Below are positions 1-61,120 of a DNA stretch of 61,120 nt, piece after piece. Made by a program: the position numbers and the translations under genes. Location: assembly GCA_964014485.1 (NCBI GenBank), contig CAXHAT010000014.1, positions 1 to 61,120 on the forward strand, in the 5' to 3' direction. Numbering within the stretch: the first letter of the stretch is position 1; every line of letters starts with the position of its first letter. This DNA comes from an uncultured Deferribacteres bacterium. Its GTDB lineage: Bacteria; Zhuqueibacterota; Zhuqueibacteria; Zhuqueibacterales; Geothermadaptataceae. The notes beneath the pieces were generated by a model. It did not search any database. It had not been told where the DNA came from and saw only the letters and a list, made by a program, of their open reading frames with translations.

Positions 1-134
1 ATAGATTGCACCACCGCCCGTTCGCCGACAGCCGGAGCGATGGCCACCGGGCGGGACTTCAGGCGGGGATTGCGCAACTCTTCCATTTGCACCGGAAAGG
101 CGCGTACGCGAATGTGGGCGATCTGGCGCTGCAT
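1..134 (-). CDS. Y-family DNA polymerase-like protein (ImuB/DinB-like), N-terminus; runs off the window edge
   Basis: Not in the ORF track. Manual translation from ATG at 134 gives MQRQIAHIRVRAFPVQMEELRNPRLKSRPVAIAPAVGERAVVQS, which matches the DinB N-terminal pattern (IxHxDxDxFxxxxE..P.L...P). The catalytic aspartates are absent, as in ImuB. Confidence 0.7.
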   Translation of the reverse strand, partial: MQRQIAHIRVRAFPVQMEELRNPRLKSRPVAIAPAVGERAVVQS

Positions 135-137
135 GCT

Positions 138-395
138 CTATCCCGGCAGGCTGACGCGAGCCAAACGCCAGGAAACGTCAGTGGGGTCGATCACCAACTC
201 AAAATGATCGCCGGACTCTTTGACTGACGCGGCAATATGTATGTGCTTGACGCCGCCGACGGGTTCAGTCCAAGTGCGGTGGGTTTGGGCGATATGGTAA
301 GCGCGATCCTGCCACTCAACCACAATGGGTTCGACGCGGCCGCGTTCATAGCGCGCTGTTACAATAACCGGCTCGTTTATATCCTGATAAGCCAT
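138..395 (-). CDS. Small hypothetical protein (DUF6504-like) upstream of the ImuB-like gene
   Basis: 85-aa ORF with a P..VEWQDRAYHI...W...HFELVIDP...WRL pattern. GGAG RBS upstream. Stop lies 3 nt from the next start. Confidence 0.6.
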   Translation of the reverse strand: MAYQDINEPVIVTARYERGRVEPIVVEWQDRAYHIAQTHRTWTEPVGGVKHIHIAASVKESGDHFELVIDPTDVSWRLARVSLPG

Positions 396-716
396 TTCTT
401 CTCCAGGTGTAGTGCAAGGTGTTGATAGATTTGACGTGCGCGCTTTCGTTGCTTCCCTTTCCCCCGGCAGACAGATCGTTTTCGTGTGTTCGGCATAGGT
501 CTTTCGTTTACATCCTGTTCACGGGTAAAAAGAAACAAAGTTGGGCAAAAACGCGACAATATATTGTACAGAAGGACACTGCGCAAGCGCAAAAATGTTG
601 CTGAACTGTATTTTTTCTCAGAGCTTTGTTTTTGCCGGTTTGCGCTTTATTAACTAACCTTGCTCTTTAACCTGTTCTCACAAACCAAGAAGATGTTTAA
701 CCGCCGGCGATCAGGA

Positions 717-1972
717 ATGAAAAAATATTTGATTGGGTTCTTTGTTTGGGTTGGCGTTGCAACAGCGCAACCGCTTTTACCAACGGATACGCTGCGCGTC
801 GCCAGCTATAACGTGCTCAACTTTCCCGGTTCCACCGGCCTTGACCGCGCCGGCGACTTCAGAACCGTGATCAACACCATTGAGCCTGATGTCATCGCCA
901 CGCAGGAAATGCTCTCGGCCGCAGGCGTGCAGACGCTACTGGATTCGGTTTTTAACCATGAAACCGCAGGCAAGTACAACTCTGCGACGTTCATCGACGG
1001 ACCCGACACCGACAGCATCATCTTTTACCGCCCGGAAGTCGTGACCCTGAGCTCACAATCGCGCTTGACCACTGCGCTGAGAAACATTGCAGAATTTGTC
1101 TTTTCGACCGCAGACGGACAAGAACTGCGTATCTACTCCTTGCATCTGAAAGCGTCGCAGGGAGCGGAAAACGAAGACAAGCGACTTGCGGAAGCGACGA
1201 TTCTTAGGGATCACCTCAACGATCTGCCTGCGAACAGCAATTTCATTGTCTTGGGGGATTTTAATATCTACAAGGCGAGCGAACCGGCTTACTCAAAATT
1301 CACCGGCAGCGAAGCGGACGAGTGTTTGACCCGATTCAAATGGAAGGAAACTGGCACAACAACGCCTCTTTTGCCGCCGTTCATACCCAATCTACGCGCA
1401 CAACGCAATTCGGCGGCGACGCATCGGGCGGGCTGGACGACCGCTTTGATATGATTCTGGTTTCCGCCGACGTTCTTGAGCGCAGCGACGCATCGATTCC
1501 CGGCGTTCACGTCTTACCGGACACGTATACGGCGTTCGGCAACGACGGCGCACATTTTAATCAGGCGATCAACTCGGGAACCAACTCAGTAGTCAGCGCT
1601 CCTATGGCGGATGCCTTACACGCAGCTTCCGATCATTTGCCCTTATACGCGGACTTCGTCATTTACGCAGATGAAACGACGCCGGTCGAATCAACTCCTG
1701 AGCTTCCTGCAGGCTACGCTTTATACCAAAACTATCCAAACCCGTTCAATCCAACCACGCGTATTTCGTTCACACTGCCTGTTGCCAGCCGGGTAACATT
1801 AACGGTTTATACTTTAATCGGCGAAAGGATTGCTGTGCTCTTGGATGAGTACCGCGCTTCTGGTGAGCATTCGGTAGTTTTTGATGCCTCGAGGATTTCA
1901 GCGGGGATTTATTGGTACAAAATGCAGACGGACGATTTTCAGGATGTGAAACGGTTTGTTTTAATAAAGTAG
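717..1972 (+). pseudogene. Secreted endonuclease/exonuclease/phosphatase (EEP) family protein with C-terminal sorting domain, frameshifted near 1320
   Basis: Signal peptide MKKYLIGFFVWVGVATAQ. EEP motifs SYNV, TQE, HLKA and GDFN are in ORF 660..1454. FDMIL, SDHLP and the YQNYPNPFNP C-terminal domain are in ORF 1322..1972, a different frame. Confidence 0.8.
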
Positions 1973-2200
1973 ATCATTCAATGATGTATAGCTTTCTTTG
2001 ACCACAAAACCTACGCAAGGCTTTATTCCTGTAGAAAATTGCTATGATGTTTGTTTATAAATCCCTGAAGGTTAAAAACAGACAGGCATTACCCTATCAT
2101 ATTATTTCTTTATGAGGATATCGTGCCGGTTCACGACAGTTCAATTTTTGATGAAGAGGTCATATGGTTGGTGAGTGTTGAAGAATATTCCGGCTCGCAT

Positions 2201-2270
2201 AAAAAAAGCGGGTGAATGGTGTCTACGAGGCTGGGGGGGACCTCATAAACGGGGAAACATTCGACCCGCT
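2201..2270 (-). ncRNA. Candidate ~70-nt small RNA: one long hairpin with C-rich loops and a U7 tail
   Basis: Stems AGCGGGU/ACCCGCU, GAAUG/CAUUC and GUUUAUGAGG/CCUCGUAGAC, loop UCCCCCCCAG, followed by a U-tract. A sigma70-like promoter lies directly upstream. Confidence 0.5.
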
Positions 2271-2277
2271 ATAAAAC

Positions 2278-2305
2278 AAACTAATATTCAGTACACAAGA
2301 GTCAA
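2278..2305 (-). promoter_or_regulatory. Putative sigma70 promoter for the candidate sRNA
   Basis: TTGACT (2305-2300), 16-nt spacer, TAGTTT (2283-2278). Predicted start site near 2271. Confidence 0.45.
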
Positions 2306-2455
2306 GACTTTTTCATCATTCAATGTTATGCGAGCAAGTTTAAGAAGCTTATTATCTCTCGGCTACATTTACCAATTGATACTGAATCATGATTCCCGCC
2401 TGCTAAAATCGTCATTAAAAAACTACTGTGAGATCTCATTCCATCCGATTTACGG

Positions 2456-2824
2456 CTATTTGAAAACTCCTTTGTCTTTCAAGTCTGCGCTGAGCCTTTC
2501 TTCGACGCGCTGCTTTAATTCTGCGAATTTAGTCTGATGCGGTTTTCGTGCATCTTCGATTGCTTCTCGTAGCTGAGCTTTTTGCGAAGCCGATAAACTG
2601 TCTTCTACTTCTTTTTTTAAATCTGCCAGTAATATTAAATCCAAAATATCTTTGTCGAAGTAATCGGCATAACGTAAGAGTATATCCAGTTTTGGCCTAC
2701 GTTTTCCGCTTTCGATCATCGAGATATGGCCCTTGACAACACCAAGCGCATCAGCCATTTGCGCAACTGTCAAGTTTGCTTGATTCCGAAGTTCTTTGAG
2801 CTGTTCCCCAAGCAATGTGTTCAT
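2456..2824 (-). CDS. XRE-family HTH transcriptional regulator
   Basis: LKELRNQANLTVAQMADALGVVKGHISMIESGKRRP is a canonical HTH_3 pattern. Confidence 0.9.
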   Translation of the reverse strand: MNTLLGEQLKELRNQANLTVAQMADALGVVKGHISMIESGKRRPKLDILLRYADYFDKDILDLILLADLKKEVEDSLSASQKAQLREAIEDARKPHQTKFAELKQRVEERLSADLKDKGVFK

Positions 2825-2859
2825 TATCTTTTTTCTCTGATTAGAATTGCAAAAATAAA

Positions 2860-2889
2860 TGAGCTGCTCTTTGCACTAAGAGCAGCTCA
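2860..2889 (-). terminator. Rho-independent terminator
   Basis: Perfect 12-bp inverted repeat TGAGCTGCTCTT/AAGAGCAGCTCA with a T-rich tail on the minus strand, just after the stop at 2893. Confidence 0.65.
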
Positions 2890-2892
2890 CCT

Positions 2893-3180
2893 TCAGTCGA
2901 TGTCAATCTCGAACCATGATGCAACCCATCTAATCGTTTCTTCGGGAAACCATCTAAACAGGTATATAAAAAGCTTCGAAAATTGGTTGGGGGGATCTGA
3001 AAACACCAACTCCGAAAGCTGAACAAATGCCTCATCTAGATGGGCGACCAACTCTGCTATAGCAGGGTCATCACCATATGATTCCACAATTTCAGGGCTC
3101 AGCGATTTCATCGTCAAGAGTAATTCGAGAACATTTTCCAGAGCCGGGCTCTTACCCTTTTCAGAACGAACGACAGCCAT
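2893..3180 (-). CDS. Hypothetical helical protein (~95 aa)
   Basis: ORF 2893..3258. The likely start is ATG 3180, preceded by AAGGAG. A terminator follows. Confidence 0.6.
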   Translation of the reverse strand: MAVVRSEKGKSPALENVLELLLTMKSLSPEIVESYGDDPAIAELVAHLDEAFVQLSELVFSDPPNQFSKLFIYLFRWFPEETIRWVASWFEIDID

Positions 3181-3577
3181 TGGCGCTCTCCTTATACTTA
3201 TGGTTAATTGGGGGTTGGGGTCTATTGATTGGAGTTCACATTTCAGAAAGCTCCTCACATGGTTTCTGTCTCAAAACCATCCGAGGAGCCTTTAATTGGC
3301 GGATTCCAAACAAAAAGAGGAATATAACGGGACGATCCCCCCTGTCGTCCCGTTACCCATGTTTGGAAACAGAGCACATGATGTGATTTGCAATTATCCA
3401 AGCGAGACGTTGCAAGCAAATGAATAGCGGATTTTTATTTAAGGTAGCTCTCATCCGCCTTCTGCATTCGATTTACCGCGTCCGTTGCTCGGAAAACCAA
3501 CAACCAACCATAGGTAACGTTGAGCTCGTAGCTTGAACCTGCTCAAGAAAATTTGACAAAGAGCGTTGATAAGGCGA

Positions 3578-3606
3578 AATATATATCGCGAAGAGCTTAG
3601 AAGCAA
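3578..3606 (-). promoter_or_regulatory. Putative sigma70 promoter facing a long structured leader
   Basis: TTGCTT-N17-TATATT on the minus strand. Confidence 0.4.
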
Positions 3607-3980
3607 GAACTTTGTTTACAAAAGTGAACGAATCAATATATTTACTATTTCGTCCTTCCTACGATAGTCGCTTTCTCTACACTTTTTAGGCAAGTCCAGT
3701 CGCCATCGATAACAAAATGCGTTATGGGAGGCAGCTTGTTTTTTGCTTGAGAATCGCAGTCACTCGACCTTGCACGCCAAGTGGATGACTTGTTATGAAA
3801 ATTTAGATGCATAAACCTCGTGAAGAAAGAACAGGTTTTAGAATCCGGTCATTCAAATAACAACCGGCGAATAGCATCATAAGCATTTTTCAGTTTTCGA
3901 AACGGCCGTCTTCGTTCTATATCCACACGCAGTCGTTCATATGAACGGCTTTTTTCTGCGTTTTATACGGAAGCAACGGC

Positions 3981-4018
3981 AAAAAGAAAAGGCTCTGTAC
4001 AGTAAAAAGACAGAGCCT
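3981..4018 (-). terminator. Rho-independent terminator
   Basis: AGGCTCTGT/ACAGAGCCT stem with a T-tract on the minus strand, downstream of 4054..4272. Confidence 0.55.
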
Positions 4019-4053
4019 GATTGAGCCAAGCGGCCTTTTGGACTGGGGATAAT

Positions 4054-4272
4054 CTACGTCTTTTGTTCGTGATCGATCTGGATCACATCATTCTTGCAGA
4101 CGATGTACACAGGTTCAAGAAACTTACAACTTTGACAGGACTTCCATCGCGCGACGACAGATCTAATGATCAGCGCTATGTTCCCGCCGCTTTCGTCGGC
4201 GCTCAACTTTGACGTAATTTCGGCGTCTTCTTTCACGGTAAGCGGTTTAGAACAGACCGGGCAACGATTCAT
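4054..4272 (-). CDS. Small zinc-ribbon protein
   Basis: CPVC and CQSC pairs. Strong AAGGAGG RBS. Confidence 0.7.
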   Translation of the reverse strand: MNRCPVCSKPLTVKEDAEITSKLSADESGGNIALIIRSVVARWKSCQSCKFLEPVYIVCKNDVIQIDHEQKT

Positions 4273-4633
4273 GATTAAGCCTCCTTTTCAGAGTCGTTTC
4301 TTTTGAGCATAGCGCAAAGGCGGGTTTCTGAAAAGAGGGTCGATTGTGGTTTTATTGGAGTCGTTGCGCTTCTAAACAAGACTGCTTCAACCACCCAAGT
4401 TTGCAAGTCGCCCGTTCCGGCGCATTCTCCCCCCTGCATCAATTCTCTCCAATATTCTATGCTTTAGGCGAAATCGCATCTATCAGCACGTTCAAAATGA
4501 AACAACGGGGAGAAAGCTCAAACGGGTCGTGCGCGCAAATCACGCGAGTAACTCCAGTTACTGAATGACTGCTAAAAGCGGCTTCTTAACCAAGCTGCTC
4601 TCATGAAACCGCCAAGCAAACAGGAGAAACAAT

Positions 4634-5086
4634 ATGGAATATGAATCGATCAGGAAGCGACTACTCGCTCTTCCCGCACTGGGCGCGATTGACTCAAGTT
4701 CGATCCGCAAAAGTGTATTGCATTTTCACTTTTTCATATCAGATCAAGCCATCTCATCCGCCGGGCTAAAAACTGATCGCATCGTCCGTTCCCGCGTGTT
4801 GGGCGCCGAGCTGTTGATCTCGGTGCGGCCGTATCACTGGTTCGTTGCCGAGTATGATCCTGATCACGATATATGTTTTGGGTTTGTGCATCACGGCGAT
4901 TGGGAGCGCGGCGTATGGCAATCGTTTGGCTTAGAAGAAGTGCTCAGCTTTCGTCTGGGGAATATCAAAGTACAATTTGACAAAAACTGGACGCCGAAGA
5001 CCATCGTCGATTTATACAAAAGAGAGAGATGCTATGTGGAATACGCCGACTCGTCGCCAATTGGCGCGCCTGCCGAAGCTGTATGA
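4634..5086 (+). CDS. DUF2958-like mobile-element protein (paralogue 1)
   Basis: WFVAEYDP..DICFGFV....W.SF.LEE...D.NWTPK pattern. AGGAG RBS. Confidence 0.7.
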   Translation: MEYESIRKRLLALPALGAIDSSSIRKSVLHFHFFISDQAISSAGLKTDRIVRSRVLGAELLISVRPYHWFVAEYDPDHDICFGFVHHGDWERGVWQSFGLEEVLSFRLGNIKVQFDKNWTPKTIVDLYKRERCYVEYADSSPIGAPAEAV

Positions 5087-5336
5087 AACCGAATCCGTTG
5101 CGCTCGACGAAAAGATGATCTACGTGCATTTTTTCATCGGCGGTTGTGATTGGTTTATCGCCGAGTATGACGGCGACGACATGTTCTTTGGATTCGCAAA
5201 TTTGAACAATCCTGATATGGCGGAGTGGGGATATGTTTCGTTTCGCGAACTCAAAGAGATCAACATCAACGGCTTCCAAGTCGACTTTGATCTGCACTGG
5301 ACGCCAAAGCCGTTCAAGATGTGCAATTGGAGATGA
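5034..5336 (+). CDS. DUF2958-like mobile-element protein (paralogue 2)
   Basis: LPKLYETE...HFFIGGCDWFIAEYDGDDMFFGFA...AEWGYVSFREL...DLHWTPK. Start taken at ATG 5034. Confidence 0.8.
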   Translation: MWNTPTRRQLARLPKLYETESVALDEKMIYVHFFIGGCDWFIAEYDGDDMFFGFANLNNPDMAEWGYVSFRELKEININGFQVDFDLHWTPKPFKMCNWR

Positions 5337-5411
5337 AGGATGACAATACTCGAAGGGTTCGCTGTTGAGCAAGCGTCCCTGACGTGCTTTAACTGCATAC
5401 TGGAGAAGAGT

Positions 5412-5780
5412 ATGAAAATCTATACCGTCGAAAGAATGCGAACCGGCGCAGGCGCACAGGTTGTTGCTTTTGTGAACGGCCGACCGCTTCAACATATTGT
5501 CTATCACAGCCCCTGCGGTTTTGAATTCGGCTATGCCGGTTCCGGGCCGTCTGATCTGGCGTTGTCGATTCTGTGCGACTTCTTTGGTGAACAACCCGAC
5601 CCGGAACAGATTCGCTGGGGAACATTTAAAGCATGGGAGTATTATCACGAGTTCAAACTTGCGTTCATTACTCCGCAGAAGCTGAGAATGTTTAAAATCA
5701 CACATACGCAAATCGAAAACTGGCTTGCCTCCCGCGAAAGACAATCGCAGCGGACAACCTCAAAAACTGATTGTCCGTAA
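5412..5780 (+). CDS. DUF6166-like protein
   Basis: HSPCGFEFGYAGSGPSDLALSIL motif. GGAG RBS before ATG 5412. Confidence 0.7.
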   Translation: MKIYTVERMRTGAGAQVVAFVNGRPLQHIVYHSPCGFEFGYAGSGPSDLALSILCDFFGEQPDPEQIRWGTFKAWEYYHEFKLAFITPQKLRMFKITHTQIENWLASRERQSQRTTSKTDCP

Positions 5781-5794
5781 AAGACAATTCGAAC

Positions 5795-5824
5795 AGCCGC
5801 TCGCGAACTCCGAGCGGCTTTTTT
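5795..5824 (+). terminator. Rho-independent terminator
   Basis: AGCCGCTCG/CGAGCGGCT stem followed by a T-tract. Confidence 0.8.
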
Positions 5825-5970
5825 ATTGAGCACAGTCTGCGTCTGCCTTGCTTGTCGCGTTTTCCCCACTTTCGGATGGAAGTCGCCCTTGACGGCGACT
5901 TTAACCGTCTATTCGTTTGTCGTCGACCTGATACTATTAATGATGTTATCAGTCACCACGCCGCCTTTTT

Positions 5971-6249
5971 ATGCCGCAGGGTAAAAAGACGACCGTGGCT
6001 TATCGTTTATGGAAATATCGTAAAGATATGGGGCTGACACAGCGTCAGGTCGCCAATATATTGGGACATGAGAACCCTTCTCAGGTGCATCGATGGGAGA
6101 AGGGCAAGCGCGTTCCCAATCTTCGGCAGGCCGTCCAACTCTCCTGTCTTTACAAGCGGCTTGTGAACGATCTCTTCTGGGAGATTTACGTGGAAGAGCG
6201 CGAGCGAATTTTCAAGCGATACCATAGGGTTGTCAGACCGACGGAATAG
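5971..6249 (+). CDS. XRE-family HTH transcriptional regulator
   Basis: YRKDMGLTQRQVANILGH..SQVHRWEKGKRVP. Confidence 0.9.
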   Translation: MPQGKKTTVAYRLWKYRKDMGLTQRQVANILGHENPSQVHRWEKGKRVPNLRQAVQLSCLYKRLVNDLFWEIYVEERERIFKRYHRVVRPTE

Positions 6250-6643
6250 ATCGTTGAGCTCCAAGCTGTAACGCACGGCGATTCAAAATCCCACTGCAGT
6301 GCATTGGGCCTGCTTTCGAAAATCTTCTGTTGCTTGCCGCCGGTTTCTCAATTTTGTCAAAAACAGCTCGACAAACGAAGTTTTTGGCAAATTGTCCCTA
6401 CCGACTTAAAAGGAACGAACGTCGGTCGATTCATTACAGAAACAATAAACGTTAACGTTATGCCCTTGTTGAAAACCGCTCAAATACGCCCGTTTGTCGC
6501 CGCATCCGGCAAATTTTCACGCCAAAGAAGACGAATCAGCACTCCGGATTAAATTTATGCACAACGTTTGAAGAACGTAAGAATTCCCGCTTCACAAATG
6601 AACGGGTACACCCCGCAGGCGGCCAACGGCGTCTCTGATCAAT

Positions 6644-7318
6644 TTGTCAGAAATCGTTGACGCGCCGCCCGTGACTCCAGACGCAACAACTGCTGTTGTT
6701 GACTCCTATCAAAAGCTCGTTATGCCTGTCCTAACCTTCAATTCACACGATTGGAATCCTTTATTCAAGGGCTTGCTTCATGATCCGCAAGCAACGCATT
6801 TTCGGCGCATCATGAATGCGATCTGGCTCTATCTCTACCTGCTGGTTTCGGTGCATCGGGACACGGGAACCATGCTTTCAACGATGGAAAAGATCAGCGC
6901 CGACACCGGTCTCGACGTTGAGACGTTATCGAGTTGGCTGGGGCGTTTGAAGCACAAGGGCTATGTGACGGTTGATATTCAAGGCGGCGAGTTGTTGTTC
7001 ACGGTGGCGAACTGGAAACGGCTGCCGCAAGAGACAAAGAAAAAGTCTTCGCCAAGACGAAAGGAACGCCGCGTTTCGACCTGGAAAGCACCGGCGTTTG
7101 AACCGAATCCTTTGGCGCGCGAAATTGCTGAAACGTTTGACGACAAAATGAGTTTGGCCGCCTACGATTCGCTGTGCAAGCGCTATGCAGAAGCGACGAT
7201 TCGAAAATATTTTCATCATGTTAAAAGCCTGCCGGACGACAAAATAAAAAAGTCGCGCGGCGCGTTAATGACCTATCTTGTCAAAACCTATGGGGAATCG
7301 CAAAACGACAAATCATAA
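6644..7318 (+). CDS. Putative replication-initiator-like protein (N-terminal winged HTH, C-terminal helical domain)
   Basis: AIWLYLYLL...ISADTGLDVETLSSWLGRLKHKGYV wHTH, then a basic linker and a KIKKSRGALMTYLV C-terminus. Alternative start ATG 6722. Confidence 0.55.
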   Translation: MSEIVDAPPVTPDATTAVVDSYQKLVMPVLTFNSHDWNPLFKGLLHDPQATHFRRIMNAIWLYLYLLVSVHRDTGTMLSTMEKISADTGLDVETLSSWLGRLKHKGYVTVDIQGGELLFTVANWKRLPQETKKKSSPRRKERRVSTWKAPAFEPNPLAREIAETFDDKMSLAAYDSLCKRYAEATIRKYFHHVKSLPDDKIKKSRGALMTYLVKTYGESQNDKS

Positions 7319-7829
7319 TCATCGCATCATCGCAATTGATCCGGGCACGCGTGAGATGGGAGTGGTTGTGGTTCAGGGTCGGGAAATTCTCTATTACGGC
7401 GTGAAAAGCTTCAAAAGGCGCAACCCGGCCAGCGTATTGCTCGCGCAAATCGGAAACGCTGTTGAAAAACTGTTGCATGCGTACCAACCTGATGTTCTCG
7501 TGATTGAGAAGGCGCAACTGAACAAGCACAATGCAACGCGAAAGTTGATTCAGATCAGCAAAATGATCAAATTCGTCGCCAAACAACAGCGTCTCAAGAT
7601 CGTCGAGTATAGTTCCGAGAGTGTTCGAAAACGAGTGTGCAAAGTCGAAAGACCGACGAAGAACAATATGACCAATGAATTGTGTTCCAAGTACCCTGAG
7701 TTGTCGGTTTACCGGTATCGGAAGCATGAATGGAAGTCGAAATATTGGCAGAACATGTTTGACGCGCTCGGGCTGGCGGTCGCCTACCTCGATTCCAAAG
7801 CGGTGAAGCTTAACATCGATCAGGAATGA
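7290..7829 (+). CDS. RuvC-like Holliday junction resolvase
   Basis: IIAIDPGTREMG, PDVLVIEK and FDALGLA carry the RNase H-fold acidic residues. Confidence 0.8.
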   Translation: MGNRKTTNHNHRIIAIDPGTREMGVVVVQGREILYYGVKSFKRRNPASVLLAQIGNAVEKLLHAYQPDVLVIEKAQLNKHNATRKLIQISKMIKFVAKQQRLKIVEYSSESVRKRVCKVERPTKNNMTNELCSKYPELSVYRYRKHEWKSKYWQNMFDALGLAVAYLDSKAVKLNIDQE

Positions 7830-8168
7830 AATATCGGTATTTGGTCATCAGCATCACGTGGTTCGGAGATTCGCGAGTGAGATGTTGGCGGATTCATTTT
7901 GTTGACGGCGCTTTTTGGATCGAGCGCTGTGATTGAGCATCGGAAAGATGTGATCGGTTCCGAGAGTAGAGATCATAGCAATTGTTGGCGTGTAGAGAAT
8001 GCTGTGTTTTTGATAAAGGCAGTCGAGTCGAAACGTCTTTTTAGGGATTGTCATGTCAAAAACGGTCTCTTCCCCCATTTGTCAAAACCAATCGTGAAAA
8101 ATCACTAAGCCCCACAGCATCCATAGTTCCAGAGCTTGGATTTCGCGATACACGGCTTGGAGAGCAAC

Positions 8169-8582
8169 TTACTCACGCTCTCTGATCATATCTAAAAACT
8201 CGCCGGGCGTAATAACCCTTGTATCTTGATAGGCTGCGGGAAAATGCTTTGTATTGCGGGTGATCAGATAAGGGGCGTCAGCGGCCACGGCGCATGCAAG
8301 CACATTATTATCATCAGGATCGCTGCACACGGTGATTTTGATTTCAGGTTCCACAACTAAACTCACCGAATAGAGCGCTTCCAGGAATTTCCCGACGTCT
8401 TCGGTTGTGAAGTCGTATTTCCGCCGAATACGATCATATATGAGTACTCGAGAGACTTCTGCAAGAATGAATGGGGAGAGAATCATGGAATGTTCTTGCG
8501 CCGCATCCAATACGTATGCCCCTTCACCCCCAGGACTCAGGAAGGCGCTCACAAGAATGTTGGAATCAAGGACCATCTTCAC
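8169..8582 (-). CDS. PIN-domain toxin (type II toxin-antitoxin)
   Basis: VLDSNILVSA, ILAE, CSDPDDNNVLACA and ITRNTKHF motifs. Confidence 0.9.
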   Translation of the reverse strand: MKMVLDSNILVSAFLSPGGEGAYVLDAAQEHSMILSPFILAEVSRVLIYDRIRRKYDFTTEDVGKFLEALYSVSLVVEPEIKITVCSDPDDNNVLACAVAADAPYLITRNTKHFPAAYQDTRVITPGEFLDMIRERE

Positions 8583-8594
8583 GTGACGGAGAAG

Positions 8595-8930
8595 TTATAA
8601 CTGCCGGCGGCGTACGGCAAGAACGGCTGCATCAACGTCCTGATCAACTTCCTCAGGTAAAAAGTCTGCGTTCTTTTGATGCACGCGATGCAGGACTTTT
8701 CTCAGTTGCTTCCATGACTTGTCTTTCATGCTTTTTGCCCGCTCGAGCAGCGCCAGATCATCTAACGAAAGAATGGCCGCTTGCGGCAAACCATCTTCTT
8801 TCAAAATAATCTGATCGCCGTCAAGCTTTACATTCTCAAGTACCTGACGGAATTCCTTTGAACGGATTCTCTTGCCAATTTCAAATTCTTTAACCACGCG
8901 GCCGTCCATTATTTGAGTCGTGATCAACAT
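8595..8930 (-). CDS. Phd/YefM-like antitoxin
   Basis: SKEFRQVLENV..DGDQIILKEDGLPQAAILSLDDL pattern, directly upstream of the PIN gene. Confidence 0.7.
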   Translation of the reverse strand: MLITTQIMDGRVVKEFEIGKRIRSKEFRQVLENVKLDGDQIILKEDGLPQAAILSLDDLALLERAKSMKDKSWKQLRKVLHRVHQKNADFLPEEVDQDVDAAVLAVRRRQL

Positions 8931-8982
8931 AGATGCATCATCAATTGATATGCGTTTAATATATACATTCCCAGAGTTTCTG

Positions 8983-10242
8983 TCAATTCCGTTCTATACC
9001 GGATAAGAAGCGCTCCGGCGAGAGGTTTTGTCGGCGGAATCTCCGGCTATTCAGGAGTAACTGACCGGGCAACGTCACCGCACTAAACGGCTCCGACATG
9101 ACCCCGTCGATCATCATTCGCAAATAAATCCGATAACGCACCAAACTGATGAAGTCCCCTTTCTTGATCGTCGGAAAAAACTCTTCCGCCATAATCTGCG
9201 CATCCTTGGCTCCGAGCCTGAAGGCGATGATGGTCCCGACGTTCCCCAGCACCGCGTCGCGCACCGGCTCCGGCAGTTGACTGGTAAACTGATGACTCAG
9301 AATCAAATTCACCCCGACCTTGCGCAGCTCCGCCGGCATTTCCACAAAACTTCTGGTGGCAAAGTACTGAAACTCGTCGATGTAGACATAAAAGTCGCTT
9401 CTCTCCGTCTGCGGCAATTGCAACCGACTTAAGGCCGCCAGATGGATTTTCGTCACCAACAGCGCGCCTAACAAACCGCTGACATCTTCTCCCAGCTTGC
9501 CCCGGCTGAGGTTAACCAACAATATCTTTTTATGATCCATGATCTCGCGCACATCAATCCCCCGCTCGCCGGAGCTGATGATGCGCTGCAAGATCGGATT
9601 GGTCAGAAAGGCGCCGATCTTGTTCAGAATCGGCGATACGGCTTCATTGCGAAAGCGTTTGGCGTAACCGGCGAACTCCGCGTCCCACAAGTTGATCACT
9701 TCGGAATTTGTGACGTGTTCCAGTACGTCGTCGCGAAAACCGTCGTCCAACAGAAAGCGCGGCGCGTCCAAAAGAGAAGCGCCAGGATATTCCAATAACG
9801 CTAATGCCGCCCCGCGCAGCAAATGCTCGCTGCGCGGCCCCCAACTGTCCGGAAACAGTTTCTTGAAGATGCTGACAACGGACGAAGCGATCAAGGCTCT
9901 TTCGTCAACGTGATTGTGATCGAAGACGTTGAGGCGCACCGGATTGTGCGCGTCGGTCGGATCAAAACAAACAACGTCGCGCATTCTGTCGTCCGGTACG
10001 CTCTGAAGTAGAGATTTTACTAAATCGGCGTGCGGATCGAGCAAGGCCAGGCCGTTTCCCGCTTGCACGTCGGCATGGGCGAGATTGCCGAGCAAGGTCG
10101 ACTTGCCGACCCCGGTCTTGCCGATGACGTACATGTGCGTGCGTCGATCTTTCGCCTTTATACCAAACTTCTCTCGCTTGTCGCGGAAAACCGTTTCAGC
10201 GAAATAAGTCACCGCTTCATCTTTTTGCTGCACCTGCTCCAT
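8983..10242 (-). CDS. VirD4/TraD-like coupling ATPase (HerA/FtsK superfamily), soluble
   Basis: HMYVIGKTGVGKST Walker A, LDPH, WGPR, YIDEFQ Walker B, SHQF and NVGT. No TM helices. Confidence 0.85.
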   Translation of the reverse strand: MEQVQQKDEAVTYFAETVFRDKREKFGIKAKDRRTHMYVIGKTGVGKSTLLGNLAHADVQAGNGLALLDPHADLVKSLLQSVPDDRMRDVVCFDPTDAHNPVRLNVFDHNHVDERALIASSVVSIFKKLFPDSWGPRSEHLLRGAALALLEYPGASLLDAPRFLLDDGFRDDVLEHVTNSEVINLWDAEFAGYAKRFRNEAVSPILNKIGAFLTNPILQRIISSGERGIDVREIMDHKKILLVNLSRGKLGEDVSGLLGALLVTKIHLAALSRLQLPQTERSDFYVYIDEFQYFATRSFVEMPAELRKVGVNLILSHQFTSQLPEPVRDAVLGNVGTIIAFRLGAKDAQIMAEEFFPTIKKGDFISLVRYRIYLRMMIDGVMSEPFSAVTLPGQLLLNSRRFRRQNLSPERFLSGIERN

Positions 10243-10416
10243 TGATCTTCATATTACTTTCCCGCTTATCATTATACGTGACACCGTCCATACTCCAATG
10301 GAGACAAATCGCCGGATGCGGCGCTTTTCCCCGCCTGTTCTCCTGTGAGTTTCCCGCCTACACTGACTATGAACCCATCCGCGTTCATTGCAATGAAATC
10401 ACACAGGAGGATAACC

Positions 10417-10962
10417 ATGCTGTCAACCTTTACCCATTCATTGGGGAACAAAAACGGCCCCGCTTACCGCTTCGTCGTGCTGAACGGCAAAGCCTACCAC
10501 ATCTTGCGCGGCTACGAAATCGAACGCCGTGAAGTCTGGCTGCAGGTCAGCGGACGTACGGCCTTGAAGAAGACCGATCTCGGCAAGAACTGGGAAGTGA
10601 TCGGCGCTCATGGCCATTACATCGCCTGCCTCAAACGCTTCTTTCACTACGCCAGCGAACGCGCCGACCTGCGCCTGGTTTTCATCGGCAATACGACGGC
10701 GGGAAGCCGCTTTCTGGCCTTGCGCTTCATGGTGCGCCGTTATGGTCTCGACTATGCCGACGAACAATTGGCCGCCTTGTCACAGGCGGACGGCAATTCT
10801 TGGCGCAATTGGGATTTGGGCGTTTATGATCTGAAGGACGCGTCCAATTCCGACGCCGACCGCCAAGCCGTGATGATCGAATTCGCCAGGATGGATCAAG
10901 ACGACGTCGCGCAAAAGTTCATCGACAAGCTTCACGAGCAACAAGGAGAACGTGATGAATAA
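10417..10962 (+). CDS. Hypothetical protein
   Basis: AGGAGG RBS before ATG 10417. Overlaps the downstream methylase-helicase gene. Confidence 0.7.
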   Translation: MLSTFTHSLGNKNGPAYRFVVLNGKAYHILRGYEIERREVWLQVSGRTALKKTDLGKNWEVIGAHGHYIACLKRFFHYASERADLRLVFIGNTTAGSRFLALRFMVRRYGLDYADEQLAALSQADGNSWRNWDLGVYDLKDASNSDADRQAVMIEFARMDQDDVAQKFIDKLHEQQGERDE

Positions 10963-13900
10963 CGCGCATGAATATTCAGGAAGAGAAGCGAAACACGAAT
11001 TGAATTTCAGGAAATGGTCGGAAAGCAAGCACGCGCAATACTTCACCCCGATCAAATTGGCGCACACCATCGCCGAATGCGTTTCTTGCTTCGTTCCGCT
11101 GTCTGATCTCACCGTACTCGATCCGTCCTGCGGCTCCGGGCGTTTGCTCAAGCCGTTTCGGGACGCCGGTTCGCGCGTGCTCGGGGTGGAATTGGATCGC
11201 GAAACCGCCGTCTACGCCAAGCGCGCCCTCGGCTCGGACAACGTGCGCGTCGGCGACATATGCGATTACCGTCATCATTTGAAATACAAGTTCGATCTCG
11301 TGGTCGCCAACCCGCCCTACGGCATTCTCTGGAAGCCGGACGGCGAATTCCGCACCTCGCGCTACGACGGTTCGGTCGAGAGTCAGTCGGCCAGTCTGGA
11401 AATCGCCGCCGAAGCCTTGCAGTATACGGGGCTGTTGGTGGCGATTATTCCAACGACGACCTTCACCAACGCCAAGGACAAGCAGATCAAAGAGTACTTG
11501 TTCAAGCAGTTTTATTTGATCACACGCATCACCTTGGAAAACCTGTTTCTGCAAGAATACAACATTGCGCCGAAAGTCGATCTCGTCTTTGCCCAGCGCT
11601 TTACTTCCATCCCTGAGCAACAAGCGTCAGCCGCGATTGAGGCTTTGGACTACAGGGATTCGGATGTACATGACAGGATATTGGAAATCGTTCATGAAGC
11701 GGCGCAAGCTGAATCACTGAATATTTCCGTCAGCGCCGACTCGGCGCCGCCGCTCAACGTGCCGGACTTGTCCGTGCTGCACGTCGCCAATCCCGATCCG
11801 GTGCTGCGCATTACCGACAACGGAATTACCGGCGATGCGGCGACGATGTTGTTCGCCCGCTTTCTGGACAAGTCGCCCGCCTACCATCCGGCCCTCGGGC
11901 GCGAGACCGGCGCCTTCGACGCTTTTTGCTCCCCGCCCGCTCTGCTCAAGCGCGGCGTCGCCGAATCGGAATTTTTTGTTCGGGCCGTCGGCTTTGAAGT
12001 TGCTGTTTCGGATAACGCGCGCATGCGCCTGGAAAAGCTGAGACAAAAATTCGCTCGACTCGCGATTCCGGTCTATCGTCCGCAACCGCATCAACTGCTG
12101 GCTTACTTTGACGAGAAAGCCTATGTCGCCAAAGCGACGATCCCCGATCCGGAAAACGACGATGCAGTGCTGTTCAAAAAGAACAAAAAATATCGGCTGC
12201 GTCCGGGCTGGGTGCGCAACCGGCAAACGGTCAAGCGCGAAGTGAAAACGGTCAAAGACAGACTAACGACCTTCATTCACGACGTGGATCGCGGTTATCT
12301 CGGCTTTTCCGTGCAGACCGAATCCGGACTGCGGGAATGCAAGGAGATCGACAAAAACGACGTTGAACTGTTGACGCAAGCCTTCGGCCTGCCGGAAATC
12401 AAGGACTTGGCCGATCACTTTCCGGAACAGGTCGCCGCCAACCGTAAACGGATTGCTGAAACCTTTCCGTTCTTGTTCGATTACCAGCGCGAAGACCTGG
12501 CTCGTCTGACGCTCAAGGACGGCGTCTACCTCGGCTATGAAATGGGCGGCGGCAAGACGGTCACCGGCGCGTGTTGGGCGGCCCTGAAAGGCTATCGCCG
12601 CATACTCGTTATCTGCCAGCCCGGCGCGGTCGCCAACTGGCTGCGTGAATTGCGCAAGTTCGGTTTTTTGGCGCATGAGCTGCTCGATCATCGCGCCGTC
12701 GACAAGATGCTCAAATCAAGCAAACCGGACATGCCGACCTATTATGTCACCAGCTATCAATTCCTATCGCTCGATACGCAACGCGTCTATGATCCCTGGG
12801 ATTGTATTAAACACGACAAGAACGGCAAGGCCTGGCACGTGGTGAAAGGCAATTGCGCTCGCACTTGTGCGGACTGCGGCAGACGCTTCGACCTCGTGCA
12901 GCGCGAATGTCCCCAATGCGGCGATCTGGAACAGTGGACGGGCAACTTTTGTCACCGCTGCGGCTGTCGTCCCTGGACATATAGTTCCGGATCGACGCAG
13001 TATCCCGCCTACAAACGGCTCAAGAACCGCGTCTTCGACGGCTTGCTGGTGGACGAAGCGCAGGAAGCGAAGAACAAAAACAGCTTGCGCGGTCGCGCGG
13101 TGCGTGCGATTAAAACCAAAGGAATCGCTCTCTTGACTGGAACGTTGATGAAGGGCTATATCTCCGACGTGTTCTGGAACATCGGCAATCTGGTCGGCTT
13201 TGGCAATCTGCTGTTTCCCTATCCCTATTGCGGCGGAGCGAAGATGTTTCTCGATGAATTCGGCACTTATGAGTACGTCTCCAAGCAGTTCGAAGACACG
13301 CTGCACGAAGGCAGAGCCAAGCTGTTGCCGGAAGTCTCCAATCTCAACCGCTTCTGGCGCTTGTTGGCCTCCTTTACCGTGCGCCGACTAAAGGATTCGA
13401 TGGTGTCGTTGCCGCCGAAGAAGCGTCACTTCGAATTGATTCCGATGGACATGCTTCAAGCCGAAGCTTATCGAAAAGTCGAAACCTGGGCGCAGGAAGA
13501 GATTCAGACCGCCCTGCGCCATGAAGAGCCCAACATGGGCAAGATATCCGGGGCGTTGTGGAAACTGCGCTTTGCCGCCACGCAACCGGCGGATCGCGAC
13601 AAGCTCGGCGACGTCGCGATCAGCGCCCATACCTGGGCCAAGCTCGACTGCATCGTCGCCCTAGTGCGCGAGATGAAGTCTCGCAAAGAGAAGGTCGTCA
13701 TCTTCAGCTCCCTGCGTTCGATGGTCACGGCGATCTCAAGGCGACTGAAGGACGAAGGCTTGTACCACGTCACGCTCACGGCTTCGACGAGTGTGAACAA
13801 GCGCTTAACTTTGATCGACGGCTTTCAGAACTACGGCCATGTGGCGTTGGTCGCCGGAACGAATTGCGCCAATCGCGCTTTTACCATTACGGCGGCCAAC

Positions 13901-14326
13901 AACGTCATCATCGCCAATCTCGAATTCTCGCCGGAACCGACGGTGCAGGCCGAAGACCGGGTGCATCGCACCGGACAAACCAGGCCGGTGAACGTGCACT
14001 ACCTGTTTTCGGAACGCACCATCGACCAAGACATGTGGGAACTGGTGACCAAGAAAGGCGAAGCGATCCAAAACGCCGTCGACATGAAGGCGCGGGATCG
14101 TACGGTCGCCGATCTGCTGCAGTCGAAGACGGAACTGGCGGTCGCTGAGCGCCTGCTTGAGCGAAAAGACGAACCGCCAACGATTCCGGAAACCAACGGG
14201 ACGACAACGCCGCCTGAATTAAAGAGAGTTCAGCCGCCGCGCTTTGATCATCTGCAATTGTTAAGCAAGCCGGTTGCGAGCATGGGGGACGGTGAACAGC
14301 TCGACTTGTTCGTCGAGTCGGCTTAA
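10952..14326 (+). CDS. N6-adenine DNA methyltransferase fused to an SNF2 helicase (DarB-like), with a Zn-ribbon insert
   Basis: Methylase motifs QYFTP, LDPSCGSG and NPPY. SNF2 motifs EMGGGKT, LVDEAQ, LTGT and QAEDRVHRTGQ. CxxC pairs lie between Walker A and Walker B. Confidence 0.9.
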   Translation: MMNNAHEYSGREAKHELNFRKWSESKHAQYFTPIKLAHTIAECVSCFVPLSDLTVLDPSCGSGRLLKPFRDAGSRVLGVELDRETAVYAKRALGSDNVRVGDICDYRHHLKYKFDLVVANPPYGILWKPDGEFRTSRYDGSVESQSASLEIAAEALQYTGLLVAIIPTTTFTNAKDKQIKEYLFKQFYLITRITLENLFLQEYNIAPKVDLVFAQRFTSIPEQQASAAIEALDYRDSDVHDRILEIVHEAAQAESLNISVSADSAPPLNVPDLSVLHVANPDPVLRITDNGITGDAATMLFARFLDKSPAYHPALGRETGAFDAFCSPPALLKRGVAESEFFVRAVGFEVAVSDNARMRLEKLRQKFARLAIPVYRPQPHQLLAYFDEKAYVAKATIPDPENDDAVLFKKNKKYRLRPGWVRNRQTVKREVKTVKDRLTTFIHDVDRGYLGFSVQTESGLRECKEIDKNDVELLTQAFGLPEIKDLADHFPEQVAANRKRIAETFPFLFDYQREDLARLTLKDGVYLGYEMGGGKTVTGACWAALKGYRRILVICQPGAVANWLRELRKFGFLAHELLDHRAVDKMLKSSKPDMPTYYVTSYQFLSLDTQRVYDPWDCIKHDKNGKAWHVVKGNCARTCADCGRRFDLVQRECPQCGDLEQWTGNFCHRCGCRPWTYSSGSTQYPAYKRLKNRVFDGLLVDEAQEAKNKNSLRGRAVRAIKTKGIALLTGTLMKGYISDVFWNIGNLVGFGNLLFPYPYCGGAKMFLDEFGTYEYVSKQFEDTLHEGRAKLLPEVSNLNRFWRLLASFTVRRLKDSMVSLPPKKRHFELIPMDMLQAEAYRKVETWAQEEIQTALRHEEPNMGKISGALWKLRFAATQPADRDKLGDVAISAHTWAKLDCIVALVREMKSRKEKVVIFSSLRSMVTAISRRLKDEGLYHVTLTASTSVNKRLTLIDGFQNYGHVALVAGTNCANRAFTITAANNVIIANLEFSPEPTVQAEDRVHRTGQTRPVNVHYLFSERTIDQDMWELVTKKGEAIQNAVDMKARDRTVADLLQSKTELAVAERLLERKDEPPTIPETNGTTTPPELKRVQPPRFDHLQLLSKPVASMGDGEQLDLFVESA

Positions 14327-14473
14327 ATTGTTGCTCGCAATCCCGCCTTCTCTCACCAAAATCCAAAACAATTCCTTCCTTCTCGATCTGCTAAAATTCA
14401 CTCACAACCATCATTTCCGCCCGCAAAAACAGCAAATAAAAAATTCACATGACAAAAAAATGGAGACAGAAAA

Positions 14474-14704
14474 ATGTACAGTCCCAAAATCGATGAAGAG
14501 TTGATTCCGACCATTCACATGATCGCGCAAGCGATCAACAAGCCGATGACCTATGTCGTGAATACGATTATTCGTTCCGCGTTGATCATCGCGCCCTTCA
14601 TGCTCGGCGGCGCGTTGCTCAATCAAGACAACAAAAACGGCAAATTAACCAATCCAAAAGACAAGGAGTTGAAAAATGGCCAAGCGTCAAATACGACTGT
14701 ATGA
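14474..14704 (+). CDS. Small ribbon-helix-helix-like DNA-binding protein
   Basis: MYSPKIDEELIPTIHMIAQAINKPMTYVVNTII pattern. GGAG RBS. Confidence 0.55.
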   Translation: MYSPKIDEELIPTIHMIAQAINKPMTYVVNTIIRSALIIAPFMLGGALLNQDNKNGKLTNPKDKELKNGQASNTTV

Positions 14705-15266
14705 TCTCAACGTTGATCCCGATGAGCTGATGCCGCCGACTACTATTTCCGGCGACGAACTGGCGGCGCGCGCGACCTTGGGCGTGCTGGATGAAGCGAC
14801 GGTGATCCTGCTGCCGAAATCCGCTTCCGTCGTATTGGCGACGGCGGACGACGACAGTTCCTTGCTGCGATTGATTCCCGGCGTTAGAAAAGAAAACGAT
14901 AAGGAGCGGCTGTATTGGCTGCGCGTGCGATCTATTCCGAATTCGAATAAAAGCGCGACTTTACAACAGAAACCCGGTCCGCCCAGGCGCTCTTTCAGCA
15001 TGGCGGCGCGCAAGTCAGGAAAAATCGCACAACTGCAGCGTTCGTCGAAAACTTCGAGGCGCAAAACAACTGCTGTAAAAGCAAACGGCGCGATGACTGA
15101 CGCGCAACAAAGTCAAATTCGAATTCATTTGGCGCGGCGCAATCTCAAAGGCGAGAAGGCGACGCGCTATATGAAACGCTTCTTTGAAGTCAAGCACGTC
15201 AACGACATTTCCGAAACTGACGCTGATAAACTGATCAAATTGTTGACTGAAGGAGGCGAGTCATGA
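14676..15266 (+). CDS. Hypothetical protein with a C-terminal helical motif seen in phage recombination proteins
   Basis: AAGGAG RBS. C-terminus MTDAQQSQI...ISETDADKLIKLL. ATGA overlap with the next gene. Confidence 0.6.
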   Translation: MAKRQIRLYDLNVDPDELMPPTTISGDELAARATLGVLDEATVILLPKSASVVLATADDDSSLLRLIPGVRKENDKERLYWLRVRSIPNSNKSATLQQKPGPPRRSFSMAARKSGKIAQLQRSSKTSRRKTTAVKANGAMTDAQQSQIRIHLARRNLKGEKATRYMKRFFEVKHVNDISETDADKLIKLLTEGGES

Positions 15267-16045
15267 GAATGTCGATCACGGTGAATCAAATGAAGACCTG
15301 GCTCTCTTGCGGCTTGCGATACCGGTTCATCTATGTCGACAGATCATCGAAGCCGATGCTGTTCGGAGAGCGCGTGCTTCGAAGTGCATTGCATGCGGTT
15401 ATACTGCGAATACATGAATTCAGACTTGCAGACAAAATGCTAACGCCTGCAGGGGCAATTGACGCTTTTGAAGTCGAATGGCGAAAGAGAACCGCCTTAA
15501 CAAAAGTCGAATGGAGCAACGCCGAATACGAAGACCAGTTGATGCATTGGGGGCGACGCGTTGTTGCGTTTCTGGCTAAGCATCTCCTGCCGCTTCAGAC
15601 TTTGAAAGCCGTACAGGCGCCGTTTGAGCTTCCATTGACCGACGCCGAAAGCGGAGAATCATTGCCGGTCTATTTACGCGGCGTATTTGACCTTGTCGAA
15701 GAGAATGATGAGATTGCGCGCCTGCAAACGCATGGAAGTCCGCTCCATCAGATCGACGCTGACGCCAATCTGCGCCTGACGGCGTTTAGTTACGCCTATC
15801 AACGCTTATTTGACCGTGAACCTTCCCTTCGACTCATGACATTGAACGATGAGCTAATTGAATTGCGTGCATTGCGCACTCTGCGCATCGAGCGTGATTA
15901 TCAAAAGCTGTTCCGTCTGGCCAAGGAAGTGATCAGCGGCGTTTCCTCCGGCATCTTCACGCCGAATCCCGGCAAGCAATGCAGCCGATGCGAATACAAG
16001 ACGCATTGCTGGATGTGGGACGGTAAAGTCCAGCCTGAAAACTAA
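15263..16045 (+). CDS. PD-(D/E)XK RecB-family nuclease-like protein, probably catalytically degenerate
   Basis: TWLSCGLRYRF start, RGVFDLV, and C-terminal CSRCEYKTHC. The expected D-x-K motif reads RLQ. Confidence 0.75.
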   Translation: MRMSITVNQMKTWLSCGLRYRFIYVDRSSKPMLFGERVLRSALHAVILRIHEFRLADKMLTPAGAIDAFEVEWRKRTALTKVEWSNAEYEDQLMHWGRRVVAFLAKHLLPLQTLKAVQAPFELPLTDAESGESLPVYLRGVFDLVEENDEIARLQTHGSPLHQIDADANLRLTAFSYAYQRLFDREPSLRLMTLNDELIELRALRTLRIERDYQKLFRLAKEVISGVSSGIFTPNPGKQCSRCEYKTHCWMWDGKVQPEN

Positions 16046-16052
16046 AAACGAC

Positions 16053-16085
16053 AGGGAGTTTCTCGAAATGAAAGCTCCCTTTTTT
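16053..16085 (+). terminator. Rho-independent terminator ending the methylase-helicase operon
   Basis: AGGGAG-TTTC/GAAA-G-CTCCCT stem followed by a T-tract. Confidence 0.75.
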
Positions 16086-16311
16086 ATTCACCACAAGTCC
16101 CTTGCATGGTAAGCTGCGCTTTCAATGCTCATAGGTTTATCCAACTATTCGTCAAGATTACAAAAACAAAACATGCCGATAGAAGGAAATGAGTATTAAT
16201 TTTGGGTCTTAAATGTAAATTGAAGAATCAATCTTTCTCGAAGGGAAGAAAACACTGGCCAATACTCACTGAATTCGATTCGAAATTCTATCTGATTTGC
16301 GGAATTTGTAA

Positions 16312-17472
16312 ATGTATAGGTTATCCACTTCTTTTGGAATTGCGATTTTTGCTTTGGTGATAGGACTGTTCGCCTATTGGTATTATGTCCGTTCCAAGGA
16401 AAGACAATACCTGATATTCGCTCTGTTGTCCTTCTCAGCTATGCTATACAGTTGCATGGCCGGGTTTATTCAAGGAAATTTTCACGACCCGCCTTTGGCG
16501 CACAGCTATCGAAGATTCGGAATTTGCGGTCCAATCATGATGGTCGTTTTTACCCTGCACTTCACTTTTCTTTTTGTGGGAAGAATGCACAAACCATTAT
16601 TAGTGGCATCCTATGCAACGAGTATCGGATTCTGTGTTATGTCCATCTTCAATTTCTTCTTTTACACTGACGAAATTATTATCCACGATATGGCATTTTC
16701 GGAGCAGGATTATGTGGCTTACAAACCAGATATGGGCTTTGTATTGTTTTCCTTTGTCACGCCGTTGTTACTCGGATACAGTTATTGGGTTCAAAGGTCC
16801 CGTCTGAGTGAGAGCTTCCGATTCATGCGTTGGACGCGAGGAGGCTTGATAGTTCTTCTATTAGCTGGTTCGTACGATCTTTTGTGGTCAAATGGCTTTA
16901 TTACCGAAAATATTTTTCCGCTTTTCGAATTTGCATTTTTAGGATTTGTCGCTTGTGTGGGCCTAACCTGCGGTGAAAGATATATCGATGAGAAAAAGCA
17001 GCTGGAGACGTACGAGCGGAAGATCACGCAATATCGATCCGAACTCATTCGGTTACAAAGTGCAACTATCGAGCATTTTACGATGGCTACGATTCGCTTC
17101 GCTAGAGAAGAACTTCAGGCTGAATATGGAATGTTTGTTAAGAACTTAACGGAAGTTTTGACTAGAGAATTCAATGATTCTAAATTGGCTGATAGTTCTC
17201 GTTTCAGCGTGAAGCGCTTGACGCTCGAAATGCACATGAATAAAAGAGCGCTAAACTCCAAAATAAAAGAACTGACCGGGTTGAATACGCGTCAGTTTGT
17301 CAAAACAATTCGGCTACAAGCCGCAGCGCATTTGTTAATACATGAGCCGCTTAAGGACGTTACTCAAATTGCTTTCGCCACCGGATTTAACAATTTGAGC
17401 CACTTCATTAGAAGTTTCCGTGAACATTTTGATTGCGCACCTTTAGAATATCGTGCGAAAAATGCACTTTAG
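16312..17472 (+). CDS. Membrane-anchored AraC-family regulator (about 7 TM helices plus AraC HTH)
   Basis: Hydrophobic N-terminal ~225 aa. C-terminal IRLQAAAHLL...VTQIAFATGFNNLSHFIRSFREHF. Confidence 0.9.
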   Translation: MYRLSTSFGIAIFALVIGLFAYWYYVRSKERQYLIFALLSFSAMLYSCMAGFIQGNFHDPPLAHSYRRFGICGPIMMVVFTLHFTFLFVGRMHKPLLVASYATSIGFCVMSIFNFFFYTDEIIIHDMAFSEQDYVAYKPDMGFVLFSFVTPLLLGYSYWVQRSRLSESFRFMRWTRGGLIVLLLAGSYDLLWSNGFITENIFPLFEFAFLGFVACVGLTCGERYIDEKKQLETYERKITQYRSELIRLQSATIEHFTMATIRFAREELQAEYGMFVKNLTEVLTREFNDSKLADSSRFSVKRLTLEMHMNKRALNSKIKELTGLNTRQFVKTIRLQAAAHLLIHEPLKDVTQIAFATGFNNLSHFIRSFREHFDCAPLEYRAKNAL

Positions 17473-17573
17473 TGGCATTTTTTAATGCTTTAACGCAAAG
17501 CTTCAAGTCTCCCGGATTGTTATTCTTCCAGGACAAACAACACGTAAGTTTAACAGACAACGGGAGATTAGAC

Positions 17574-18080
17574 ATGAAGGTACCAAGTCGTTTTCGAACG
17601 ATAGTTGGCGGGGCTTCTGCCGCCGCTGGCGCAGTTGGGATTCCAGGCGCCTTCTCATTTGGTTCAGATGTAGCGGTGCTGAAAGGCATTTGGGTCACTG
17701 GGACGATAATGATCGCCAACAAAGACGGCCTTGAGTTGTCGAAAAATAGTATTGTTGGGTTAGCCGCTTCTGCGATCATTGGAGCGGCTGTGTTCATAAG
17801 CGGGTCAAAGTTGGCAGCCAAGCTCTTTCATTTGATTCCCGGTCCAGGCACATTGGCGGCAATTGGCGTCAACAGTTTTTTGGACGCCTTCTTTACGTAT
17901 CGATTTCTCAGCTCGGTGGCAAAGGTTTTCGATAAGTATGATACTACTCAAATCTCGATACAAATCCTGAAAAACTCCATAAAGCTGTTTAATCCGTGGA
18001 CGTTTTTTGACGATGTCGAAGACATGAAAGAGTGTATCGTAGAAGGTCTGCATCTGAAACATAAGTTTCAGAACGCATAA
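17574..18080 (+). CDS. DUF697-like glycine/alanine-rich membrane-associated protein
   Basis: ASAAAGAVGIPG..SD and LFHLIPGPG motifs. GGGAG RBS before ATG 17574. Confidence 0.6.
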   Translation: MKVPSRFRTIVGGASAAAGAVGIPGAFSFGSDVAVLKGIWVTGTIMIANKDGLELSKNSIVGLAASAIIGAAVFISGSKLAAKLFHLIPGPGTLAAIGVNSFLDAFFTYRFLSSVAKVFDKYDTTQISIQILKNSIKLFNPWTFFDDVEDMKECIVEGLHLKHKFQNA

Positions 18081-18210
18081 AGTGCAAAACGAATATGCTT
18101 CAGAATTTACTTTCTTACGTCATTCACCGACAAGAATTGCTTTTCGAAAAACGACCAACCGGAAAATTCAGGAAAGCATAACGTTCTCTGATTCCTAAAC
18201 ATTGAATTGA

Positions 18211-18247
18211 ACGGGCGAATCTCTACATGAGATTCACCCGTATTTTT
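18211..18247. terminator. Hairpin terminator between convergent genes
   Basis: ACGGG-C-GAATCTC/GAGATTC-A-CCCGT stem followed by ATTTTT. Confidence 0.6.
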
Positions 18248-18295
18248 AGCCTTTCGCAATGCTCCTCTACAAGTATGCTCCCTCCCTAGTCAAAT

Positions 18296-21200
18296 CTATC
18301 TAATGAGAGTCAGTTTCATTACAAATCTAAAGTCTTGGGCTTCAAGTTTTGCGAAATAAACCCCGCTGGCAGTATCGGGTGACCGCCAAATGACTGAATA
18401 AACGCCCGGCTCCTGCATCTCATCCACAAGGTGATCAACGACTTCTCCGCGGATGTTGAAAACCGTCAGTGAGACATGCGCCCGCTTAGCCACCGCGTAC
18501 TTGATCGTGGTTGCTGGATTGAAGGGGTTGGGATAGTTTTGAAACAATGCGAACTCGGCGGGAACGTCCGCATTATTCTCGTCAACGCCGGTTGGCGTTT
18601 CCGTTGTAAACGCTCGAACAGGCGACCATACTCCTGCGCCGTCGTCGTTTTCGCTGCGCACCCGCCAGAAGTATCGCGTCGTATTCGCCAACGGCGTTTC
18701 GGAATTCCAGGCTATTGACGTATCGCTTGCCACGCTAAACGCAAATTCAGGAGTAACAAACACTGAATCATCGTCGACGTGAACGACATAGCTAGTTGCC
18801 AAGTCCGCCTTGCGCCACATGAATGTCGGCGTAATCGATACGCCCGTCTCGTTGGCGTCAGGAGACAGAAGTATTGGCGCACTAGGGCGTTGTACGGCGG
18901 TAGTGAATTGCCAATGTTCCGACCATGTACTGAGTCCGCCGGCATTCACAGCGGCTACCCGCCAAAAGTACGCTGTGTTTGATGACAGATCAGCAGATTT
19001 TGTCGTCTGTGTGACGCCGTAAAACTCCTGAATGAGTTCTGAGAAAAGCGAATCGGAAGCGATTTGGACGTGATAGAAATCAGCGCCGACCGTACTGTTC
19101 CAAACGAATTGGGCTTTGAGTTCAACATTGTTGGCGTCATCGAGCGGCAAAACAAGCTGTGGCGCTTGCGGTGCAGTCGACGACGCTTGCACATAGCGAA
19201 TAACTGTCATGATATAGCCTTTGGGATTAGAGAACGATGACGGGACTCTCACTTCATTGACGAGGACGGCGATGTTGTCATGCTTGTCGACTGTGAGCGC
19301 AACAGGAAAATCATCTCGATTTCCGGGATTGTTATAGCTGAAACTTTCCGTTTCAGCGCCTACGGGCGAATACGAAACAACACTGACGTCTCTGCCGGTT
19401 TCTTCCGAATCCCGGTAGCCCAGAACATAGGCGTTTCCCTGACCGTCAACTCCGAGATCAACGGGCGCACCCAGTACGTCCGCAGCCCACAATTCTTCGC
19501 CGTCGACCGTGTATTTCACCAAGTGTGAACTGCCGTCATTTCGCGTTCCCGGCCGATGACCAAGGACATAAATCTGATCATTTGCATTGATTTCGACGTC
19601 AACGGATCGAGTGTTCCACGTACCGATGTCCTTTTCCTTAAGCCATGTGATGACCCCGCCCTGATCGTACTTGACGGTTAAGAACTCTCTCGTCCCAGGC
19701 TGAGACCCCGAAACATAGACCCCGTTTTCACTGTCAACCGCTAGACCGGCGACCTCGTCGTCGCCGTTTTGCGGTCCATTGAAGCGATTGAGCCAAAGCT
19801 GTGCGCCGCTTGAAGCAGCATACTTGATAATCACGTAATCCTTTTGCGTGCCTATGCCTTCGCTGTCTCCTGCAATAACGACGTCTCCGTTCCGATCAAG
19901 GACGCTTGTTACTGGATAGTCAATGCCGGCCAGCGGCCCGTTGTAGATTCGCTCCCAAACTTTGTCGCCGTTCGCGTTCAATTTGAAAGTTGCAATGTCG
20001 TCAGTGACGCCCGGATTATGAGTGGTGCGCCCTGTGATATATACGGTTCCGGCGTCGTCCGCCAGCAGATCGACGACGTCAACGTTACCAGCGTCGACGC
20101 TCCACAGCAATTGACCGTTGTCGTCATACTTTTCGATGTTTTGGCCGCCGACGTAGACGTTTCCGTCGCCGTCCACGCTGACAGCCGCCGCGTTGCTGTC
20201 CTCTGTCGTCGGCGCCAATAGGCGACTCCATTCTTTTTGACCCTGCGCTCTATACTTTGCCGTTGAGCTGCCGGTGATGTAGACGTTTCCTAGACCGTCG
20301 GTCGTGAGGGCCGTTCCATGCCCAAGCGCAGATCCCGTTCCTTCAAAACACGTTGTCCATAATTCTCCGCCGGAGGGCGTGCATTGCGCTGTGAACAAAT
20401 CACGCGGCTCAACAGGTCTTTTTCTGTCGCCGCTAATAACAAGATTACCGGACGGGGCGACCACGCCGAAGTCGTGCGTCATATTACTTTTCACTAACAT
20501 TTCTCACTTCAAATTGAGGCTAATTTGGAACCTTTTAGGCAAAAAATGAAGAACAAAACTCAGAGCCACCCTCAAGCGTTTTTCAAACATTGCCACAATG
20601 AGTCTGCCCCTAAGGCTTTTACAAATAAAGGCTTAAGATATTCAAAATGAAGTGAGAAATGTTAGTTTTCATTAACAGAAATTGTTGTGCGCCGTTCTTA
20701 TCGTAGCCCAACAGACCGGCGCGACCGCTGACATAAACGGTTTCGTTGTTAAGAAATACGTTATGCGGCAGATTGTCAAAGTTGCCGGAATCTCGATGCC
20801 GAGCGACCCATTCGATCAGTCCGATGGGATTAATCTTGATGGTTGCATACTCGTCATGGGGTCGGTCAGCCATTTTTTGACTCGCTGCGACAAAAACGTT
20901 TCGTTGCGCGTCCACAAGAACATCATATGTGTTGTTTCTAAATTTGCTGTTTGCATGAATCGTTCGCCATACTTGCTCCCCGTCTTTTGTAAACTTGATC
21001 GTACCCAACCCGCCCGTGATGTAGAAGCTTCCTTGCAGATCGACGGCGGCGGCGGTCGCACGATACGGTTCGCCGACATATCGTTCCGTCTCACTTGCCG
21101 TCCACAACAACGCTCCGTCAGGCGCGTATTTCAAAGCCGTATATCCTGAACGCTTGAACGACGAAAAGCTCTCAAAGCTTGTCGCTGCAACAAGCAAGTT

Positions 21201-21854
21201 CCTTTCGCCGTCTATTTGAACGCTGACGGCTTCAGCGTCAGGCGAACCCGAGCCGCTTGGCCGATAACGTTCGATCCATTGTTCGCCGCCGCCCGGACCA
21301 TACTTTATCATGACGACGTCGTCGCGAAAATCATCTGCGCGGCTGTTTCCCGCCACATAAGCGGAGCCGTCGGCGTCGACGGCAATCTTCACAGGAATGT
21401 CGTCTCCGCTGCCCGATCCGTTATGTTGTGCTGCCCACTCGATCACGCCGGTCGTCGAGACTTTGACCGTCAACATGTCCCAGCCCTGCTCACGCACCCC
21501 GCTTTTAGCCGTCAGGTAGATCTGGCCGTTATTGGAAACGTACATGTCGATGATATGATCATCTCCTGATGCCTGTGGAACGCCGTTGATGCTGCGACTC
21601 CAGAGTAAGTTTCCCAATGCGTCATACTTGATGAGCAGGATGTTCAGTCCTTCAGCGCCTTCCGCCGTCACCCCCGCGACGTAGACGTTGCCCACAGGAT
21701 CGGTGCGCATCATGGAGACCCGCTCTATGCTGTCGTCCGTCAGACGCGAAGCGTGATGGCGCACCCACGCTTCCTGGACAAGGTTTTGGCGTGCGGAAAC
21801 AGAAGTAAACAGGAATTGGAAAGCAAATACGAAAATAGCGACTCGCTTTGTCAT
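18296..21854 (-). pseudogene. Secreted SBBP beta-propeller repeat protein with FN3 domains and C-terminal sorting domain, interrupted by a MITE
   Basis: ORFs 20619..21899 and 18296..20500 carry DxxGNVYVxG / KYDxxGxxxW repeats, YFWRV FN3 motifs and FQNYPNPFNP. Removing 20494-20665 plus one TSD restores the frame (QFLLMKSNMTHDF). Confidence 0.88.
20494..20665. mobile_element. 172-bp non-autonomous MITE
   Basis: Perfect 18-bp terminal inverted repeats CTAACATTTCTCACTTCA (20494-20511 and 20648-20665). 6-bp target duplication TTTTCA (20488-20493 and 20666-20671). No transposase. Confidence 0.92.
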
Positions 21855-21966
21855 GAGAAAACCTCGCTGAATGAGTTGAGCGTGAGAGCCGGGACTCATG
21901 GCGTTACCGCCAACGAAACCGGTATTTTGTATTCAGATCGGTTTATAAGATAGGATGATGAATATA

Positions 21967-22014
21967 ATAATCAACATAAAATGAATAGTATACTATTCAT
22001 TTTATGTTGATTAT
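21967..22014. repeat. Perfect 48-bp AT-rich palindrome with no spacer
   Basis: ATAATCAACATAAAATGAATAGTA|TACTATTCATTTTATGTTGATTAT, between divergent genes. Confidence 0.95.
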
Positions 22015-22094
22015 ATAATTCGATTGAAGTCATTTGACTGAAAATGCAGTGTACACGCTGTAGATTCTTCATTTATGCTCAACTATGTTTGGGC

Positions 22095-22364
22095 ATGGAA
22101 AAGAAAGATGAAAAACTGGTTGCGCGGGTGAGTGGGACGGTCCTGTTTGAGAAACGTAAGGAACGATTTCGTATTGATCGACGGTTTTCTCAAGAGAAGT
22201 TTGCCGAAAAATGCGGGTTACATAGAACCACCATTTCCGCATTTGAGCGCGGCGTGTTGGAGCCGAAGCTCTCTACGATTATTCAAATCGCGAAGGCGCT
22301 GGAAATTTCTCCGGGGGAATTTGTGGACGAAGTGACAAGGCGGGTTGAAGCGTCACAAGGCTAG
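22095..22364 (+). CDS. XRE-family HTH regulator (controller-protein-like)
   Basis: SQEKFAEKCGLHRTTISAFERGVLEPKLSTIIQIAKALEIS. Start taken at ATG 22095. Confidence 0.88.
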   Translation: MEKKDEKLVARVSGTVLFEKRKERFRIDRRFSQEKFAEKCGLHRTTISAFERGVLEPKLSTIIQIAKALEISPGEFVDEVTRRVEASQG

Positions 22365-22902
22365 GTTGGTATTTTCGGAGTTCAATCCGCTGAAGCCTTG
22401 ACGGGTGCAACGATTTTGGTATCATAGGACGGAACTTTGACATTCGTGCAGCGGCCGGTAATTGCCGCATCTTGTCCGGGGCGTCTGGAATTATAGTTGT
22501 CGCAATCAGTAGGATTTGACAATCCTGTCTTCTTAAGTCTAATCTCTTGTCTGGAAGTCCGGGAATCCGCCGCCCATGTTAGATGAGCGGCGCGCTTGAC
22601 GACCTAAAGAGACTCTTCTACTCTGCTCGCAATCGAATCATCTTCACTTTAAAGTTCAGTGCGCAGTTTCCGCCACTCTGTTCAGACATCTCCCCTTTGC
22701 AGCGCTTAGCTGTGTCGCCCTCAAAATAGCCGCTTTTAGCCGCTCGCCAACAATTGACCCACTTTTTTGTTCTATTTCATAACTCGCCTGTCTCTTGTGT
22801 TAGAGATGAGCCTTGCCCTCAACTGTAACAGCTTGATCGCGTAACGAAAGAAAGATTTGCGGCTATGTAGCGCGGAAAATTAAATTATCCCATATTAGTA
22901 TT

Positions 22903-23754
22903 TTAGGATACGGTGTGGCTTAAAAAAAACAAATTTTTTCTGCTTCTTTTTCGTGCATGACCTTCCATGTAACCTGCCCGGTAAATTGTGATGATGGCCT
23001 CCTTCTGCTTTTCAAGCTTTTCAAACTCATATCTCATGGTTATGGAATGTTCCTCGATTTCTTTTTGTATCCGCACTTTCTGATCGACTAACACGTCAGT
23101 GATCCGTTCAAGATGTGGTCGCCACAGGGTTGTGAATACTGCTTTGCGAACACAATGGCACATTATACTGATACGCCGCTTGAAGACGCAATAGAGGGCC
23201 TTCGAGTGGTAAAACCCGACTGAAAGGCTCACACTGCCGCACAAAATTAGTGCTAAAACCACAACCATTATGAATGAGAGTATTACCAAACCCAACTCGC
23301 CTTCGCTTGAAAAAACCGTTTGCCAGAGATCAAAGGCTCCCGCATCCAGGAAGAGCCAGCGTAGGCCAGCACCCAATGTGACAAAAAGTATCGATACAAT
23401 GCCAATAGGTACAATCGAATACGGAAGGGCTGGAGGGGCAACAAAGCAGGCGATTCGCTCCTGCAGTTCATGATGCCTGTGATTCAACCTCTTCAGTTTC
23501 TCATCAATAACCCGTATCGCCCTTCGATTTTTCCCCATACGGATCTGCAGTGAAGTATTCAACCGGCTTGATTTTTCACCAAATACAGCCGCAATCGCAT
23601 CCTCTTGCATCTCAAGGTCAAAACCTTCAAAGCCATCTGCCTGTGCCCAAGTACGCACAATAGCGTGATTAGTATAGTCATCAAAGTTGCGTTTTCGGGA
23701 GGGATGAATGATTTCCATGTAATCTTCAAAACTTAAAGTTTCATTTTTTTTCAT
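22903..23754 (-). CDS. Hypothetical 2-TM membrane protein with flanking coiled coils
   Basis: 283-aa ORF with two hydrophobic segments. GGAG RBS. Confidence 0.7.
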   Translation of the reverse strand: MKKNETLSFEDYMEIIHPSRKRNFDDYTNHAIVRTWAQADGFEGFDLEMQEDAIAAVFGEKSSRLNTSLQIRMGKNRRAIRVIDEKLKRLNHRHHELQERIACFVAPPALPYSIVPIGIVSILFVTLGAGLRWLFLDAGAFDLWQTVFSSEGELGLVILSFIMVVVLALILCGSVSLSVGFYHSKALYCVFKRRISIMCHCVRKAVFTTLWRPHLERITDVLVDQKVRIQKEIEEHSITMRYEFEKLEKQKEAIITIYRAGYMEGHARKRSRKNLFFLSHTVS

Positions 23755-24039
23755 TGCTTCACTCCAATCATTTGTAAAAATTAACCAGGCTAGTTCCCTT
23801 AATAAATGATTTGTCTTTTATGCAGGAGTGAAGCGCCAATCTGACTCAAACGAAAAATTAAAACAACTATTAATTTGGGATTGACGTGCATCGATTCAGA
23901 ATCGGCGTGATTGGTTGGGGGGCGTACTTTAGAGTAATTCCCGGTCAAGAAGGGCAACGAGAGTGGGTATGATGTCGCTTTTTTTATATTTAATGAGGAG
24001 ATATTGCGAAACAGATCAGCCCCACGCAGGGTAGTCGTA

Positions 24040-24756
24040 CTACACGATTATGTACAACGCGATACGGTCCACACTAATATTCAGATCAGATGAAGGTCTC
24101 GGTAAGCCCGTCGCGCTGAAGGTGATTTCAACGGCATCGATTTTGGATTCGAAAGATATCTTTTGCCCATTGCTAAGGTCTAAATCGCAAATGATTGTTT
24201 TATTACGAAAGCTAGCTATATGGCGATCACTTCCGCTGATTTTCAATTGGAACTTGCCGGTACTCAATATCTGTGGGCCGGACTCGATCTTGCATTCGAG
24301 TGAGTGTTCAGTAAGCGTCTGCCACTGCTGATCAACAACAGTAATTTGTTTTTCTGGCAAATCCTGTGTGTCAGTTGGTGCATCGAGCGTCCTGAGTGGT
24401 CGACGCAGAGCTAGTAATACAAGAAACTGATTGAGCTGTTGTCGAACTTTCTCTACTGCTTCCGCCGCTTCCGAATCCAAACGGGTTTCATTTTCTATGG
24501 CACGCTGCCACAATAGACCCACATTACCCATTCCAAACTTACCCTGCGGGAACAATGCGAACATCGCTACGACCGTCTGAAGCTTGAGTTCTGCCAGCTC
24601 ATCGCCAAGCCTTTCCAGGCATATATCACAGGATTGCAGGTGGCCTTCAATACGGCCCCTTCTTTCGGAGTCGAGTTGCCGCCGGGCGAAGGCTGGCAGC
24701 AGCTCCGTGATGTCACTGCAAGTCAATGGCGGGGGAAATTTTAATTTACTCATCAC
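24040..24756 (-). CDS. zf-HC2 (ZAS) anti-sigma-factor-like protein, soluble
   Basis: CSDITELLPAF...IEGHLQSCDIC (HxxxCxxC). Overlaps the upstream gene. Confidence 0.8.
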   Translation of the reverse strand: MMSKLKFPPPLTCSDITELLPAFARRQLDSERRGRIEGHLQSCDICLERLGDELAELKLQTVVAMFALFPQGKFGMGNVGLLWQRAIENETRLDSEAAEAVEKVRQQLNQFLVLLALRRPLRTLDAPTDTQDLPEKQITVVDQQWQTLTEHSLECKIESGPQILSTGKFQLKISGSDRHIASFRNKTIICDLDLSNGQKISFESKIDAVEITFSATGLPRPSSDLNISVDRIALYIIV

Positions 24757-26194
24757 TTATTTCCTCGCTAGAATGACGATCATCAAGGAATTCTTTAATA
24801 AGACCTACTAACTTGCTTGGTTTAGGTTTTAGAGATTCTAAGTCAGAAAGAAGCGATTTCAACCTTGGGTGTAAATCATCGATAAAATAACTATAGGAGC
24901 AGACAAACTCACGAAAGCCGCCTACACCGATACTCCATTCCGGCAAACCCAGCCGCCGGTCAATGAGCTGGCTTGGCGGCAAATCGCAAATTTCTGATAA
25001 TTCGAGTTGATAGAAATCATCGCTTTTCGGTGCAAACTTTGGGTATTGACTTGCGACATACCACTTCAGATAATCTCGAAGCGCCAGCAGTGTTTCCCTA
25101 GAATCTTCGTTTTTCAGCAAATCTATGCGCTCTTCACAGGCTGCAATGGCGGTAACTGCCTCATGCGCCTTCCACAGGTTCACCAAGTATTCGAAGCGTT
25201 CAGGCAGGCCAAATTCTATCCTGGCTAATTGTACACAGAACTGGCGCTTTCTCTGATAGAGAGATGCATCCGTCAGGTCGAGGGCGCGTTGCACGAACCT
25301 CCATAATTCGGATTCCCGATAAATGATCGAGTTGGTGTTAGCGTACTCGAACAGCTTCTCCACGCTCAACTCCCCGATCTTCTTTTGCAGAATTTCCAGG
25401 TCAATGAGTTCGTCAGTGAATCTGTCGATTTCCCTGCTGTTCTCAAAACGGCTGCGGTCGAAATAGTTCAGGGCTTCCCTAACCGTCAGTAGTGGAATTT
25501 CTTCCGCTGAAGTCGTCTGAATCTTTGTGAATTGATTCAACTCTTTTTTATCCAAATTTCCCGGATTAACAAGATGATTTAGAAGGTAATCATCGCTGCC
25601 TTCATAGACTATCTTTTTTATGAATAGAATCATGGCATTGGCAACATCTGCCAGCCTCGCTTGTCTTCTCTCGCCGAACAACTGTGCGATCATGGTCACA
25701 TCGGCAACTAACTCAACAACCGTATCCCGGGAGAGTTGCATCTCTAATTTGGTTGGATCGAGGTCGGGCAAGTCGACTTCAACGTCGCCATAAATGGATC
25801 TTTTCATCTCGCGAGCGATAAACTGACGAAGAATTTTTTGAAAAAGACGATGGAATTGCTCCCCACCGCGCCACTCGGCTGGATGATACTTTTGTACTAT
25901 TATTCGCCTCGCCGTTTCCCGGCCATAGTAACGCTTTTTCTTCTTCACAACCTTGACTTGCGTGAGAAAATGCCCGTCACTCATTTTTACATCTATTGCC
26001 TCCATCGCAGCCGAACAAGCATAAGCCGGATCGCCAATTTCGATATTCTGACCACCGCGATTTTTAATAAGCATTCGGCGCGCTAAACCACTTTCCGCTT
26101 TCTCCAAGCGAATTCGGCTCTCGTGAAAGTCTGCGACAACTTTTTGCCTCCACCCTTCGAACAGTTGCCTGGTGACCAGATTTGTTGGCATCAC
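24746..26194 (-). CDS. Hypothetical helical protein, possibly an extended atypical ECF sigma-like factor
   Basis: 482-aa ORF coupled to the zf-HC2 gene. Weak sigma2-like (FHRLFQKILRQFI) and HTH-like (VQRALDLTDASLYQRKRQF) segments. Confidence 0.5.
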   Translation of the reverse strand: MMPTNLVTRQLFEGWRQKVVADFHESRIRLEKAESGLARRMLIKNRGGQNIEIGDPAYACSAAMEAIDVKMSDGHFLTQVKVVKKKKRYYGRETARRIIVQKYHPAEWRGGEQFHRLFQKILRQFIAREMKRSIYGDVEVDLPDLDPTKLEMQLSRDTVVELVADVTMIAQLFGERRQARLADVANAMILFIKKIVYEGSDDYLLNHLVNPGNLDKKELNQFTKIQTTSAEEIPLLTVREALNYFDRSRFENSREIDRFTDELIDLEILQKKIGELSVEKLFEYANTNSIIYRESELWRFVQRALDLTDASLYQRKRQFCVQLARIEFGLPERFEYLVNLWKAHEAVTAIAACEERIDLLKNEDSRETLLALRDYLKWYVASQYPKFAPKSDDFYQLELSEICDLPPSQLIDRRLGLPEWSIGVGGFREFVCSYSYFIDDLHPRLKSLLSDLESLKPKPSKLVGLIKEFLDDRHSSEEISDE

Positions 26195-26254
26195 TTGTTT
26201 CCTTGTATTCTTATTGCGGCCCGATGAAACATATGTTGGGTCGTTCTTGCATAA

Positions 26255-28129
26255 CTACTCGCAGTTTTGGCAATACCGAAAACCAACTTGCGCATATCCC
26301 TTGTCGGCATCCCGTAGGCCGGAGGAGCTTGGTAGAGCGAATAAAGGATGATCTTCCCAACACCCTCCTTTGACGATCTGTTTGCCCTCTTCGGTACTAT
26401 CTGTCCACTCATAAACGTTGCCGCACATATCCCAAATACCTAGCGCGTTACATCCTCTTGGAAATTTAAAAACCGAGGTTTGGCCGCCATTTTTATTTTT
26501 AATATTAAGACACTGTGTATCAAACCGAGCCCCCCAGGGAAAGATTCGTCCGGCTCGCCCTCTTGCAGCAATTTCCCATTCATCGGCTGTTGGGAGCCTC
26601 GCGCCCATCCATTCGCAGTAATCGCGTGCGTCTTCGAGTGAAACGCAAACAACAGGATAATTCTGTTGGCCGTGGGGAAACGATGCGATCCCATCAGCAC
26701 TACGTTTCCAATTATCCGGCACCTTCCGGGTCGGCTTTGCATCAAGAAATATCTTATAATCCGCATTCGTAACTGGCCACTTCGAAATTAACAAGCCGCG
26801 GGACAGTTTAACCTTTCGCTGTTGTGCCATCGAGAGCAAACCCGCCAAACCAACACCCAGGTTCAATTTGTCGATAACTTCTTTTCGCTGCACTTCTGAC
26901 AAGCCGAGCTGATATTTTCCAGCAGAAACATGTGTCATCCTCTCGAAAGGTGCCAGGCACCGACCAAAGTGTACAGGTAAGGCCCAGTCAGGGCGATTCT
27001 CCAAAATTGAACTGATGGCAAATCTCGCTTCATGCAAACACGAACTCAATGGCTGCCACCTGACGACATGCTTCAAGAAGGCAAAATCAAAAGCTGTTGC
27101 GGCGTACAACGGAATCTCCGATTGCATGCCAATGACTGCATCAATGTTTGGTAGCTCTGCGATGACTCTTGCAGCTCCCCTGCCGGATCGCGATTCAAGC
27201 TCATCTGCAATCGTCGCAGAACGACACGAGCTTAGTACGACAACCCTGATCGATGAAGGTCGGAGCAGATCGCAAAGCTCTTCGATGTTTAAGGCTACAC
27301 CTCGACGCAGTGGTGTGCCGTCTTCGAGCAGCAGGAATGGTTCACACTTATCCGGATCAATAAAGCTGTGCCCGCAGAAGTATAGGATATCATATTCTGA
27401 TTGTAGCGCTGCTTTCAGGACTTTTTTGGTCACTTTGCGAAGGATCTTAAACTGGACTAAATCTTTGCCTACCTCGCGCTGAACATCAATAATGGCATCA
27501 TAATGAGCCAAATGATCGGTGAGTGGATACTCTACCTCGGCTTTGTACCATTTCCCATCCAGAGCGGTAAAACTGGGGCCGTATATGGGGTTGGATAACA
27601 TAACAAGTACACGTAGCGGGGGAGCGGATTTGAGGCGTTGATTCCCTGAGAGAGTCGATGGGAGGCGTACGATCGAAAAGCGTGGCTGCTTTATCAGGTA
27701 CAGCCCTTTTTCCATGTCAAACATCAATTCCCACGGAAGGCGCTCAAGATTCGGCGGCAGGTTTTGCAAAGCAATCGTGAGACATTCAACACGGCCTAGT
27801 GTTTTCGGGTGGGCCTGTAAAGCTTCGGTGTAAAGGCGTCGTGTCTCTGCATCATCATTGATCAAAATTCGAAAAAGTGCAGAACCTAACTCTCGCATAA
27901 GATTCCCGCTCTCCTCGCGCTGCAGAAGCAGTGAACTCAAGTCAGGTTCCAGTATGGAACGCCACAATTCGTTACTCGACTTGAGGAGATTGGATAATTC
28001 ATCCGGATCAAGCTTCAAATCCCGCCCTGGCAAGGGTTTTGTGCCCGTAAGAACAACCTCTTCGATTCGATATACTTTTGTTGTGCGGGATTGAAAACGG
28101 AAGCGGAGCATGTTATTTGTTTGAGTCAT
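26255..28129 (-). CDS. CHAT (caspase-like) protease fused to an FGE-sulfatase (SUMF1-like) domain
   Basis: CHAT motifs LPWELM, LRVLVMLSNP, YFCGHS (His) and VVLSSC (Cys). FGE motifs RLPTADEWE.AARG, FPWG, DMCGNVYEW and GFR. Confidence 0.9.
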   Translation of the reverse strand: MTQTNNMLRFRFQSRTTKVYRIEEVVLTGTKPLPGRDLKLDPDELSNLLKSSNELWRSILEPDLSSLLLQREESGNLMRELGSALFRILINDDAETRRLYTEALQAHPKTLGRVECLTIALQNLPPNLERLPWELMFDMEKGLYLIKQPRFSIVRLPSTLSGNQRLKSAPPLRVLVMLSNPIYGPSFTALDGKWYKAEVEYPLTDHLAHYDAIIDVQREVGKDLVQFKILRKVTKKVLKAALQSEYDILYFCGHSFIDPDKCEPFLLLEDGTPLRRGVALNIEELCDLLRPSSIRVVVLSSCRSATIADELESRSGRGAARVIAELPNIDAVIGMQSEIPLYAATAFDFAFLKHVVRWQPLSSCLHEARFAISSILENRPDWALPVHFGRCLAPFERMTHVSAGKYQLGLSEVQRKEVIDKLNLGVGLAGLLSMAQQRKVKLSRGLLISKWPVTNADYKIFLDAKPTRKVPDNWKRSADGIASFPHGQQNYPVVCVSLEDARDYCEWMGARLPTADEWEIAARGRAGRIFPWGARFDTQCLNIKNKNGGQTSVFKFPRGCNALGIWDMCGNVYEWTDSTEEGKQIVKGGCWEDHPLFALPSSSGLRDADKGYAQVGFRYCQNCE

Positions 28130-29727
28130 GGTATATTACGATCCGACCTGGTTTCGACCACTAATTTTGTATGCCCGTGGCGGATCTGCCTTGCCAGGTC
28201 AGCATATCTCACGTCAAGGCGCTCATTTTCTTCCAGGGCGTTTTGAAAAGCTTCTGTCTTGTCGCGGAGCTCGGACATCAGGTGTATGATCTTCTCTTCC
28301 TTGGATTGAATCGCCTTCTCCAGTTTGGCCACAGTCCTTTCGTCTACTTGGGCCTTCAGCCTGGCTTCCAGCTCATCTCTTTGCCTTGACAAGTTCCCCA
28401 CACGTGCTTTGAGGCCAATGACCCTGCGTTCAAGCCGTATGATGGAGTCTATTTGCTCTTCCACATCGGACCAAACCTCGGTTTCATGTCGCTTGCGCAG
28501 TTGTGAATCTACCGTTTGTAAATAGTAGGTACGATAATAAAGACCCTGCAAACCAATCTCTAGAGCGAGGCTTGTTTGAGGCAGGTTGGATAATTTAGTG
28601 ATGATAGGGTGTTTGACATTGAGAATAAACTTACCAGGTGCCTCCTTCACGGCCAGGTAATAATCCTTGAAAAACTCCCAGCCGCCTACAAAAAGTTCAT
28701 GTCGTTCATGCTTTAGATGTGTAATAAGCTTGGTGGCATTGCCAAGTAACGCGGTTGTTGTTTCTTGCGATATACCAATAACAGCGGGTGTATGGGAAAA
28801 ATCCCCGAATTCGAGTTCAATAAAACCCAAAAGATTGCTGTGCCACACTTCTTTGAGGAGCATATGCTGGCTCTTTATGAGTACATCATCTGCAAGTAGG
28901 GAGTCATCATGGGTATCGATGATGTCAACGCGTCGGTCTCGTGTTGCCTGAGATTCGAACAACAGTCGCAGGAAAATGGCAGGCTCTGTGGCATCGATGA
29001 CGACATCTGGCTCAAATAGGGATGCCGGATACTGCGAAGGCGACCTATGGATTGTCATAGCAAACATGTCCACGTTTTCACTCTCATCCAAACTATGCCA
29101 ATCGCCCAGGTATTTCTCAAAAGTCGTCTCTCCTGACTGAGTCTGTATCCAGAACGTTTCACCAATGTTTTTTTTGAGGGCTTCACTTACCATGGCAGCA
29201 ACAATAATGTCTGGCCAATATGAGAGAATTTGTTTGAGATCCTTGCGGCGCCGGGTCACGAGCACGTCAAACATTTCGGAAATAATTGTGGTCACCATTT
29301 TTCTAACTATTGCTTGCCATTCTTCCGGTGGCTGGACTGGAGAGCCTGATTCTGCAGAGTAGAATTGCAGCACCACACTGTAAAATAAAGACCAGATCGG
29401 CAACGTTTTTGCATTTCGTGAGATATACTTCCTATCGCTTATCCACACGTCGACGAAGCCGATTTCGGGTTCGCCATCGCTGGAAGGGCAGGCGGTTGCA
29501 GGGATGAATACGGCGCCTCGCATATTCAGGTCAGTATCATCCAAACCTATATCAAACGGCGTGAGGGTCAAAATATCGACCTCATACTGCTCTTCCAGCC
29601 ACAGCTTAATCACATCAGCTTGATGTTCTTTCCAGTTTGCCCAGAAGGTTGGCATTGTTCTGGTCTTTAGGGGGTTTTGTTCTTTTTGCTCTTCTTGTCG
29701 ATAGTCCAATAGTTTCAAAAACGACAA
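28126..29727 (-). CDS. Degenerate Hsp90/HtpG paralogue lacking the N-terminal ATPase domain, with a C-terminal coiled coil
   Basis: RGAVFIP, GFVDVWIS, LPIWSLF, TTFEKYL and LNVKHPII align by eye with the middle and C-terminal domains of the two adjacent HtpG proteins. No ELIQNA or DxGxGM motifs. Confidence 0.65.
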   Translation of the reverse strand: MSFLKLLDYRQEEQKEQNPLKTRTMPTFWANWKEHQADVIKLWLEEQYEVDILTLTPFDIGLDDTDLNMRGAVFIPATACPSSDGEPEIGFVDVWISDRKYISRNAKTLPIWSLFYSVVLQFYSAESGSPVQPPEEWQAIVRKMVTTIISEMFDVLVTRRRKDLKQILSYWPDIIVAAMVSEALKKNIGETFWIQTQSGETTFEKYLGDWHSLDESENVDMFAMTIHRSPSQYPASLFEPDVVIDATEPAIFLRLLFESQATRDRRVDIIDTHDDSLLADDVLIKSQHMLLKEVWHSNLLGFIELEFGDFSHTPAVIGISQETTTALLGNATKLITHLKHERHELFVGGWEFFKDYYLAVKEAPGKFILNVKHPIITKLSNLPQTSLALEIGLQGLYYRTYYLQTVDSQLRKRHETEVWSDVEEQIDSIIRLERRVIGLKARVGNLSRQRDELEARLKAQVDERTVAKLEKAIQSKEEKIIHLMSELRDKTEAFQNALEENERLDVRYADLARQIRHGHTKLVVETRSDRNIP

Positions 29728-29754
29728 TTATCATTGGCTGATTGTGCGATACAA

Positions 29755-31818
29755 TTATCCCTGCATCATCTGTTTTTGCAAATCCTTCACCTCATCCTTC
29801 AGATCTGCGTTTTCCTTTGTCAACGTCTTAACCTGACTCTCTAACTGTAGCTTTTTGGCTTTCTCATCCATATGCCACTTGGTCTGTTCACAAACTCTGG
29901 AGAGCACGTCGTTGTTCAACTCGTACACATGCTGTAGCATATCCTGGGTCATATCTTCCTGGGCAAACTGGCGTGCGCTGTGATAGATCTGATGCATTGC
30001 TGTAGTGGCGATCGAGCGAATCTCGGGAGGATAATCACTGGCCAGAATGTCGAGTATCTGCCGCAGGAGCTTGCTTTTTGCATTGAGGTTCAACGTCCCG
30101 GCGTGGGCGCCTGCGGTTGCATTCTCCACGAGGTTCTCAAACATGTCCCGCATTTCGTCAGGCAGTTCCTCGCCGTGCTTGCCGAGCATCTTTCGCCATG
30201 CCTGTACATTTTCTACTTCCTTACCGTAGGTCAAAATCGCCGGAATATCGGCAGGCTCGAACTGTACAGTCTTGACAAGCATGCGGCCGTCATGCGCAAT
30301 TCGGCGCAATTCATCTTCGAGCGGCCCCCATTCGACACGCTGCGTGTCATCCAAACTCTCAAACAGGTAGTCCGCGCCAATATCCAGCCTGCGCGCACGC
30401 ACATTATCCCGTATCTGGGCATAGTGCTCGAGGAATGGTGCATCGTAACGGCCGCTGGCATCGAGAACTTCGACATCTTTTTCCTGAAATAGCCGCACGT
30501 ATTGCGCGCGTGATTGGGGTTGGCTAAAATAGTAGATGACATCGCCTTCCTTGTCATTTCGCGTTTGAGCGCGCGCCAGGTAATCCGGCAAGGTGGTGCT
30601 GTTCACACGATCGCTTTGGAAGCGAATGATGTCGCAAACCGCTTTGAAAAATTTTTTTGACTTGAGAGCGCTCAGTTTGATATCGGTATCGTAAAGGAGA
30701 AGAATCCGGGACAAAGTGCCTCCTTGTTTCACTGCCATCTCGTGAATCTGACGAATGATCTCATCCTCCAGACTATTGCGAACGGCCTCGACAGAGGCAT
30801 CGTCACGACGTACATCTTCTCGGCTGACGAGGACGTTGATGGAGGGGGTATCGAGAATACCACTTATAAAAACCGCCCACTTCGGTAAAAGGTCGGACAT
30901 GTTGCTACGGATAAACATTCTACTCACATACAAATCTACCGTACCGTTAGGAATGTCTTCATCCGGGCGTGAAGGCACATAAAGTACACCGCCGATGCGT
31001 ACGTTTTTATGCTCAATTTTTTGCTCGATAGTGATCGGGAAAACAGCTACCGGCTCATCCCACTGATCGCCGTATCTTGCTTTGAGAAACTGCAGAAAGC
31101 CGGGAACGAGCTGTTCGCGCGATTGGTTCACCGCATCCGGCTCATGCCACGGCGCATTCATAACGTTGACGCGATCAAAACCGCGCGTGCCCATGTAAAT
31201 CGGAAATGAAATAAAATCCGCATACCGTTTTATGATATCGCGCAGGCGCTCATCCACGAGAAGATCAACGTGCTCACGTGAGATGTGCAGAGTCGTCTTG
31301 GTGCCGATCTTATCCCTCTTCTGTTTCGTCAGTTGATACTTACCATTACCATCACACTCCCATTTGTAACCCTGGCCACCTTCCGAGATCGACCGGGTTT
31401 CAACTTCTACTTTATCTGCAATCACGAAGGCCGCCAGCAAACCGAGTCCAAATGTGCCAATTAAACGGTACGCAGCCTCACGATCTTTTTGCTTTAAGAC
31501 ATTTCGGAATTCACGAGTACCACTCTTGCCGATGGTCGAAAGATATTTCTGAATATCCTCTTTGGTCATCCCGAGGCCGTCATCTTCGATGGACAAAACG
31601 CCTGCAGGATTAAAATTAATACGGATAGAAGGTGGCCGGCCACCCTGTTCAGTTCCTTCCAACTGCACTTGATGCCTAACGCACGCATCATTGGCGTTTT
31701 GAATCAGCTCCCTGAGTGCAATTTCGCGGTTCGAGTAGAGACTGTTGGCGAGCACTTTTACCAGGCCGGGAAGTTCGATTCCCATGTCGCTCACGATGAC
31801 ATCGTTCACTTCATTCAT
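29755..31818 (-). CDS. htpG: Hsp90/HtpG-family ATPase (paralogue 2) with a C-terminal coiled coil
   Basis: LYSNREIALRELIQNANDA, DDGLGMT, IGKSGT, IGTFGLG and VSRE (catalytic Arg). Confidence 0.88.
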   Translation of the reverse strand: MNEVNDVIVSDMGIELPGLVKVLANSLYSNREIALRELIQNANDACVRHQVQLEGTEQGGRPPSIRINFNPAGVLSIEDDGLGMTKEDIQKYLSTIGKSGTREFRNVLKQKDREAAYRLIGTFGLGLLAAFVIADKVEVETRSISEGGQGYKWECDGNGKYQLTKQKRDKIGTKTTLHISREHVDLLVDERLRDIIKRYADFISFPIYMGTRGFDRVNVMNAPWHEPDAVNQSREQLVPGFLQFLKARYGDQWDEPVAVFPITIEQKIEHKNVRIGGVLYVPSRPDEDIPNGTVDLYVSRMFIRSNMSDLLPKWAVFISGILDTPSINVLVSREDVRRDDASVEAVRNSLEDEIIRQIHEMAVKQGGTLSRILLLYDTDIKLSALKSKKFFKAVCDIIRFQSDRVNSTTLPDYLARAQTRNDKEGDVIYYFSQPQSRAQYVRLFQEKDVEVLDASGRYDAPFLEHYAQIRDNVRARRLDIGADYLFESLDDTQRVEWGPLEDELRRIAHDGRMLVKTVQFEPADIPAILTYGKEVENVQAWRKMLGKHGEELPDEMRDMFENLVENATAGAHAGTLNLNAKSKLLRQILDILASDYPPEIRSIATTAMHQIYHSARQFAQEDMTQDMLQHVYELNNDVLSRVCEQTKWHMDEKAKKLQLESQVKTLTKENADLKDEVKDLQKQMMQG

Positions 31819-33716
31819 ACTTCTCCATCCTCTCTTTTTTGGGTCATTTGCGTCCTGAGCTTAGCATTCTCCAGGACCAGTTCACAAACTTTACAAATGA
31901 TTTCATTGCGATTCTCATGGATGCGTTTTGATATATTCGCTGTCAGAGGTTCACGAGCGAAACTAAGAGCGCCGAAGTAAATCTGTTCCAGCGAGAGCTT
32001 TAGCAGGTGGTGCACATTATCCGGTTCGGAGAACTCCACTAGCGATTTCAGAGTTGTAACCACGGCATTACTCGCATTTAAATACAATACACGGTCTCGC
32101 CCGACGCCTCGCTCCTCAATCATTTTTTTAAGCATGCTTTTAAACTCTGGCGGTGAATTGAAGGCACGTAAATATCGTTTCAGCTCATCACGTTTTTGAT
32201 CGGATTTACCACGAATGAGTACTGCTGGAATATCTTTTGGATCGAATTCAACTACCCTGGCGTTGATGGGCTCATCGATGAGTTGGCCGTAAAAGTTTTC
32301 CATAATCCGCCAGCCCGGATCTTCCACTTCCCTGAAAAGGTAGCCTGCGCCGACATCAATGCGACTAACTACCATATTCGCTTCGACTCGCGCGTATTGT
32401 TTTAAGAACGCTTCGTCTCTCGGATCGCTGGCATCGATCACCTCCAAATCTTTTTCGGCAAATAGCAGTTGATATTGTTCCTGGTAAGCGGGCTCGGTTA
32501 AATAGTATATGTGAGTTTTGCCATCTTCGTCAATTTCTGCTCTTTCCATATACTTGAGCAGATTGACCGTCCGGTGTTCGGTGCGGAAAATGAGCTTGTT
32601 CTTGAAGGCATCATAAACTTTTACAGAATGGATGCATGCTGCTTTCATTCTTCCCCCATAAAGCGCACTGATCTCGGCGAATGTGCGTCGTTTGTGCTCC
32701 GCAACGAAAATGAGGTGCTCAATGATGGTCGCCTCCAGCGCCTCACTCAATGCTTTAAAAGCAGCATCGTGCTGCACCCCTTCGCGACTGACCTGGATGT
32801 TTAATGCCGGGGCTTCTATTATCCCACAGATGAAAACTGCCCAGCGTGGCAACGGGCCCTTGCGTGATACACAAACGAATGCCCGCCGCACGTAAAGTTC
32901 AACCGAACCAACATCGTATTCCGGATCTTTTGAGGGCGGGATGAAAAGTACGCCTTTCACGGCTACATCACCCCTGGGTCTTACCGGAATAACAGATAAA
33001 GGATCGTTCGAATCCGGATAGCGATGTCGCAGGAATTCCATATAGTGAATGTCGTCCTCATCTTTATTATCCCAGGGAGCGACCCTGGTGTTTATCTGGC
33101 GACGGCCGCGCCCGAAAAAAATCGGGAACTCGATGAAGTCGGCATATTTCCGAATGACGTGCTCTAGAGATTCGTCGTTTAAAAGATCATGGTGTTTCGG
33201 ATTGACTGTCAGGGTTAGTATTGTGCCTACATCCTCTTTGTCACATGGTTCAAGCTCGTAATAGGTATCCCCCTTGCAGGTCCATTTGTAGCCATCACTT
33301 TCCGAGTTTTCTGAGCGAGTTCGAATCTCCAAGTGATCTGCAATAAAAAACGCCGCCAGCAACCCGAGACCAAATGTGCCGATCAGCTTATGTGCTGCAG
33401 CATGGTCGTTTGACTCGAGAATCTTGCGAAATTCAGCGGTACCGCTGCGGCCAATAGTGGAAAGGTAATCATGGATCTCTTTTTTCGTCATGCCAATTCC
33501 ATTGTCCCGAATCGTAAGCGTTCCGTTAGCTGTATAGTCGATACGCAGCCACAACTCACCAGATGGCTGCTCTGTGGCAACCTGACGCTTCACGAGGGAA
33601 TCATTGGCGTTTTGAATGAGCTCACGCAGAGCAACATCACGGTTGGAGTAGAGGCTCGTGCCTAGAACCTTGATTAGGCTCGGAAGCTCGATGCCCATTT
33701 CGAATTTTTCAGGCAT
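31815..33716 (-). CDS. htpG: Hsp90/HtpG-family ATPase (paralogue 1)
   Basis: LYSNRDVALRELIQNANDS, DNGIGMT, IGRSGT, IGTFGLG and VSRE. Confidence 0.88.
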   Translation of the reverse strand: MPEKFEMGIELPSLIKVLGTSLYSNRDVALRELIQNANDSLVKRQVATEQPSGELWLRIDYTANGTLTIRDNGIGMTKKEIHDYLSTIGRSGTAEFRKILESNDHAAAHKLIGTFGLGLLAAFFIADHLEIRTRSENSESDGYKWTCKGDTYYELEPCDKEDVGTILTLTVNPKHHDLLNDESLEHVIRKYADFIEFPIFFGRGRRQINTRVAPWDNKDEDDIHYMEFLRHRYPDSNDPLSVIPVRPRGDVAVKGVLFIPPSKDPEYDVGSVELYVRRAFVCVSRKGPLPRWAVFICGIIEAPALNIQVSREGVQHDAAFKALSEALEATIIEHLIFVAEHKRRTFAEISALYGGRMKAACIHSVKVYDAFKNKLIFRTEHRTVNLLKYMERAEIDEDGKTHIYYLTEPAYQEQYQLLFAEKDLEVIDASDPRDEAFLKQYARVEANMVVSRIDVGAGYLFREVEDPGWRIMENFYGQLIDEPINARVVEFDPKDIPAVLIRGKSDQKRDELKRYLRAFNSPPEFKSMLKKMIEERGVGRDRVLYLNASNAVVTTLKSLVEFSEPDNVHHLLKLSLEQIYFGALSFAREPLTANISKRIHENRNEIICKVCELVLENAKLRTQMTQKREDGEV

Positions 33717-33744
33717 TGTTTAATTCTCATCCCTGTTTCGAATG

Positions 33745-33777
33745 AATTTGTAACTATAAAAATTCGAGTTACAAATT
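33745..33777. promoter_or_regulatory. Putative operator upstream of the first htpG
   Basis: AATTTGTAACT-N11-AGTTACAAATT perfect inverted repeat in an AT-rich gap. Confidence 0.4.
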
Positions 33778-33891
33778 AATCTTTAGCTTAAGTTTTGCCA
33801 ATTGAGCGAGATCAATCCCAATTAAAATTAAGCCTACAAAGATTTTGTTGATGACAAGAATGATCATCATGTTCAATTTTTCTTTCTCGAA

Positions 33892-34623
33892 TCAGCGCAG
33901 TGGAATTTTTTTCCGGGACTTTTCATCCATCAGGCTGTAAACAGCCATAGCTGCATCTGAGCGCATGATCGATTCGGCATAGGAGTATCGAATAACAAAT
34001 TCAATTCGGCGATTCAGGCGGAGTGGAACGGATCTATTATTATTAGTAGTGTTCTGTGGCTGATAAGGCTGGTAGCTGGAAAAACCGACTGTTGAGATTT
34101 TTTTCGGGTCGAAGCGCAACTTTTCAGTTAAAAAGCGAACGACGGTTATTGCCCGTCCCGCTGATAGTTCCCAGTTAGTAGGGAATTTTTTACGCACTGA
34201 GGGGCCCAATCGTATACTGTCTGCATGACCTTCGACCTTTAGCGCCTCATAAAAGGATGAACTATTCTTCAAGATTCTTCCAACAGTAAATAAAATATTG
34301 ACATCTTCAGCAGATTGTAAACTGTCCGATCCCGATGGAAAGCGAAGGACGTCTTCAGTCATAATAATCTTCTGAATGAGCGGATTATTTTGATCCGTGA
34401 CTATGAGAGGCGTCCGACTTTCGTACTCACTTTCTTTGAAAGTCGTTGTAATTTCATCTTTTAGATACTCTTGCAATTGCTTTATTTTCAAAAGTTTGAA
34501 TAAATCTAAAAAATTAAGCTGCTGAACAAAAATAAACAGTACCATAAAGAAAACGATGGCAGCAATAATTTCTGTAAAAATATGTTTGGTAAAATCGTCT
34601 TCCGTTTGTTCACGCCGTAACAT
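33892..34623 (-). CDS. MotB/ZorB-like protein (single TM plus OmpA peptidoglycan-binding domain)
   Basis: N-terminal TM helix. RFPSGS, VEGHAD, NWELSAGRA and NRRIEF motifs. TGATG overlap with the upstream gene. Confidence 0.88.
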   Translation of the reverse strand: MLRREQTEDDFTKHIFTEIIAAIVFFMVLFIFVQQLNFLDLFKLLKIKQLQEYLKDEITTTFKESEYESRTPLIVTDQNNPLIQKIIMTEDVLRFPSGSDSLQSAEDVNILFTVGRILKNSSSFYEALKVEGHADSIRLGPSVRKKFPTNWELSAGRAITVVRFLTEKLRFDPKKISTVGFSSYQPYQPQNTTNNNRSVPLRLNRRIEFVIRYSYAESIMRSDAAMAVYSLMDEKSRKKIPLR

Positions 34624-36236
34624 CAGTTCACTCCGGTGATGTAATAGTTATTGGTTTCGATTGTTTTCTGAATGAGACCACTAAGTTGTTGGATCAGCTT
34701 AACGGTCTCAGCTTTGTGCTGCTTATCACTCTTCGTGACCTGATCTTTGAAATCACCAAGAACACTTCGAATGCCCGCTATGTTCTCTGAGTAATCTTTG
34801 TGGTGTTTTTTCAGAAAATCAGTTGCTTTTTCGTCCATGTCTTCAAGGTGCTTCTGGGTCGTTTCACTGATGTTCTCAAGGAGTTGTTGTGTTTCTTCGC
34901 TTATCGATTCTATGTGATCTTGCAGACCGCTTTGAACCTTTTCACTTTGTTCGGTGAAAGCATCGAGACGCGATTTATTATCTTGAGCTATTGAGTTAAT
35001 CAGTTCATCCTGCAAACGTGTGAAAGTCTTCTGAAAACCCAGATGTGCTTTCACAAACTCTTCGTGCTGTACCTCATTTGCTCGTTTTTGATCCGTCAGC
35101 AACTCATTTTGAACTTCATTAAAATGTTGGAGAACATCCTCAGCGTGCTGCTGTTGATTTTTCAGGTGTGCCGCGTTCGTTTTTTCATAGGCCTGATGCT
35201 GTAGCGTACAAATTTCTTTAATTTCATCCCGACTGTCCTGCACATACCCCAGGAACGCACTGCGATCTTGCTCCGATGTGTCAAGCAGAACTGAAACGCG
35301 ATGATAGCTTTCGTTCGCTTGCTGAACCATTTCTTTTATCGCTTCAAATAAGTCCTTATTGCCTTGCTGCGATTCCAGGAATGCGTTCACCGCGCGGGAG
35401 ACATTCGTGAGGACCTTCCTGTTTTCAGTATTATAGTCCTTCATATTGTCTGAAAGCGAGTTGACTGAAGTGAGCAGGCGGCTATTTGAACGCTCTATCG
35501 TGGTCGCCGTTTCGCGCAGCTCATTGATGGCGCGAAGCAGGTGACTAATGATATTCTCATCATCTGGCGCCATGAAGAGCGGGTATAACTTTAAGGTCAA
35601 GAATTTATGGAATTTATGATCGTAGGGCGCCCAGCTCATTTTGTAAAAAACGTTCCCCAAGGTCAAAAGCAATGAAACACATAACCCAACGAGAGTCGTG
35701 CCAAATGCGATGCTCATACCGTTGAGTGAAAAGACCATGGTATCAACAAGTTCTTTAATTGCAGCATCAGAAGCTAAGTTTGTAGCATTAAAGATATCCG
35801 GCATTCTTTCAATGGAAATGAACAATCCGAGTACCGTACCCAAGAAACCGATAATCACCGCTAACGCCGGGATTGCGCGCGGCACCGCGGTGCGAATTTC
35901 ATTACGAATTTCTTCAAAGTACATGATTTTGTCGCGATCTTCGAGGCTGGATTTGGCTAAATCCTGCAAAATCTCGATCGCTTCTCCAAGCATGCCTTTG
36001 TCTGAAAGCTTTAAGTCGGCTAACTCGCGCTCTACGTTTTTCTGGGTGATTGGATGAGGTGACTCTTTGAAGTGAGCCTCAACTGCCCTTAATTCTCTTC
36101 GGCCTCGTCGTAAAAAGACAAAGGCCTTGACAAGAAAGACCACTCCGAGAATGAGGAGGATTGCATTAAAGCAGTTGACGACAATGTTGATGGAGTTTGA
36201 GAAAAAGATATCGTACAGTAGCGTAAACATGTTCAA
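34623..36236 (-). CDS. MotA/ExbB/ZorA-like proton-channel protein with a long cytoplasmic helical tail
   Basis: Three TM segments with IGFLGTVLGL and GMSIAFGTTLVGL motifs, followed by about 320 aa of helical/coiled-coil tail. Confidence 0.85.
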   Translation of the reverse strand: MNMFTLLYDIFFSNSINIVVNCFNAILLILGVVFLVKAFVFLRRGRRELRAVEAHFKESPHPITQKNVERELADLKLSDKGMLGEAIEILQDLAKSSLEDRDKIMYFEEIRNEIRTAVPRAIPALAVIIGFLGTVLGLFISIERMPDIFNATNLASDAAIKELVDTMVFSLNGMSIAFGTTLVGLCVSLLLTLGNVFYKMSWAPYDHKFHKFLTLKLYPLFMAPDDENIISHLLRAINELRETATTIERSNSRLLTSVNSLSDNMKDYNTENRKVLTNVSRAVNAFLESQQGNKDLFEAIKEMVQQANESYHRVSVLLDTSEQDRSAFLGYVQDSRDEIKEICTLQHQAYEKTNAAHLKNQQQHAEDVLQHFNEVQNELLTDQKRANEVQHEEFVKAHLGFQKTFTRLQDELINSIAQDNKSRLDAFTEQSEKVQSGLQDHIESISEETQQLLENISETTQKHLEDMDEKATDFLKKHHKDYSENIAGIRSVLGDFKDQVTKSDKQHKAETVKLIQQLSGLIQKTIETNNYYITGVN

Positions 36237-36247
36237 TCTCCTGAGCT

Positions 36248-36655
36248 TTAACTGAGTGGTCTATTTCCATCAGTCTTTTGAGCAATCAGTTTTTTCATTT
36301 GTGCAATCTCGGGGTCGATTTTCAGCCTGCTCTCCAGAGTTGCGACAATACCGTCGGCATCTTTGAGAGCGTTCAGGCCAATGCAGGCGTAGCACAAATT
36401 TTTTAAATATTTGATCTGCTCCGGCTTGTATTCAAGCAAGATGGAGTAAGTGCGTAGAGCAGAAACAAATGCATTTTGCTGAATATATTGTGCTCCGGCG
36501 CGCTCAAGTTGCTGAATACGTTGCAGCATGATATTGAGTTGTGTAAGTGTTACCTGACAATTTTTGCACGCAACTAACAGACGGTTATTCTTCTCACCGC
36601 AACGCGGGCAAACAATAGATTGTACTTTTTCTTGCATAATTTGCTGTCCAATCAA
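36248..36655 (-). CDS. Zinc-ribbon plus TPR-like protein
   Basis: CPRC...CKNC, then TPR-like helices (ALRTYSILLEYKPE). Alternative start ATG 36637. Confidence 0.7.
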   Translation of the reverse strand: MIGQQIMQEKVQSIVCPRCGEKNNRLLVACKNCQVTLTQLNIMLQRIQQLERAGAQYIQQNAFVSALRTYSILLEYKPEQIKYLKNLCYACIGLNALKDADGIVATLESRLKIDPEIAQMKKLIAQKTDGNRPLS

Positions 36656-36658
36656 ATT

Positions 36659-39256
36659 TTACAGTTCGCTAGGTATACCATCTGATCCATTCGTCGGCTT
36701 TCTGCCCATGGCTGTTTCCATTCTCTTTTTAAAAGTAACCGCTGCTTGTATTTTGGATACATGCATTCGTGCTTCATCGTCACTCGCGAACAATGTTGGA
36801 ATAGCATCCAAAATCTCGATATGCCTTTCGGCTTCATCAAGTAGCACTTGATCAGAGCAGCCTGTACAAAGTTGCTGAAGCTCGGAGATCAACTGGCTCG
36901 CCAAGGCAGGAACGAGAAATATCAGTGGTGGCATTTTATCTGATTTTTTATCTTTCCTAAGCCGTTCCTGGATATATTCTTTCTGTCCCTGTAACCAATT
37001 AAAGCACTCTGCCCAGCCCTGCTGATCATTTTCTCTAAACGCATGCTGACCTTTCTTCATCTGCGCATCAACATTCTTCAACAGGTCGTCAGCATTTGGA
37101 AGTTTGTCGCTTGCGCGGGAAATCATATCACGGACTTCCCTTACCAGGTCTTCAAATTCTTCCATTGGAGGATGGAGTTGAGGCGCAGAGTCGGTGATTT
37201 CGTCCGTCATTCTCGAGAGTTCAGCCATACGTTCATTCGCCATCGCGACATCACCGCGATCGAGGGCCGTATTGAGGTCTTTTTTAATTCGCCTTGCCCG
37301 CATTTCCATGCTGCGGCGTTTTCCTTGCTGTAGTTCCTGGCTGGCGGATTCGAACTCAGCGAACACCTTTTCTGCATCATCTTTTGTAGGAGGAGGAGGT
37401 GGCGGTGGCGGCTGCAACTCCATTACGAATGGCTTGAGATCACCTACTATGGATCGAATGACCATGTCGCCCTGGGTATCCATGCTGATGCTAAAATCCA
37501 TCTTGGTACCAGGTTGCTGTTGCGTTTCAAATGACTGCAAAGCCTCTTTAATCTCAATATCACCTTGGTAGATTTTCAGCAACACATGATCAGGCTCCGT
37601 TGTTGCAAATGGCACCGTTTTTTCACAAGGCAAGGACTCACCGTTTTCTATGATGATATTTTTGACTTTTTCCCCTTTGCGGTTTTTAGTGTAAATCCAT
37701 ATAGTGTGCGAGTTGATTGGCGCTGTCCCTTTGTCAATATCTTCACCTTGCCCAACCGTTCTGCTAAACACGCCGAGAGTTTCTTCCGATAAATCTCTTA
37801 AAGTCAAAGTGATTTTCGAAGCCTGATCCGCCTCGACGATGATTTCTTCAAACATAAATCGGCCATGCTCATTGATTTCAACGACCTCCTGGACTTCATC
37901 TTCATCCTGACTCAAGCTCATTGTAAAGCCATTAAATGGTGAGTCGTCACCGCCCTGCTTTGCTGCTTTATGCGGCTCGACCCGGCCTTTGATTTTGAAT
38001 TCATCGTCTGCTGAGATAGAAGCACCATCAAGATGCAAACGGATTTTTTGCTCTTCGTCTTCAAAGATAACGCCCCCGGAAGATGCTGCGAGCAAGGCTG
38101 CTCCGATTGCGACACACTCATCTGGGGCGTCTTGTGATATGTCCACAGCTTTTGCTCTTCCACTTTCCCCATTCTTGGCGCAAAGTTTGCATCTAATCGT
38201 TTCCTTCACATAGGGAATCCAGGTTGAACCGCCCACGAGCAAAATGTAATCGATATCTTCGAGCCCTTTAAAGGTGCCCTTCGCCTTCTTCTTGGCATTC
38301 TCGATTGCCTCGTAGCAAGTTTGTATAGAGTTCGTGATGTAAGGCTCAATCAAATTCTCGAATTTCGCACGCGTAATCTTAAGTTCAACATTTAGGGAAT
38401 TCCCGTCTTTATCTGGAAGAGGACATGCGGCGTCGGCAAAAAGCATTACGTCCTCATCCGAGAGCTTTTTCTTGACCCCTTCGGCGCGGTAGGTAAAATA
38501 ATCGAAGCGCGCCTTGTCCTGCGGATCCTGTTCAATATTCAAATCCATATTATATTGGGCTTTATTCAACGATTGAATGATGTACTCAGCCAAAGCCATA
38601 TCAAAAGTATCGCCACCGAGTACATTGTCACCGGCGGTCCCTATGACATCAAAACTACCCCCGATTCGTCGCAAGACGGAAACATCGAACGTTCCGCCAC
38701 CTAAATCATAAACCAGAAAATTGCCATCGCGGATTTTATGTTTCCAACAGTAATAAATTGCCGCTGCTGTTGGTTCAAACAACAGTTCAAGAGTTTGAAT
38801 ACCGGCAAGTTTGGCTGCTTCTCGTGTAGCTTCAATCTTGGGCTGATCAAAATAGGCAGGGATCGTAATAATCCCACGATCCAAAACATATTCCAAACTG
38901 CTCTGCCCCTGGAGTTTTTCCTTGACCAAATCGTAACCGCATTTTTTGAGAAATTTCAAAATTTCTGCAGAAACGTCTTCAGGTTTATACGTTTTGCCAG
39001 CGTGTTCTATCTCAACCCCATAGCCCATCTGCCGCTTAATCGAACGAATCGGCGTTGGTTCTTTATGCCAGGTGAGTAACGCATCGTCACCGACCTTAAA
39101 ACAATCGTTTTCAGCGTCCCATTGTATAACAGAGGGGATGGTTGCTTTGCCAAATTCGTTTCGCCAGAGGTGTACATTTTTGTCCTCGATATCCATAACC
39201 CCAATGAGAGACCGGGTGGTGCCAAGATCGATTCCGACTGCTTTGCTTATCTTCAC
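36659..39256 (-). CDS. Specialised Hsp70/DnaK-family chaperone
   Basis: GIDLGTT, TIPAYF, EPTAAA, YDLGGGTFDVS, GGDTFD, LVGGSTWIP and PDECVAIGAA. Divergent substrate-binding half with a poly-Pro linker. Confidence 0.92.
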   Translation of the reverse strand: MKISKAVGIDLGTTRSLIGVMDIEDKNVHLWRNEFGKATIPSVIQWDAENDCFKVGDDALLTWHKEPTPIRSIKRQMGYGVEIEHAGKTYKPEDVSAEILKFLKKCGYDLVKEKLQGQSSLEYVLDRGIITIPAYFDQPKIEATREAAKLAGIQTLELLFEPTAAAIYYCWKHKIRDGNFLVYDLGGGTFDVSVLRRIGGSFDVIGTAGDNVLGGDTFDMALAEYIIQSLNKAQYNMDLNIEQDPQDKARFDYFTYRAEGVKKKLSDEDVMLFADAACPLPDKDGNSLNVELKITRAKFENLIEPYITNSIQTCYEAIENAKKKAKGTFKGLEDIDYILLVGGSTWIPYVKETIRCKLCAKNGESGRAKAVDISQDAPDECVAIGAALLAASSGGVIFEDEEQKIRLHLDGASISADDEFKIKGRVEPHKAAKQGGDDSPFNGFTMSLSQDEDEVQEVVEINEHGRFMFEEIIVEADQASKITLTLRDLSEETLGVFSRTVGQGEDIDKGTAPINSHTIWIYTKNRKGEKVKNIIIENGESLPCEKTVPFATTEPDHVLLKIYQGDIEIKEALQSFETQQQPGTKMDFSISMDTQGDMVIRSIVGDLKPFVMELQPPPPPPPPTKDDAEKVFAEFESASQELQQGKRRSMEMRARRIKKDLNTALDRGDVAMANERMAELSRMTDEITDSAPQLHPPMEEFEDLVREVRDMISRASDKLPNADDLLKNVDAQMKKGQHAFRENDQQGWAECFNWLQGQKEYIQERLRKDKKSDKMPPLIFLVPALASQLISELQQLCTGCSDQVLLDEAERHIEILDAIPTLFASDDEARMHVSKIQAAVTFKKRMETAMGRKPTNGSDGIPSEL

Positions 39257-39278
39257 GCTTGCCTCCTTGTTTTACTTC

Positions 39279-39761
39279 CTAAGAAGATTTTGATTTTTGA
39301 GTTTCATCAGCCGATGCTTCAGGTTTGAGGACTTGAATTCCCCCTCTTATTATAACTTTCCCATCCAGGGAAATGGCGGGCGAAATCGTCACATTCACCG
39401 TGAATTCCTGAACATCCTTGCTTGGCAGTGCAGTAATAACATCAAATGCCTTGCCCGTATTTTCGTCATAAACGCCTGGTTTTGCTTCAAAAATATCGAA
39501 GTTTAGCCGTTTTGTCGCATCCTCAAAATTCTTGAGATAGATGTTAAGCAACGTGCTCTTTTCTTGCTCGATTTCCAGTGTTTTCAGTACGTTTCTTATC
39601 GCCCAATAGTGTGGCAGGGCTTGGGCAAATTTCATATAGACGCTGCTGAGTTCCTTCTCCTTCGTAGCGGCCAACTTCTCTTTTTCTTCCTGCGCTTCTT
39701 GTGTCATGCGCTTTATGATCGCCAAAGGTGAAGCACTGTTGTTCGTAAAGATATCTTCCAT
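39279..39761 (-). CDS. GrpE-like nucleotide exchange factor
   Basis: N-terminal long helix and C-terminal beta domain TISPAISLDGKVIIRGGIQV, directly upstream of Hsp70. Confidence 0.7.
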   Translation of the reverse strand: MEDIFTNNSASPLAIIKRMTQEAQEEKEKLAATKEKELSSVYMKFAQALPHYWAIRNVLKTLEIEQEKSTLLNIYLKNFEDATKRLNFDIFEAKPGVYDENTGKAFDVITALPSKDVQEFTVNVTISPAISLDGKVIIRGGIQVLKPEASADETQKSKSS

Positions 39762-39764
39762 AAT

Positions 39765-40262
39765 TTATCCTTTAAAGAGATGAGGAATCTTAATCTTCGT
39801 TTTTGGGATCGACTTGAGACCAGCTTTACTTTTCTTTTTCAGCCCCGCAGCCTTTTCGGCGGCATCGATCTCATCTAAATGAGTTTTTATGCCTATGTTC
39901 TGGCGAATTTCATCCAAAACGGCTTTTTCAGCATCTTCAACAGTCGGCGATTCCGCATCAAAACTGAGTCCCATCTGCGTAAATGCCTCAGCTTGGACGT
40001 CGTCTGACAACTTCACAGGCTTTCTGTTGCGTTTGCGCAAATTTTTGATTTCTTCGGCGAAATAATACAGCCCGGGAATCGCAGTGAGAAATGCTGGAAA
40101 GAGCTTATCCACGTTTTGGGTCAACTCTTCCCGGGCTTCTCTGGCGATTCTTGGAGCCTCTTCGCTGCTATCTGCGAGCTTCTGTGAGCGCAGGCGAATT
40201 TCCTCGTCAGTTGCTTCAGGGCCAAGCAGCAAAGTCACATATGGGTTTTTCCACTTTTTCAT
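39765..40262 (-). CDS. Divergent J-domain-like protein without an HPD motif
   Basis: KNPYVTLLLGPEATDEEIR...IAREAREEL resembles J-domain helices. Adjacent to GrpE and Hsp70. Confidence 0.6.
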   Translation of the reverse strand: MKKWKNPYVTLLLGPEATDEEIRLRSQKLADSSEEAPRIAREAREELTQNVDKLFPAFLTAIPGLYYFAEEIKNLRKRNRKPVKLSDDVQAEAFTQMGLSFDAESPTVEDAEKAVLDEIRQNIGIKTHLDEIDAAEKAAGLKKKSKAGLKSIPKTKIKIPHLFKG

Positions 40263-40275
40263 CTGTTCTTGCCTT

Positions 40276-43200
40276 TTATGATAAACTGCTGATATCTTCA
40301 GCTAATCGTTCCTGAGCTCTCTTGCTGTGTGAAAAGAGCTGCTTGAACTTTTTGGTTCTTTCGAGGGCACGTCCCGCAGTAATTTTGTTGTCATTAAATT
40401 CTTCGATGAACCGGTCTCGGTAAAACCATAGAATCTTGTCGTGCGTCGGGTCCCACTTGAGGATTTGTTCAATGTTGTTGTAAGGCTTCTTTTGGTTTTC
40501 AACCAGCGCTTTAAAATAGAAATGATCTGCCAATGCTTGATTTTCAAAGAGATGACTGTTCGCTTCACCTGGCTCACAATGAGGCCTCAAGGCGTCAGCA
40601 AATGCATTGGAGTAGTCGTTTATCACAGAATTAATCCATCCGGAAGCCTTACTGCCATCCTTGATTTGCATGGATTTGGTATTTGCTCTATCTTCATGAT
40701 CTTTGTTCCAGCGGTTGCAATAGTCGAGACCCAGGACAAGTGATTCCTTGTCCTTTGGAAACACAGCGAGAATACGCTGAATAATCTCTATACCTAATTG
40801 GTAATTGAACCTGTAGAAGACTTTTTGATCATCTAACGGTGCCATTTGGCTTTCTAAGTTGCCTTTCTTTTCTTTGACCCAGTTGGCGCCACATTCTTCA
40901 AACAAGCCTTGAACCGTAGAAACGACCTCATCATTCAGTTTATATTTAGCGAAACCAGCCTCACGCAACAGCCCCGAAATATTGGTGGCAAGTTCATGAA
41001 TTTGTCCAGCATAGAGTCGAGCTACCGGCAATTTGTCTGCTCCAAAAAAGTGATTCAGAGCATCGCTATATATCTTCACAAACCACTCAAAAACGGGGAA
41101 GTGCATATACTCCCTAGCTTCCTCTAAATACCGTTGATTTTCAGGAAGCTGTTCACGCTTTTTAAGATACCATTCGTCAAAACCCTCTAGAGTATAATTG
41201 AGAACACGGATCTGGGTTAGAAAAGCAAGCAGTGGGCCATATATCTGTAAGTTCATAGATTTGCGATCTTGCATAGATTCAAGCCAGCAATTCATAACAG
41301 CAATGACCTGCGCAAGTCTGTCGAAACGCATTTTCTTCTCTGCTTTCACATAAGCAGTCGCTTGTTTGATAAAGGCCTCGACCGTATTCGGAAATTGTAG
41401 ATCTTCAAGTAATGCTTTTGAAAGTGGGATCAATTCTCCGATTTCAGTAGAATCAAAAATTCCGGTCAATGCATTCTGACACTTATCCTGGTTTTGGCAA
41501 GCACTCCTCAGCGCCTGTAGAGCTTTGATCTCATTCTCATGAATCCCATCAATCTTGTTTCGCTGCACAAAATCAAGAATAGGTGGCACAGCCTCTGAAA
41601 TTGTTTCTGCAGCAACAGAAGCTTCCGTCTTCCCGACCTTTTCCAATAGAAATTTGACGGCTTTTTTATAGATGAACATTCCCCATTTCCCGCTGGCCTC
41701 CATGTCAGGCATACGTGTTAGAAGCTCCTCAAACGGGCTTGTCACAACAGCAAGAAGTGCCTGGAATTTTGGATCCATGGTTTTATGAAGCAGTCCACTA
41801 AGCTTATCATCCTTTGTCGCACCGGCATTTGCCAAAGATTGCCTCATCAGATGAGATTTATAAAGAGCAGGTAATGCATCGATGCCAATTTTTGGCTTTG
41901 CAGCCAGGCTCATAAAATCAAGAAAAATCGGATCATCCAAAGCAATCGCAATTTGAACGCCAAGCAGGATTAAGGGTTTAAAGGTGGAATGCTTCTGAAA
42001 ATGTGTGCAAAAATTGAGGGCTGCCCGTAGAAATTGTGGCCAGTCCTGCGATTCCGCACAGACGTGTACTTCCAACAAGCACAGGCCTTCGTGCTCGCCA
42101 TTTCGCTCCAGGGTCTTGATATGTTCGAGAGCACGCGCGTACTCAGCATTTTCAGCGGCCATATACACAGCGACAAGTTTAAAAACAGGATGATCTTCTG
42201 AATAGATTGTTTTGTATTTGTCATGAATCTCACTGGCGGATAGGGGGGATTTGAGATCTTTATAAAACTGAGCCGCATAAAAATCTTCCCTGGTCTTGCC
42301 GACTATTTTTAGCAGGCGGAGCAAATGCTCTTCGGCAATTAAATCTTCCGGCGAGAGGCCGCCGAGGTGGCGCGAAGCAAGCTCTTTGATCACATCTTTG
42401 CTGTAGCTGGTTTTCCAGGCTTGAATGTCATCCAGACAAGAAAGGAATGCACCTGTGTCTTGCTCACACAATGCCTTGCTCACCGTATACCATTCGCTGG
42501 CAAATTCCGGGAAGTCGGTCTCGGCAATTTCTGTGTTTGGATTTTCAAGTTGCTGCAATATCGCCTGAACAAGGCTTCGCAATGAGCAGACGCGTGCTTT
42601 AAGAAGGGCATCTGCTTTGTGTAGATGTTCCAGCGCTTCTTCGCTCAAGTCTGTGCCTGGGTAAAGTGCAAATTTAAGTAATTCACCCTTGGTTGGAAAA
42701 GCATGGGTAAAGGAGCACCACGCGAGAAGTTCTAAAGATTCTGGAGACAGATGCGACTCATGAGGAGTAAGCGCTGCAAGCGCCTGTTCATTTTCACCGC
42801 AATTGGCCAAGGCTTGTGCGAAAAATTCTCGCCACAAAGTGATGCCTGGCGCTTTATTGCAGCACGTTTCCAAAAGCGTGCTTGCTTCAACAAAATTGCC
42901 ATCCTCAAAAATCTGCTGACAAACAAGAAACAATCCTGCCGGCAGACCGCGCTCGGCAATTCTTTTGGCATCAGCAATATCTTCTGGTTTAAATTTCTCG
43001 CCTTTCGAGCGCTTAAGTGCTAAAGCAATCATCTTTTGTTCATTGACGTGGATTTGTCGAGTCTCTCCTTCGATTCGCATCCACTCCAATTCACCGGTAT
43101 CTCTATGTACAATCGCCCGCCGAATGCTGTTCAGACAATCATTTACACTTGTAATCTCATCGACAGACTTTTTCGGCATCTCGCCAAGCAGCGCGCTCAA

Positions 43201-44460
43201 ACGCTCCTGACTGCTTGAACGAAGATCATTGGGGAACCGGCTCACGCGACTTATTGCCGCTTCATATCCCTCGCGGAAATACGTCATTTCAACAATCCAC
43301 GGTGCAATAAATGCCTTGATTTCCGGTGTAGTTAACTCAGAATGAAGAAGCTCTTCGAACTTTTTGATATCAGGATTGTTTTGATATGGGAATTCCTTTG
43401 AGCCAAGCTGATTTACCCATTTTTCCCAGGGGCCGCTTACCTGATTATAAGTCGCCTCAATATTGACGTCTCGAAGATGGCGTGTCGCATACGAAGCATA
43501 GACCATGAGCATAAAGTGAAAAATGGGGCGCGGAAAATTGCGATCCTTGGGAGGCAAAATGGTGAGCTTGGCTATTTCTGGGTATTGGCTATTCAGGGAT
43601 TGAATAAAGGCCTTAATGATTGTTTGGTAATTGCCGGCCCATGGGATTTGAATTTCTCCATTTGTGCTGGCGAATTCAGCGAGCTTGTCCATTTTCAGTG
43701 TCATGCAGGCGATTGCAAAAACAACTTCTTTTGCGAAAGCCTCAGGCTGGTTTTCAAAATAATCATAAAACTCTCTATCGAGCTGGTCAGGCCGTGAGAC
43801 AACATAGCGACCTTGCCACAACCCCAAAACAAGTTTGGTGGCAAGTTGAATCGTGTAGTTGGGTGGAAATTCCCCCCGGATCCATTCAAGTAAGCCCTTG
43901 TTTTGTGAATACGCTGGCTCTGCAAATGTGGTGGGCACAATTTCTTCAAAATTGGGCACGGCAAACTGTAAAATAGTATCGCGGCCTTCAAGGCTTGTCC
44001 ATAAACCACGAAAGAAAGCCAGAGAATTGGGCGAGGAAGGTGCGATCGTACTATAAATCAGACAGGCAATGTGCGCATACTTCTTCTCTAAAACATTTGC
44101 TGTAAACTCGATCAATTTGGGGTTGAGCTTATTGAGCGCAATCACCTTGCACAGTGATTTAATCGTCATTCTGACGGGCTGCTTGTTTATGTCAACCGTA
44201 TTGATACAACAAAAGACAACATGCTCTATAAGCTGCTTTGCAGTGATTTCATCAATCGAGCTTTTGTAACCGAGCTCCAGAATCCTGTTAAGGACAGTCA
44301 GCCATTCCTGCTTTTCATCGGCGGTAAACTTTTTTTGTTTTGCGAGCTTGTCAGGAAATGCCAAGTATTTTCGAAAGCAAGAGAAAAAATCATGATGTTG
44401 ATTGACTGCTTTAACAAGTTGATCAACGGTATTCTGTGTGTATATCTTTCCAAAAGCCAT
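40276..44460 (-). CDS. Giant alpha-helical, TPR-like solenoid protein
   Basis: About 1390 aa with TPR-like units (GNFVEASTLLETCCNKAP, AEYARALEHIKTL). Start at ATG 44460 after AAGGA. Confidence 0.7.
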   Translation of the reverse strand: MAFGKIYTQNTVDQLVKAVNQHHDFFSCFRKYLAFPDKLAKQKKFTADEKQEWLTVLNRILELGYKSSIDEITAKQLIEHVVFCCINTVDINKQPVRMTIKSLCKVIALNKLNPKLIEFTANVLEKKYAHIACLIYSTIAPSSPNSLAFFRGLWTSLEGRDTILQFAVPNFEEIVPTTFAEPAYSQNKGLLEWIRGEFPPNYTIQLATKLVLGLWQGRYVVSRPDQLDREFYDYFENQPEAFAKEVVFAIACMTLKMDKLAEFASTNGEIQIPWAGNYQTIIKAFIQSLNSQYPEIAKLTILPPKDRNFPRPIFHFMLMVYASYATRHLRDVNIEATYNQVSGPWEKWVNQLGSKEFPYQNNPDIKKFEELLHSELTTPEIKAFIAPWIVEMTYFREGYEAAISRVSRFPNDLRSSSQERLSALLGEMPKKSVDEITSVNDCLNSIRRAIVHRDTGELEWMRIEGETRQIHVNEQKMIALALKRSKGEKFKPEDIADAKRIAERGLPAGLFLVCQQIFEDGNFVEASTLLETCCNKAPGITLWREFFAQALANCGENEQALAALTPHESHLSPESLELLAWCSFTHAFPTKGELLKFALYPGTDLSEEALEHLHKADALLKARVCSLRSLVQAILQQLENPNTEIAETDFPEFASEWYTVSKALCEQDTGAFLSCLDDIQAWKTSYSKDVIKELASRHLGGLSPEDLIAEEHLLRLLKIVGKTREDFYAAQFYKDLKSPLSASEIHDKYKTIYSEDHPVFKLVAVYMAAENAEYARALEHIKTLERNGEHEGLCLLEVHVCAESQDWPQFLRAALNFCTHFQKHSTFKPLILLGVQIAIALDDPIFLDFMSLAAKPKIGIDALPALYKSHLMRQSLANAGATKDDKLSGLLHKTMDPKFQALLAVVTSPFEELLTRMPDMEASGKWGMFIYKKAVKFLLEKVGKTEASVAAETISEAVPPILDFVQRNKIDGIHENEIKALQALRSACQNQDKCQNALTGIFDSTEIGELIPLSKALLEDLQFPNTVEAFIKQATAYVKAEKKMRFDRLAQVIAVMNCWLESMQDRKSMNLQIYGPLLAFLTQIRVLNYTLEGFDEWYLKKREQLPENQRYLEEAREYMHFPVFEWFVKIYSDALNHFFGADKLPVARLYAGQIHELATNISGLLREAGFAKYKLNDEVVSTVQGLFEECGANWVKEKKGNLESQMAPLDDQKVFYRFNYQLGIEIIQRILAVFPKDKESLVLGLDYCNRWNKDHEDRANTKSMQIKDGSKASGWINSVINDYSNAFADALRPHCEPGEANSHLFENQALADHFYFKALVENQKKPYNNIEQILKWDPTHDKILWFYRDRFIEEFNDNKITAGRALERTKKFKQLFSHSKRAQERLAEDISSLS

Positions 44461-44461
44461 G

Positions 44462-45778
44462 CTATTCCTTCTCAAGTCTTTCCAGTTTCCTTTTTAGGAT
44501 GTTCGCCTTCAAGGGCATCTCACACTCCAGGTAGAAGTTGAGCTCTGCTTCCAGCAAGGTGCGCCGTTCGCTTTTTGCTTGTAACCAGCGCATCTCTTCG
44601 TTTTCAGTTCTTAACTTGTGGAACATGCCGGCGGCCGTTTGTTTTTTTTCAGCCGGTTGATTCTTGTCAAGAGTACGGGCAAAGGAAATCGTCCTGCATT
44701 TCCTAAGAAGAAAATCGCATCTATCACGCCTGTCAGGTTCCATCGACAACCCTTTCTCCGCCATTTCGCATGCCCTTAGCCAATCCCCTTCTTTTTGCGC
44801 GTTTTCGCTCAATCTGAGACGATCCTCTCTTGTTAAGTCTTCGGCTTCAATGGCGACAAGCAGTTTACCTGCATCCTTATATCTTTTCGTGTGAGTGTAT
44901 TCCAGACATTTCATCAAGATGTTGCAAATGCGCTCACTGCAGGTGTTATTCATACTCTCCGGCGAAATAGGTCGGATTGTTTTGCGGAGACGATGCAGGA
45001 TATTGATACCTTTCATGCCCGCCGGCAATTCTTCGCCTTCAAAAAGCTGGTATGGCAATTTACCCGTGAGCATTTCATACCATATGAGACCAATTGAAAA
45101 TACATCGGATTGGGTGTAACTTATCCCCTCAGCCGTCAACGTTTCTGGTGCCATGTAAGCATAGGTCCCGGCGACCCCTTTAGCCCAACCTGAAGCTTTT
45201 TTAAGCCGAACGGCGAGCCCAAAATCTGCAATTTTTATGTTTTGTTTAGGCGTTAAAAGAATATTGTCTGGTTTTAAATCTCGATGGATCAAGGGAGGGT
45301 CAAGGTGATGCAACGCGCTGAGCCCTTCACAAATCGCTTTAATATATTTGAGGGCTGTGTCTTCTGGCATTTTACTTCTGCAAGCGCTCATTTCCGCCTG
45401 TAGGCTGCCACCATCAACATATTCCATTATGATGAACCCGAACCTGTTTTCAGGCATAATGCCAAAATCATAAACCCGAATCATTTTATCCAACGTGCTG
45501 GAATTGGTTATATTGGCTTCGGCTCTTGCCTGGAGAATGGCCTCTTCAAAAATGAGGCTTTCCGTTCCAGGCTCAATGGATTCTTTGATGATTTTGATAG
45601 CTACATTGCGAATCTTCTTGCCAAATTTTAGATGGCTGCCCTTGAACACGGCGCCAAAACTACCCTCGTCTAGATATTTCTCGATCAAATATCGATCATC
45701 GATGGTGACACCGATCATGCTCTGCTTAATTTCATTCATTTGGATAATTACCGTTTGACAGAGTACGCTAGTACCCAC
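44462..45778 (-). CDS. Hanks-type Ser/Thr protein kinase with C-terminal TPR-like helices
   Basis: EGSFGAVF, VAIK, HRDLKPDNILL, DFG, GTYAYMAPE and SDVFSIG are all intact. No TM helix. Confidence 0.93.
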   Translation of the reverse strand: MGTSVLCQTVIIQMNEIKQSMIGVTIDDRYLIEKYLDEGSFGAVFKGSHLKFGKKIRNVAIKIIKESIEPGTESLIFEEAILQARAEANITNSSTLDKMIRVYDFGIMPENRFGFIIMEYVDGGSLQAEMSACRSKMPEDTALKYIKAICEGLSALHHLDPPLIHRDLKPDNILLTPKQNIKIADFGLAVRLKKASGWAKGVAGTYAYMAPETLTAEGISYTQSDVFSIGLIWYEMLTGKLPYQLFEGEELPAGMKGINILHRLRKTIRPISPESMNNTCSERICNILMKCLEYTHTKRYKDAGKLLVAIEAEDLTREDRLRLSENAQKEGDWLRACEMAEKGLSMEPDRRDRCDFLLRKCRTISFARTLDKNQPAEKKQTAAGMFHKLRTENEEMRWLQAKSERRTLLEAELNFYLECEMPLKANILKRKLERLEKE

Positions 45779-48700
45779 TTATTTTTGATGATCAGCTTTG
45801 GGCAATATTTCGTCAAAATGCTTGACCATTTCCGAGCTATCTTGGTCGCTGATCTTAATTGTATTTTTACCCAATCCCTTTTTGTATTCCTCGGTGTTAC
45901 TGTTGAACTTCCGGGTTATTTCATTCATGTGCATCTCAAATGTGGCCCGGGTGCTTCGCACAAGCTGATCCAACCCTTCCTGCGCTTCCTGCTTGGACAT
46001 TTCAACGCTCTCAGTTTTGACACGAAGGCTGGCCAGCTCACTCCCTTCGATCTCCAGCGTTGTAGCCCGTTTGAATTCCTGTGGAGGGCAGCTTTGGATA
46101 AGCGTATCGATAAACTCGATAATCACTTTTAGAACAACCCGCCCCCCTTCTCGGCCATCGGACTCTTCGTAGCGCGCATGACACTCGTCGGCGAGTATAT
46201 CTATGACATTTGGAGAAACAACAAGTGCTTTATTGCGCGATTTTTGAAAAGCCTTTGCCTTTTTGTTGAGTTGTAACACCAAAATATTTTTGAGCGCCTC
46301 CCGGTTAAGCGGTCTGAAAACGACAATTTTTTGCACCCGCGCCAAAAATTCCGGTGTAAAGATCGGCATGCGGCCATCGGAGGTCTTTGCTTTATAAAGT
46401 TCCTCCTTCACGGCTTTCTGTATGGCTTCATAGCTGGCATCTTCAGCATAAAGATCGGAAGCACGAGCCGACCCAATATTGCTGGTCAAAATAAAGATGC
46501 TACGACTGGCATTAGCGCGAATATTTCTTTTGTCAACGATCCAGCCTTCGTCGAACAAATTCAAAAACGGCTTCCAAATATCAGGATGCGCTTTCTCGAT
46601 TTCATCAAGCAATACCACGCAGTAGGGATCTTTATTGATTTCATTGATCAGTGGCCCGCCCTCCTCAGCGCCAACGTAGCCCGGGGGCACGCCGATGATC
46701 CCGGAAATCGAGTGTGCTTCTGTAAAATTGCCCATGGTAAAAGTGACCAAACGCTTGGTCGCGGAATATAGATTGGCAATAGTTTTAGCCAGTTCGGTTT
46801 TTCCGGTTCCGGTCATGCCTGCAAAGAGAATGACACTGGCAGGCTTCTCAGGATCTTTCATACCGGAGCGAATAAGAGCTAATTCTTTCGCACAAATATC
46901 AATCGCTTCCTTCTGACCTGTGACACGCGAAGAAAGCGATTGTTCGAAATTCGCATCCTCCGTACTGCCTTCCAACGTTTCTTCTGGGACGCCGGTTAAC
47001 TTGGAGACGACTTCAATCACCTTATCCGGCCCTATCGATAGCTCATCCTTTGCGATTTCCTTCTCTAACGTCATGGAGTCAGCCGCCTCTTCGAGCACTT
47101 CGATTGCCTTTTGTGGGAAGTATTCTGAGAGCATGTATTGTTCAGTCAATTGCACAGCCTTCTCAACAGCGCTCTCTGAAATGGACATGCCAAACCTTTG
47201 ATTCCACGCTGGAATGAGGTTCAATAGGATTTCCCGAGTCAAGTCCAGCCCCGGCTCTTTTTGCTCGAATACTTCAAACAGCTTTTGCAAACGGAAATCC
47301 TCGCGAAAAACAACATGATACACTGACGGTTTGATGGTGATTAGAAATTGCACGTCCGTTTTTTGCAGTGCATATTGAAATTGCTCAAGAAAGGCTTCTG
47401 TTGGATTCTCTTCCTCATTGTCCTTCAGAAAAACACTTTCCAATCCATCCAGGCACAAAATCAGATCCTTTTTACCATAGACGAACTGCAAGGCATCGGT
47501 TAAGAATGTCTTCTTGCCCTGAGGCGCAAGACGGCCACAATCCAGACGGATTATTCTTTTTTTGGCGAGGTCCTTGATGTCTTTCCCGTTCATCTCAAGG
47601 GCAAGTTGCTCGACAAAAGAGGTTCGGCCAATACCAGTTTCACCCAGGACGATGACGCTGTTGCGTTTTTTCTTGTAGAGGACTTTCATCACATCTGCCG
47701 TCAACGCCTCAAATCCTTTCTTCGCATTTATCTTCTGCTTCTGCGCTTCCCAGGTGAGATCCCGGCCAACCAGGTTGTGGGGAATCGTCATCGGTGGATC
47801 TTCATCCAATGGGTCGGGAGCTTTTAAGCGAATCTCATCCGTAACCCGTTGTGAATCGATCTGATTGTTATCCAAGATGTTACAAATGTTACCGCCATGG
47901 TCTTCCTGGTCTTTTTCGAGTAAGCCGGCAAAGAGGTCAAGTAACGTGATCCTCTCACCATGACGCCGCGCCATAAAAACACAGGCATCGGTTAATTTGG
48001 CCAGGCTATACTTTGAAAAAGTCGCTTTGTCTAACGTTAGGCTGTCCTGATGCTCTTGCCGGATCGGAATCAAGGAATCCACGATATCACGAAATCCGAT
48101 AAAGGTGAGATGGGGCGGCAGGTTCTTACGAAGACAGGTTTCGATGACATTATGATCAGCGTACAGAATGGCGGCTAAAATGTGAGTAGGCAGAATGAAA
48201 TCCATACCTTGCTGCGCCGCGCGTTGGGCCGCAACTTGCAGCGCGTTTAAAGCTTCTTTTGTGAAACGACGTCCATCCAGCGCCTCCTCCTCATCGAACA
48301 GCTGGATATCAGTCACATCGATGAGCAATTTGTTTAGATCTTGCTTTACCTTCTCAAGGCGAAAGAAAATCTCAAACTCCTTGATCACCTCTCTGTCAGC
48401 TTGTTCTAAGAACAACTTCCAGGCATCGACTTCATCGTGCCAGGCTTCACCGGCTTCTTGACTCGCTTCATCGATTCCACGCAGCCACTCGAGTGCATAG
48501 GCATCAAATTCATCGTCTTTGCCTTCGAACATTCGCTCTGTTTCCGGCTGCATTTTGATTGCGTCTTCGAGGAAGCCGGTAAAATCATCGATGTCGACAC
48601 CATCTTGTATATTGTTGACGAATGCGCTACGGACCTCCGGTGTCGCTCTTTTCAAGGCACTATGAACGATGGCATACCATGTGATTTTTTCATAAAACTT

Positions 48701-48784
48701 CTGAGTTGTTGTGTTTTCAGAGAGTTCGATCGCATCTTCGAGCCAAATCTGGTAGGTCGGATTCAGCTTGTCCAAAAGGGACAT
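45779..48784 (-). CDS. Clp/Hsp100 AAA+ protein with double Clp-N repeats, degenerate D1 and intact D2
   Basis: Clp-N repeats (RFTKEA..., FSKYS...). D1 reads GETGIGRTS and LCLDGLE. D2 reads GMTGTGKTE, PPGYVG and LLDEIEKAHP. AAGGAG RBS before ATG 48784. Confidence 0.88.
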   Translation of the reverse strand: MSLLDKLNPTYQIWLEDAIELSENTTTQKFYEKITWYAIVHSALKRATPEVRSAFVNNIQDGVDIDDFTGFLEDAIKMQPETERMFEGKDDEFDAYALEWLRGIDEASQEAGEAWHDEVDAWKLFLEQADREVIKEFEIFFRLEKVKQDLNKLLIDVTDIQLFDEEEALDGRRFTKEALNALQVAAQRAAQQGMDFILPTHILAAILYADHNVIETCLRKNLPPHLTFIGFRDIVDSLIPIRQEHQDSLTLDKATFSKYSLAKLTDACVFMARRHGERITLLDLFAGLLEKDQEDHGGNICNILDNNQIDSQRVTDEIRLKAPDPLDEDPPMTIPHNLVGRDLTWEAQKQKINAKKGFEALTADVMKVLYKKKRNSVIVLGETGIGRTSFVEQLALEMNGKDIKDLAKKRIIRLDCGRLAPQGKKTFLTDALQFVYGKKDLILCLDGLESVFLKDNEEENPTEAFLEQFQYALQKTDVQFLITIKPSVYHVVFREDFRLQKLFEVFEQKEPGLDLTREILLNLIPAWNQRFGMSISESAVEKAVQLTEQYMLSEYFPQKAIEVLEEAADSMTLEKEIAKDELSIGPDKVIEVVSKLTGVPEETLEGSTEDANFEQSLSSRVTGQKEAIDICAKELALIRSGMKDPEKPASVILFAGMTGTGKTELAKTIANLYSATKRLVTFTMGNFTEAHSISGIIGVPPGYVGAEEGGPLINEINKDPYCVVLLDEIEKAHPDIWKPFLNLFDEGWIVDKRNIRANASRSIFILTSNIGSARASDLYAEDASYEAIQKAVKEELYKAKTSDGRMPIFTPEFLARVQKIVVFRPLNREALKNILVLQLNKKAKAFQKSRNKALVVSPNVIDILADECHARYEESDGREGGRVVLKVIIEFIDTLIQSCPPQEFKRATTLEIEGSELASLRVKTESVEMSKQEAQEGLDQLVRSTRATFEMHMNEITRKFNSNTEEYKKGLGKNTIKISDQDSSEMVKHFDEILPKADHQK

Positions 48785-48953
48785 CGTCTGCTCCTTTTCA
48801 TAAAAATTCTTCAAGATTTCTCGGGAGCGCGTGCGAGATGAGATTGAAATAGATGTTGGTCGTTCTTGTCACCGGTGCAATTCTTTCTAAAGACCCCAGG
48901 CGAGACGGAACGCGTTTTGAAGAAACCCGCAGCGAGCGTTAGTCGCCCTTTTT

Positions 48954-51900
48954 CTATTCTTTGCTCTTCTCTGACTTTTCTTCTGTTTTCAAAAAAGATT
49001 GCGCACGACTGGCAAGAGTATTTACAGGTGCTTTACCAGACAGCAATTGACTTATACGCTGCCTCCGCTCCGGGTCATTTCGGGTACACGTCTTAAACAA
49101 GTCCGAACGCCCAAATCCAAGGTCAATTATGATAAATTTATCTAGGCTTTCTTGTATCTTTTGGAAATCTTTATGATTCATTTGCGTTAGTTTCTTTTCG
49201 TAGAATTCGTCTAAGGCCTCTGAAATCGCTTTAAAATTCAGGTAGACTTGGTCACCTGAATCGAGCAAGCTCTGAACTCCAGCATTCGCGTGCCTTTCAA
49301 TATTTTCGCATACACGGTTCAGAAATTTCTTTATCCCGGTCGAGTGATTCGAGAAATGTATATAAAAACACAAATCAGCGGCACGCTTAACATAATCTGT
49401 TTCGCTCGGTGTCTTATAGTCTATCTCAACTCCCGGTTTAGGAAGCTCAGTATTGGCATTCGGTTTACTCTTCTGCAACATGCAATCCGCCAGGTGTTCG
49501 CAGTATTGGCTGTCACCGCCTTTAATCATGAATTCCAGAAGCTTATCATTTTTAGGATCGAGAGGTTTGACTCTCTCTTTGTGGAAGTCTGGATGCTTTT
49601 CAAAAATTAGATCGAGCATTTTGAACCACTGTAGATTTTTTCGTGGAACAAACTTCACTTTGTCCTTTTTCCAATTACTGATCGACGAATAACTGTACTG
49701 CAATTTCTTAAGTGTAGCAGTGGCGATATCATATGGGTTCTTTTTTTCATCTCCGCAAAATAGACCGCTCAGGATTTTTAGATCGAGTTGACGCGGTTTT
49801 GCGATCAGTTTTTTTGCTTGACTCTTTTGACCTTTTACGAAGCCGGAAACATCAAAAATCTTAACAAAGCGCGTCAAACGCCAATAGGCATCTTTTTGCT
49901 TGTAATGTTCATGGCGATGGTACTCACAGAGATATTCCAGGGCATCACACTGATATTTCTCGATTTGCTGCGCATATCTCCACCCATGGTCATAGGTCTT
50001 GATGCTTAAATGGCTCTGGTAAAACAGCCAAAAAATCTTCGCGATCTGATTCTGTTTGTCATAGGCACAGGCACGGCTTGCCAAATCAAGAATTCCTTTG
50101 TGCAGTGCTTTTTCACGGGGGTTAGGAGAGCCTGAATTGCCGTTTGCAATGCTATTGAGAGAGAAGAGTTGCTTTGCGATAGAAACCCAGACTCCACCTT
50201 TCTCAATCTTAAATCCGTCCTTTTCCAAGAGCTCTCTGAGATGCTCAAGGAGCGTGTTTTGCAAAAAAACGAAGTCATTGTTGTTTGAATTTTGCGTGTC
50301 CGATTTTAGATTCTTGATCACATTTGACATGCAGTCGTGATATATACTAGTTTCTCCTTCTTTCAACCAGTGGAAAAGCTGTGATGTCGCAGCTTCAATC
50401 TTGCTTTCAGATTTGGTGTTCTTATCGAATCGAAAACGAACTGTAAATTCAAACAGAAACGTCTCTGCATCCTGATACATGGGTTTGGACGATAAATGCC
50501 AAAAGTGGAAAAGTAGCGCCGGGTATGTTTCATGATTGATGAAAATCTCCAACGTGTCCTGCAGAAAGTCCTTATACTGCTTCCGTTTATTGTCAGGTAG
50601 AAAAGCTTGGCAAAGACCGTCAATTACGTCCTTTTCGGGTTCCTCTTTTTGAACTTTGCCGCGCAAATCATCGCTGCATTCTTTCAACAGCTCGGCGAGT
50701 TGGAGATGTTTGATTAGACTGAGGCTGCCTGGTGGCAGTAGTTCCTTGTCCTCGATAAGGAAGCCAACAATTTTATCGAGCAGGCGCTTGCGAACATTTA
50801 GAATGTCAGTGCGAGAAATCACCTCATTCACTCTGGAAGAGTCCATAAAACAGAATTCATAGTATTGGAATTCTTCAGCCAAAGGCTGTAAATGGAGTTG
50901 AAGTTTTTTCTCGTCGAGATAAATACAAAATGCGTAGACGAATTCTTCCATAACAAAGCCAGGATGGCTACGCAGTACCCTGTTGAAAATGGCAGCCAGT
51001 GACTTCTCGAATCCTTCAGCTTTCTTATCCGCACAAATAAAGACTGCCGTAAAATACTCGCTCAGTCGACTTTTGTCTGTTTGGTTGTGCACCCGTACTC
51101 CAGCAGAATCTGACATCGCTTTGATGATCTCAGTATTCAGCCGCTGCGTGAGTTCTTCTTTAATTCTGGGCTTATCTTCTTGCTCGATAAAAGTTTCTAG
51201 GAGCGATTTTGGTAAGTCCAATTCGCTCCCGAGTTGAGGCAATCGAGCTATGAGTGGGAAATAAGAATCGTCGAGAATTTTAGCCTGCTCCTGTTCGTGC
51301 GTCTGCTCATAAATTCGGATCGTGCAAGCAATTTTGTCACTAGGAGAGAGGCTGCAAGTTCCTATAAAAGCCAAAAGCGTACTCACGCATGACTTGGTGT
51401 TGGCTTCCGGAATCGCATCATACAGCACCAGGATTTCAGCAATCAACTCATCCCCCTGCAACGTTTTACTTCCGGGTTCGCTCAACATCCGGATGAAACG
51501 CTGGTACCATTGCCTTTCCGGATCTCCTGCCACCGGTTCTTTCGATGTCATCCAAGCTATCTGTTGTTTGAGTTTTAGCGAATTTAAAACGCATCTTGCG
51601 ATTTCCTTCTTCCCCCCTACATCCCAGAGCAGCAAACCCTTTAACAAACTCCAATATTCTGAATCCTGCTCCGCTTTGTTGATGATTTTACCCCAAAGCA
51701 GCACAGGCTCGCATCGACTGATTTTATTGGAATGATTATCAACAAAGCTGGCAAAACCATCAAAAACAAGTTTATAAAAGTCGCGAATTTCATCTTGTTC
51801 CACCTTCCATGTTGAAGATTGGGCCAATAGTTCTGCTAGTGCATCCAAGATAGGTGGTCCGGCTTTCGTAAGAATCGCCGGCCCTAAAGTCTGGCGAAAT

Positions 51901-53066
51901 GCCGTCTCAATAAACTTCTTATCAATTTTATGCGAATATTGTGCGCGCATTTGAGTGAGGTGGAACAAGCTCTGCATGACACGCAGCGGTTCATCGAAAG
52001 GAGCATTTTGCGCTGTTGTCCCCAAAATCCTGGTGACTTCTTGCAGAAAAGAAACTGAATAAAATTGGGGTGTTTGGTGTGGATTCGGCCGTTGCCCTTG
52101 ACGAACGTGAGTACGGTAAGCCTGCAGGAGTTGATCGGTTTTAGCCCTGCCGTGATAACCAAAGAAACTGCCCAGGATAGTGACATTGTCATTTCGGCGT
52201 TTAATTTTCTCCATGGTCAAAGGAAGGTCGCTTTTGCTGCCATAGCGCGTTGGCAGGGGGCCAAAATCCGTATAAGCATCAGCACTAAAATCGAAACCGA
52301 ATGCGCTGTGACCAAGCATGTTTTGAGTGATTGGCGCCCGGAGTGAGTGCCTCAGAATCAGCCAATTAAACCCGGGCATGCGCGGCAAGGTGCGCCCGGT
52401 CCAAAATTGTACCTTCTTACGCTGAGCATCGGAGATCCACGACCAAATTACGCGAAACAAGTGAATGCCGTTTTCATCACTCGTCGCTTCATCTTCAGGT
52501 GGTTTCGGGTGAATCACGAGGTATTGCGCTGTTTTATCATCCAATGCTTTTTCGCCTGCGAAGACCAAATGGCTAAGCAACTTGTCATTAGCCCCCGTCC
52601 CAGTAGCCACATAGTTGGCCGCCTGTTCGAGCGTATTCGAATCGATGAGCCTTTCAACTGGAATTGGATCCTTTAATGTATCGACAGACTCGCCGTCCCA
52701 TCCATCTCTCCAGCCGCTCCATTTACTAAAAATGCTCAAGGCATCATACTGGTAAAATTTATCTTTGTCCTGCTCATCTACAATGAGCACATGCGCAAAG
52801 ATGTTGCCTGGGCGATTGTCCGCTGATTTTCCGGCATCCCGAATCCGAATGAGCGCCGGTAGATCGCCAATGGTTTGTAGTGAAAATAACAAGAATCCCT
52901 TGGGCAAGTTTTCGGCTTCCGGAATCGTCAGGCAGGTTTTTAAACGATGGTCCCAGAGTCGAAAATAGTCTTTGTCACTTGCCCAAACAATTTGCCAGCC
53001 CTTCTGCTGGTGATAAACACCTTTGGTGGCATGTGTATAAAACAGTTGCTTAAATCCCAGGGTCAT
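48954..53066 (-). CDS. GTPase-associated protein 1 (GAP1-N2-like N-terminus) with a long helical C-terminus
   Basis: QLFYT...GWQ...DAGKSADNRPGNIFAHVL signature. ATGA overlap with the upstream gene. Confidence 0.75.
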   Translation of the reverse strand: MTLGFKQLFYTHATKGVYHQQKGWQIVWASDKDYFRLWDHRLKTCLTIPEAENLPKGFLLFSLQTIGDLPALIRIRDAGKSADNRPGNIFAHVLIVDEQDKDKFYQYDALSIFSKWSGWRDGWDGESVDTLKDPIPVERLIDSNTLEQAANYVATGTGANDKLLSHLVFAGEKALDDKTAQYLVIHPKPPEDEATSDENGIHLFRVIWSWISDAQRKKVQFWTGRTLPRMPGFNWLILRHSLRAPITQNMLGHSAFGFDFSADAYTDFGPLPTRYGSKSDLPLTMEKIKRRNDNVTILGSFFGYHGRAKTDQLLQAYRTHVRQGQRPNPHQTPQFYSVSFLQEVTRILGTTAQNAPFDEPLRVMQSLFHLTQMRAQYSHKIDKKFIETAFRQTLGPAILTKAGPPILDALAELLAQSSTWKVEQDEIRDFYKLVFDGFASFVDNHSNKISRCEPVLLWGKIINKAEQDSEYWSLLKGLLLWDVGGKKEIARCVLNSLKLKQQIAWMTSKEPVAGDPERQWYQRFIRMLSEPGSKTLQGDELIAEILVLYDAIPEANTKSCVSTLLAFIGTCSLSPSDKIACTIRIYEQTHEQEQAKILDDSYFPLIARLPQLGSELDLPKSLLETFIEQEDKPRIKEELTQRLNTEIIKAMSDSAGVRVHNQTDKSRLSEYFTAVFICADKKAEGFEKSLAAIFNRVLRSHPGFVMEEFVYAFCIYLDEKKLQLHLQPLAEEFQYYEFCFMDSSRVNEVISRTDILNVRKRLLDKIVGFLIEDKELLPPGSLSLIKHLQLAELLKECSDDLRGKVQKEEPEKDVIDGLCQAFLPDNKRKQYKDFLQDTLEIFINHETYPALLFHFWHLSSKPMYQDAETFLFEFTVRFRFDKNTKSESKIEAATSQLFHWLKEGETSIYHDCMSNVIKNLKSDTQNSNNNDFVFLQNTLLEHLRELLEKDGFKIEKGGVWVSIAKQLFSLNSIANGNSGSPNPREKALHKGILDLASRACAYDKQNQIAKIFWLFYQSHLSIKTYDHGWRYAQQIEKYQCDALEYLCEYHRHEHYKQKDAYWRLTRFVKIFDVSGFVKGQKSQAKKLIAKPRQLDLKILSGLFCGDEKKNPYDIATATLKKLQYSYSSISNWKKDKVKFVPRKNLQWFKMLDLIFEKHPDFHKERVKPLDPKNDKLLEFMIKGGDSQYCEHLADCMLQKSKPNANTELPKPGVEIDYKTPSETDYVKRAADLCFYIHFSNHSTGIKKFLNRVCENIERHANAGVQSLLDSGDQVYLNFKAISEALDEFYEKKLTQMNHKDFQKIQESLDKFIIIDLGFGRSDLFKTCTRNDPERRQRISQLLSGKAPVNTLASRAQSFLKTEEKSEKSKE

Positions 53067-54829
53067 TGGCCGATCCCGGTTAAAGTCAGTTTGTTTTGCA
53101 AAGCGTCGTCGATCATAACATCGATCCATCTTGGCGCATAATCGAAATGGCTGCCATTAGAACTCCATGGCAAAATATGAAATCGCAGATCATCAACCAT
53201 GGAATCCAATTGATGATAGATTTGGGGTACTCGACGTCGCACCGCCTGTGCTGCTATTGGATCATTTGCCGGATTAAAGGCCACCCAGGGGCGTACTTTG
53301 AACTGAGATTCGCGTTCCTGGATCTCCATCACGTGCAAAATCGGGGGGCGATGATCGGCGGACGCATCTAATGCCCGAATGATTTGGCTAATCGTCACCA
53401 GATCTTTGTTTATTGGGCTGTCAACGACGTTATCATCATAAATTGGATTGAACCATTGATTGGGGACAATCCAAATAAACATATCTTGGCGTGCCTGCAT
53501 GCGAAACGAGCCAATATAAAATGAGTTGAGATCATCCTGAGACTTGTCTGGGTTGACTTCTGAAAAGTGAATTAAGGTAGGTTCATCCACGTTCGCTTCA
53601 GGGCTGACTTTGAGCAGTTGCGTGGCGGTATCATTATCCACTTCGTACGCGATTTTCTTTGTTTTCAGGTGGGCATAGCGGACTGGCCAGCGTTCATGTA
53701 AGTTGCGTGACATAGTCGAAAACATTGCGCTTTTCTTTTCTTCACCTAAAACAGTAATTTGCAAGTCGGCAAAGTAGTTGGAGCGGATTGTAAAGGCTTG
53801 TAGTTCGCGCAGGAAAGCGGATAAATAAGTTGATGAATCAGACAACAAATCAACCCGGACGAGCAGTTGATTCATAGCGGCCGTAGCAAATTCAATGCGA
53901 TTTGCTGAATAGGCAATTTCCTTATAGATAAAGGAGCAGGTCATTTTTTTGCTGGAGACATAATCGTGAAACAAGTGGTATAGAACCAGGTCAAAGTCCC
54001 TCAAGTCCTTCAATCCGAGCTGGCGCAGAGCACGTTGGTATCTTTTCGGCTGATCTATTTTCAGGACTGGGATTTGTCTCAGCTCCTCGAATCGTCTTGG
54101 GCTGATAGTGGTTCCAAGAAAGATGAAATGCACAGATTCGATCCAGCAGAAATTTTTCGTTTTTTGCAGCACCTCACTGACACGCTTATGCAATGTACTA
54201 CGATATTCGCCGCGCCCTTTTTTTGTTTTTTTTGTAAGAAAATCATCGTCCATCACGATGACCAAATGGTTTAACTCAGTTGGCTTGAGTTCGCGCGGAA
54301 ATGGGTCCGCATCCGTCTCTTCATTTTGATCCACTTCGCTGGCTTGTTCATTCTTATCACTTTGCTCTTCATCTTCAGCGGGTTCCGGTTTAGGAAAAAG
54401 GTGATTTCCGAGCTCCAGACTCGACGCAGGTAATGGCCCAATATTCAATGTCGTGCATTCGATTGTAACTTCGTTCTGCAAGTAAAAATGGGCAAACGGG
54501 GGCTGTGCAAGCAGATATCGAACAGGTTCAAGAACCGGAGCTTTTGGTTCATCTTCCCTGGGTGGGGGGGCAGGTTTTTGCCATGAAGCAGGCAAGAACG
54601 CCAAGAGTTTTCGTAATAGGCGAAGGGAAGGCGATTCTTGTTTCTTCGCAAGTTCAGGTTGCCTCGGCTCTGGCGCGGCTGGTTGCTTCGGATTTTGAAC
54701 TTCAAAAGACGCGCTATCGACCAGGAGGCTGAAATCGGCATGCGACTGCAATATGCGTTTCAATACGCGCGACGTGGAATCGGCGGTATTATGCGGTACA
54801 TCCATAAAATAAAGTTTGACTTTTTTCAT
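53063..54829 (-). CDS. Hypothetical protein, possibly an inactive double GTPase-fold protein
   Basis: 588-aa ORF between the GTPase and GAP1. Alternating strand/helix pattern with two eroded P-loop-like starts (KLYFMD..., QITVLGEEKKS). No GKT/S motif. Confidence 0.5.
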   Translation of the reverse strand: MKKVKLYFMDVPHNTADSTSRVLKRILQSHADFSLLVDSASFEVQNPKQPAAPEPRQPELAKKQESPSLRLLRKLLAFLPASWQKPAPPPREDEPKAPVLEPVRYLLAQPPFAHFYLQNEVTIECTTLNIGPLPASSLELGNHLFPKPEPAEDEEQSDKNEQASEVDQNEETDADPFPRELKPTELNHLVIVMDDDFLTKKTKKGRGEYRSTLHKRVSEVLQKTKNFCWIESVHFIFLGTTISPRRFEELRQIPVLKIDQPKRYQRALRQLGLKDLRDFDLVLYHLFHDYVSSKKMTCSFIYKEIAYSANRIEFATAAMNQLLVRVDLLSDSSTYLSAFLRELQAFTIRSNYFADLQITVLGEEKKSAMFSTMSRNLHERWPVRYAHLKTKKIAYEVDNDTATQLLKVSPEANVDEPTLIHFSEVNPDKSQDDLNSFYIGSFRMQARQDMFIWIVPNQWFNPIYDDNVVDSPINKDLVTISQIIRALDASADHRPPILHVMEIQERESQFKVRPWVAFNPANDPIAAQAVRRRVPQIYHQLDSMVDDLRFHILPWSSNGSHFDYAPRWIDVMIDDALQNKLTLTGIGQ

Positions 54830-54846
54830 ATGTAGCCGTTCCAGGG

Positions 54847-56262
54847 TTACAATAATTGGCTCTTTGAAAAGTCGCTATTGTCTGCATTGGCATCTGGGGG
54901 TATATCTGTCTGTGGCTGTTGATCTAAACTTTCAGGAGCATCATACGGGCGGAATTTGCCCATCTTCCAAAGCATCCAATAAAATGGGTCTTCCACCCGA
55001 ATAGGCTCTATTTTTTCTTCCAATTTGTTTCCGGCTGCCGGCGGATGCCCAAGAGAACTGACGCCAAAATAGCCAATATTACTCTCCTCATCGTTTGCGA
55101 GATAGCTCAATAGGCCAGAAATTTCAGGATGATATGTTTCAACATAATCCTTGACTTCCCGATTGATTTCTCTGAAATCATCAATGCAAAACTCGCCCGC
55201 ATTATAATGAGGTGATTTTTGCCACAAATGTGAATCCGGACCGAAATGGCTGAATTCGGTTCCTTTAAAAATGTCAACCTTATTTACAACTACAGCCACA
55301 AGTTTCTTCTGCAATTCATCCTCATGGTGACCGGAACGGTCAATTATATTGACGACCTGGTGTAGGACAGCTTGATCCCGTAGGCAATCCGCACCGTCTT
55401 CAGGGTTGTTTGCTTCAACATTGAGGGTTGACACAATCTCCTCACTATTTGTGGGATCCAAAAACAAAAGAATGCCCCCAACTTCGGTAAAGTATTGGAT
55501 AATTGCGTTTTTATCGTCTTCCAGTTCAAATGATTCACCAGAATAGTCGTACCATAAGGTATATGTTTTTTGGTTGGCACTGCCATCCCGGGTTATTGTG
55601 CGCAAAAGGTAGGGTTTGGGCGTCTCACCAGGTTGAGTAGGCTGGAGCATTTTTTGTTCTTTGTAAAGTCTGTTATTTTTCTGCAGGAAGTTTGCAAAAT
55701 CGTCATGTTCCGAAAAGTGACTAATGACTTTGAACTGGTCTTTGATGATCGAATTATTGAGTAGATGACGGATCAAGACTGTCATATAAATTGACTTACC
55801 AGAAGAGCCAATACCAGCGGGTGCGATCGTATTTTGCAACTCTTCCTTCGTCAACCGGGGGATCGCCTTTCGGCAGTGCGGGCAAGCGTAAAAATAGAAG
55901 CGTTGTCTGCAAGTAGGGCAAGTATGTGACTTTCCTTTGAGAATGTCTTCAACGGGAAACTCTTCATAATGCGTATCTGAATAGTTTACCCTGGTTTCCG
56001 GGCGCAAAAGTATTTGACGGGGGCCAAATGCTGGGGCGAAATCCATGGTATCGGTATCCATGTAAAACACATCGGTGTTGGAACATTTCTTTGAGGTGCA
56101 TAAGCCGAGAAAATCATCATACCAAAATTCAAGATGGCAGTTCATGCAGCGGCAGTCGCCATTCTCGTTGATGTTTTTTATCACAGGAGGACTTAAAAGC
56201 TGGGGTTCAGCGTTTTCTTGTGATTTTTTCCCACCCTGAAAAACTTTGCTTAAAATGCCCAT
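54847..56262 (-). CDS. TRAFAC-clade GTPase with N-terminal zinc ribbons (GAP1-system type)
   Basis: G1 GIGSSGKS, G3 YDYSGE, FLDP, G4 VNKVD, G5 VSSLG. CMNC, CPTC and CPHC pairs. GGAG RBS before ATG 56262. Confidence 0.85.
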   Translation of the reverse strand: MGILSKVFQGGKKSQENAEPQLLSPPVIKNINENGDCRCMNCHLEFWYDDFLGLCTSKKCSNTDVFYMDTDTMDFAPAFGPRQILLRPETRVNYSDTHYEEFPVEDILKGKSHTCPTCRQRFYFYACPHCRKAIPRLTKEELQNTIAPAGIGSSGKSIYMTVLIRHLLNNSIIKDQFKVISHFSEHDDFANFLQKNNRLYKEQKMLQPTQPGETPKPYLLRTITRDGSANQKTYTLWYDYSGESFELEDDKNAIIQYFTEVGGILLFLDPTNSEEIVSTLNVEANNPEDGADCLRDQAVLHQVVNIIDRSGHHEDELQKKLVAVVVNKVDIFKGTEFSHFGPDSHLWQKSPHYNAGEFCIDDFREINREVKDYVETYHPEISGLLSYLANDEESNIGYFGVSSLGHPPAAGNKLEEKIEPIRVEDPFYWMLWKMGKFRPYDAPESLDQQPQTDIPPDANADNSDFSKSQLL

Positions 56263-56275
56263 AGTATATCTCCTG

Positions 56276-56956
56276 CTATCGATCGCCTTCATTCAAAATA
56301 ATTTGAGAATATTCGTTGCCCCGGCCTGCAGCCATCTGTAAAATTTTTAAGCTCTGCGCACTTTTTCTGCCATAAACGAAATCATAGGCTGCCTCGCCTA
56401 GCCAATAGCCTGAATCAATACCGAGCTCAGCAGCGGTGCTCAGTGCCCATTCGCGTTCCATTGCCGTTAAATTTCGGTAAATTGCTGCGAAGCGCGACAT
56501 TCTGAGAGCATCCTCCTTTCTTTCGACACCTAAATAGCTTCCTTTAAGATCGAGAAAACCTTGAGCGACAATCGCCGCCTCCTCATCTGTATGTCTGCCG
56601 CGGATCAGCAGCACACGTCTTTTGTTGGATTCTTTCTGTTTCTCAGGTGTTGAGGCGTTATGTACCCGCCTATGCGTTGGAAACCGTTGCACTTGCGTGA
56701 TGTACCACTGCTCAATTTTGGCAGGATTTTGGGGATCGGTCTGCATCATCTTCTCAAGTCTTTTTTTAACCACACGAATCGAAGAACCTTCTTTTGTAAA
56801 AACGTTCTCTTTTTCTGCTGCCGGGCTTTTCATTTTTAACCAGATCCAGAAAAAAGTAGCAATCAAACCCAGACATCCGGCCATAATAAGATAAATAATC
56901 ATGAAGATAGTCCTTATAAAAATGGACAATAGATCGAATGAGCCAAAACCAATCAA
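56276..56956 (-). CDS. Hypothetical membrane-anchored protein with Sel1-like C-terminal helices
   Basis: N-terminal TM helix. LSTAAELG..SGYWLG and LQMAAGRGN motifs. Start uncertain. Confidence 0.6.
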   Translation of the reverse strand: MIGFGSFDLLSIFIRTIFMIIYLIMAGCLGLIATFFWIWLKMKSPAAEKENVFTKEGSSIRVVKKRLEKMMQTDPQNPAKIEQWYITQVQRFPTHRRVHNASTPEKQKESNKRRVLLIRGRHTDEEAAIVAQGFLDLKGSYLGVERKEDALRMSRFAAIYRNLTAMEREWALSTAAELGIDSGYWLGEAAYDFVYGRKSAQSLKILQMAAGRGNEYSQIILNEGDR

Positions 56957-57304
56957 CCTGGATAGATCGAAACGCCTGCTCTGAGACTTGCGGTCGAGGC
57001 GCTCTGTCTGTGGCTATGCCGCAATCTAACCGTACCTGCCTGCGCAACTACTGAAGTGTGGTATCATTTAGGAGAAATATCTGCATAAAGCTCCTATCAA
57101 GATCGATGCTATCGCCCTGATCATTGTGCAATGTGACATCCTTGAAATTTACCCTCATACAGTTTTCCTTTTTCACAGTCATGCCGAGTCGCTACGACGA
57201 ATCATCAATAATTTTAAAAAATTAGCAGAACGATATCAGATTTTGAGAGAGCACAGACATGCTTGGTAAGTCGTTTTTATTCATCATTTACCAAGGAGTG
57301 TCAA

Positions 57305-57967
57305 ATGTTAAGCAAACCCAAACTTTTCAGTGCTGATAGGAATCATGCTATTACAACAGCTGAAGCAAATTCATTTCGGCAAAATTTTCGCGAGTATTTC
57401 AAGTCATTCTCTTGTTCCTTTGTTTTCTTCGCACGGGAAGCTCTCGAGGAACTTCTGGCCCAGCCTTATGCAATCGGTTTTCGCTATTATTACTCTAACC
57501 CTTTGGGCGATGCCCTCGTGTTGGTTCCAACAGCTGCTGATGGAAATGATTTACTTAATGAGCAATGCGTGAAGGCATCAATGCCAAAGATTCCCTTGAC
57601 TGCCCTTGGTGAATATGACCCCAACCAAGTATCGCATTCGATTACCCCGTCTAAAGCTGCTGTGGGTACTTCAATGTACCAAAATGTCCGTCCGAAAAAT
57701 CAGCCAATCGCCGGTTTTTACGGGAAGAATATTGTTCGGAAAATTCTTCAACAGTTGGATTGTCAAGGCATTAGCTTCTATTTTGGCGCATCCTGTAGAG
57801 GCAAACGTGTAACGGTTCTCGTAGGAATCGATTCGTGTGGGCGGGCCATGTGGCACGGTTCTCTGGCTGAAATGTCGGCCATCTGTCCGCCGTATTGCCC
57901 CACAGAAAAACACTTATTGAACTACTCAATGATAGAGAAGTCCAAAATTCAAGAGATAGCAGGATGA
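57305..57967 (+). CDS. Hypothetical protein with a tandem internal duplication and a C-terminal CPPxC motif
   Basis: Repeats HAITTAEA...LLAQ...GFRYYY...LVLV and HSITPSKA...ILQQ...GISFYFG...TVLV. Ends EMSAICPPYCP. AAGGAG RBS. Confidence 0.75.
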   Translation: MLSKPKLFSADRNHAITTAEANSFRQNFREYFKSFSCSFVFFAREALEELLAQPYAIGFRYYYSNPLGDALVLVPTAADGNDLLNEQCVKASMPKIPLTALGEYDPNQVSHSITPSKAAVGTSMYQNVRPKNQPIAGFYGKNIVRKILQQLDCQGISFYFGASCRGKRVTVLVGIDSCGRAMWHGSLAEMSAICPPYCPTEKHLLNYSMIEKSKIQEIAG

Positions 57968-58224
57968 TACAATAGCAAAACCGCAAACCAGAACTCCATG
58001 GCTCTGAGTGAATCTCGAGCCGTGGATCTTCCTTGATTATTTCTGATTTAGCAAATCCTGAATCCATCTTTTGTAATCAAGATTGAGTTATACTTTTTTC
58101 ATTGAACTTGTGAATTCTCAACTTTTATTTTGTATTTCTCGTTGAGATTATTGGAAGTGCAGATAATGCTTCATATATAACAACTCAAGGACTCCTGTTC
58201 TCAATCCTTGTAAGTATTTTGTCT

Positions 58225-58875
58225 ATGAAAACTCCAATTTGGATACATATATCAACTCTCTCAACGATTATTCCCTTCGCTGCTAGCACTTTCGTGTATT
58301 CACGCCTAAAGTGCTTTGCTGGCTGGCGCATTCTATGGCTATTTTTCAGTGTAGCTGCAATGACAGAAGTGGTAGTATATGTTTTACATACTCAAAGTAT
58401 TCAGAATGCTTGGTTAATACATTTTTACACACCAATCGAATGCTTCCTATTGTTGTTGGTTCTGTCCAAGTGGCAGCTTCACCGACGGACTCAACTGCTT
58501 TATAAGACCGCAATGATAACCTATGCGATAGTCTATGCTATTTTGAAGCTATTAAGCGTAGAATCATTTGAGCCAGATAGCATCAACTTTGTTACGCGTC
58601 CGCTTGCACTTCTGCTAATAAGTGCAGCGGCATGTTACACGCTGAACAATTGGGCTTTAACTAAGAAGCAACTCGGCAAGCAGCCAGAGTATTGGGTATT
58701 ACTCGCTATTTTGTCCTACTACCTTGGATCTGTCATATTAGTCGCATTCATGTATACAAAGACTCCTGACCTACTTCTCAAGCTTTTTGACTCTCACACG
58801 TTTCTTAACATTCTACACAATATTCTCTTCACTATCGGCGTGCTAATGTTCGCTCGGCAGACATCACCCAAATAG
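58225..58875 (+). CDS. Polytopic (~7 TM) membrane protein
   Basis: Uniformly hydrophobic, with NAWLIHFYTPIE and PEYWVLLAILSYY motifs. Confidence 0.75.
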   Translation: MKTPIWIHISTLSTIIPFAASTFVYSRLKCFAGWRILWLFFSVAAMTEVVVYVLHTQSIQNAWLIHFYTPIECFLLLLVLSKWQLHRRTQLLYKTAMITYAIVYAILKLLSVESFEPDSINFVTRPLALLLISAAACYTLNNWALTKKQLGKQPEYWVLLAILSYYLGSVILVAFMYTKTPDLLLKLFDSHTFLNILHNILFTIGVLMFARQTSPK

Positions 58876-58889
58876 GATGGCCGTCTTGC

Positions 58890-59558
58890 TCACTCATCTA
58901 AATGGATAATCCCTTCCTTCAGTGCAAACTTTGTCAGCGAAGCATCGCTAAAGATTCTGAGTTTTGACTTCATATTACTTTTATGTCTATCAACGGTTTT
59001 CCGACTGATCTTAAGTCGCTCGGCGATTTCATTTGGATTCTCTCCAAGTGCGGTGAAGCGAAGAATCTGCACTTCTCGCTCTGTGAGCTTGCTTCTTTGT
59101 AATTCCTCAGGATTTTGTTGCGAATCGACATAATCTTCCAAGACTACGCGGTTAGCCTCTTCGCTGAAGTAAATCCCGTCGTCTCTGACTGAATGGATAG
59201 CTTTCACCAACTCCATTTCCGTACACCCCTTAAACAGATATCCTTTTGCGCCCGCATTAAGCATACCTTTAACATATGCGAGATCTTCTACAACCGAAAG
59301 TGCGATAATCTTTATGTCGTGTCCCAAAGCGGAAATCTCTCGCGTCGCTTTTATACCACTGATCTCACTCCTGCGTAACATAACATCCATGACTACAACA
59401 TCTGGAACCAGGTCTTTGGCGAGCTTTATCGCATCCTCGCCGGTAGAAGCTTCACCAATCACTTCAATATTAATGTTTGATCGTTCCAATAATGCCCGCA
59501 GGCTTGAACGAACGATATTTTGGTCTTCAACTATTAAAACTCTAATTTTCAATTCCAT
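58890..59558 (-). CDS. NarL/LuxR-family response regulator
   Basis: VLIVED, PDVVVMDV, GAKGYLFK receiver motifs. LTEREVQIL...IAERLKISRKTVDRH HTH. Confidence 0.95.
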   Translation of the reverse strand: MELKIRVLIVEDQNIVRSSLRALLERSNINIEVIGEASTGEDAIKLAKDLVPDVVVMDVMLRRSEISGIKATREISALGHDIKIIALSVVEDLAYVKGMLNAGAKGYLFKGCTEMELVKAIHSVRDDGIYFSEEANRVVLEDYVDSQQNPEELQRSKLTEREVQILRFTALGENPNEIAERLKISRKTVDRHKSNMKSKLRIFSDASLTKFALKEGIIHLDE

Positions 59559-60687
59559 CCTGCAGATTTATTATTGGAACCCGAAGTATAACTTGACATC
59601 CCCTTCCAGAAACTGCGCCTATCGACAGGTCTCCACCATAGTATTCAGCTTGGCTTTTTATATTAAAAAGTCCGAAACCACCTTCGGCATTAAGAACAGG
59701 TCGAACTTGATAGCCAATTCCGTCGTCGATGACACTTACCTGAAATACATTATCATGACACTGCAATTTGATCCAGATTTTACTCCCCTGTGAATGTTTC
59801 ACTACATTGAGCAAGAACTCTCGAATTGCTTTGTATACAAACACCGAGAGATCTGAGTGTAGCTCTAATTCCAAAGTGTCATCTAACACACGCACATCGA
59901 GATTATGTTGTTTGCTGAAACTGGTTGCCAGCGACTCAACAGCAATACTTAAACCGATATCATAGAGGGCAGGCGGAATCAATTCAAAAAGTAATGAACG
60001 TGTACGTTTGATAAACTCATTGACCGTCACAGACAATTTGTCTAGAGCATCAGTCTTTTCAAGCGGAGATAGCTGTTCTCGTAACTCACTGATTTGTCGC
60101 ATACTCAGAATCGAGATTTCTGCAAGGCTATCGTGAAGCTCTTCGCCTATACGTCTCCGCTCTCTTTGCTCAGTTGCGGATAGTCTTGCGCTAAGAGCTT
60201 TCAATTTTGCTTGTGCATCAGTCAGCGCGGTTACGTCTAATCCTGAAGCTATTGTTATAGCACGCGTTGTCGTGCTATTTTTCTCGAAGTGTTTAATTTG
60301 CCATTGGATTGTTCTAATACTACCGTCATCTAAGCGAATTCTTTCTGTGGTACTAAGGGGTCTTCGCCCAACGTGTCCTAGGACATCTTCTCCCCCTTTG
60401 AGAATTTCCGGCAAAAATGGCAATTCGTCAATTCGCTTACCTATAGCATCTTTGCTGGAATACCCGTGCAGTAATTCGCTGCCTTTATTAAAATTAATTA
60501 CCCGGCTATTTGCAAATACGATTAGGCACGCCGGGGAGAGTGATACAACCTTTGCAAGAAATCCTTCGGTTTCTCGAAGTTTGCTACTTGAGAACAGCAA
60601 GTAGAGTGCGTACGATATCACAAGGATTAAGATCGCGAGAAGGCAGAAGCCAACCGCAATAAAAAAATCTTTCGATCCATTGGTCAT
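59542..60687 (-). CDS. PAS-domain sensor histidine kinase (HisKA_3 type)
   Basis: N-terminal TM helix, PAS domain (FNKGSELLHGYS), ERRRIGEELHD H-box, EFLLNVVKHS, DDGIG and GFGL. Confidence 0.92.
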   Translation of the reverse strand: MTNGSKDFFIAVGFCLLAILILVISYALYLLFSSSKLRETEGFLAKVVSLSPACLIVFANSRVINFNKGSELLHGYSSKDAIGKRIDELPFLPEILKGGEDVLGHVGRRPLSTTERIRLDDGSIRTIQWQIKHFEKNSTTTRAITIASGLDVTALTDAQAKLKALSARLSATEQRERRRIGEELHDSLAEISILSMRQISELREQLSPLEKTDALDKLSVTVNEFIKRTRSLLFELIPPALYDIGLSIAVESLATSFSKQHNLDVRVLDDTLELELHSDLSVFVYKAIREFLLNVVKHSQGSKIWIKLQCHDNVFQVSVIDDGIGYQVRPVLNAEGGFGLFNIKSQAEYYGGDLSIGAVSGRGCQVILRVPIINLQDGIEN

Positions 60688-60772
60688 GGCACGCCCTCTG
60701 CCAATCGAAACGTGTTACATCTTTTGTGCTGCTTCAGCATGAATCAACAAGCTCTTAAAAGTATAAAAAAAT

Positions 60773-61120
60773 GGCTCTATATGAATTTGTGTGGGTAATT
60801 TCGTATTGTCTTCAAATTTTCGGATTCTGATTTAATTCGTATGGTTAGCTTGATGAACAGTGAACGGTTATTCGAATTGGCTCTTGGGCTGGCTTCTCCC
60901 TGGCTCATCTCCTCTGTTGCTTTTGTCGAAAAAGACGACGGGCGTTCTCAACTTGAGATCGAACTGTCCTTTACACGCGGGGCGAAGTTTAAAGACGTTT
61001 CCGGAGTTCTTTGTCCGGTGCATGATACAATAGAGCGAGAATGGCAACACCTGGATTTTTTTCAGCACCGTTGCATTCTCCGGGCGCGCGTTCCTCGTAT
61101 TCGAACCAGCGCCGGCAAAG
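60773..61120 (+). mobile_element. ISL3-family insertion sequence, left end; truncated by the window
   Basis: Begins GGCTCT (typical ISL3 terminus) after an A-rich target, followed by a transposase ORF. Confidence 0.8.
60853..61120 (+). CDS. ISL3-family transposase, N-terminal part
   Basis: Manual translation MNSERLFELALGLASPWLI...VHDTIEREWQHLDFFQHRCILRARVPRI, a typical ISL3 N-terminus. Not in the ORF track because there is no stop in the window. Confidence 0.88.
   Translation, partial: MNSERLFELALGLASPWLISSVAFVEKDDGRSQLEIELSFTRGAKFKDVSGVLCPVHDTIEREWQHLDFFQHRCILRARVPRIRTSAGK

Follow-up and report, generated by a model that had tools for sequence, protein, structure and literature searches.

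A rare gene cluster of the GAP1-N2 type with private chaperones and a ZorAB-like stator: a candidate anti-invader system in an uncultured Deferribacteres bacterium

Organization of the gene cluster

The 61,120-nt window analysed here, i.e. the whole stretch of contig CAXHAT010000014.1 examined, contains a 33-kb row of genes combining GTPase, chaperone, stator-like and protease functions, which raises the question of whether these genes constitute a single conflict system, as proposed in the original prediction. The uninterrupted row of 19 minus-strand genes was borne out by the open reading frames from 56956 to 24040, and the four overlaps described at their borders, ATGA at 53063-66, 31815-18 and 28126-29 and TGATG at 34623, are all present. 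The first of these indicates that g4 starts at 53066 and not at 53129. With the likelier starts, intergenic gaps do not exceed 60 nt, the exceptions being g4-g5 (169 nt) and g13-g14 (175 nt). The following features define the layout:

24040-56956, minus strand: whole cluster g1-g19, 19 consecutive, tightly packed reading frames
33892-56956, minus strand: conserved core g1-g13, 13 genes recurring together elsewhere
24040-33716, minus strand: tail g14-g19, with two Hsp90 paralogs, an Hsp90 remnant, a CHAT-FGS protease, g18 and a zf-HC2 protein
33748-33774, no strand: perfect inverted repeat in the g13-g14 gap, arms of 8 nt in the search and of 11 nt on visual inspection
48845-48871, minus strand: intergenic motif of about 24 nt, copy 1, g4-g5 gap
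26225-26249, minus strand: the same motif, copy 2, g17-g18 gap

The g13-g14 gap is AT-rich and harbors the inverted repeat, which gave one match in the window, with at least one match in 18 of 100 shuffles (3-mismatch setting). The motif of about 24 nt is common to core and tail and absent from the rest of the genome, its 15-nt core (up to one substitution) occurring only twice in 8.4 Mb. The G+C content is 44.8% in the core, 48.0% in the tail and 50.2% in the genome. Two-component regulators are located upstream of the cluster both here and in a Lewinellaceae metagenome-assembled genome (MAG; G042), the two response regulators being only 26% identical. Defence-like genes were also observed at 7-16 kb of the window.

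Recurrence in other genomes and the missing TIR gene

The expectation of conserved synteny held for g1-g13, which recur together, but not for the full 33 kb, since no other carrier was found to have the tail. The Lewinellaceae MAG contains g1-g13 in identical order, with a CHAT gene and a ParA-NB-ARC-TPR gene abutting g1. In a Fibrobacterota MAG (G041), g5-g13 recur, three genes being split by frameshifts; its GTPase/GAP1 part is not visible because the contig ends. A relative of the window's organism (G009) carries g2-g4, g5-g7 and g8-g11 plus a TIR gene on three short contigs. All three of these loci harbor a TIR gene after g11, between g11 and g12, whereas none of the window's reading frames encodes one; this effector of the relatives had been overlooked in the original prediction. 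Conversely, no counterpart of the Hsp90/CHAT/zf-HC2 tail was seen in any of G009, G041 and G042. The distribution across phyla is extremely patchy: a GAP1 relative was detected in 2 of 41 genomes, and g7 gave two real matches among 167 genomes of the phylum, G000 counted (the third match reached 18 bits), and one among 301 genomes of the order of G042, namely G042 itself.

GTPase, GAP1 and ATPase components of the core

The first seven genes encode the following products:

g1, 56276-56956, minus strand: small protein, one predicted membrane helix (residues 17-35)
g2, 54847-56292, minus strand: P-loop GTPase of DO-GTPase-like type, its N-terminus bearing two Cys clusters that resemble zinc ribbons
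g3, 53063-54829, minus strand: conserved protein between the GTPase and GAP1 genes, with orthologs in G042 and G009
g4, 48954-53129 (likely start 53066), minus strand: GAP1 protein with GAP1-N2 domain
g5, 45779-48814 (likely start 48784), minus strand: Clp/Hsp100-like double AAA+ ATPase with a unique N-terminal extension
g6, 44462-45778, minus strand: Ser/Thr protein kinase with a helical C-terminal region
g7, 40276-44475, minus strand: conserved scaffold-like protein of 1,399 aa with weak TPR-type signals only

The g1 product lacks a Pfam family match and has a homolog at the equivalent position of the Lewinellaceae locus (56 bits). The GTPase call for g2 was only partly sustained: it displays GIGSSGKS at residue 160, D249-x-x-G-E253 and N-K-V-D at 337-340, but its match to DO-GTPase2 (PF19993; 21.8 bits, E 1.7e-4) is weak, falling below the cut-off of 27, and counts against the reading favoured below. 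The Cys clusters are kept in the G042 ortholog, with which g2 shares 49% identity. Among 1.84 billion proteins, the g3 family accounts for only 10 representative clusters; its low-confidence Atlas model resembles SRP54/FlhF/MinD folds, a lead which suggests that approximately residues 310-570 are possibly a degenerate P-loop (pseudo-GTPase) domain, and profile comparison with g2 revealed no similarity. The GAP1-N2 assignment of g4 is supported by PF20013 (36.2 bits, gathering cut-off 24), the sole such match in the genome; the G009 protein likewise exceeds the Pfam cut-off (32.4 bits). Orthologs of g4 align only across residues 17-664, the C-terminal part of about 730 aa being hypervariable, unlike the other core parts, which align end to end.

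Family matches also agreed with the Clp/AAA_2, kinase, Hsp70 nucleotide-binding and OmpA/MotB calls. The g5 product matches AAA_2 (142 bits) and the ClpA/ClpB NCBIfam models at about 300 bits, far under their cut-offs. Comparison with ClpB of the same genome revealed a degenerate first ring, with R397 replacing Lys in Walker A and D456-G457 in Walker B, and an intact second ring with GTGKT and DE; the L004 ortholog carries identical ring 1 changes, so that the dead ring is conserved. The g6 sequence (Pkinase, 161 bits) contains K62, H165-R-D167 and D185-F-G187, corresponding to intact kinase catalytic motifs. The g7 protein matches ANAPC3 (19.8 bits), has neither an fn3 nor a DnaJ match, and is 34-35% identical end to end to its G042 and G009 orthologs.

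Private Hsp70 set and ZorAB-like stator

The remaining core genes are:

g8, 39765-40262, minus strand: small protein, N-terminus weakly J-domain-like, HPD motif absent
g9, 39279-39761, minus strand: small protein with a long helix and beta-hairpin (AlphaFold2, pLDDT 62)
g10, 36659-39256, minus strand: divergent Hsp70 of 865 aa with intact ATPase domain
g11, 36248-36655, minus strand: small zinc-ribbon and TPR-like protein, CxxC pairs at residues 16 and 30
g12, 34623-36236, minus strand: membrane protein resembling ZorA/MotA, its cytoplasmic tail long and helical
g13, 33892-34623, minus strand: ZorB/MotB-like protein, one membrane helix and an OmpA peptidoglycan-binding domain

The g10 product matches PF00012 (235 bits) and the DnaK NCBIfam model (232 bits, cut-off 648), and belongs to a clade of eight sequences distant from DnaK. 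It further shows a beta region of substrate-binding type, a helical domain at the C-terminus and, as a linker, a run of eight prolines (616-623), and comparison with DnaK of the same genome revealed that the ATPase motifs are retained. The GrpE and DnaJ partners claimed for it gave no Pfam match in the window (E <= 10 and E <= 1), leaving weak leads. By hhalign of a 4-sequence alignment against 21 J-domains, g8 residues 8-33 aligned to J positions 3-28 (probability 34%, E 4.3e-4; controls not significant), and g8 has neither a Pfam nor a PDB sequence match. GrpE chains rank top, without significance, in the Foldseek search of the g9 model against PDB (1dkg_B, E 0.36, TM 0.42), and comparison with the GrpE profile was not significant either (E 0.18); g9 is thus possibly GrpE-like. 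These weak or non-significant signals of g8 and g9 count against the favoured reading. The L004 ortholog of g11 matches TPR_19 and Zn_ribbon_3. Housekeeping copies of DnaK (908 bits), HtpG (384 bits) and GrpE-DnaJ are located on other contigs, indicating that the chaperones of the cluster are extra copies, in line with the proposal of a conflict system rather than the host's housekeeping set.

The MotA/ZorA call for g12 stands on weak matches, namely PADLOC ZorA3 (E 5e-7), NCBIfam ZorA_4 (25 bits, cut-off 500) and MotA_ExbB (18.9 bits); three membrane helices are predicted, and its tail matched only coiled-coil proteins in PDB. The g13 product matches OmpA (43.4 bits) and ZorB1 (E 8e-11), and the acidic residue E18 of its membrane helix is conserved as E/E/D across three orthologs.

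The Hsp90/CHAT tail

The tail encodes the following proteins:

g14, 31815-33716, minus strand: Hsp90/HtpG paralog a (NCBIfam HtpG 325.5 bits, cut-off 371)
g15, 29755-31818, minus strand: Hsp90/HtpG paralog b (334.4 bits, cut-off 371), C-terminal coiled coil
g16, 28126-29727, minus strand: Hsp90 middle-domain-like remnant, C-terminal coiled coil
g17, 26255-28129, minus strand: CHAT (caspase-like) protease with C-terminal FGE-sulfatase/FGS domain
g18, 24746-26194, minus strand: 482-aa protein without family match
g19, 24040-24756, minus strand: protein with N-terminal zf-HC2 of the zinc anti-sigma type (PF13490, 31.7 bits)

The "triple Hsp90" of the original prediction is reduced to two full paralogs, g14 and g15, which share 39% identity and have intact ATPase motifs when aligned to HtpG of the same genome. 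The g16 product aligns by BLASTP to g15 residues 272-480 (E 6e-7), i.e. the Hsp90 middle domain only; its alignment lacks both the ATPase domain and the SRE motif, and a word-indexed search of 5.8 billion proteins retrieved nothing but g16 itself. The closest database relative of g15 is 41% identical, and the few divergent Hsp90 proteins nearest to g15 include fusions with a TPR or TIR-like domain, which suggests a self-standing Hsp90-based system. Family matches corroborated the CHAT and zf-HC2 calls: g17 combines CHAT (67 bits), with an intact His254/Cys302 pair read from the sequence, and FGE-sulfatase (125.6 bits), and g19 contains H39-x3-C43-x2-C46 without a membrane helix. The predicted sigma factor had to be abandoned, as none of the 51 Sigma70_r2 matches of the genome falls in this contig. 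For g18, hhalign to an ECF-sigma profile from this genome gave a probability of 0.4%; Pfam, NCBIfam and PADLOC yielded no match, and Atlas nothing solid. With no sigma factor in the cluster, a sigma output of the cascade is unsupported.

Proposed function and alternative explanations

Given the gene set, order, recurrence, catalytic motif state and extra-copy chaperones observed directly, we lean slightly towards g1-g13 being one rare, horizontally spread anti-invader system in which the tail stands in for a lost TIR effector. The "chaperone-gated cascade" envisaged earlier can be inferred as follows. An ion-driven, peptidoglycan-anchored stator (g12/g13) would use its long cytoplasmic tail to signal that the envelope is disturbed, and the GTPase, the pseudo-GTPase-like g3 and GAP1 would form a threshold switch, the hypervariable half of GAP1 being the best candidate specificity module. 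The Hsp70 with its J-like and GrpE-like partners and the one-live-ring Clp may hold or remodel a client on the g7/g11 scaffold, while the kinase would tune or amplify the signal. The output would be a suicide or dormancy effector: the TIR protein in the three other loci and, in the window copy, the CHAT-FGS protease, with the Hsp90 set as its putative switch or maturation machine. That the tail (24040-33716) has assumed the TIR role is somewhat favoured over the contrary and is the weakest step; its absence from the other three carriers, its differing G+C and the AT-rich gap with its palindrome count against its membership.

The same observations, together with the sparse Hsp90 relatives of g15, suit two adjacent systems, i.e. 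a core without TIR, maybe crippled, and an independent Hsp90-NTPase and caspase module (g14-g19) neighbouring it in a defence island, the palindrome being operator-like; according to the Aravind group, HSP90-like NTPases can take the place of STAND NTPases within tripartite immune proteins. We regard this as a serious but less probable explanation, given the common strand, the motif that only the g4-g5 and g17-g18 gaps contain, the coincidence of TIR loss with the gain of a protease effector, and the CHAT gene that adjoins the core in G042 too. Joining of core and tail by misassembly of the metagenomic contig, to which their unequal G+C and the lack of a single Logan contig spanning the whole junction might point, is very improbable: independent short contigs from three runs of a single study match with neither a difference nor a joint, one covering 33576-33726 and another 33717-34069, and depth is similar on either side.

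A non-immune role, as a machine specialised for envelope stress, protein quality control or developmental signalling with stator-like sensor, kinase and private chaperones, appears unlikely. It would account for enzymes that are all chaperones, switches or kinases with no classic nuclease, for the upstream two-component regulators, and for the PADLOC outcome, in which, as anticipated, no system matched as a whole. It fits poorly with the TIR and CHAT effectors, the GAP1-N2 signature, the patchy distribution, the G+C below that of the genome, the hypervariable GAP1 C-terminus, the defence-like neighbours and the divergence of the response regulators themselves.

Comparison with predicted GAP1-N2 systems

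The anti-invader reading places the cluster beside the "GTPase-centric conflict systems" predicted by Kaur et al. (2020; PMC7159879, section 29), which include an HSP70-GrpE theme or a kinase; no experimental study of GAP1-N2 systems was found in the searchable literature. The claim that the combination is undescribed therefore stands only in part: the GTPase, GAP1-N2 protein, Hsp70 and kinase of the window resemble those systems, and the core is not wholly new, following their scheme in its HSP70 theme. FGS effectors with an N-terminal partner domain, and FGS within GAP1-N2 systems, were also described there. The FNIII-repeat protein listed for such systems was not detected in the cluster by Pfam, which counts against the favoured reading. 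By contrast, four parts are unmentioned in the PMC7159879 text, namely the Clp-like ATPase with its dead first ring, the ZorAB-like stator pair, the 1,399-aa scaffold and the TIR gene present in all three other loci. The window copy in addition lacks TIR, apparently replaced here by an Hsp90-like/caspase-like tail unique among the carriers.

Gene organization and recurrence of the cluster

The original prediction had described 19 consecutive minus-strand genes, running from 56956 down to 24040, as one candidate conflict system of 33 kb. The ORF listing bore out this run of genes, and the overlaps attributed to it are present in the sequence (ATGA at 53063-66, 31815-18 and 28126-29; TGATG at 34623). 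Because of the first of these overlaps the start of the GAP1 gene g4 was placed at 53066 (Met22 of the longest ORF), and comparison with its ortholog suggests a start at 48784 for the Clp-like gene g5. With the revised starts, all intergenic gaps are no longer than 60 nt, except those between g4 and g5 (169 nt) and between g13 and g14 (175 nt). Domain calls were made with Pfam, PADLOC and NCBIfam profiles, 20 window proteins being scanned with PADLOC.

Predicted genes of the cluster and their family assignments (Pfam, PADLOC and NCBIfam)
33892-56956, minus strand: core, g1 to g13
g1, g3, g8, g9: no family match
g2: GTPase; DO-GTPase2 PF19993, 21.8 bits, under the cut-off of 27 (E 1.7e-4)
g4: GAP1-N2 PF20013, 36.2 bits, over the cut-off of 24
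g5: Clp-type double AAA+ ATPase
g6: protein kinase
g7: 1,399 aa, weak TPR signals only
g10: Hsp70 ATPase domain (235 bits) in an 865-aa protein
g11: zinc ribbon; ortholog with TPR
g12: weak MotA/ZorA; PADLOC ZorA3, E 5e-7; NCBIfam ZorA_4, 25 bits against a cut-off of 500
g13: MotB/ZorB with OmpA domain; PADLOC ZorB1, E 8e-11
24040-33716, minus strand: tail, g14 to g19
g14, g15: HtpG-like, 325 and 334 bits against a cut-off of 371
g16, g18: no family match
g17: CHAT plus FGE-sulfatase (FGS)
g19: zf-HC2

As one conserved unit the 33 kb held only in part, since g1-g13 recur together elsewhere while the tail occurs in none of the three other carriers. The scan of one genome per species returned 67 loci with an Hsp70-like relative, two of which share further neighbours with the window proteins (phmmer, all 20 window proteins against the ORFs of the loci). 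The Lewinellaceae MAG has the order g1-g11, a TIR protein (750 aa), g12 and g13, followed by an opposite-strand prolyl-tRNA synthetase gene. The Fibrobacterota MAG has g5-g11, a TIR protein (744 aa), g12, g13 and a second Hsp70-like gene (683 aa), its contig ending upstream of g5; here the orthologs of g5, g6 and g7 (locus L003, 372-8956) are frameshifted, each being split over two to four ORFs, which may reflect decay or sequencing error. In a relative from the window's own family (G009, 67% complete), g2-g3-g4, g5-g6-g7 and g8-g9-g10-g11-TIR lie on three short contigs. On the basis of these three gene orders the conserved unit was delimited as g1-g13. A TIR gene stands after g11, between g11 and g12, in all three other loci; the corresponding gap in the window measures 11 nt, and no window ORF resembles the TIR protein at E≤1. 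A 1,174-aa ORF upstream of the Clp gene in the Fibrobacterota locus is at best a doubtful GAP1 candidate (E 0.09, at the contig end).

The core genes are rare. A GAP1 relative was found in two of 41 genomes and a real g7 relative in two of the 167 species genomes that represent the phylum in the collection, the window's own genome being included in both counts; a third g7 match reaches 18 bits only. The order to which the Lewinellaceae MAG belongs has g7 in one of 301 genomes, the MAG itself. Metagenome scans with g12 and g7 alignments recovered no relative, and tblastn of g7 and g4 gave no match in the plasmid collection.

GTPase, Clp-like, kinase and ZorAB-like components

Beyond its sub-threshold profile match, the g2 sequence reads a P-loop, D249-x-x-G-E253 and NKVD, and its putative N-terminal zinc ribbons are marked by two Cys clusters (C47/C49/C52/C65/C70 and C125/C128/C137/C140), invariant in two aligned orthologs; the Lewinellaceae ortholog has no PF19993 match. 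The gene g3 intervenes between the GTPase and GAP1 genes and belongs to a family of ten clusters among 1.84 billion representatives. Paralogy of g3 with g2 was rejected, as BLASTP and hhalign show nothing (probability 2.7%). PF20013 scores 32.4 bits on the g4 ortholog of G009 and 20.0 bits on that of the Lewinellaceae MAG; g4 orthologs can be aligned over residues 17-664 only, whereas all other parts align end to end at 34-55% identity.

Alignment of g5 to the genome's own ClpB showed that ring 2 is intact and that ring 1 carries Arg for the Walker A Lys and Gly for the Walker B Glu; since both changes are common to the Lewinellaceae ortholog, the dead ring 1 is a conserved feature. The kinase g6 carries the VAIK Lys, HRD and DFG, as read from its sequence. 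The profile of g7 gave one weak TPR row against the PDB and nothing else, and none of the 19 cluster proteins matched the Pfam fn3 or DnaJ families at E≤0.01. An acidic residue (E, E or D) occupies the membrane helix of the ZorB-like protein in all three orthologs, and the profile of the ZorA-like g12 retrieved coiled-coil proteins only from the PDB. In the PADLOC scan of the 20 window proteins none matched ZorC, ZorD, ZorE, ZorF or ZorG and, as had been expected, no complete system was matched.

Hsp70 and candidate co-chaperones

The chaperones of the cluster proved distinct from the housekeeping set of the host, which is encoded on other contigs of the genome: DnaK on C359 (908 bits), HtpG on C63 (384 bits), grpE-dnaJ on C10 and Clp paralogs on C7 and C123. 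Contigs C359, C63 and C7 hold better DnaK, HtpG and Clp copies than the cluster, whose own copies fall below the ortholog cut-offs (DnaK 232 of 648 bits, HtpG 325 and 334 of 371, ClpB 303 of 1232). The cluster Hsp70 and Hsp90 proteins share 27-32% identity with the DnaK and HtpG of this housekeeping set, and g5 shares 26-32% with the Clp paralogs. Alignment to the genome's own DnaK showed that the ATPase motifs of g10 are kept.

The private GrpE and J proteins that the original prediction had added to this set were not recovered, the contig containing no Pfam GrpE match at E≤10 and no DnaJ match at E≤1. The N-terminus of g8 weakly resembles J-domain helices I-II (hhalign probability 34%, E 4.3e-4); four control comparisons gave no significant match, and the HPD motif is absent from all four g8 orthologs. 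In the moderate-to-poor structural model of g9 (pLDDT 62) a long helix is combined with a beta-hairpin; GrpE chains make up the three best PDB matches, at non-significant E values of 0.36-0.88, and the g9 profile compared with 22 GrpE sequences was likewise not significant (E 0.18). Profile searches of PDB sequences with g8 and g9 gave chance-level rows only.

For the C-terminal half of g10, a word-indexed search of 5.8 billion proteins turned up three further relatives and no more. Relatives P0002 and P0003, on contigs of 21.5 kb and 24.6 kb, are 57 and 52% identical to the C-terminal region of g10, and P0002 is 68% identical to g10 over 830 tree columns. In a FastTree phylogeny with SH-like support, to which the lack of bootstrapping and a long-branch warning apply, the system-linked Hsp70s form a clade of eight far from DnaK, with Armatimonadota/Acidobacteriota sequences as sister and then a 60-sequence clade mostly of Myxococcota. 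Since G009, from the window's own family, is not the window's nearest relative in the clade of eight, and since the distribution is patchy, the tree suggests that the GAP1-N2 core has spread horizontally. The wider family of long Hsp70-like proteins (loci L005-L069) comprises about 60 loci, mostly of Myxococcota, encoding proteins of about 760-880 aa that have the same C-terminal extension as g10 and are about 28-35% identical to it. Their neighbourhoods are unrelated and mostly unannotated, and the two loci scanned contain no defence-type Pfam families. At the Armatimonadota/Acidobacteriota loci L053 and L007 the Hsp70-like genes occur in tandem pairs.

Tail genes and their relation to the core

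The original prediction had counted three Hsp90 genes. Two of them, g14 and g15, are HtpG-like and keep the four Hsp90 motifs when aligned to the genome's own HtpG; g16 is missing the entire ATPase domain as well as the SRE motif, resembles the middle domain of g15 only (25% identity over 214 residues, E 6e-7) and has no relatives at all among the 5.8 billion proteins searched by word index. The nearest relatives of g15 (≤41% identity) form a sparse, divergent Hsp90 group with many members of 850-900 aa, one TPR fusion and one member with a TIR-like family. The remaining 166 genomes of the phylum yielded no g15-like gene at E≤1e-60, and the Hsp90 matches in G009 and the Lewinellaceae MAG are of HtpG type only (25-31% identical), the Fibrobacterota MAG having none. 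The CHAT domain of g17 contains the His and Cys. On contig C343 the same genome encodes another protein with CHAT plus FGE-sulfatase, which shares 31-33% identity with g17. The proposed sigma/anti-sigma output failed, since the 51 Sigma70_r2 matches of the genome are all on other contigs. As a sigma factor g18 was rejected: an ECF profile derived from 30 sigma ORFs of this genome gave an hhalign probability of 0.4%, hmmsearch returned nothing at E≤10, and one of 30 Atlas neighbours of g18 fell in a sigma cluster, which is chance level.

The spacers of the cluster contain the following sequence features.
48845-48871, minus strand: motif of about 24 nt, CAAGAACGACC(C)AACATnTnTTTCA on the coding strand, in the g4-g5 gap
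26225-26249, minus strand: second copy of this motif, in the g17-g18 gap
33748-33774: perfect inverted repeat, TTGTAACT-11 nt-AGTTACAA (arms 11 nt by eye), in the AT-rich gap that precedes g14, the first Hsp90 gene

With ≤1 substitution allowed, the 15-nt core of the motif has no further match in the 8.4-Mb genome, where the next-best sites need four edits. The motif was found after the fact, and a rough estimate for such a pair in about 500 nt of cluster spacers is <1e-3; the orthologous loci do not have it. The two copies may represent a promoter, operator or RNA element common to both gaps. Scans for promoters and terminators were uninformative (18 and 20 terminator-like sites against 19.3 and 18.9 in shuffles); the g13-g14 gap has no terminator-like site on the minus strand, and the window has neither a tRNA nor an Rfam family. 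The sequencing runs listed for the sequence are three DNA runs of one study, labelled marine metagenome, with no RNA run. At the junction between core and tail, short independent contigs from the three DNA runs agree with the assembly, none spanning it fully.

Whether the tail belongs to the core depends on how several observations are weighed. The tail lies on the core's strand, yet it is absent from the relatives, other genes occupying the flanks of the Lewinellaceae and Fibrobacterota loci, and its G+C content differs from that of the core (48.0% against 44.8%, the genome having 50.2%). The sole copy of the system without a TIR gene is also the sole copy with the tail, and a caspase-like gene adjoins the core in the Lewinellaceae MAG too, where CHAT and ParA-NB-ARC-TPR genes run into g1. 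The two blocks are separated by the 175-nt AT-rich g13-g14 gap with its perfect inverted repeat, but the motif of about 24 nt is common to a gap of the core and a gap of the tail. Finally, the relatives of g15 fit a self-standing Hsp90-switch module, of a kind mentioned in a passage of a 2026 preprint from the Aravind group. A tail separate from the core, as the G+C difference, the absence from relatives, the gap and this module would have it, is a possibility to which we attach rather low confidence; the shared strand, the exchange of TIR for tail, the caspase-like neighbour in the Lewinellaceae MAG and the shared motif incline us slightly towards a tail integrated with the core.

Genomic surroundings

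The genes to the left of the cluster form a defence-like, mobile-type run (7278-16045), and the left part of the window also contains XRE-type regulators.
7278-7829: RuvC-like
8169-8582: PIN
8983-10242: HerA/TrwB-like ATPase
10952-14326: N6-methylase-SNF2 helicase fusion
15263-16045: PD-(D/E)XK nuclease

Upstream of the cluster (58890-60687) are genes for a LuxR-type response regulator and a HisKA_3 histidine kinase. These were dismissed as conserved partners of the system: the Lewinellaceae MAG has a similar pair upstream of its system, but the response regulators of the two genomes are just 26% identical. In that MAG (G042, contig C4, locus L072, 9806-14956) a CHAT protease gene and a ParA-NB-ARC-TPR fusion gene directly abut g1 of the system's ortholog; the ParA-NB-ARC-TPR architecture is given for TIR-ParA/STAND immune proteins (bioRxiv 10.64898/2026.10.19.760177). 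Elsewhere in the window (18296-21899 and 1322-1972) there are beta-propeller and Ig-repeat proteins with tails for type IX secretion sorting (Por_Secre_tail), a feature indicative of an organism of the FCB group.

Possible function and significance

Judged by sequence, the core is a rare predicted addition to a purely predicted class of conflict systems, and we infer its mechanism from its parts. On one reading, a private Hsp70/Clp set, joined in the window by the Hsp90 set, would be licensed jointly by the ZorAB-like stator and the GTPase/GAP1 switch, and these chaperones would then act on a TIR or caspase-like executioner, which they would unfold, assemble or release. That the cluster is a bacterial immune cascade with an effector gated by its own chaperone machine is offered tentatively, as a doubtful reading. 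The activation of NLRs and inflammasomes is chaperone-dependent. If true, a chaperone-gated cascade would be, by analogy, a prokaryotic counterpart of this activation, and ZorAB-type motors would be exchangeable sensors used outside Zorya. If chaperones do gate the effector, this would be the first bacterial defence with Hsp70/Hsp100/Hsp90-type machines as regulatory parts rather than host factors.

GAP1-N2 GTPase systems are known from comparative genomics only, and the literature searched contained no experiment on any of them; the DO-GTPase terms occur there in Kaur et al. (2020) and, besides that paper, in two passing mentions. The present data define a minimal unit of 13-14 genes, conserved in at least two phyla and concrete enough to clone, and tie GAP1-N2 systems to a ZorAB-type motor, the sole sensor class here of known structure. 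The relatives with TIR and the window without it, where a CHAT protease and Hsp90s adjoin, provide a natural contrast of effectors. Should the tail be separate, the window would still record a rare caspase module built on Hsp90, next to a core system captured in an effector-less state.

Comparison with known systems

Compared with the housekeeping DnaK-DnaJ-GrpE, ClpB and HtpG chaperones, the cluster proteins have the same folds and intact ATPase motifs in Hsp70, Clp ring 2 and the two Hsp90 paralogs g14 and g15, and differ in the absence of an HPD J-domain and of a GrpE family match and in the inactive Clp ring 1. With the long Hsp70-like proteins of Myxococcota, Armatimonadota and Acidobacteriota, g10 shares the architecture of Hsp70 plus C-terminal extension at about 28-37% identity; unlike the window, those loci have no other cluster gene within 10 kb, with weak kinase-domain matches in some.

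The pair g12-g13 resembles that of Zorya in having a MotA-like protein with a long C-terminal tail, a MotB-like protein that combines a peptidoglycan-binding OmpA domain with an acidic residue in the membrane helix, where ZorB has Asp, and overlapping genes; it differs in sitting inside a GTPase/chaperone system. As reported by Mariano et al. (2025; PMC11890865), ZorAB is a 5:2 motor with a cytoplasmic tail formed by the ZorA C-termini, and Zorya function needs peptidoglycan binding, the tail and ion flow. Literature searches for ZorA with Hsp70, or for Hsp70/TIR/MotA/Clp/GTPase defence systems, found nothing relevant.

The closest comparison is with the GTPase-centric systems, which passages of Kaur et al. 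(2020, eLife; PMC7159879) define by GAP1 and, encoded upstream of it, a DO-GTPase, a TRAFAC member with Glu in Walker B. As described there, the GAP1-N2 type usually consists of a GTPase with two N-terminal zinc ribbons, an FNIII-repeat protein, the repeats of which are said to evolve fast, and variable parts, and falls into three "non-overlapping" themes: tubulin; HSP70 with GrpE, FNIII being fused to DnaJ or TPR; and an active kinase. The same passages place the HSP70-GrpE theme mostly in actinobacteria and firmicutes and report FGS effectors in planctomycete GAP1-N2 systems, FGS always being the C-terminal partner in fusions. Measured against these descriptions, the window is alike in its GTPase with putative zinc ribbons upstream of a GAP1-N2 protein, its linked extra Hsp70, which is accompanied by a small, possibly GrpE-like protein and a large one of TPR type, the variable GAP1 C-terminus, membrane-associated parts and patchy distribution; the order CHAT then FGS in g17 also agrees with the FGS effectors known for the type. 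It is unlike them in that window-type loci occur in an FCB-type lineage, Bacteroidota and Fibrobacterota rather than actinobacteria or firmicutes, that the HSP70 and kinase themes stand together in one cluster, and that FNIII repeats, canonical GrpE and DnaJ were not detected in the window. The window-type core further adds the Clp-like protein with its dead ring 1, the ZorAB-like pair and g3, and the other carriers add TIR; the words MotA, HtpG and Hsp90 are absent from the main text of PMC7159879. For the additions, of which listed examples may exist, the original view that no described system joins all of these parts may stand; it gives way for the core, which largely fits the GAP1-N2 type as the cited passages describe it.
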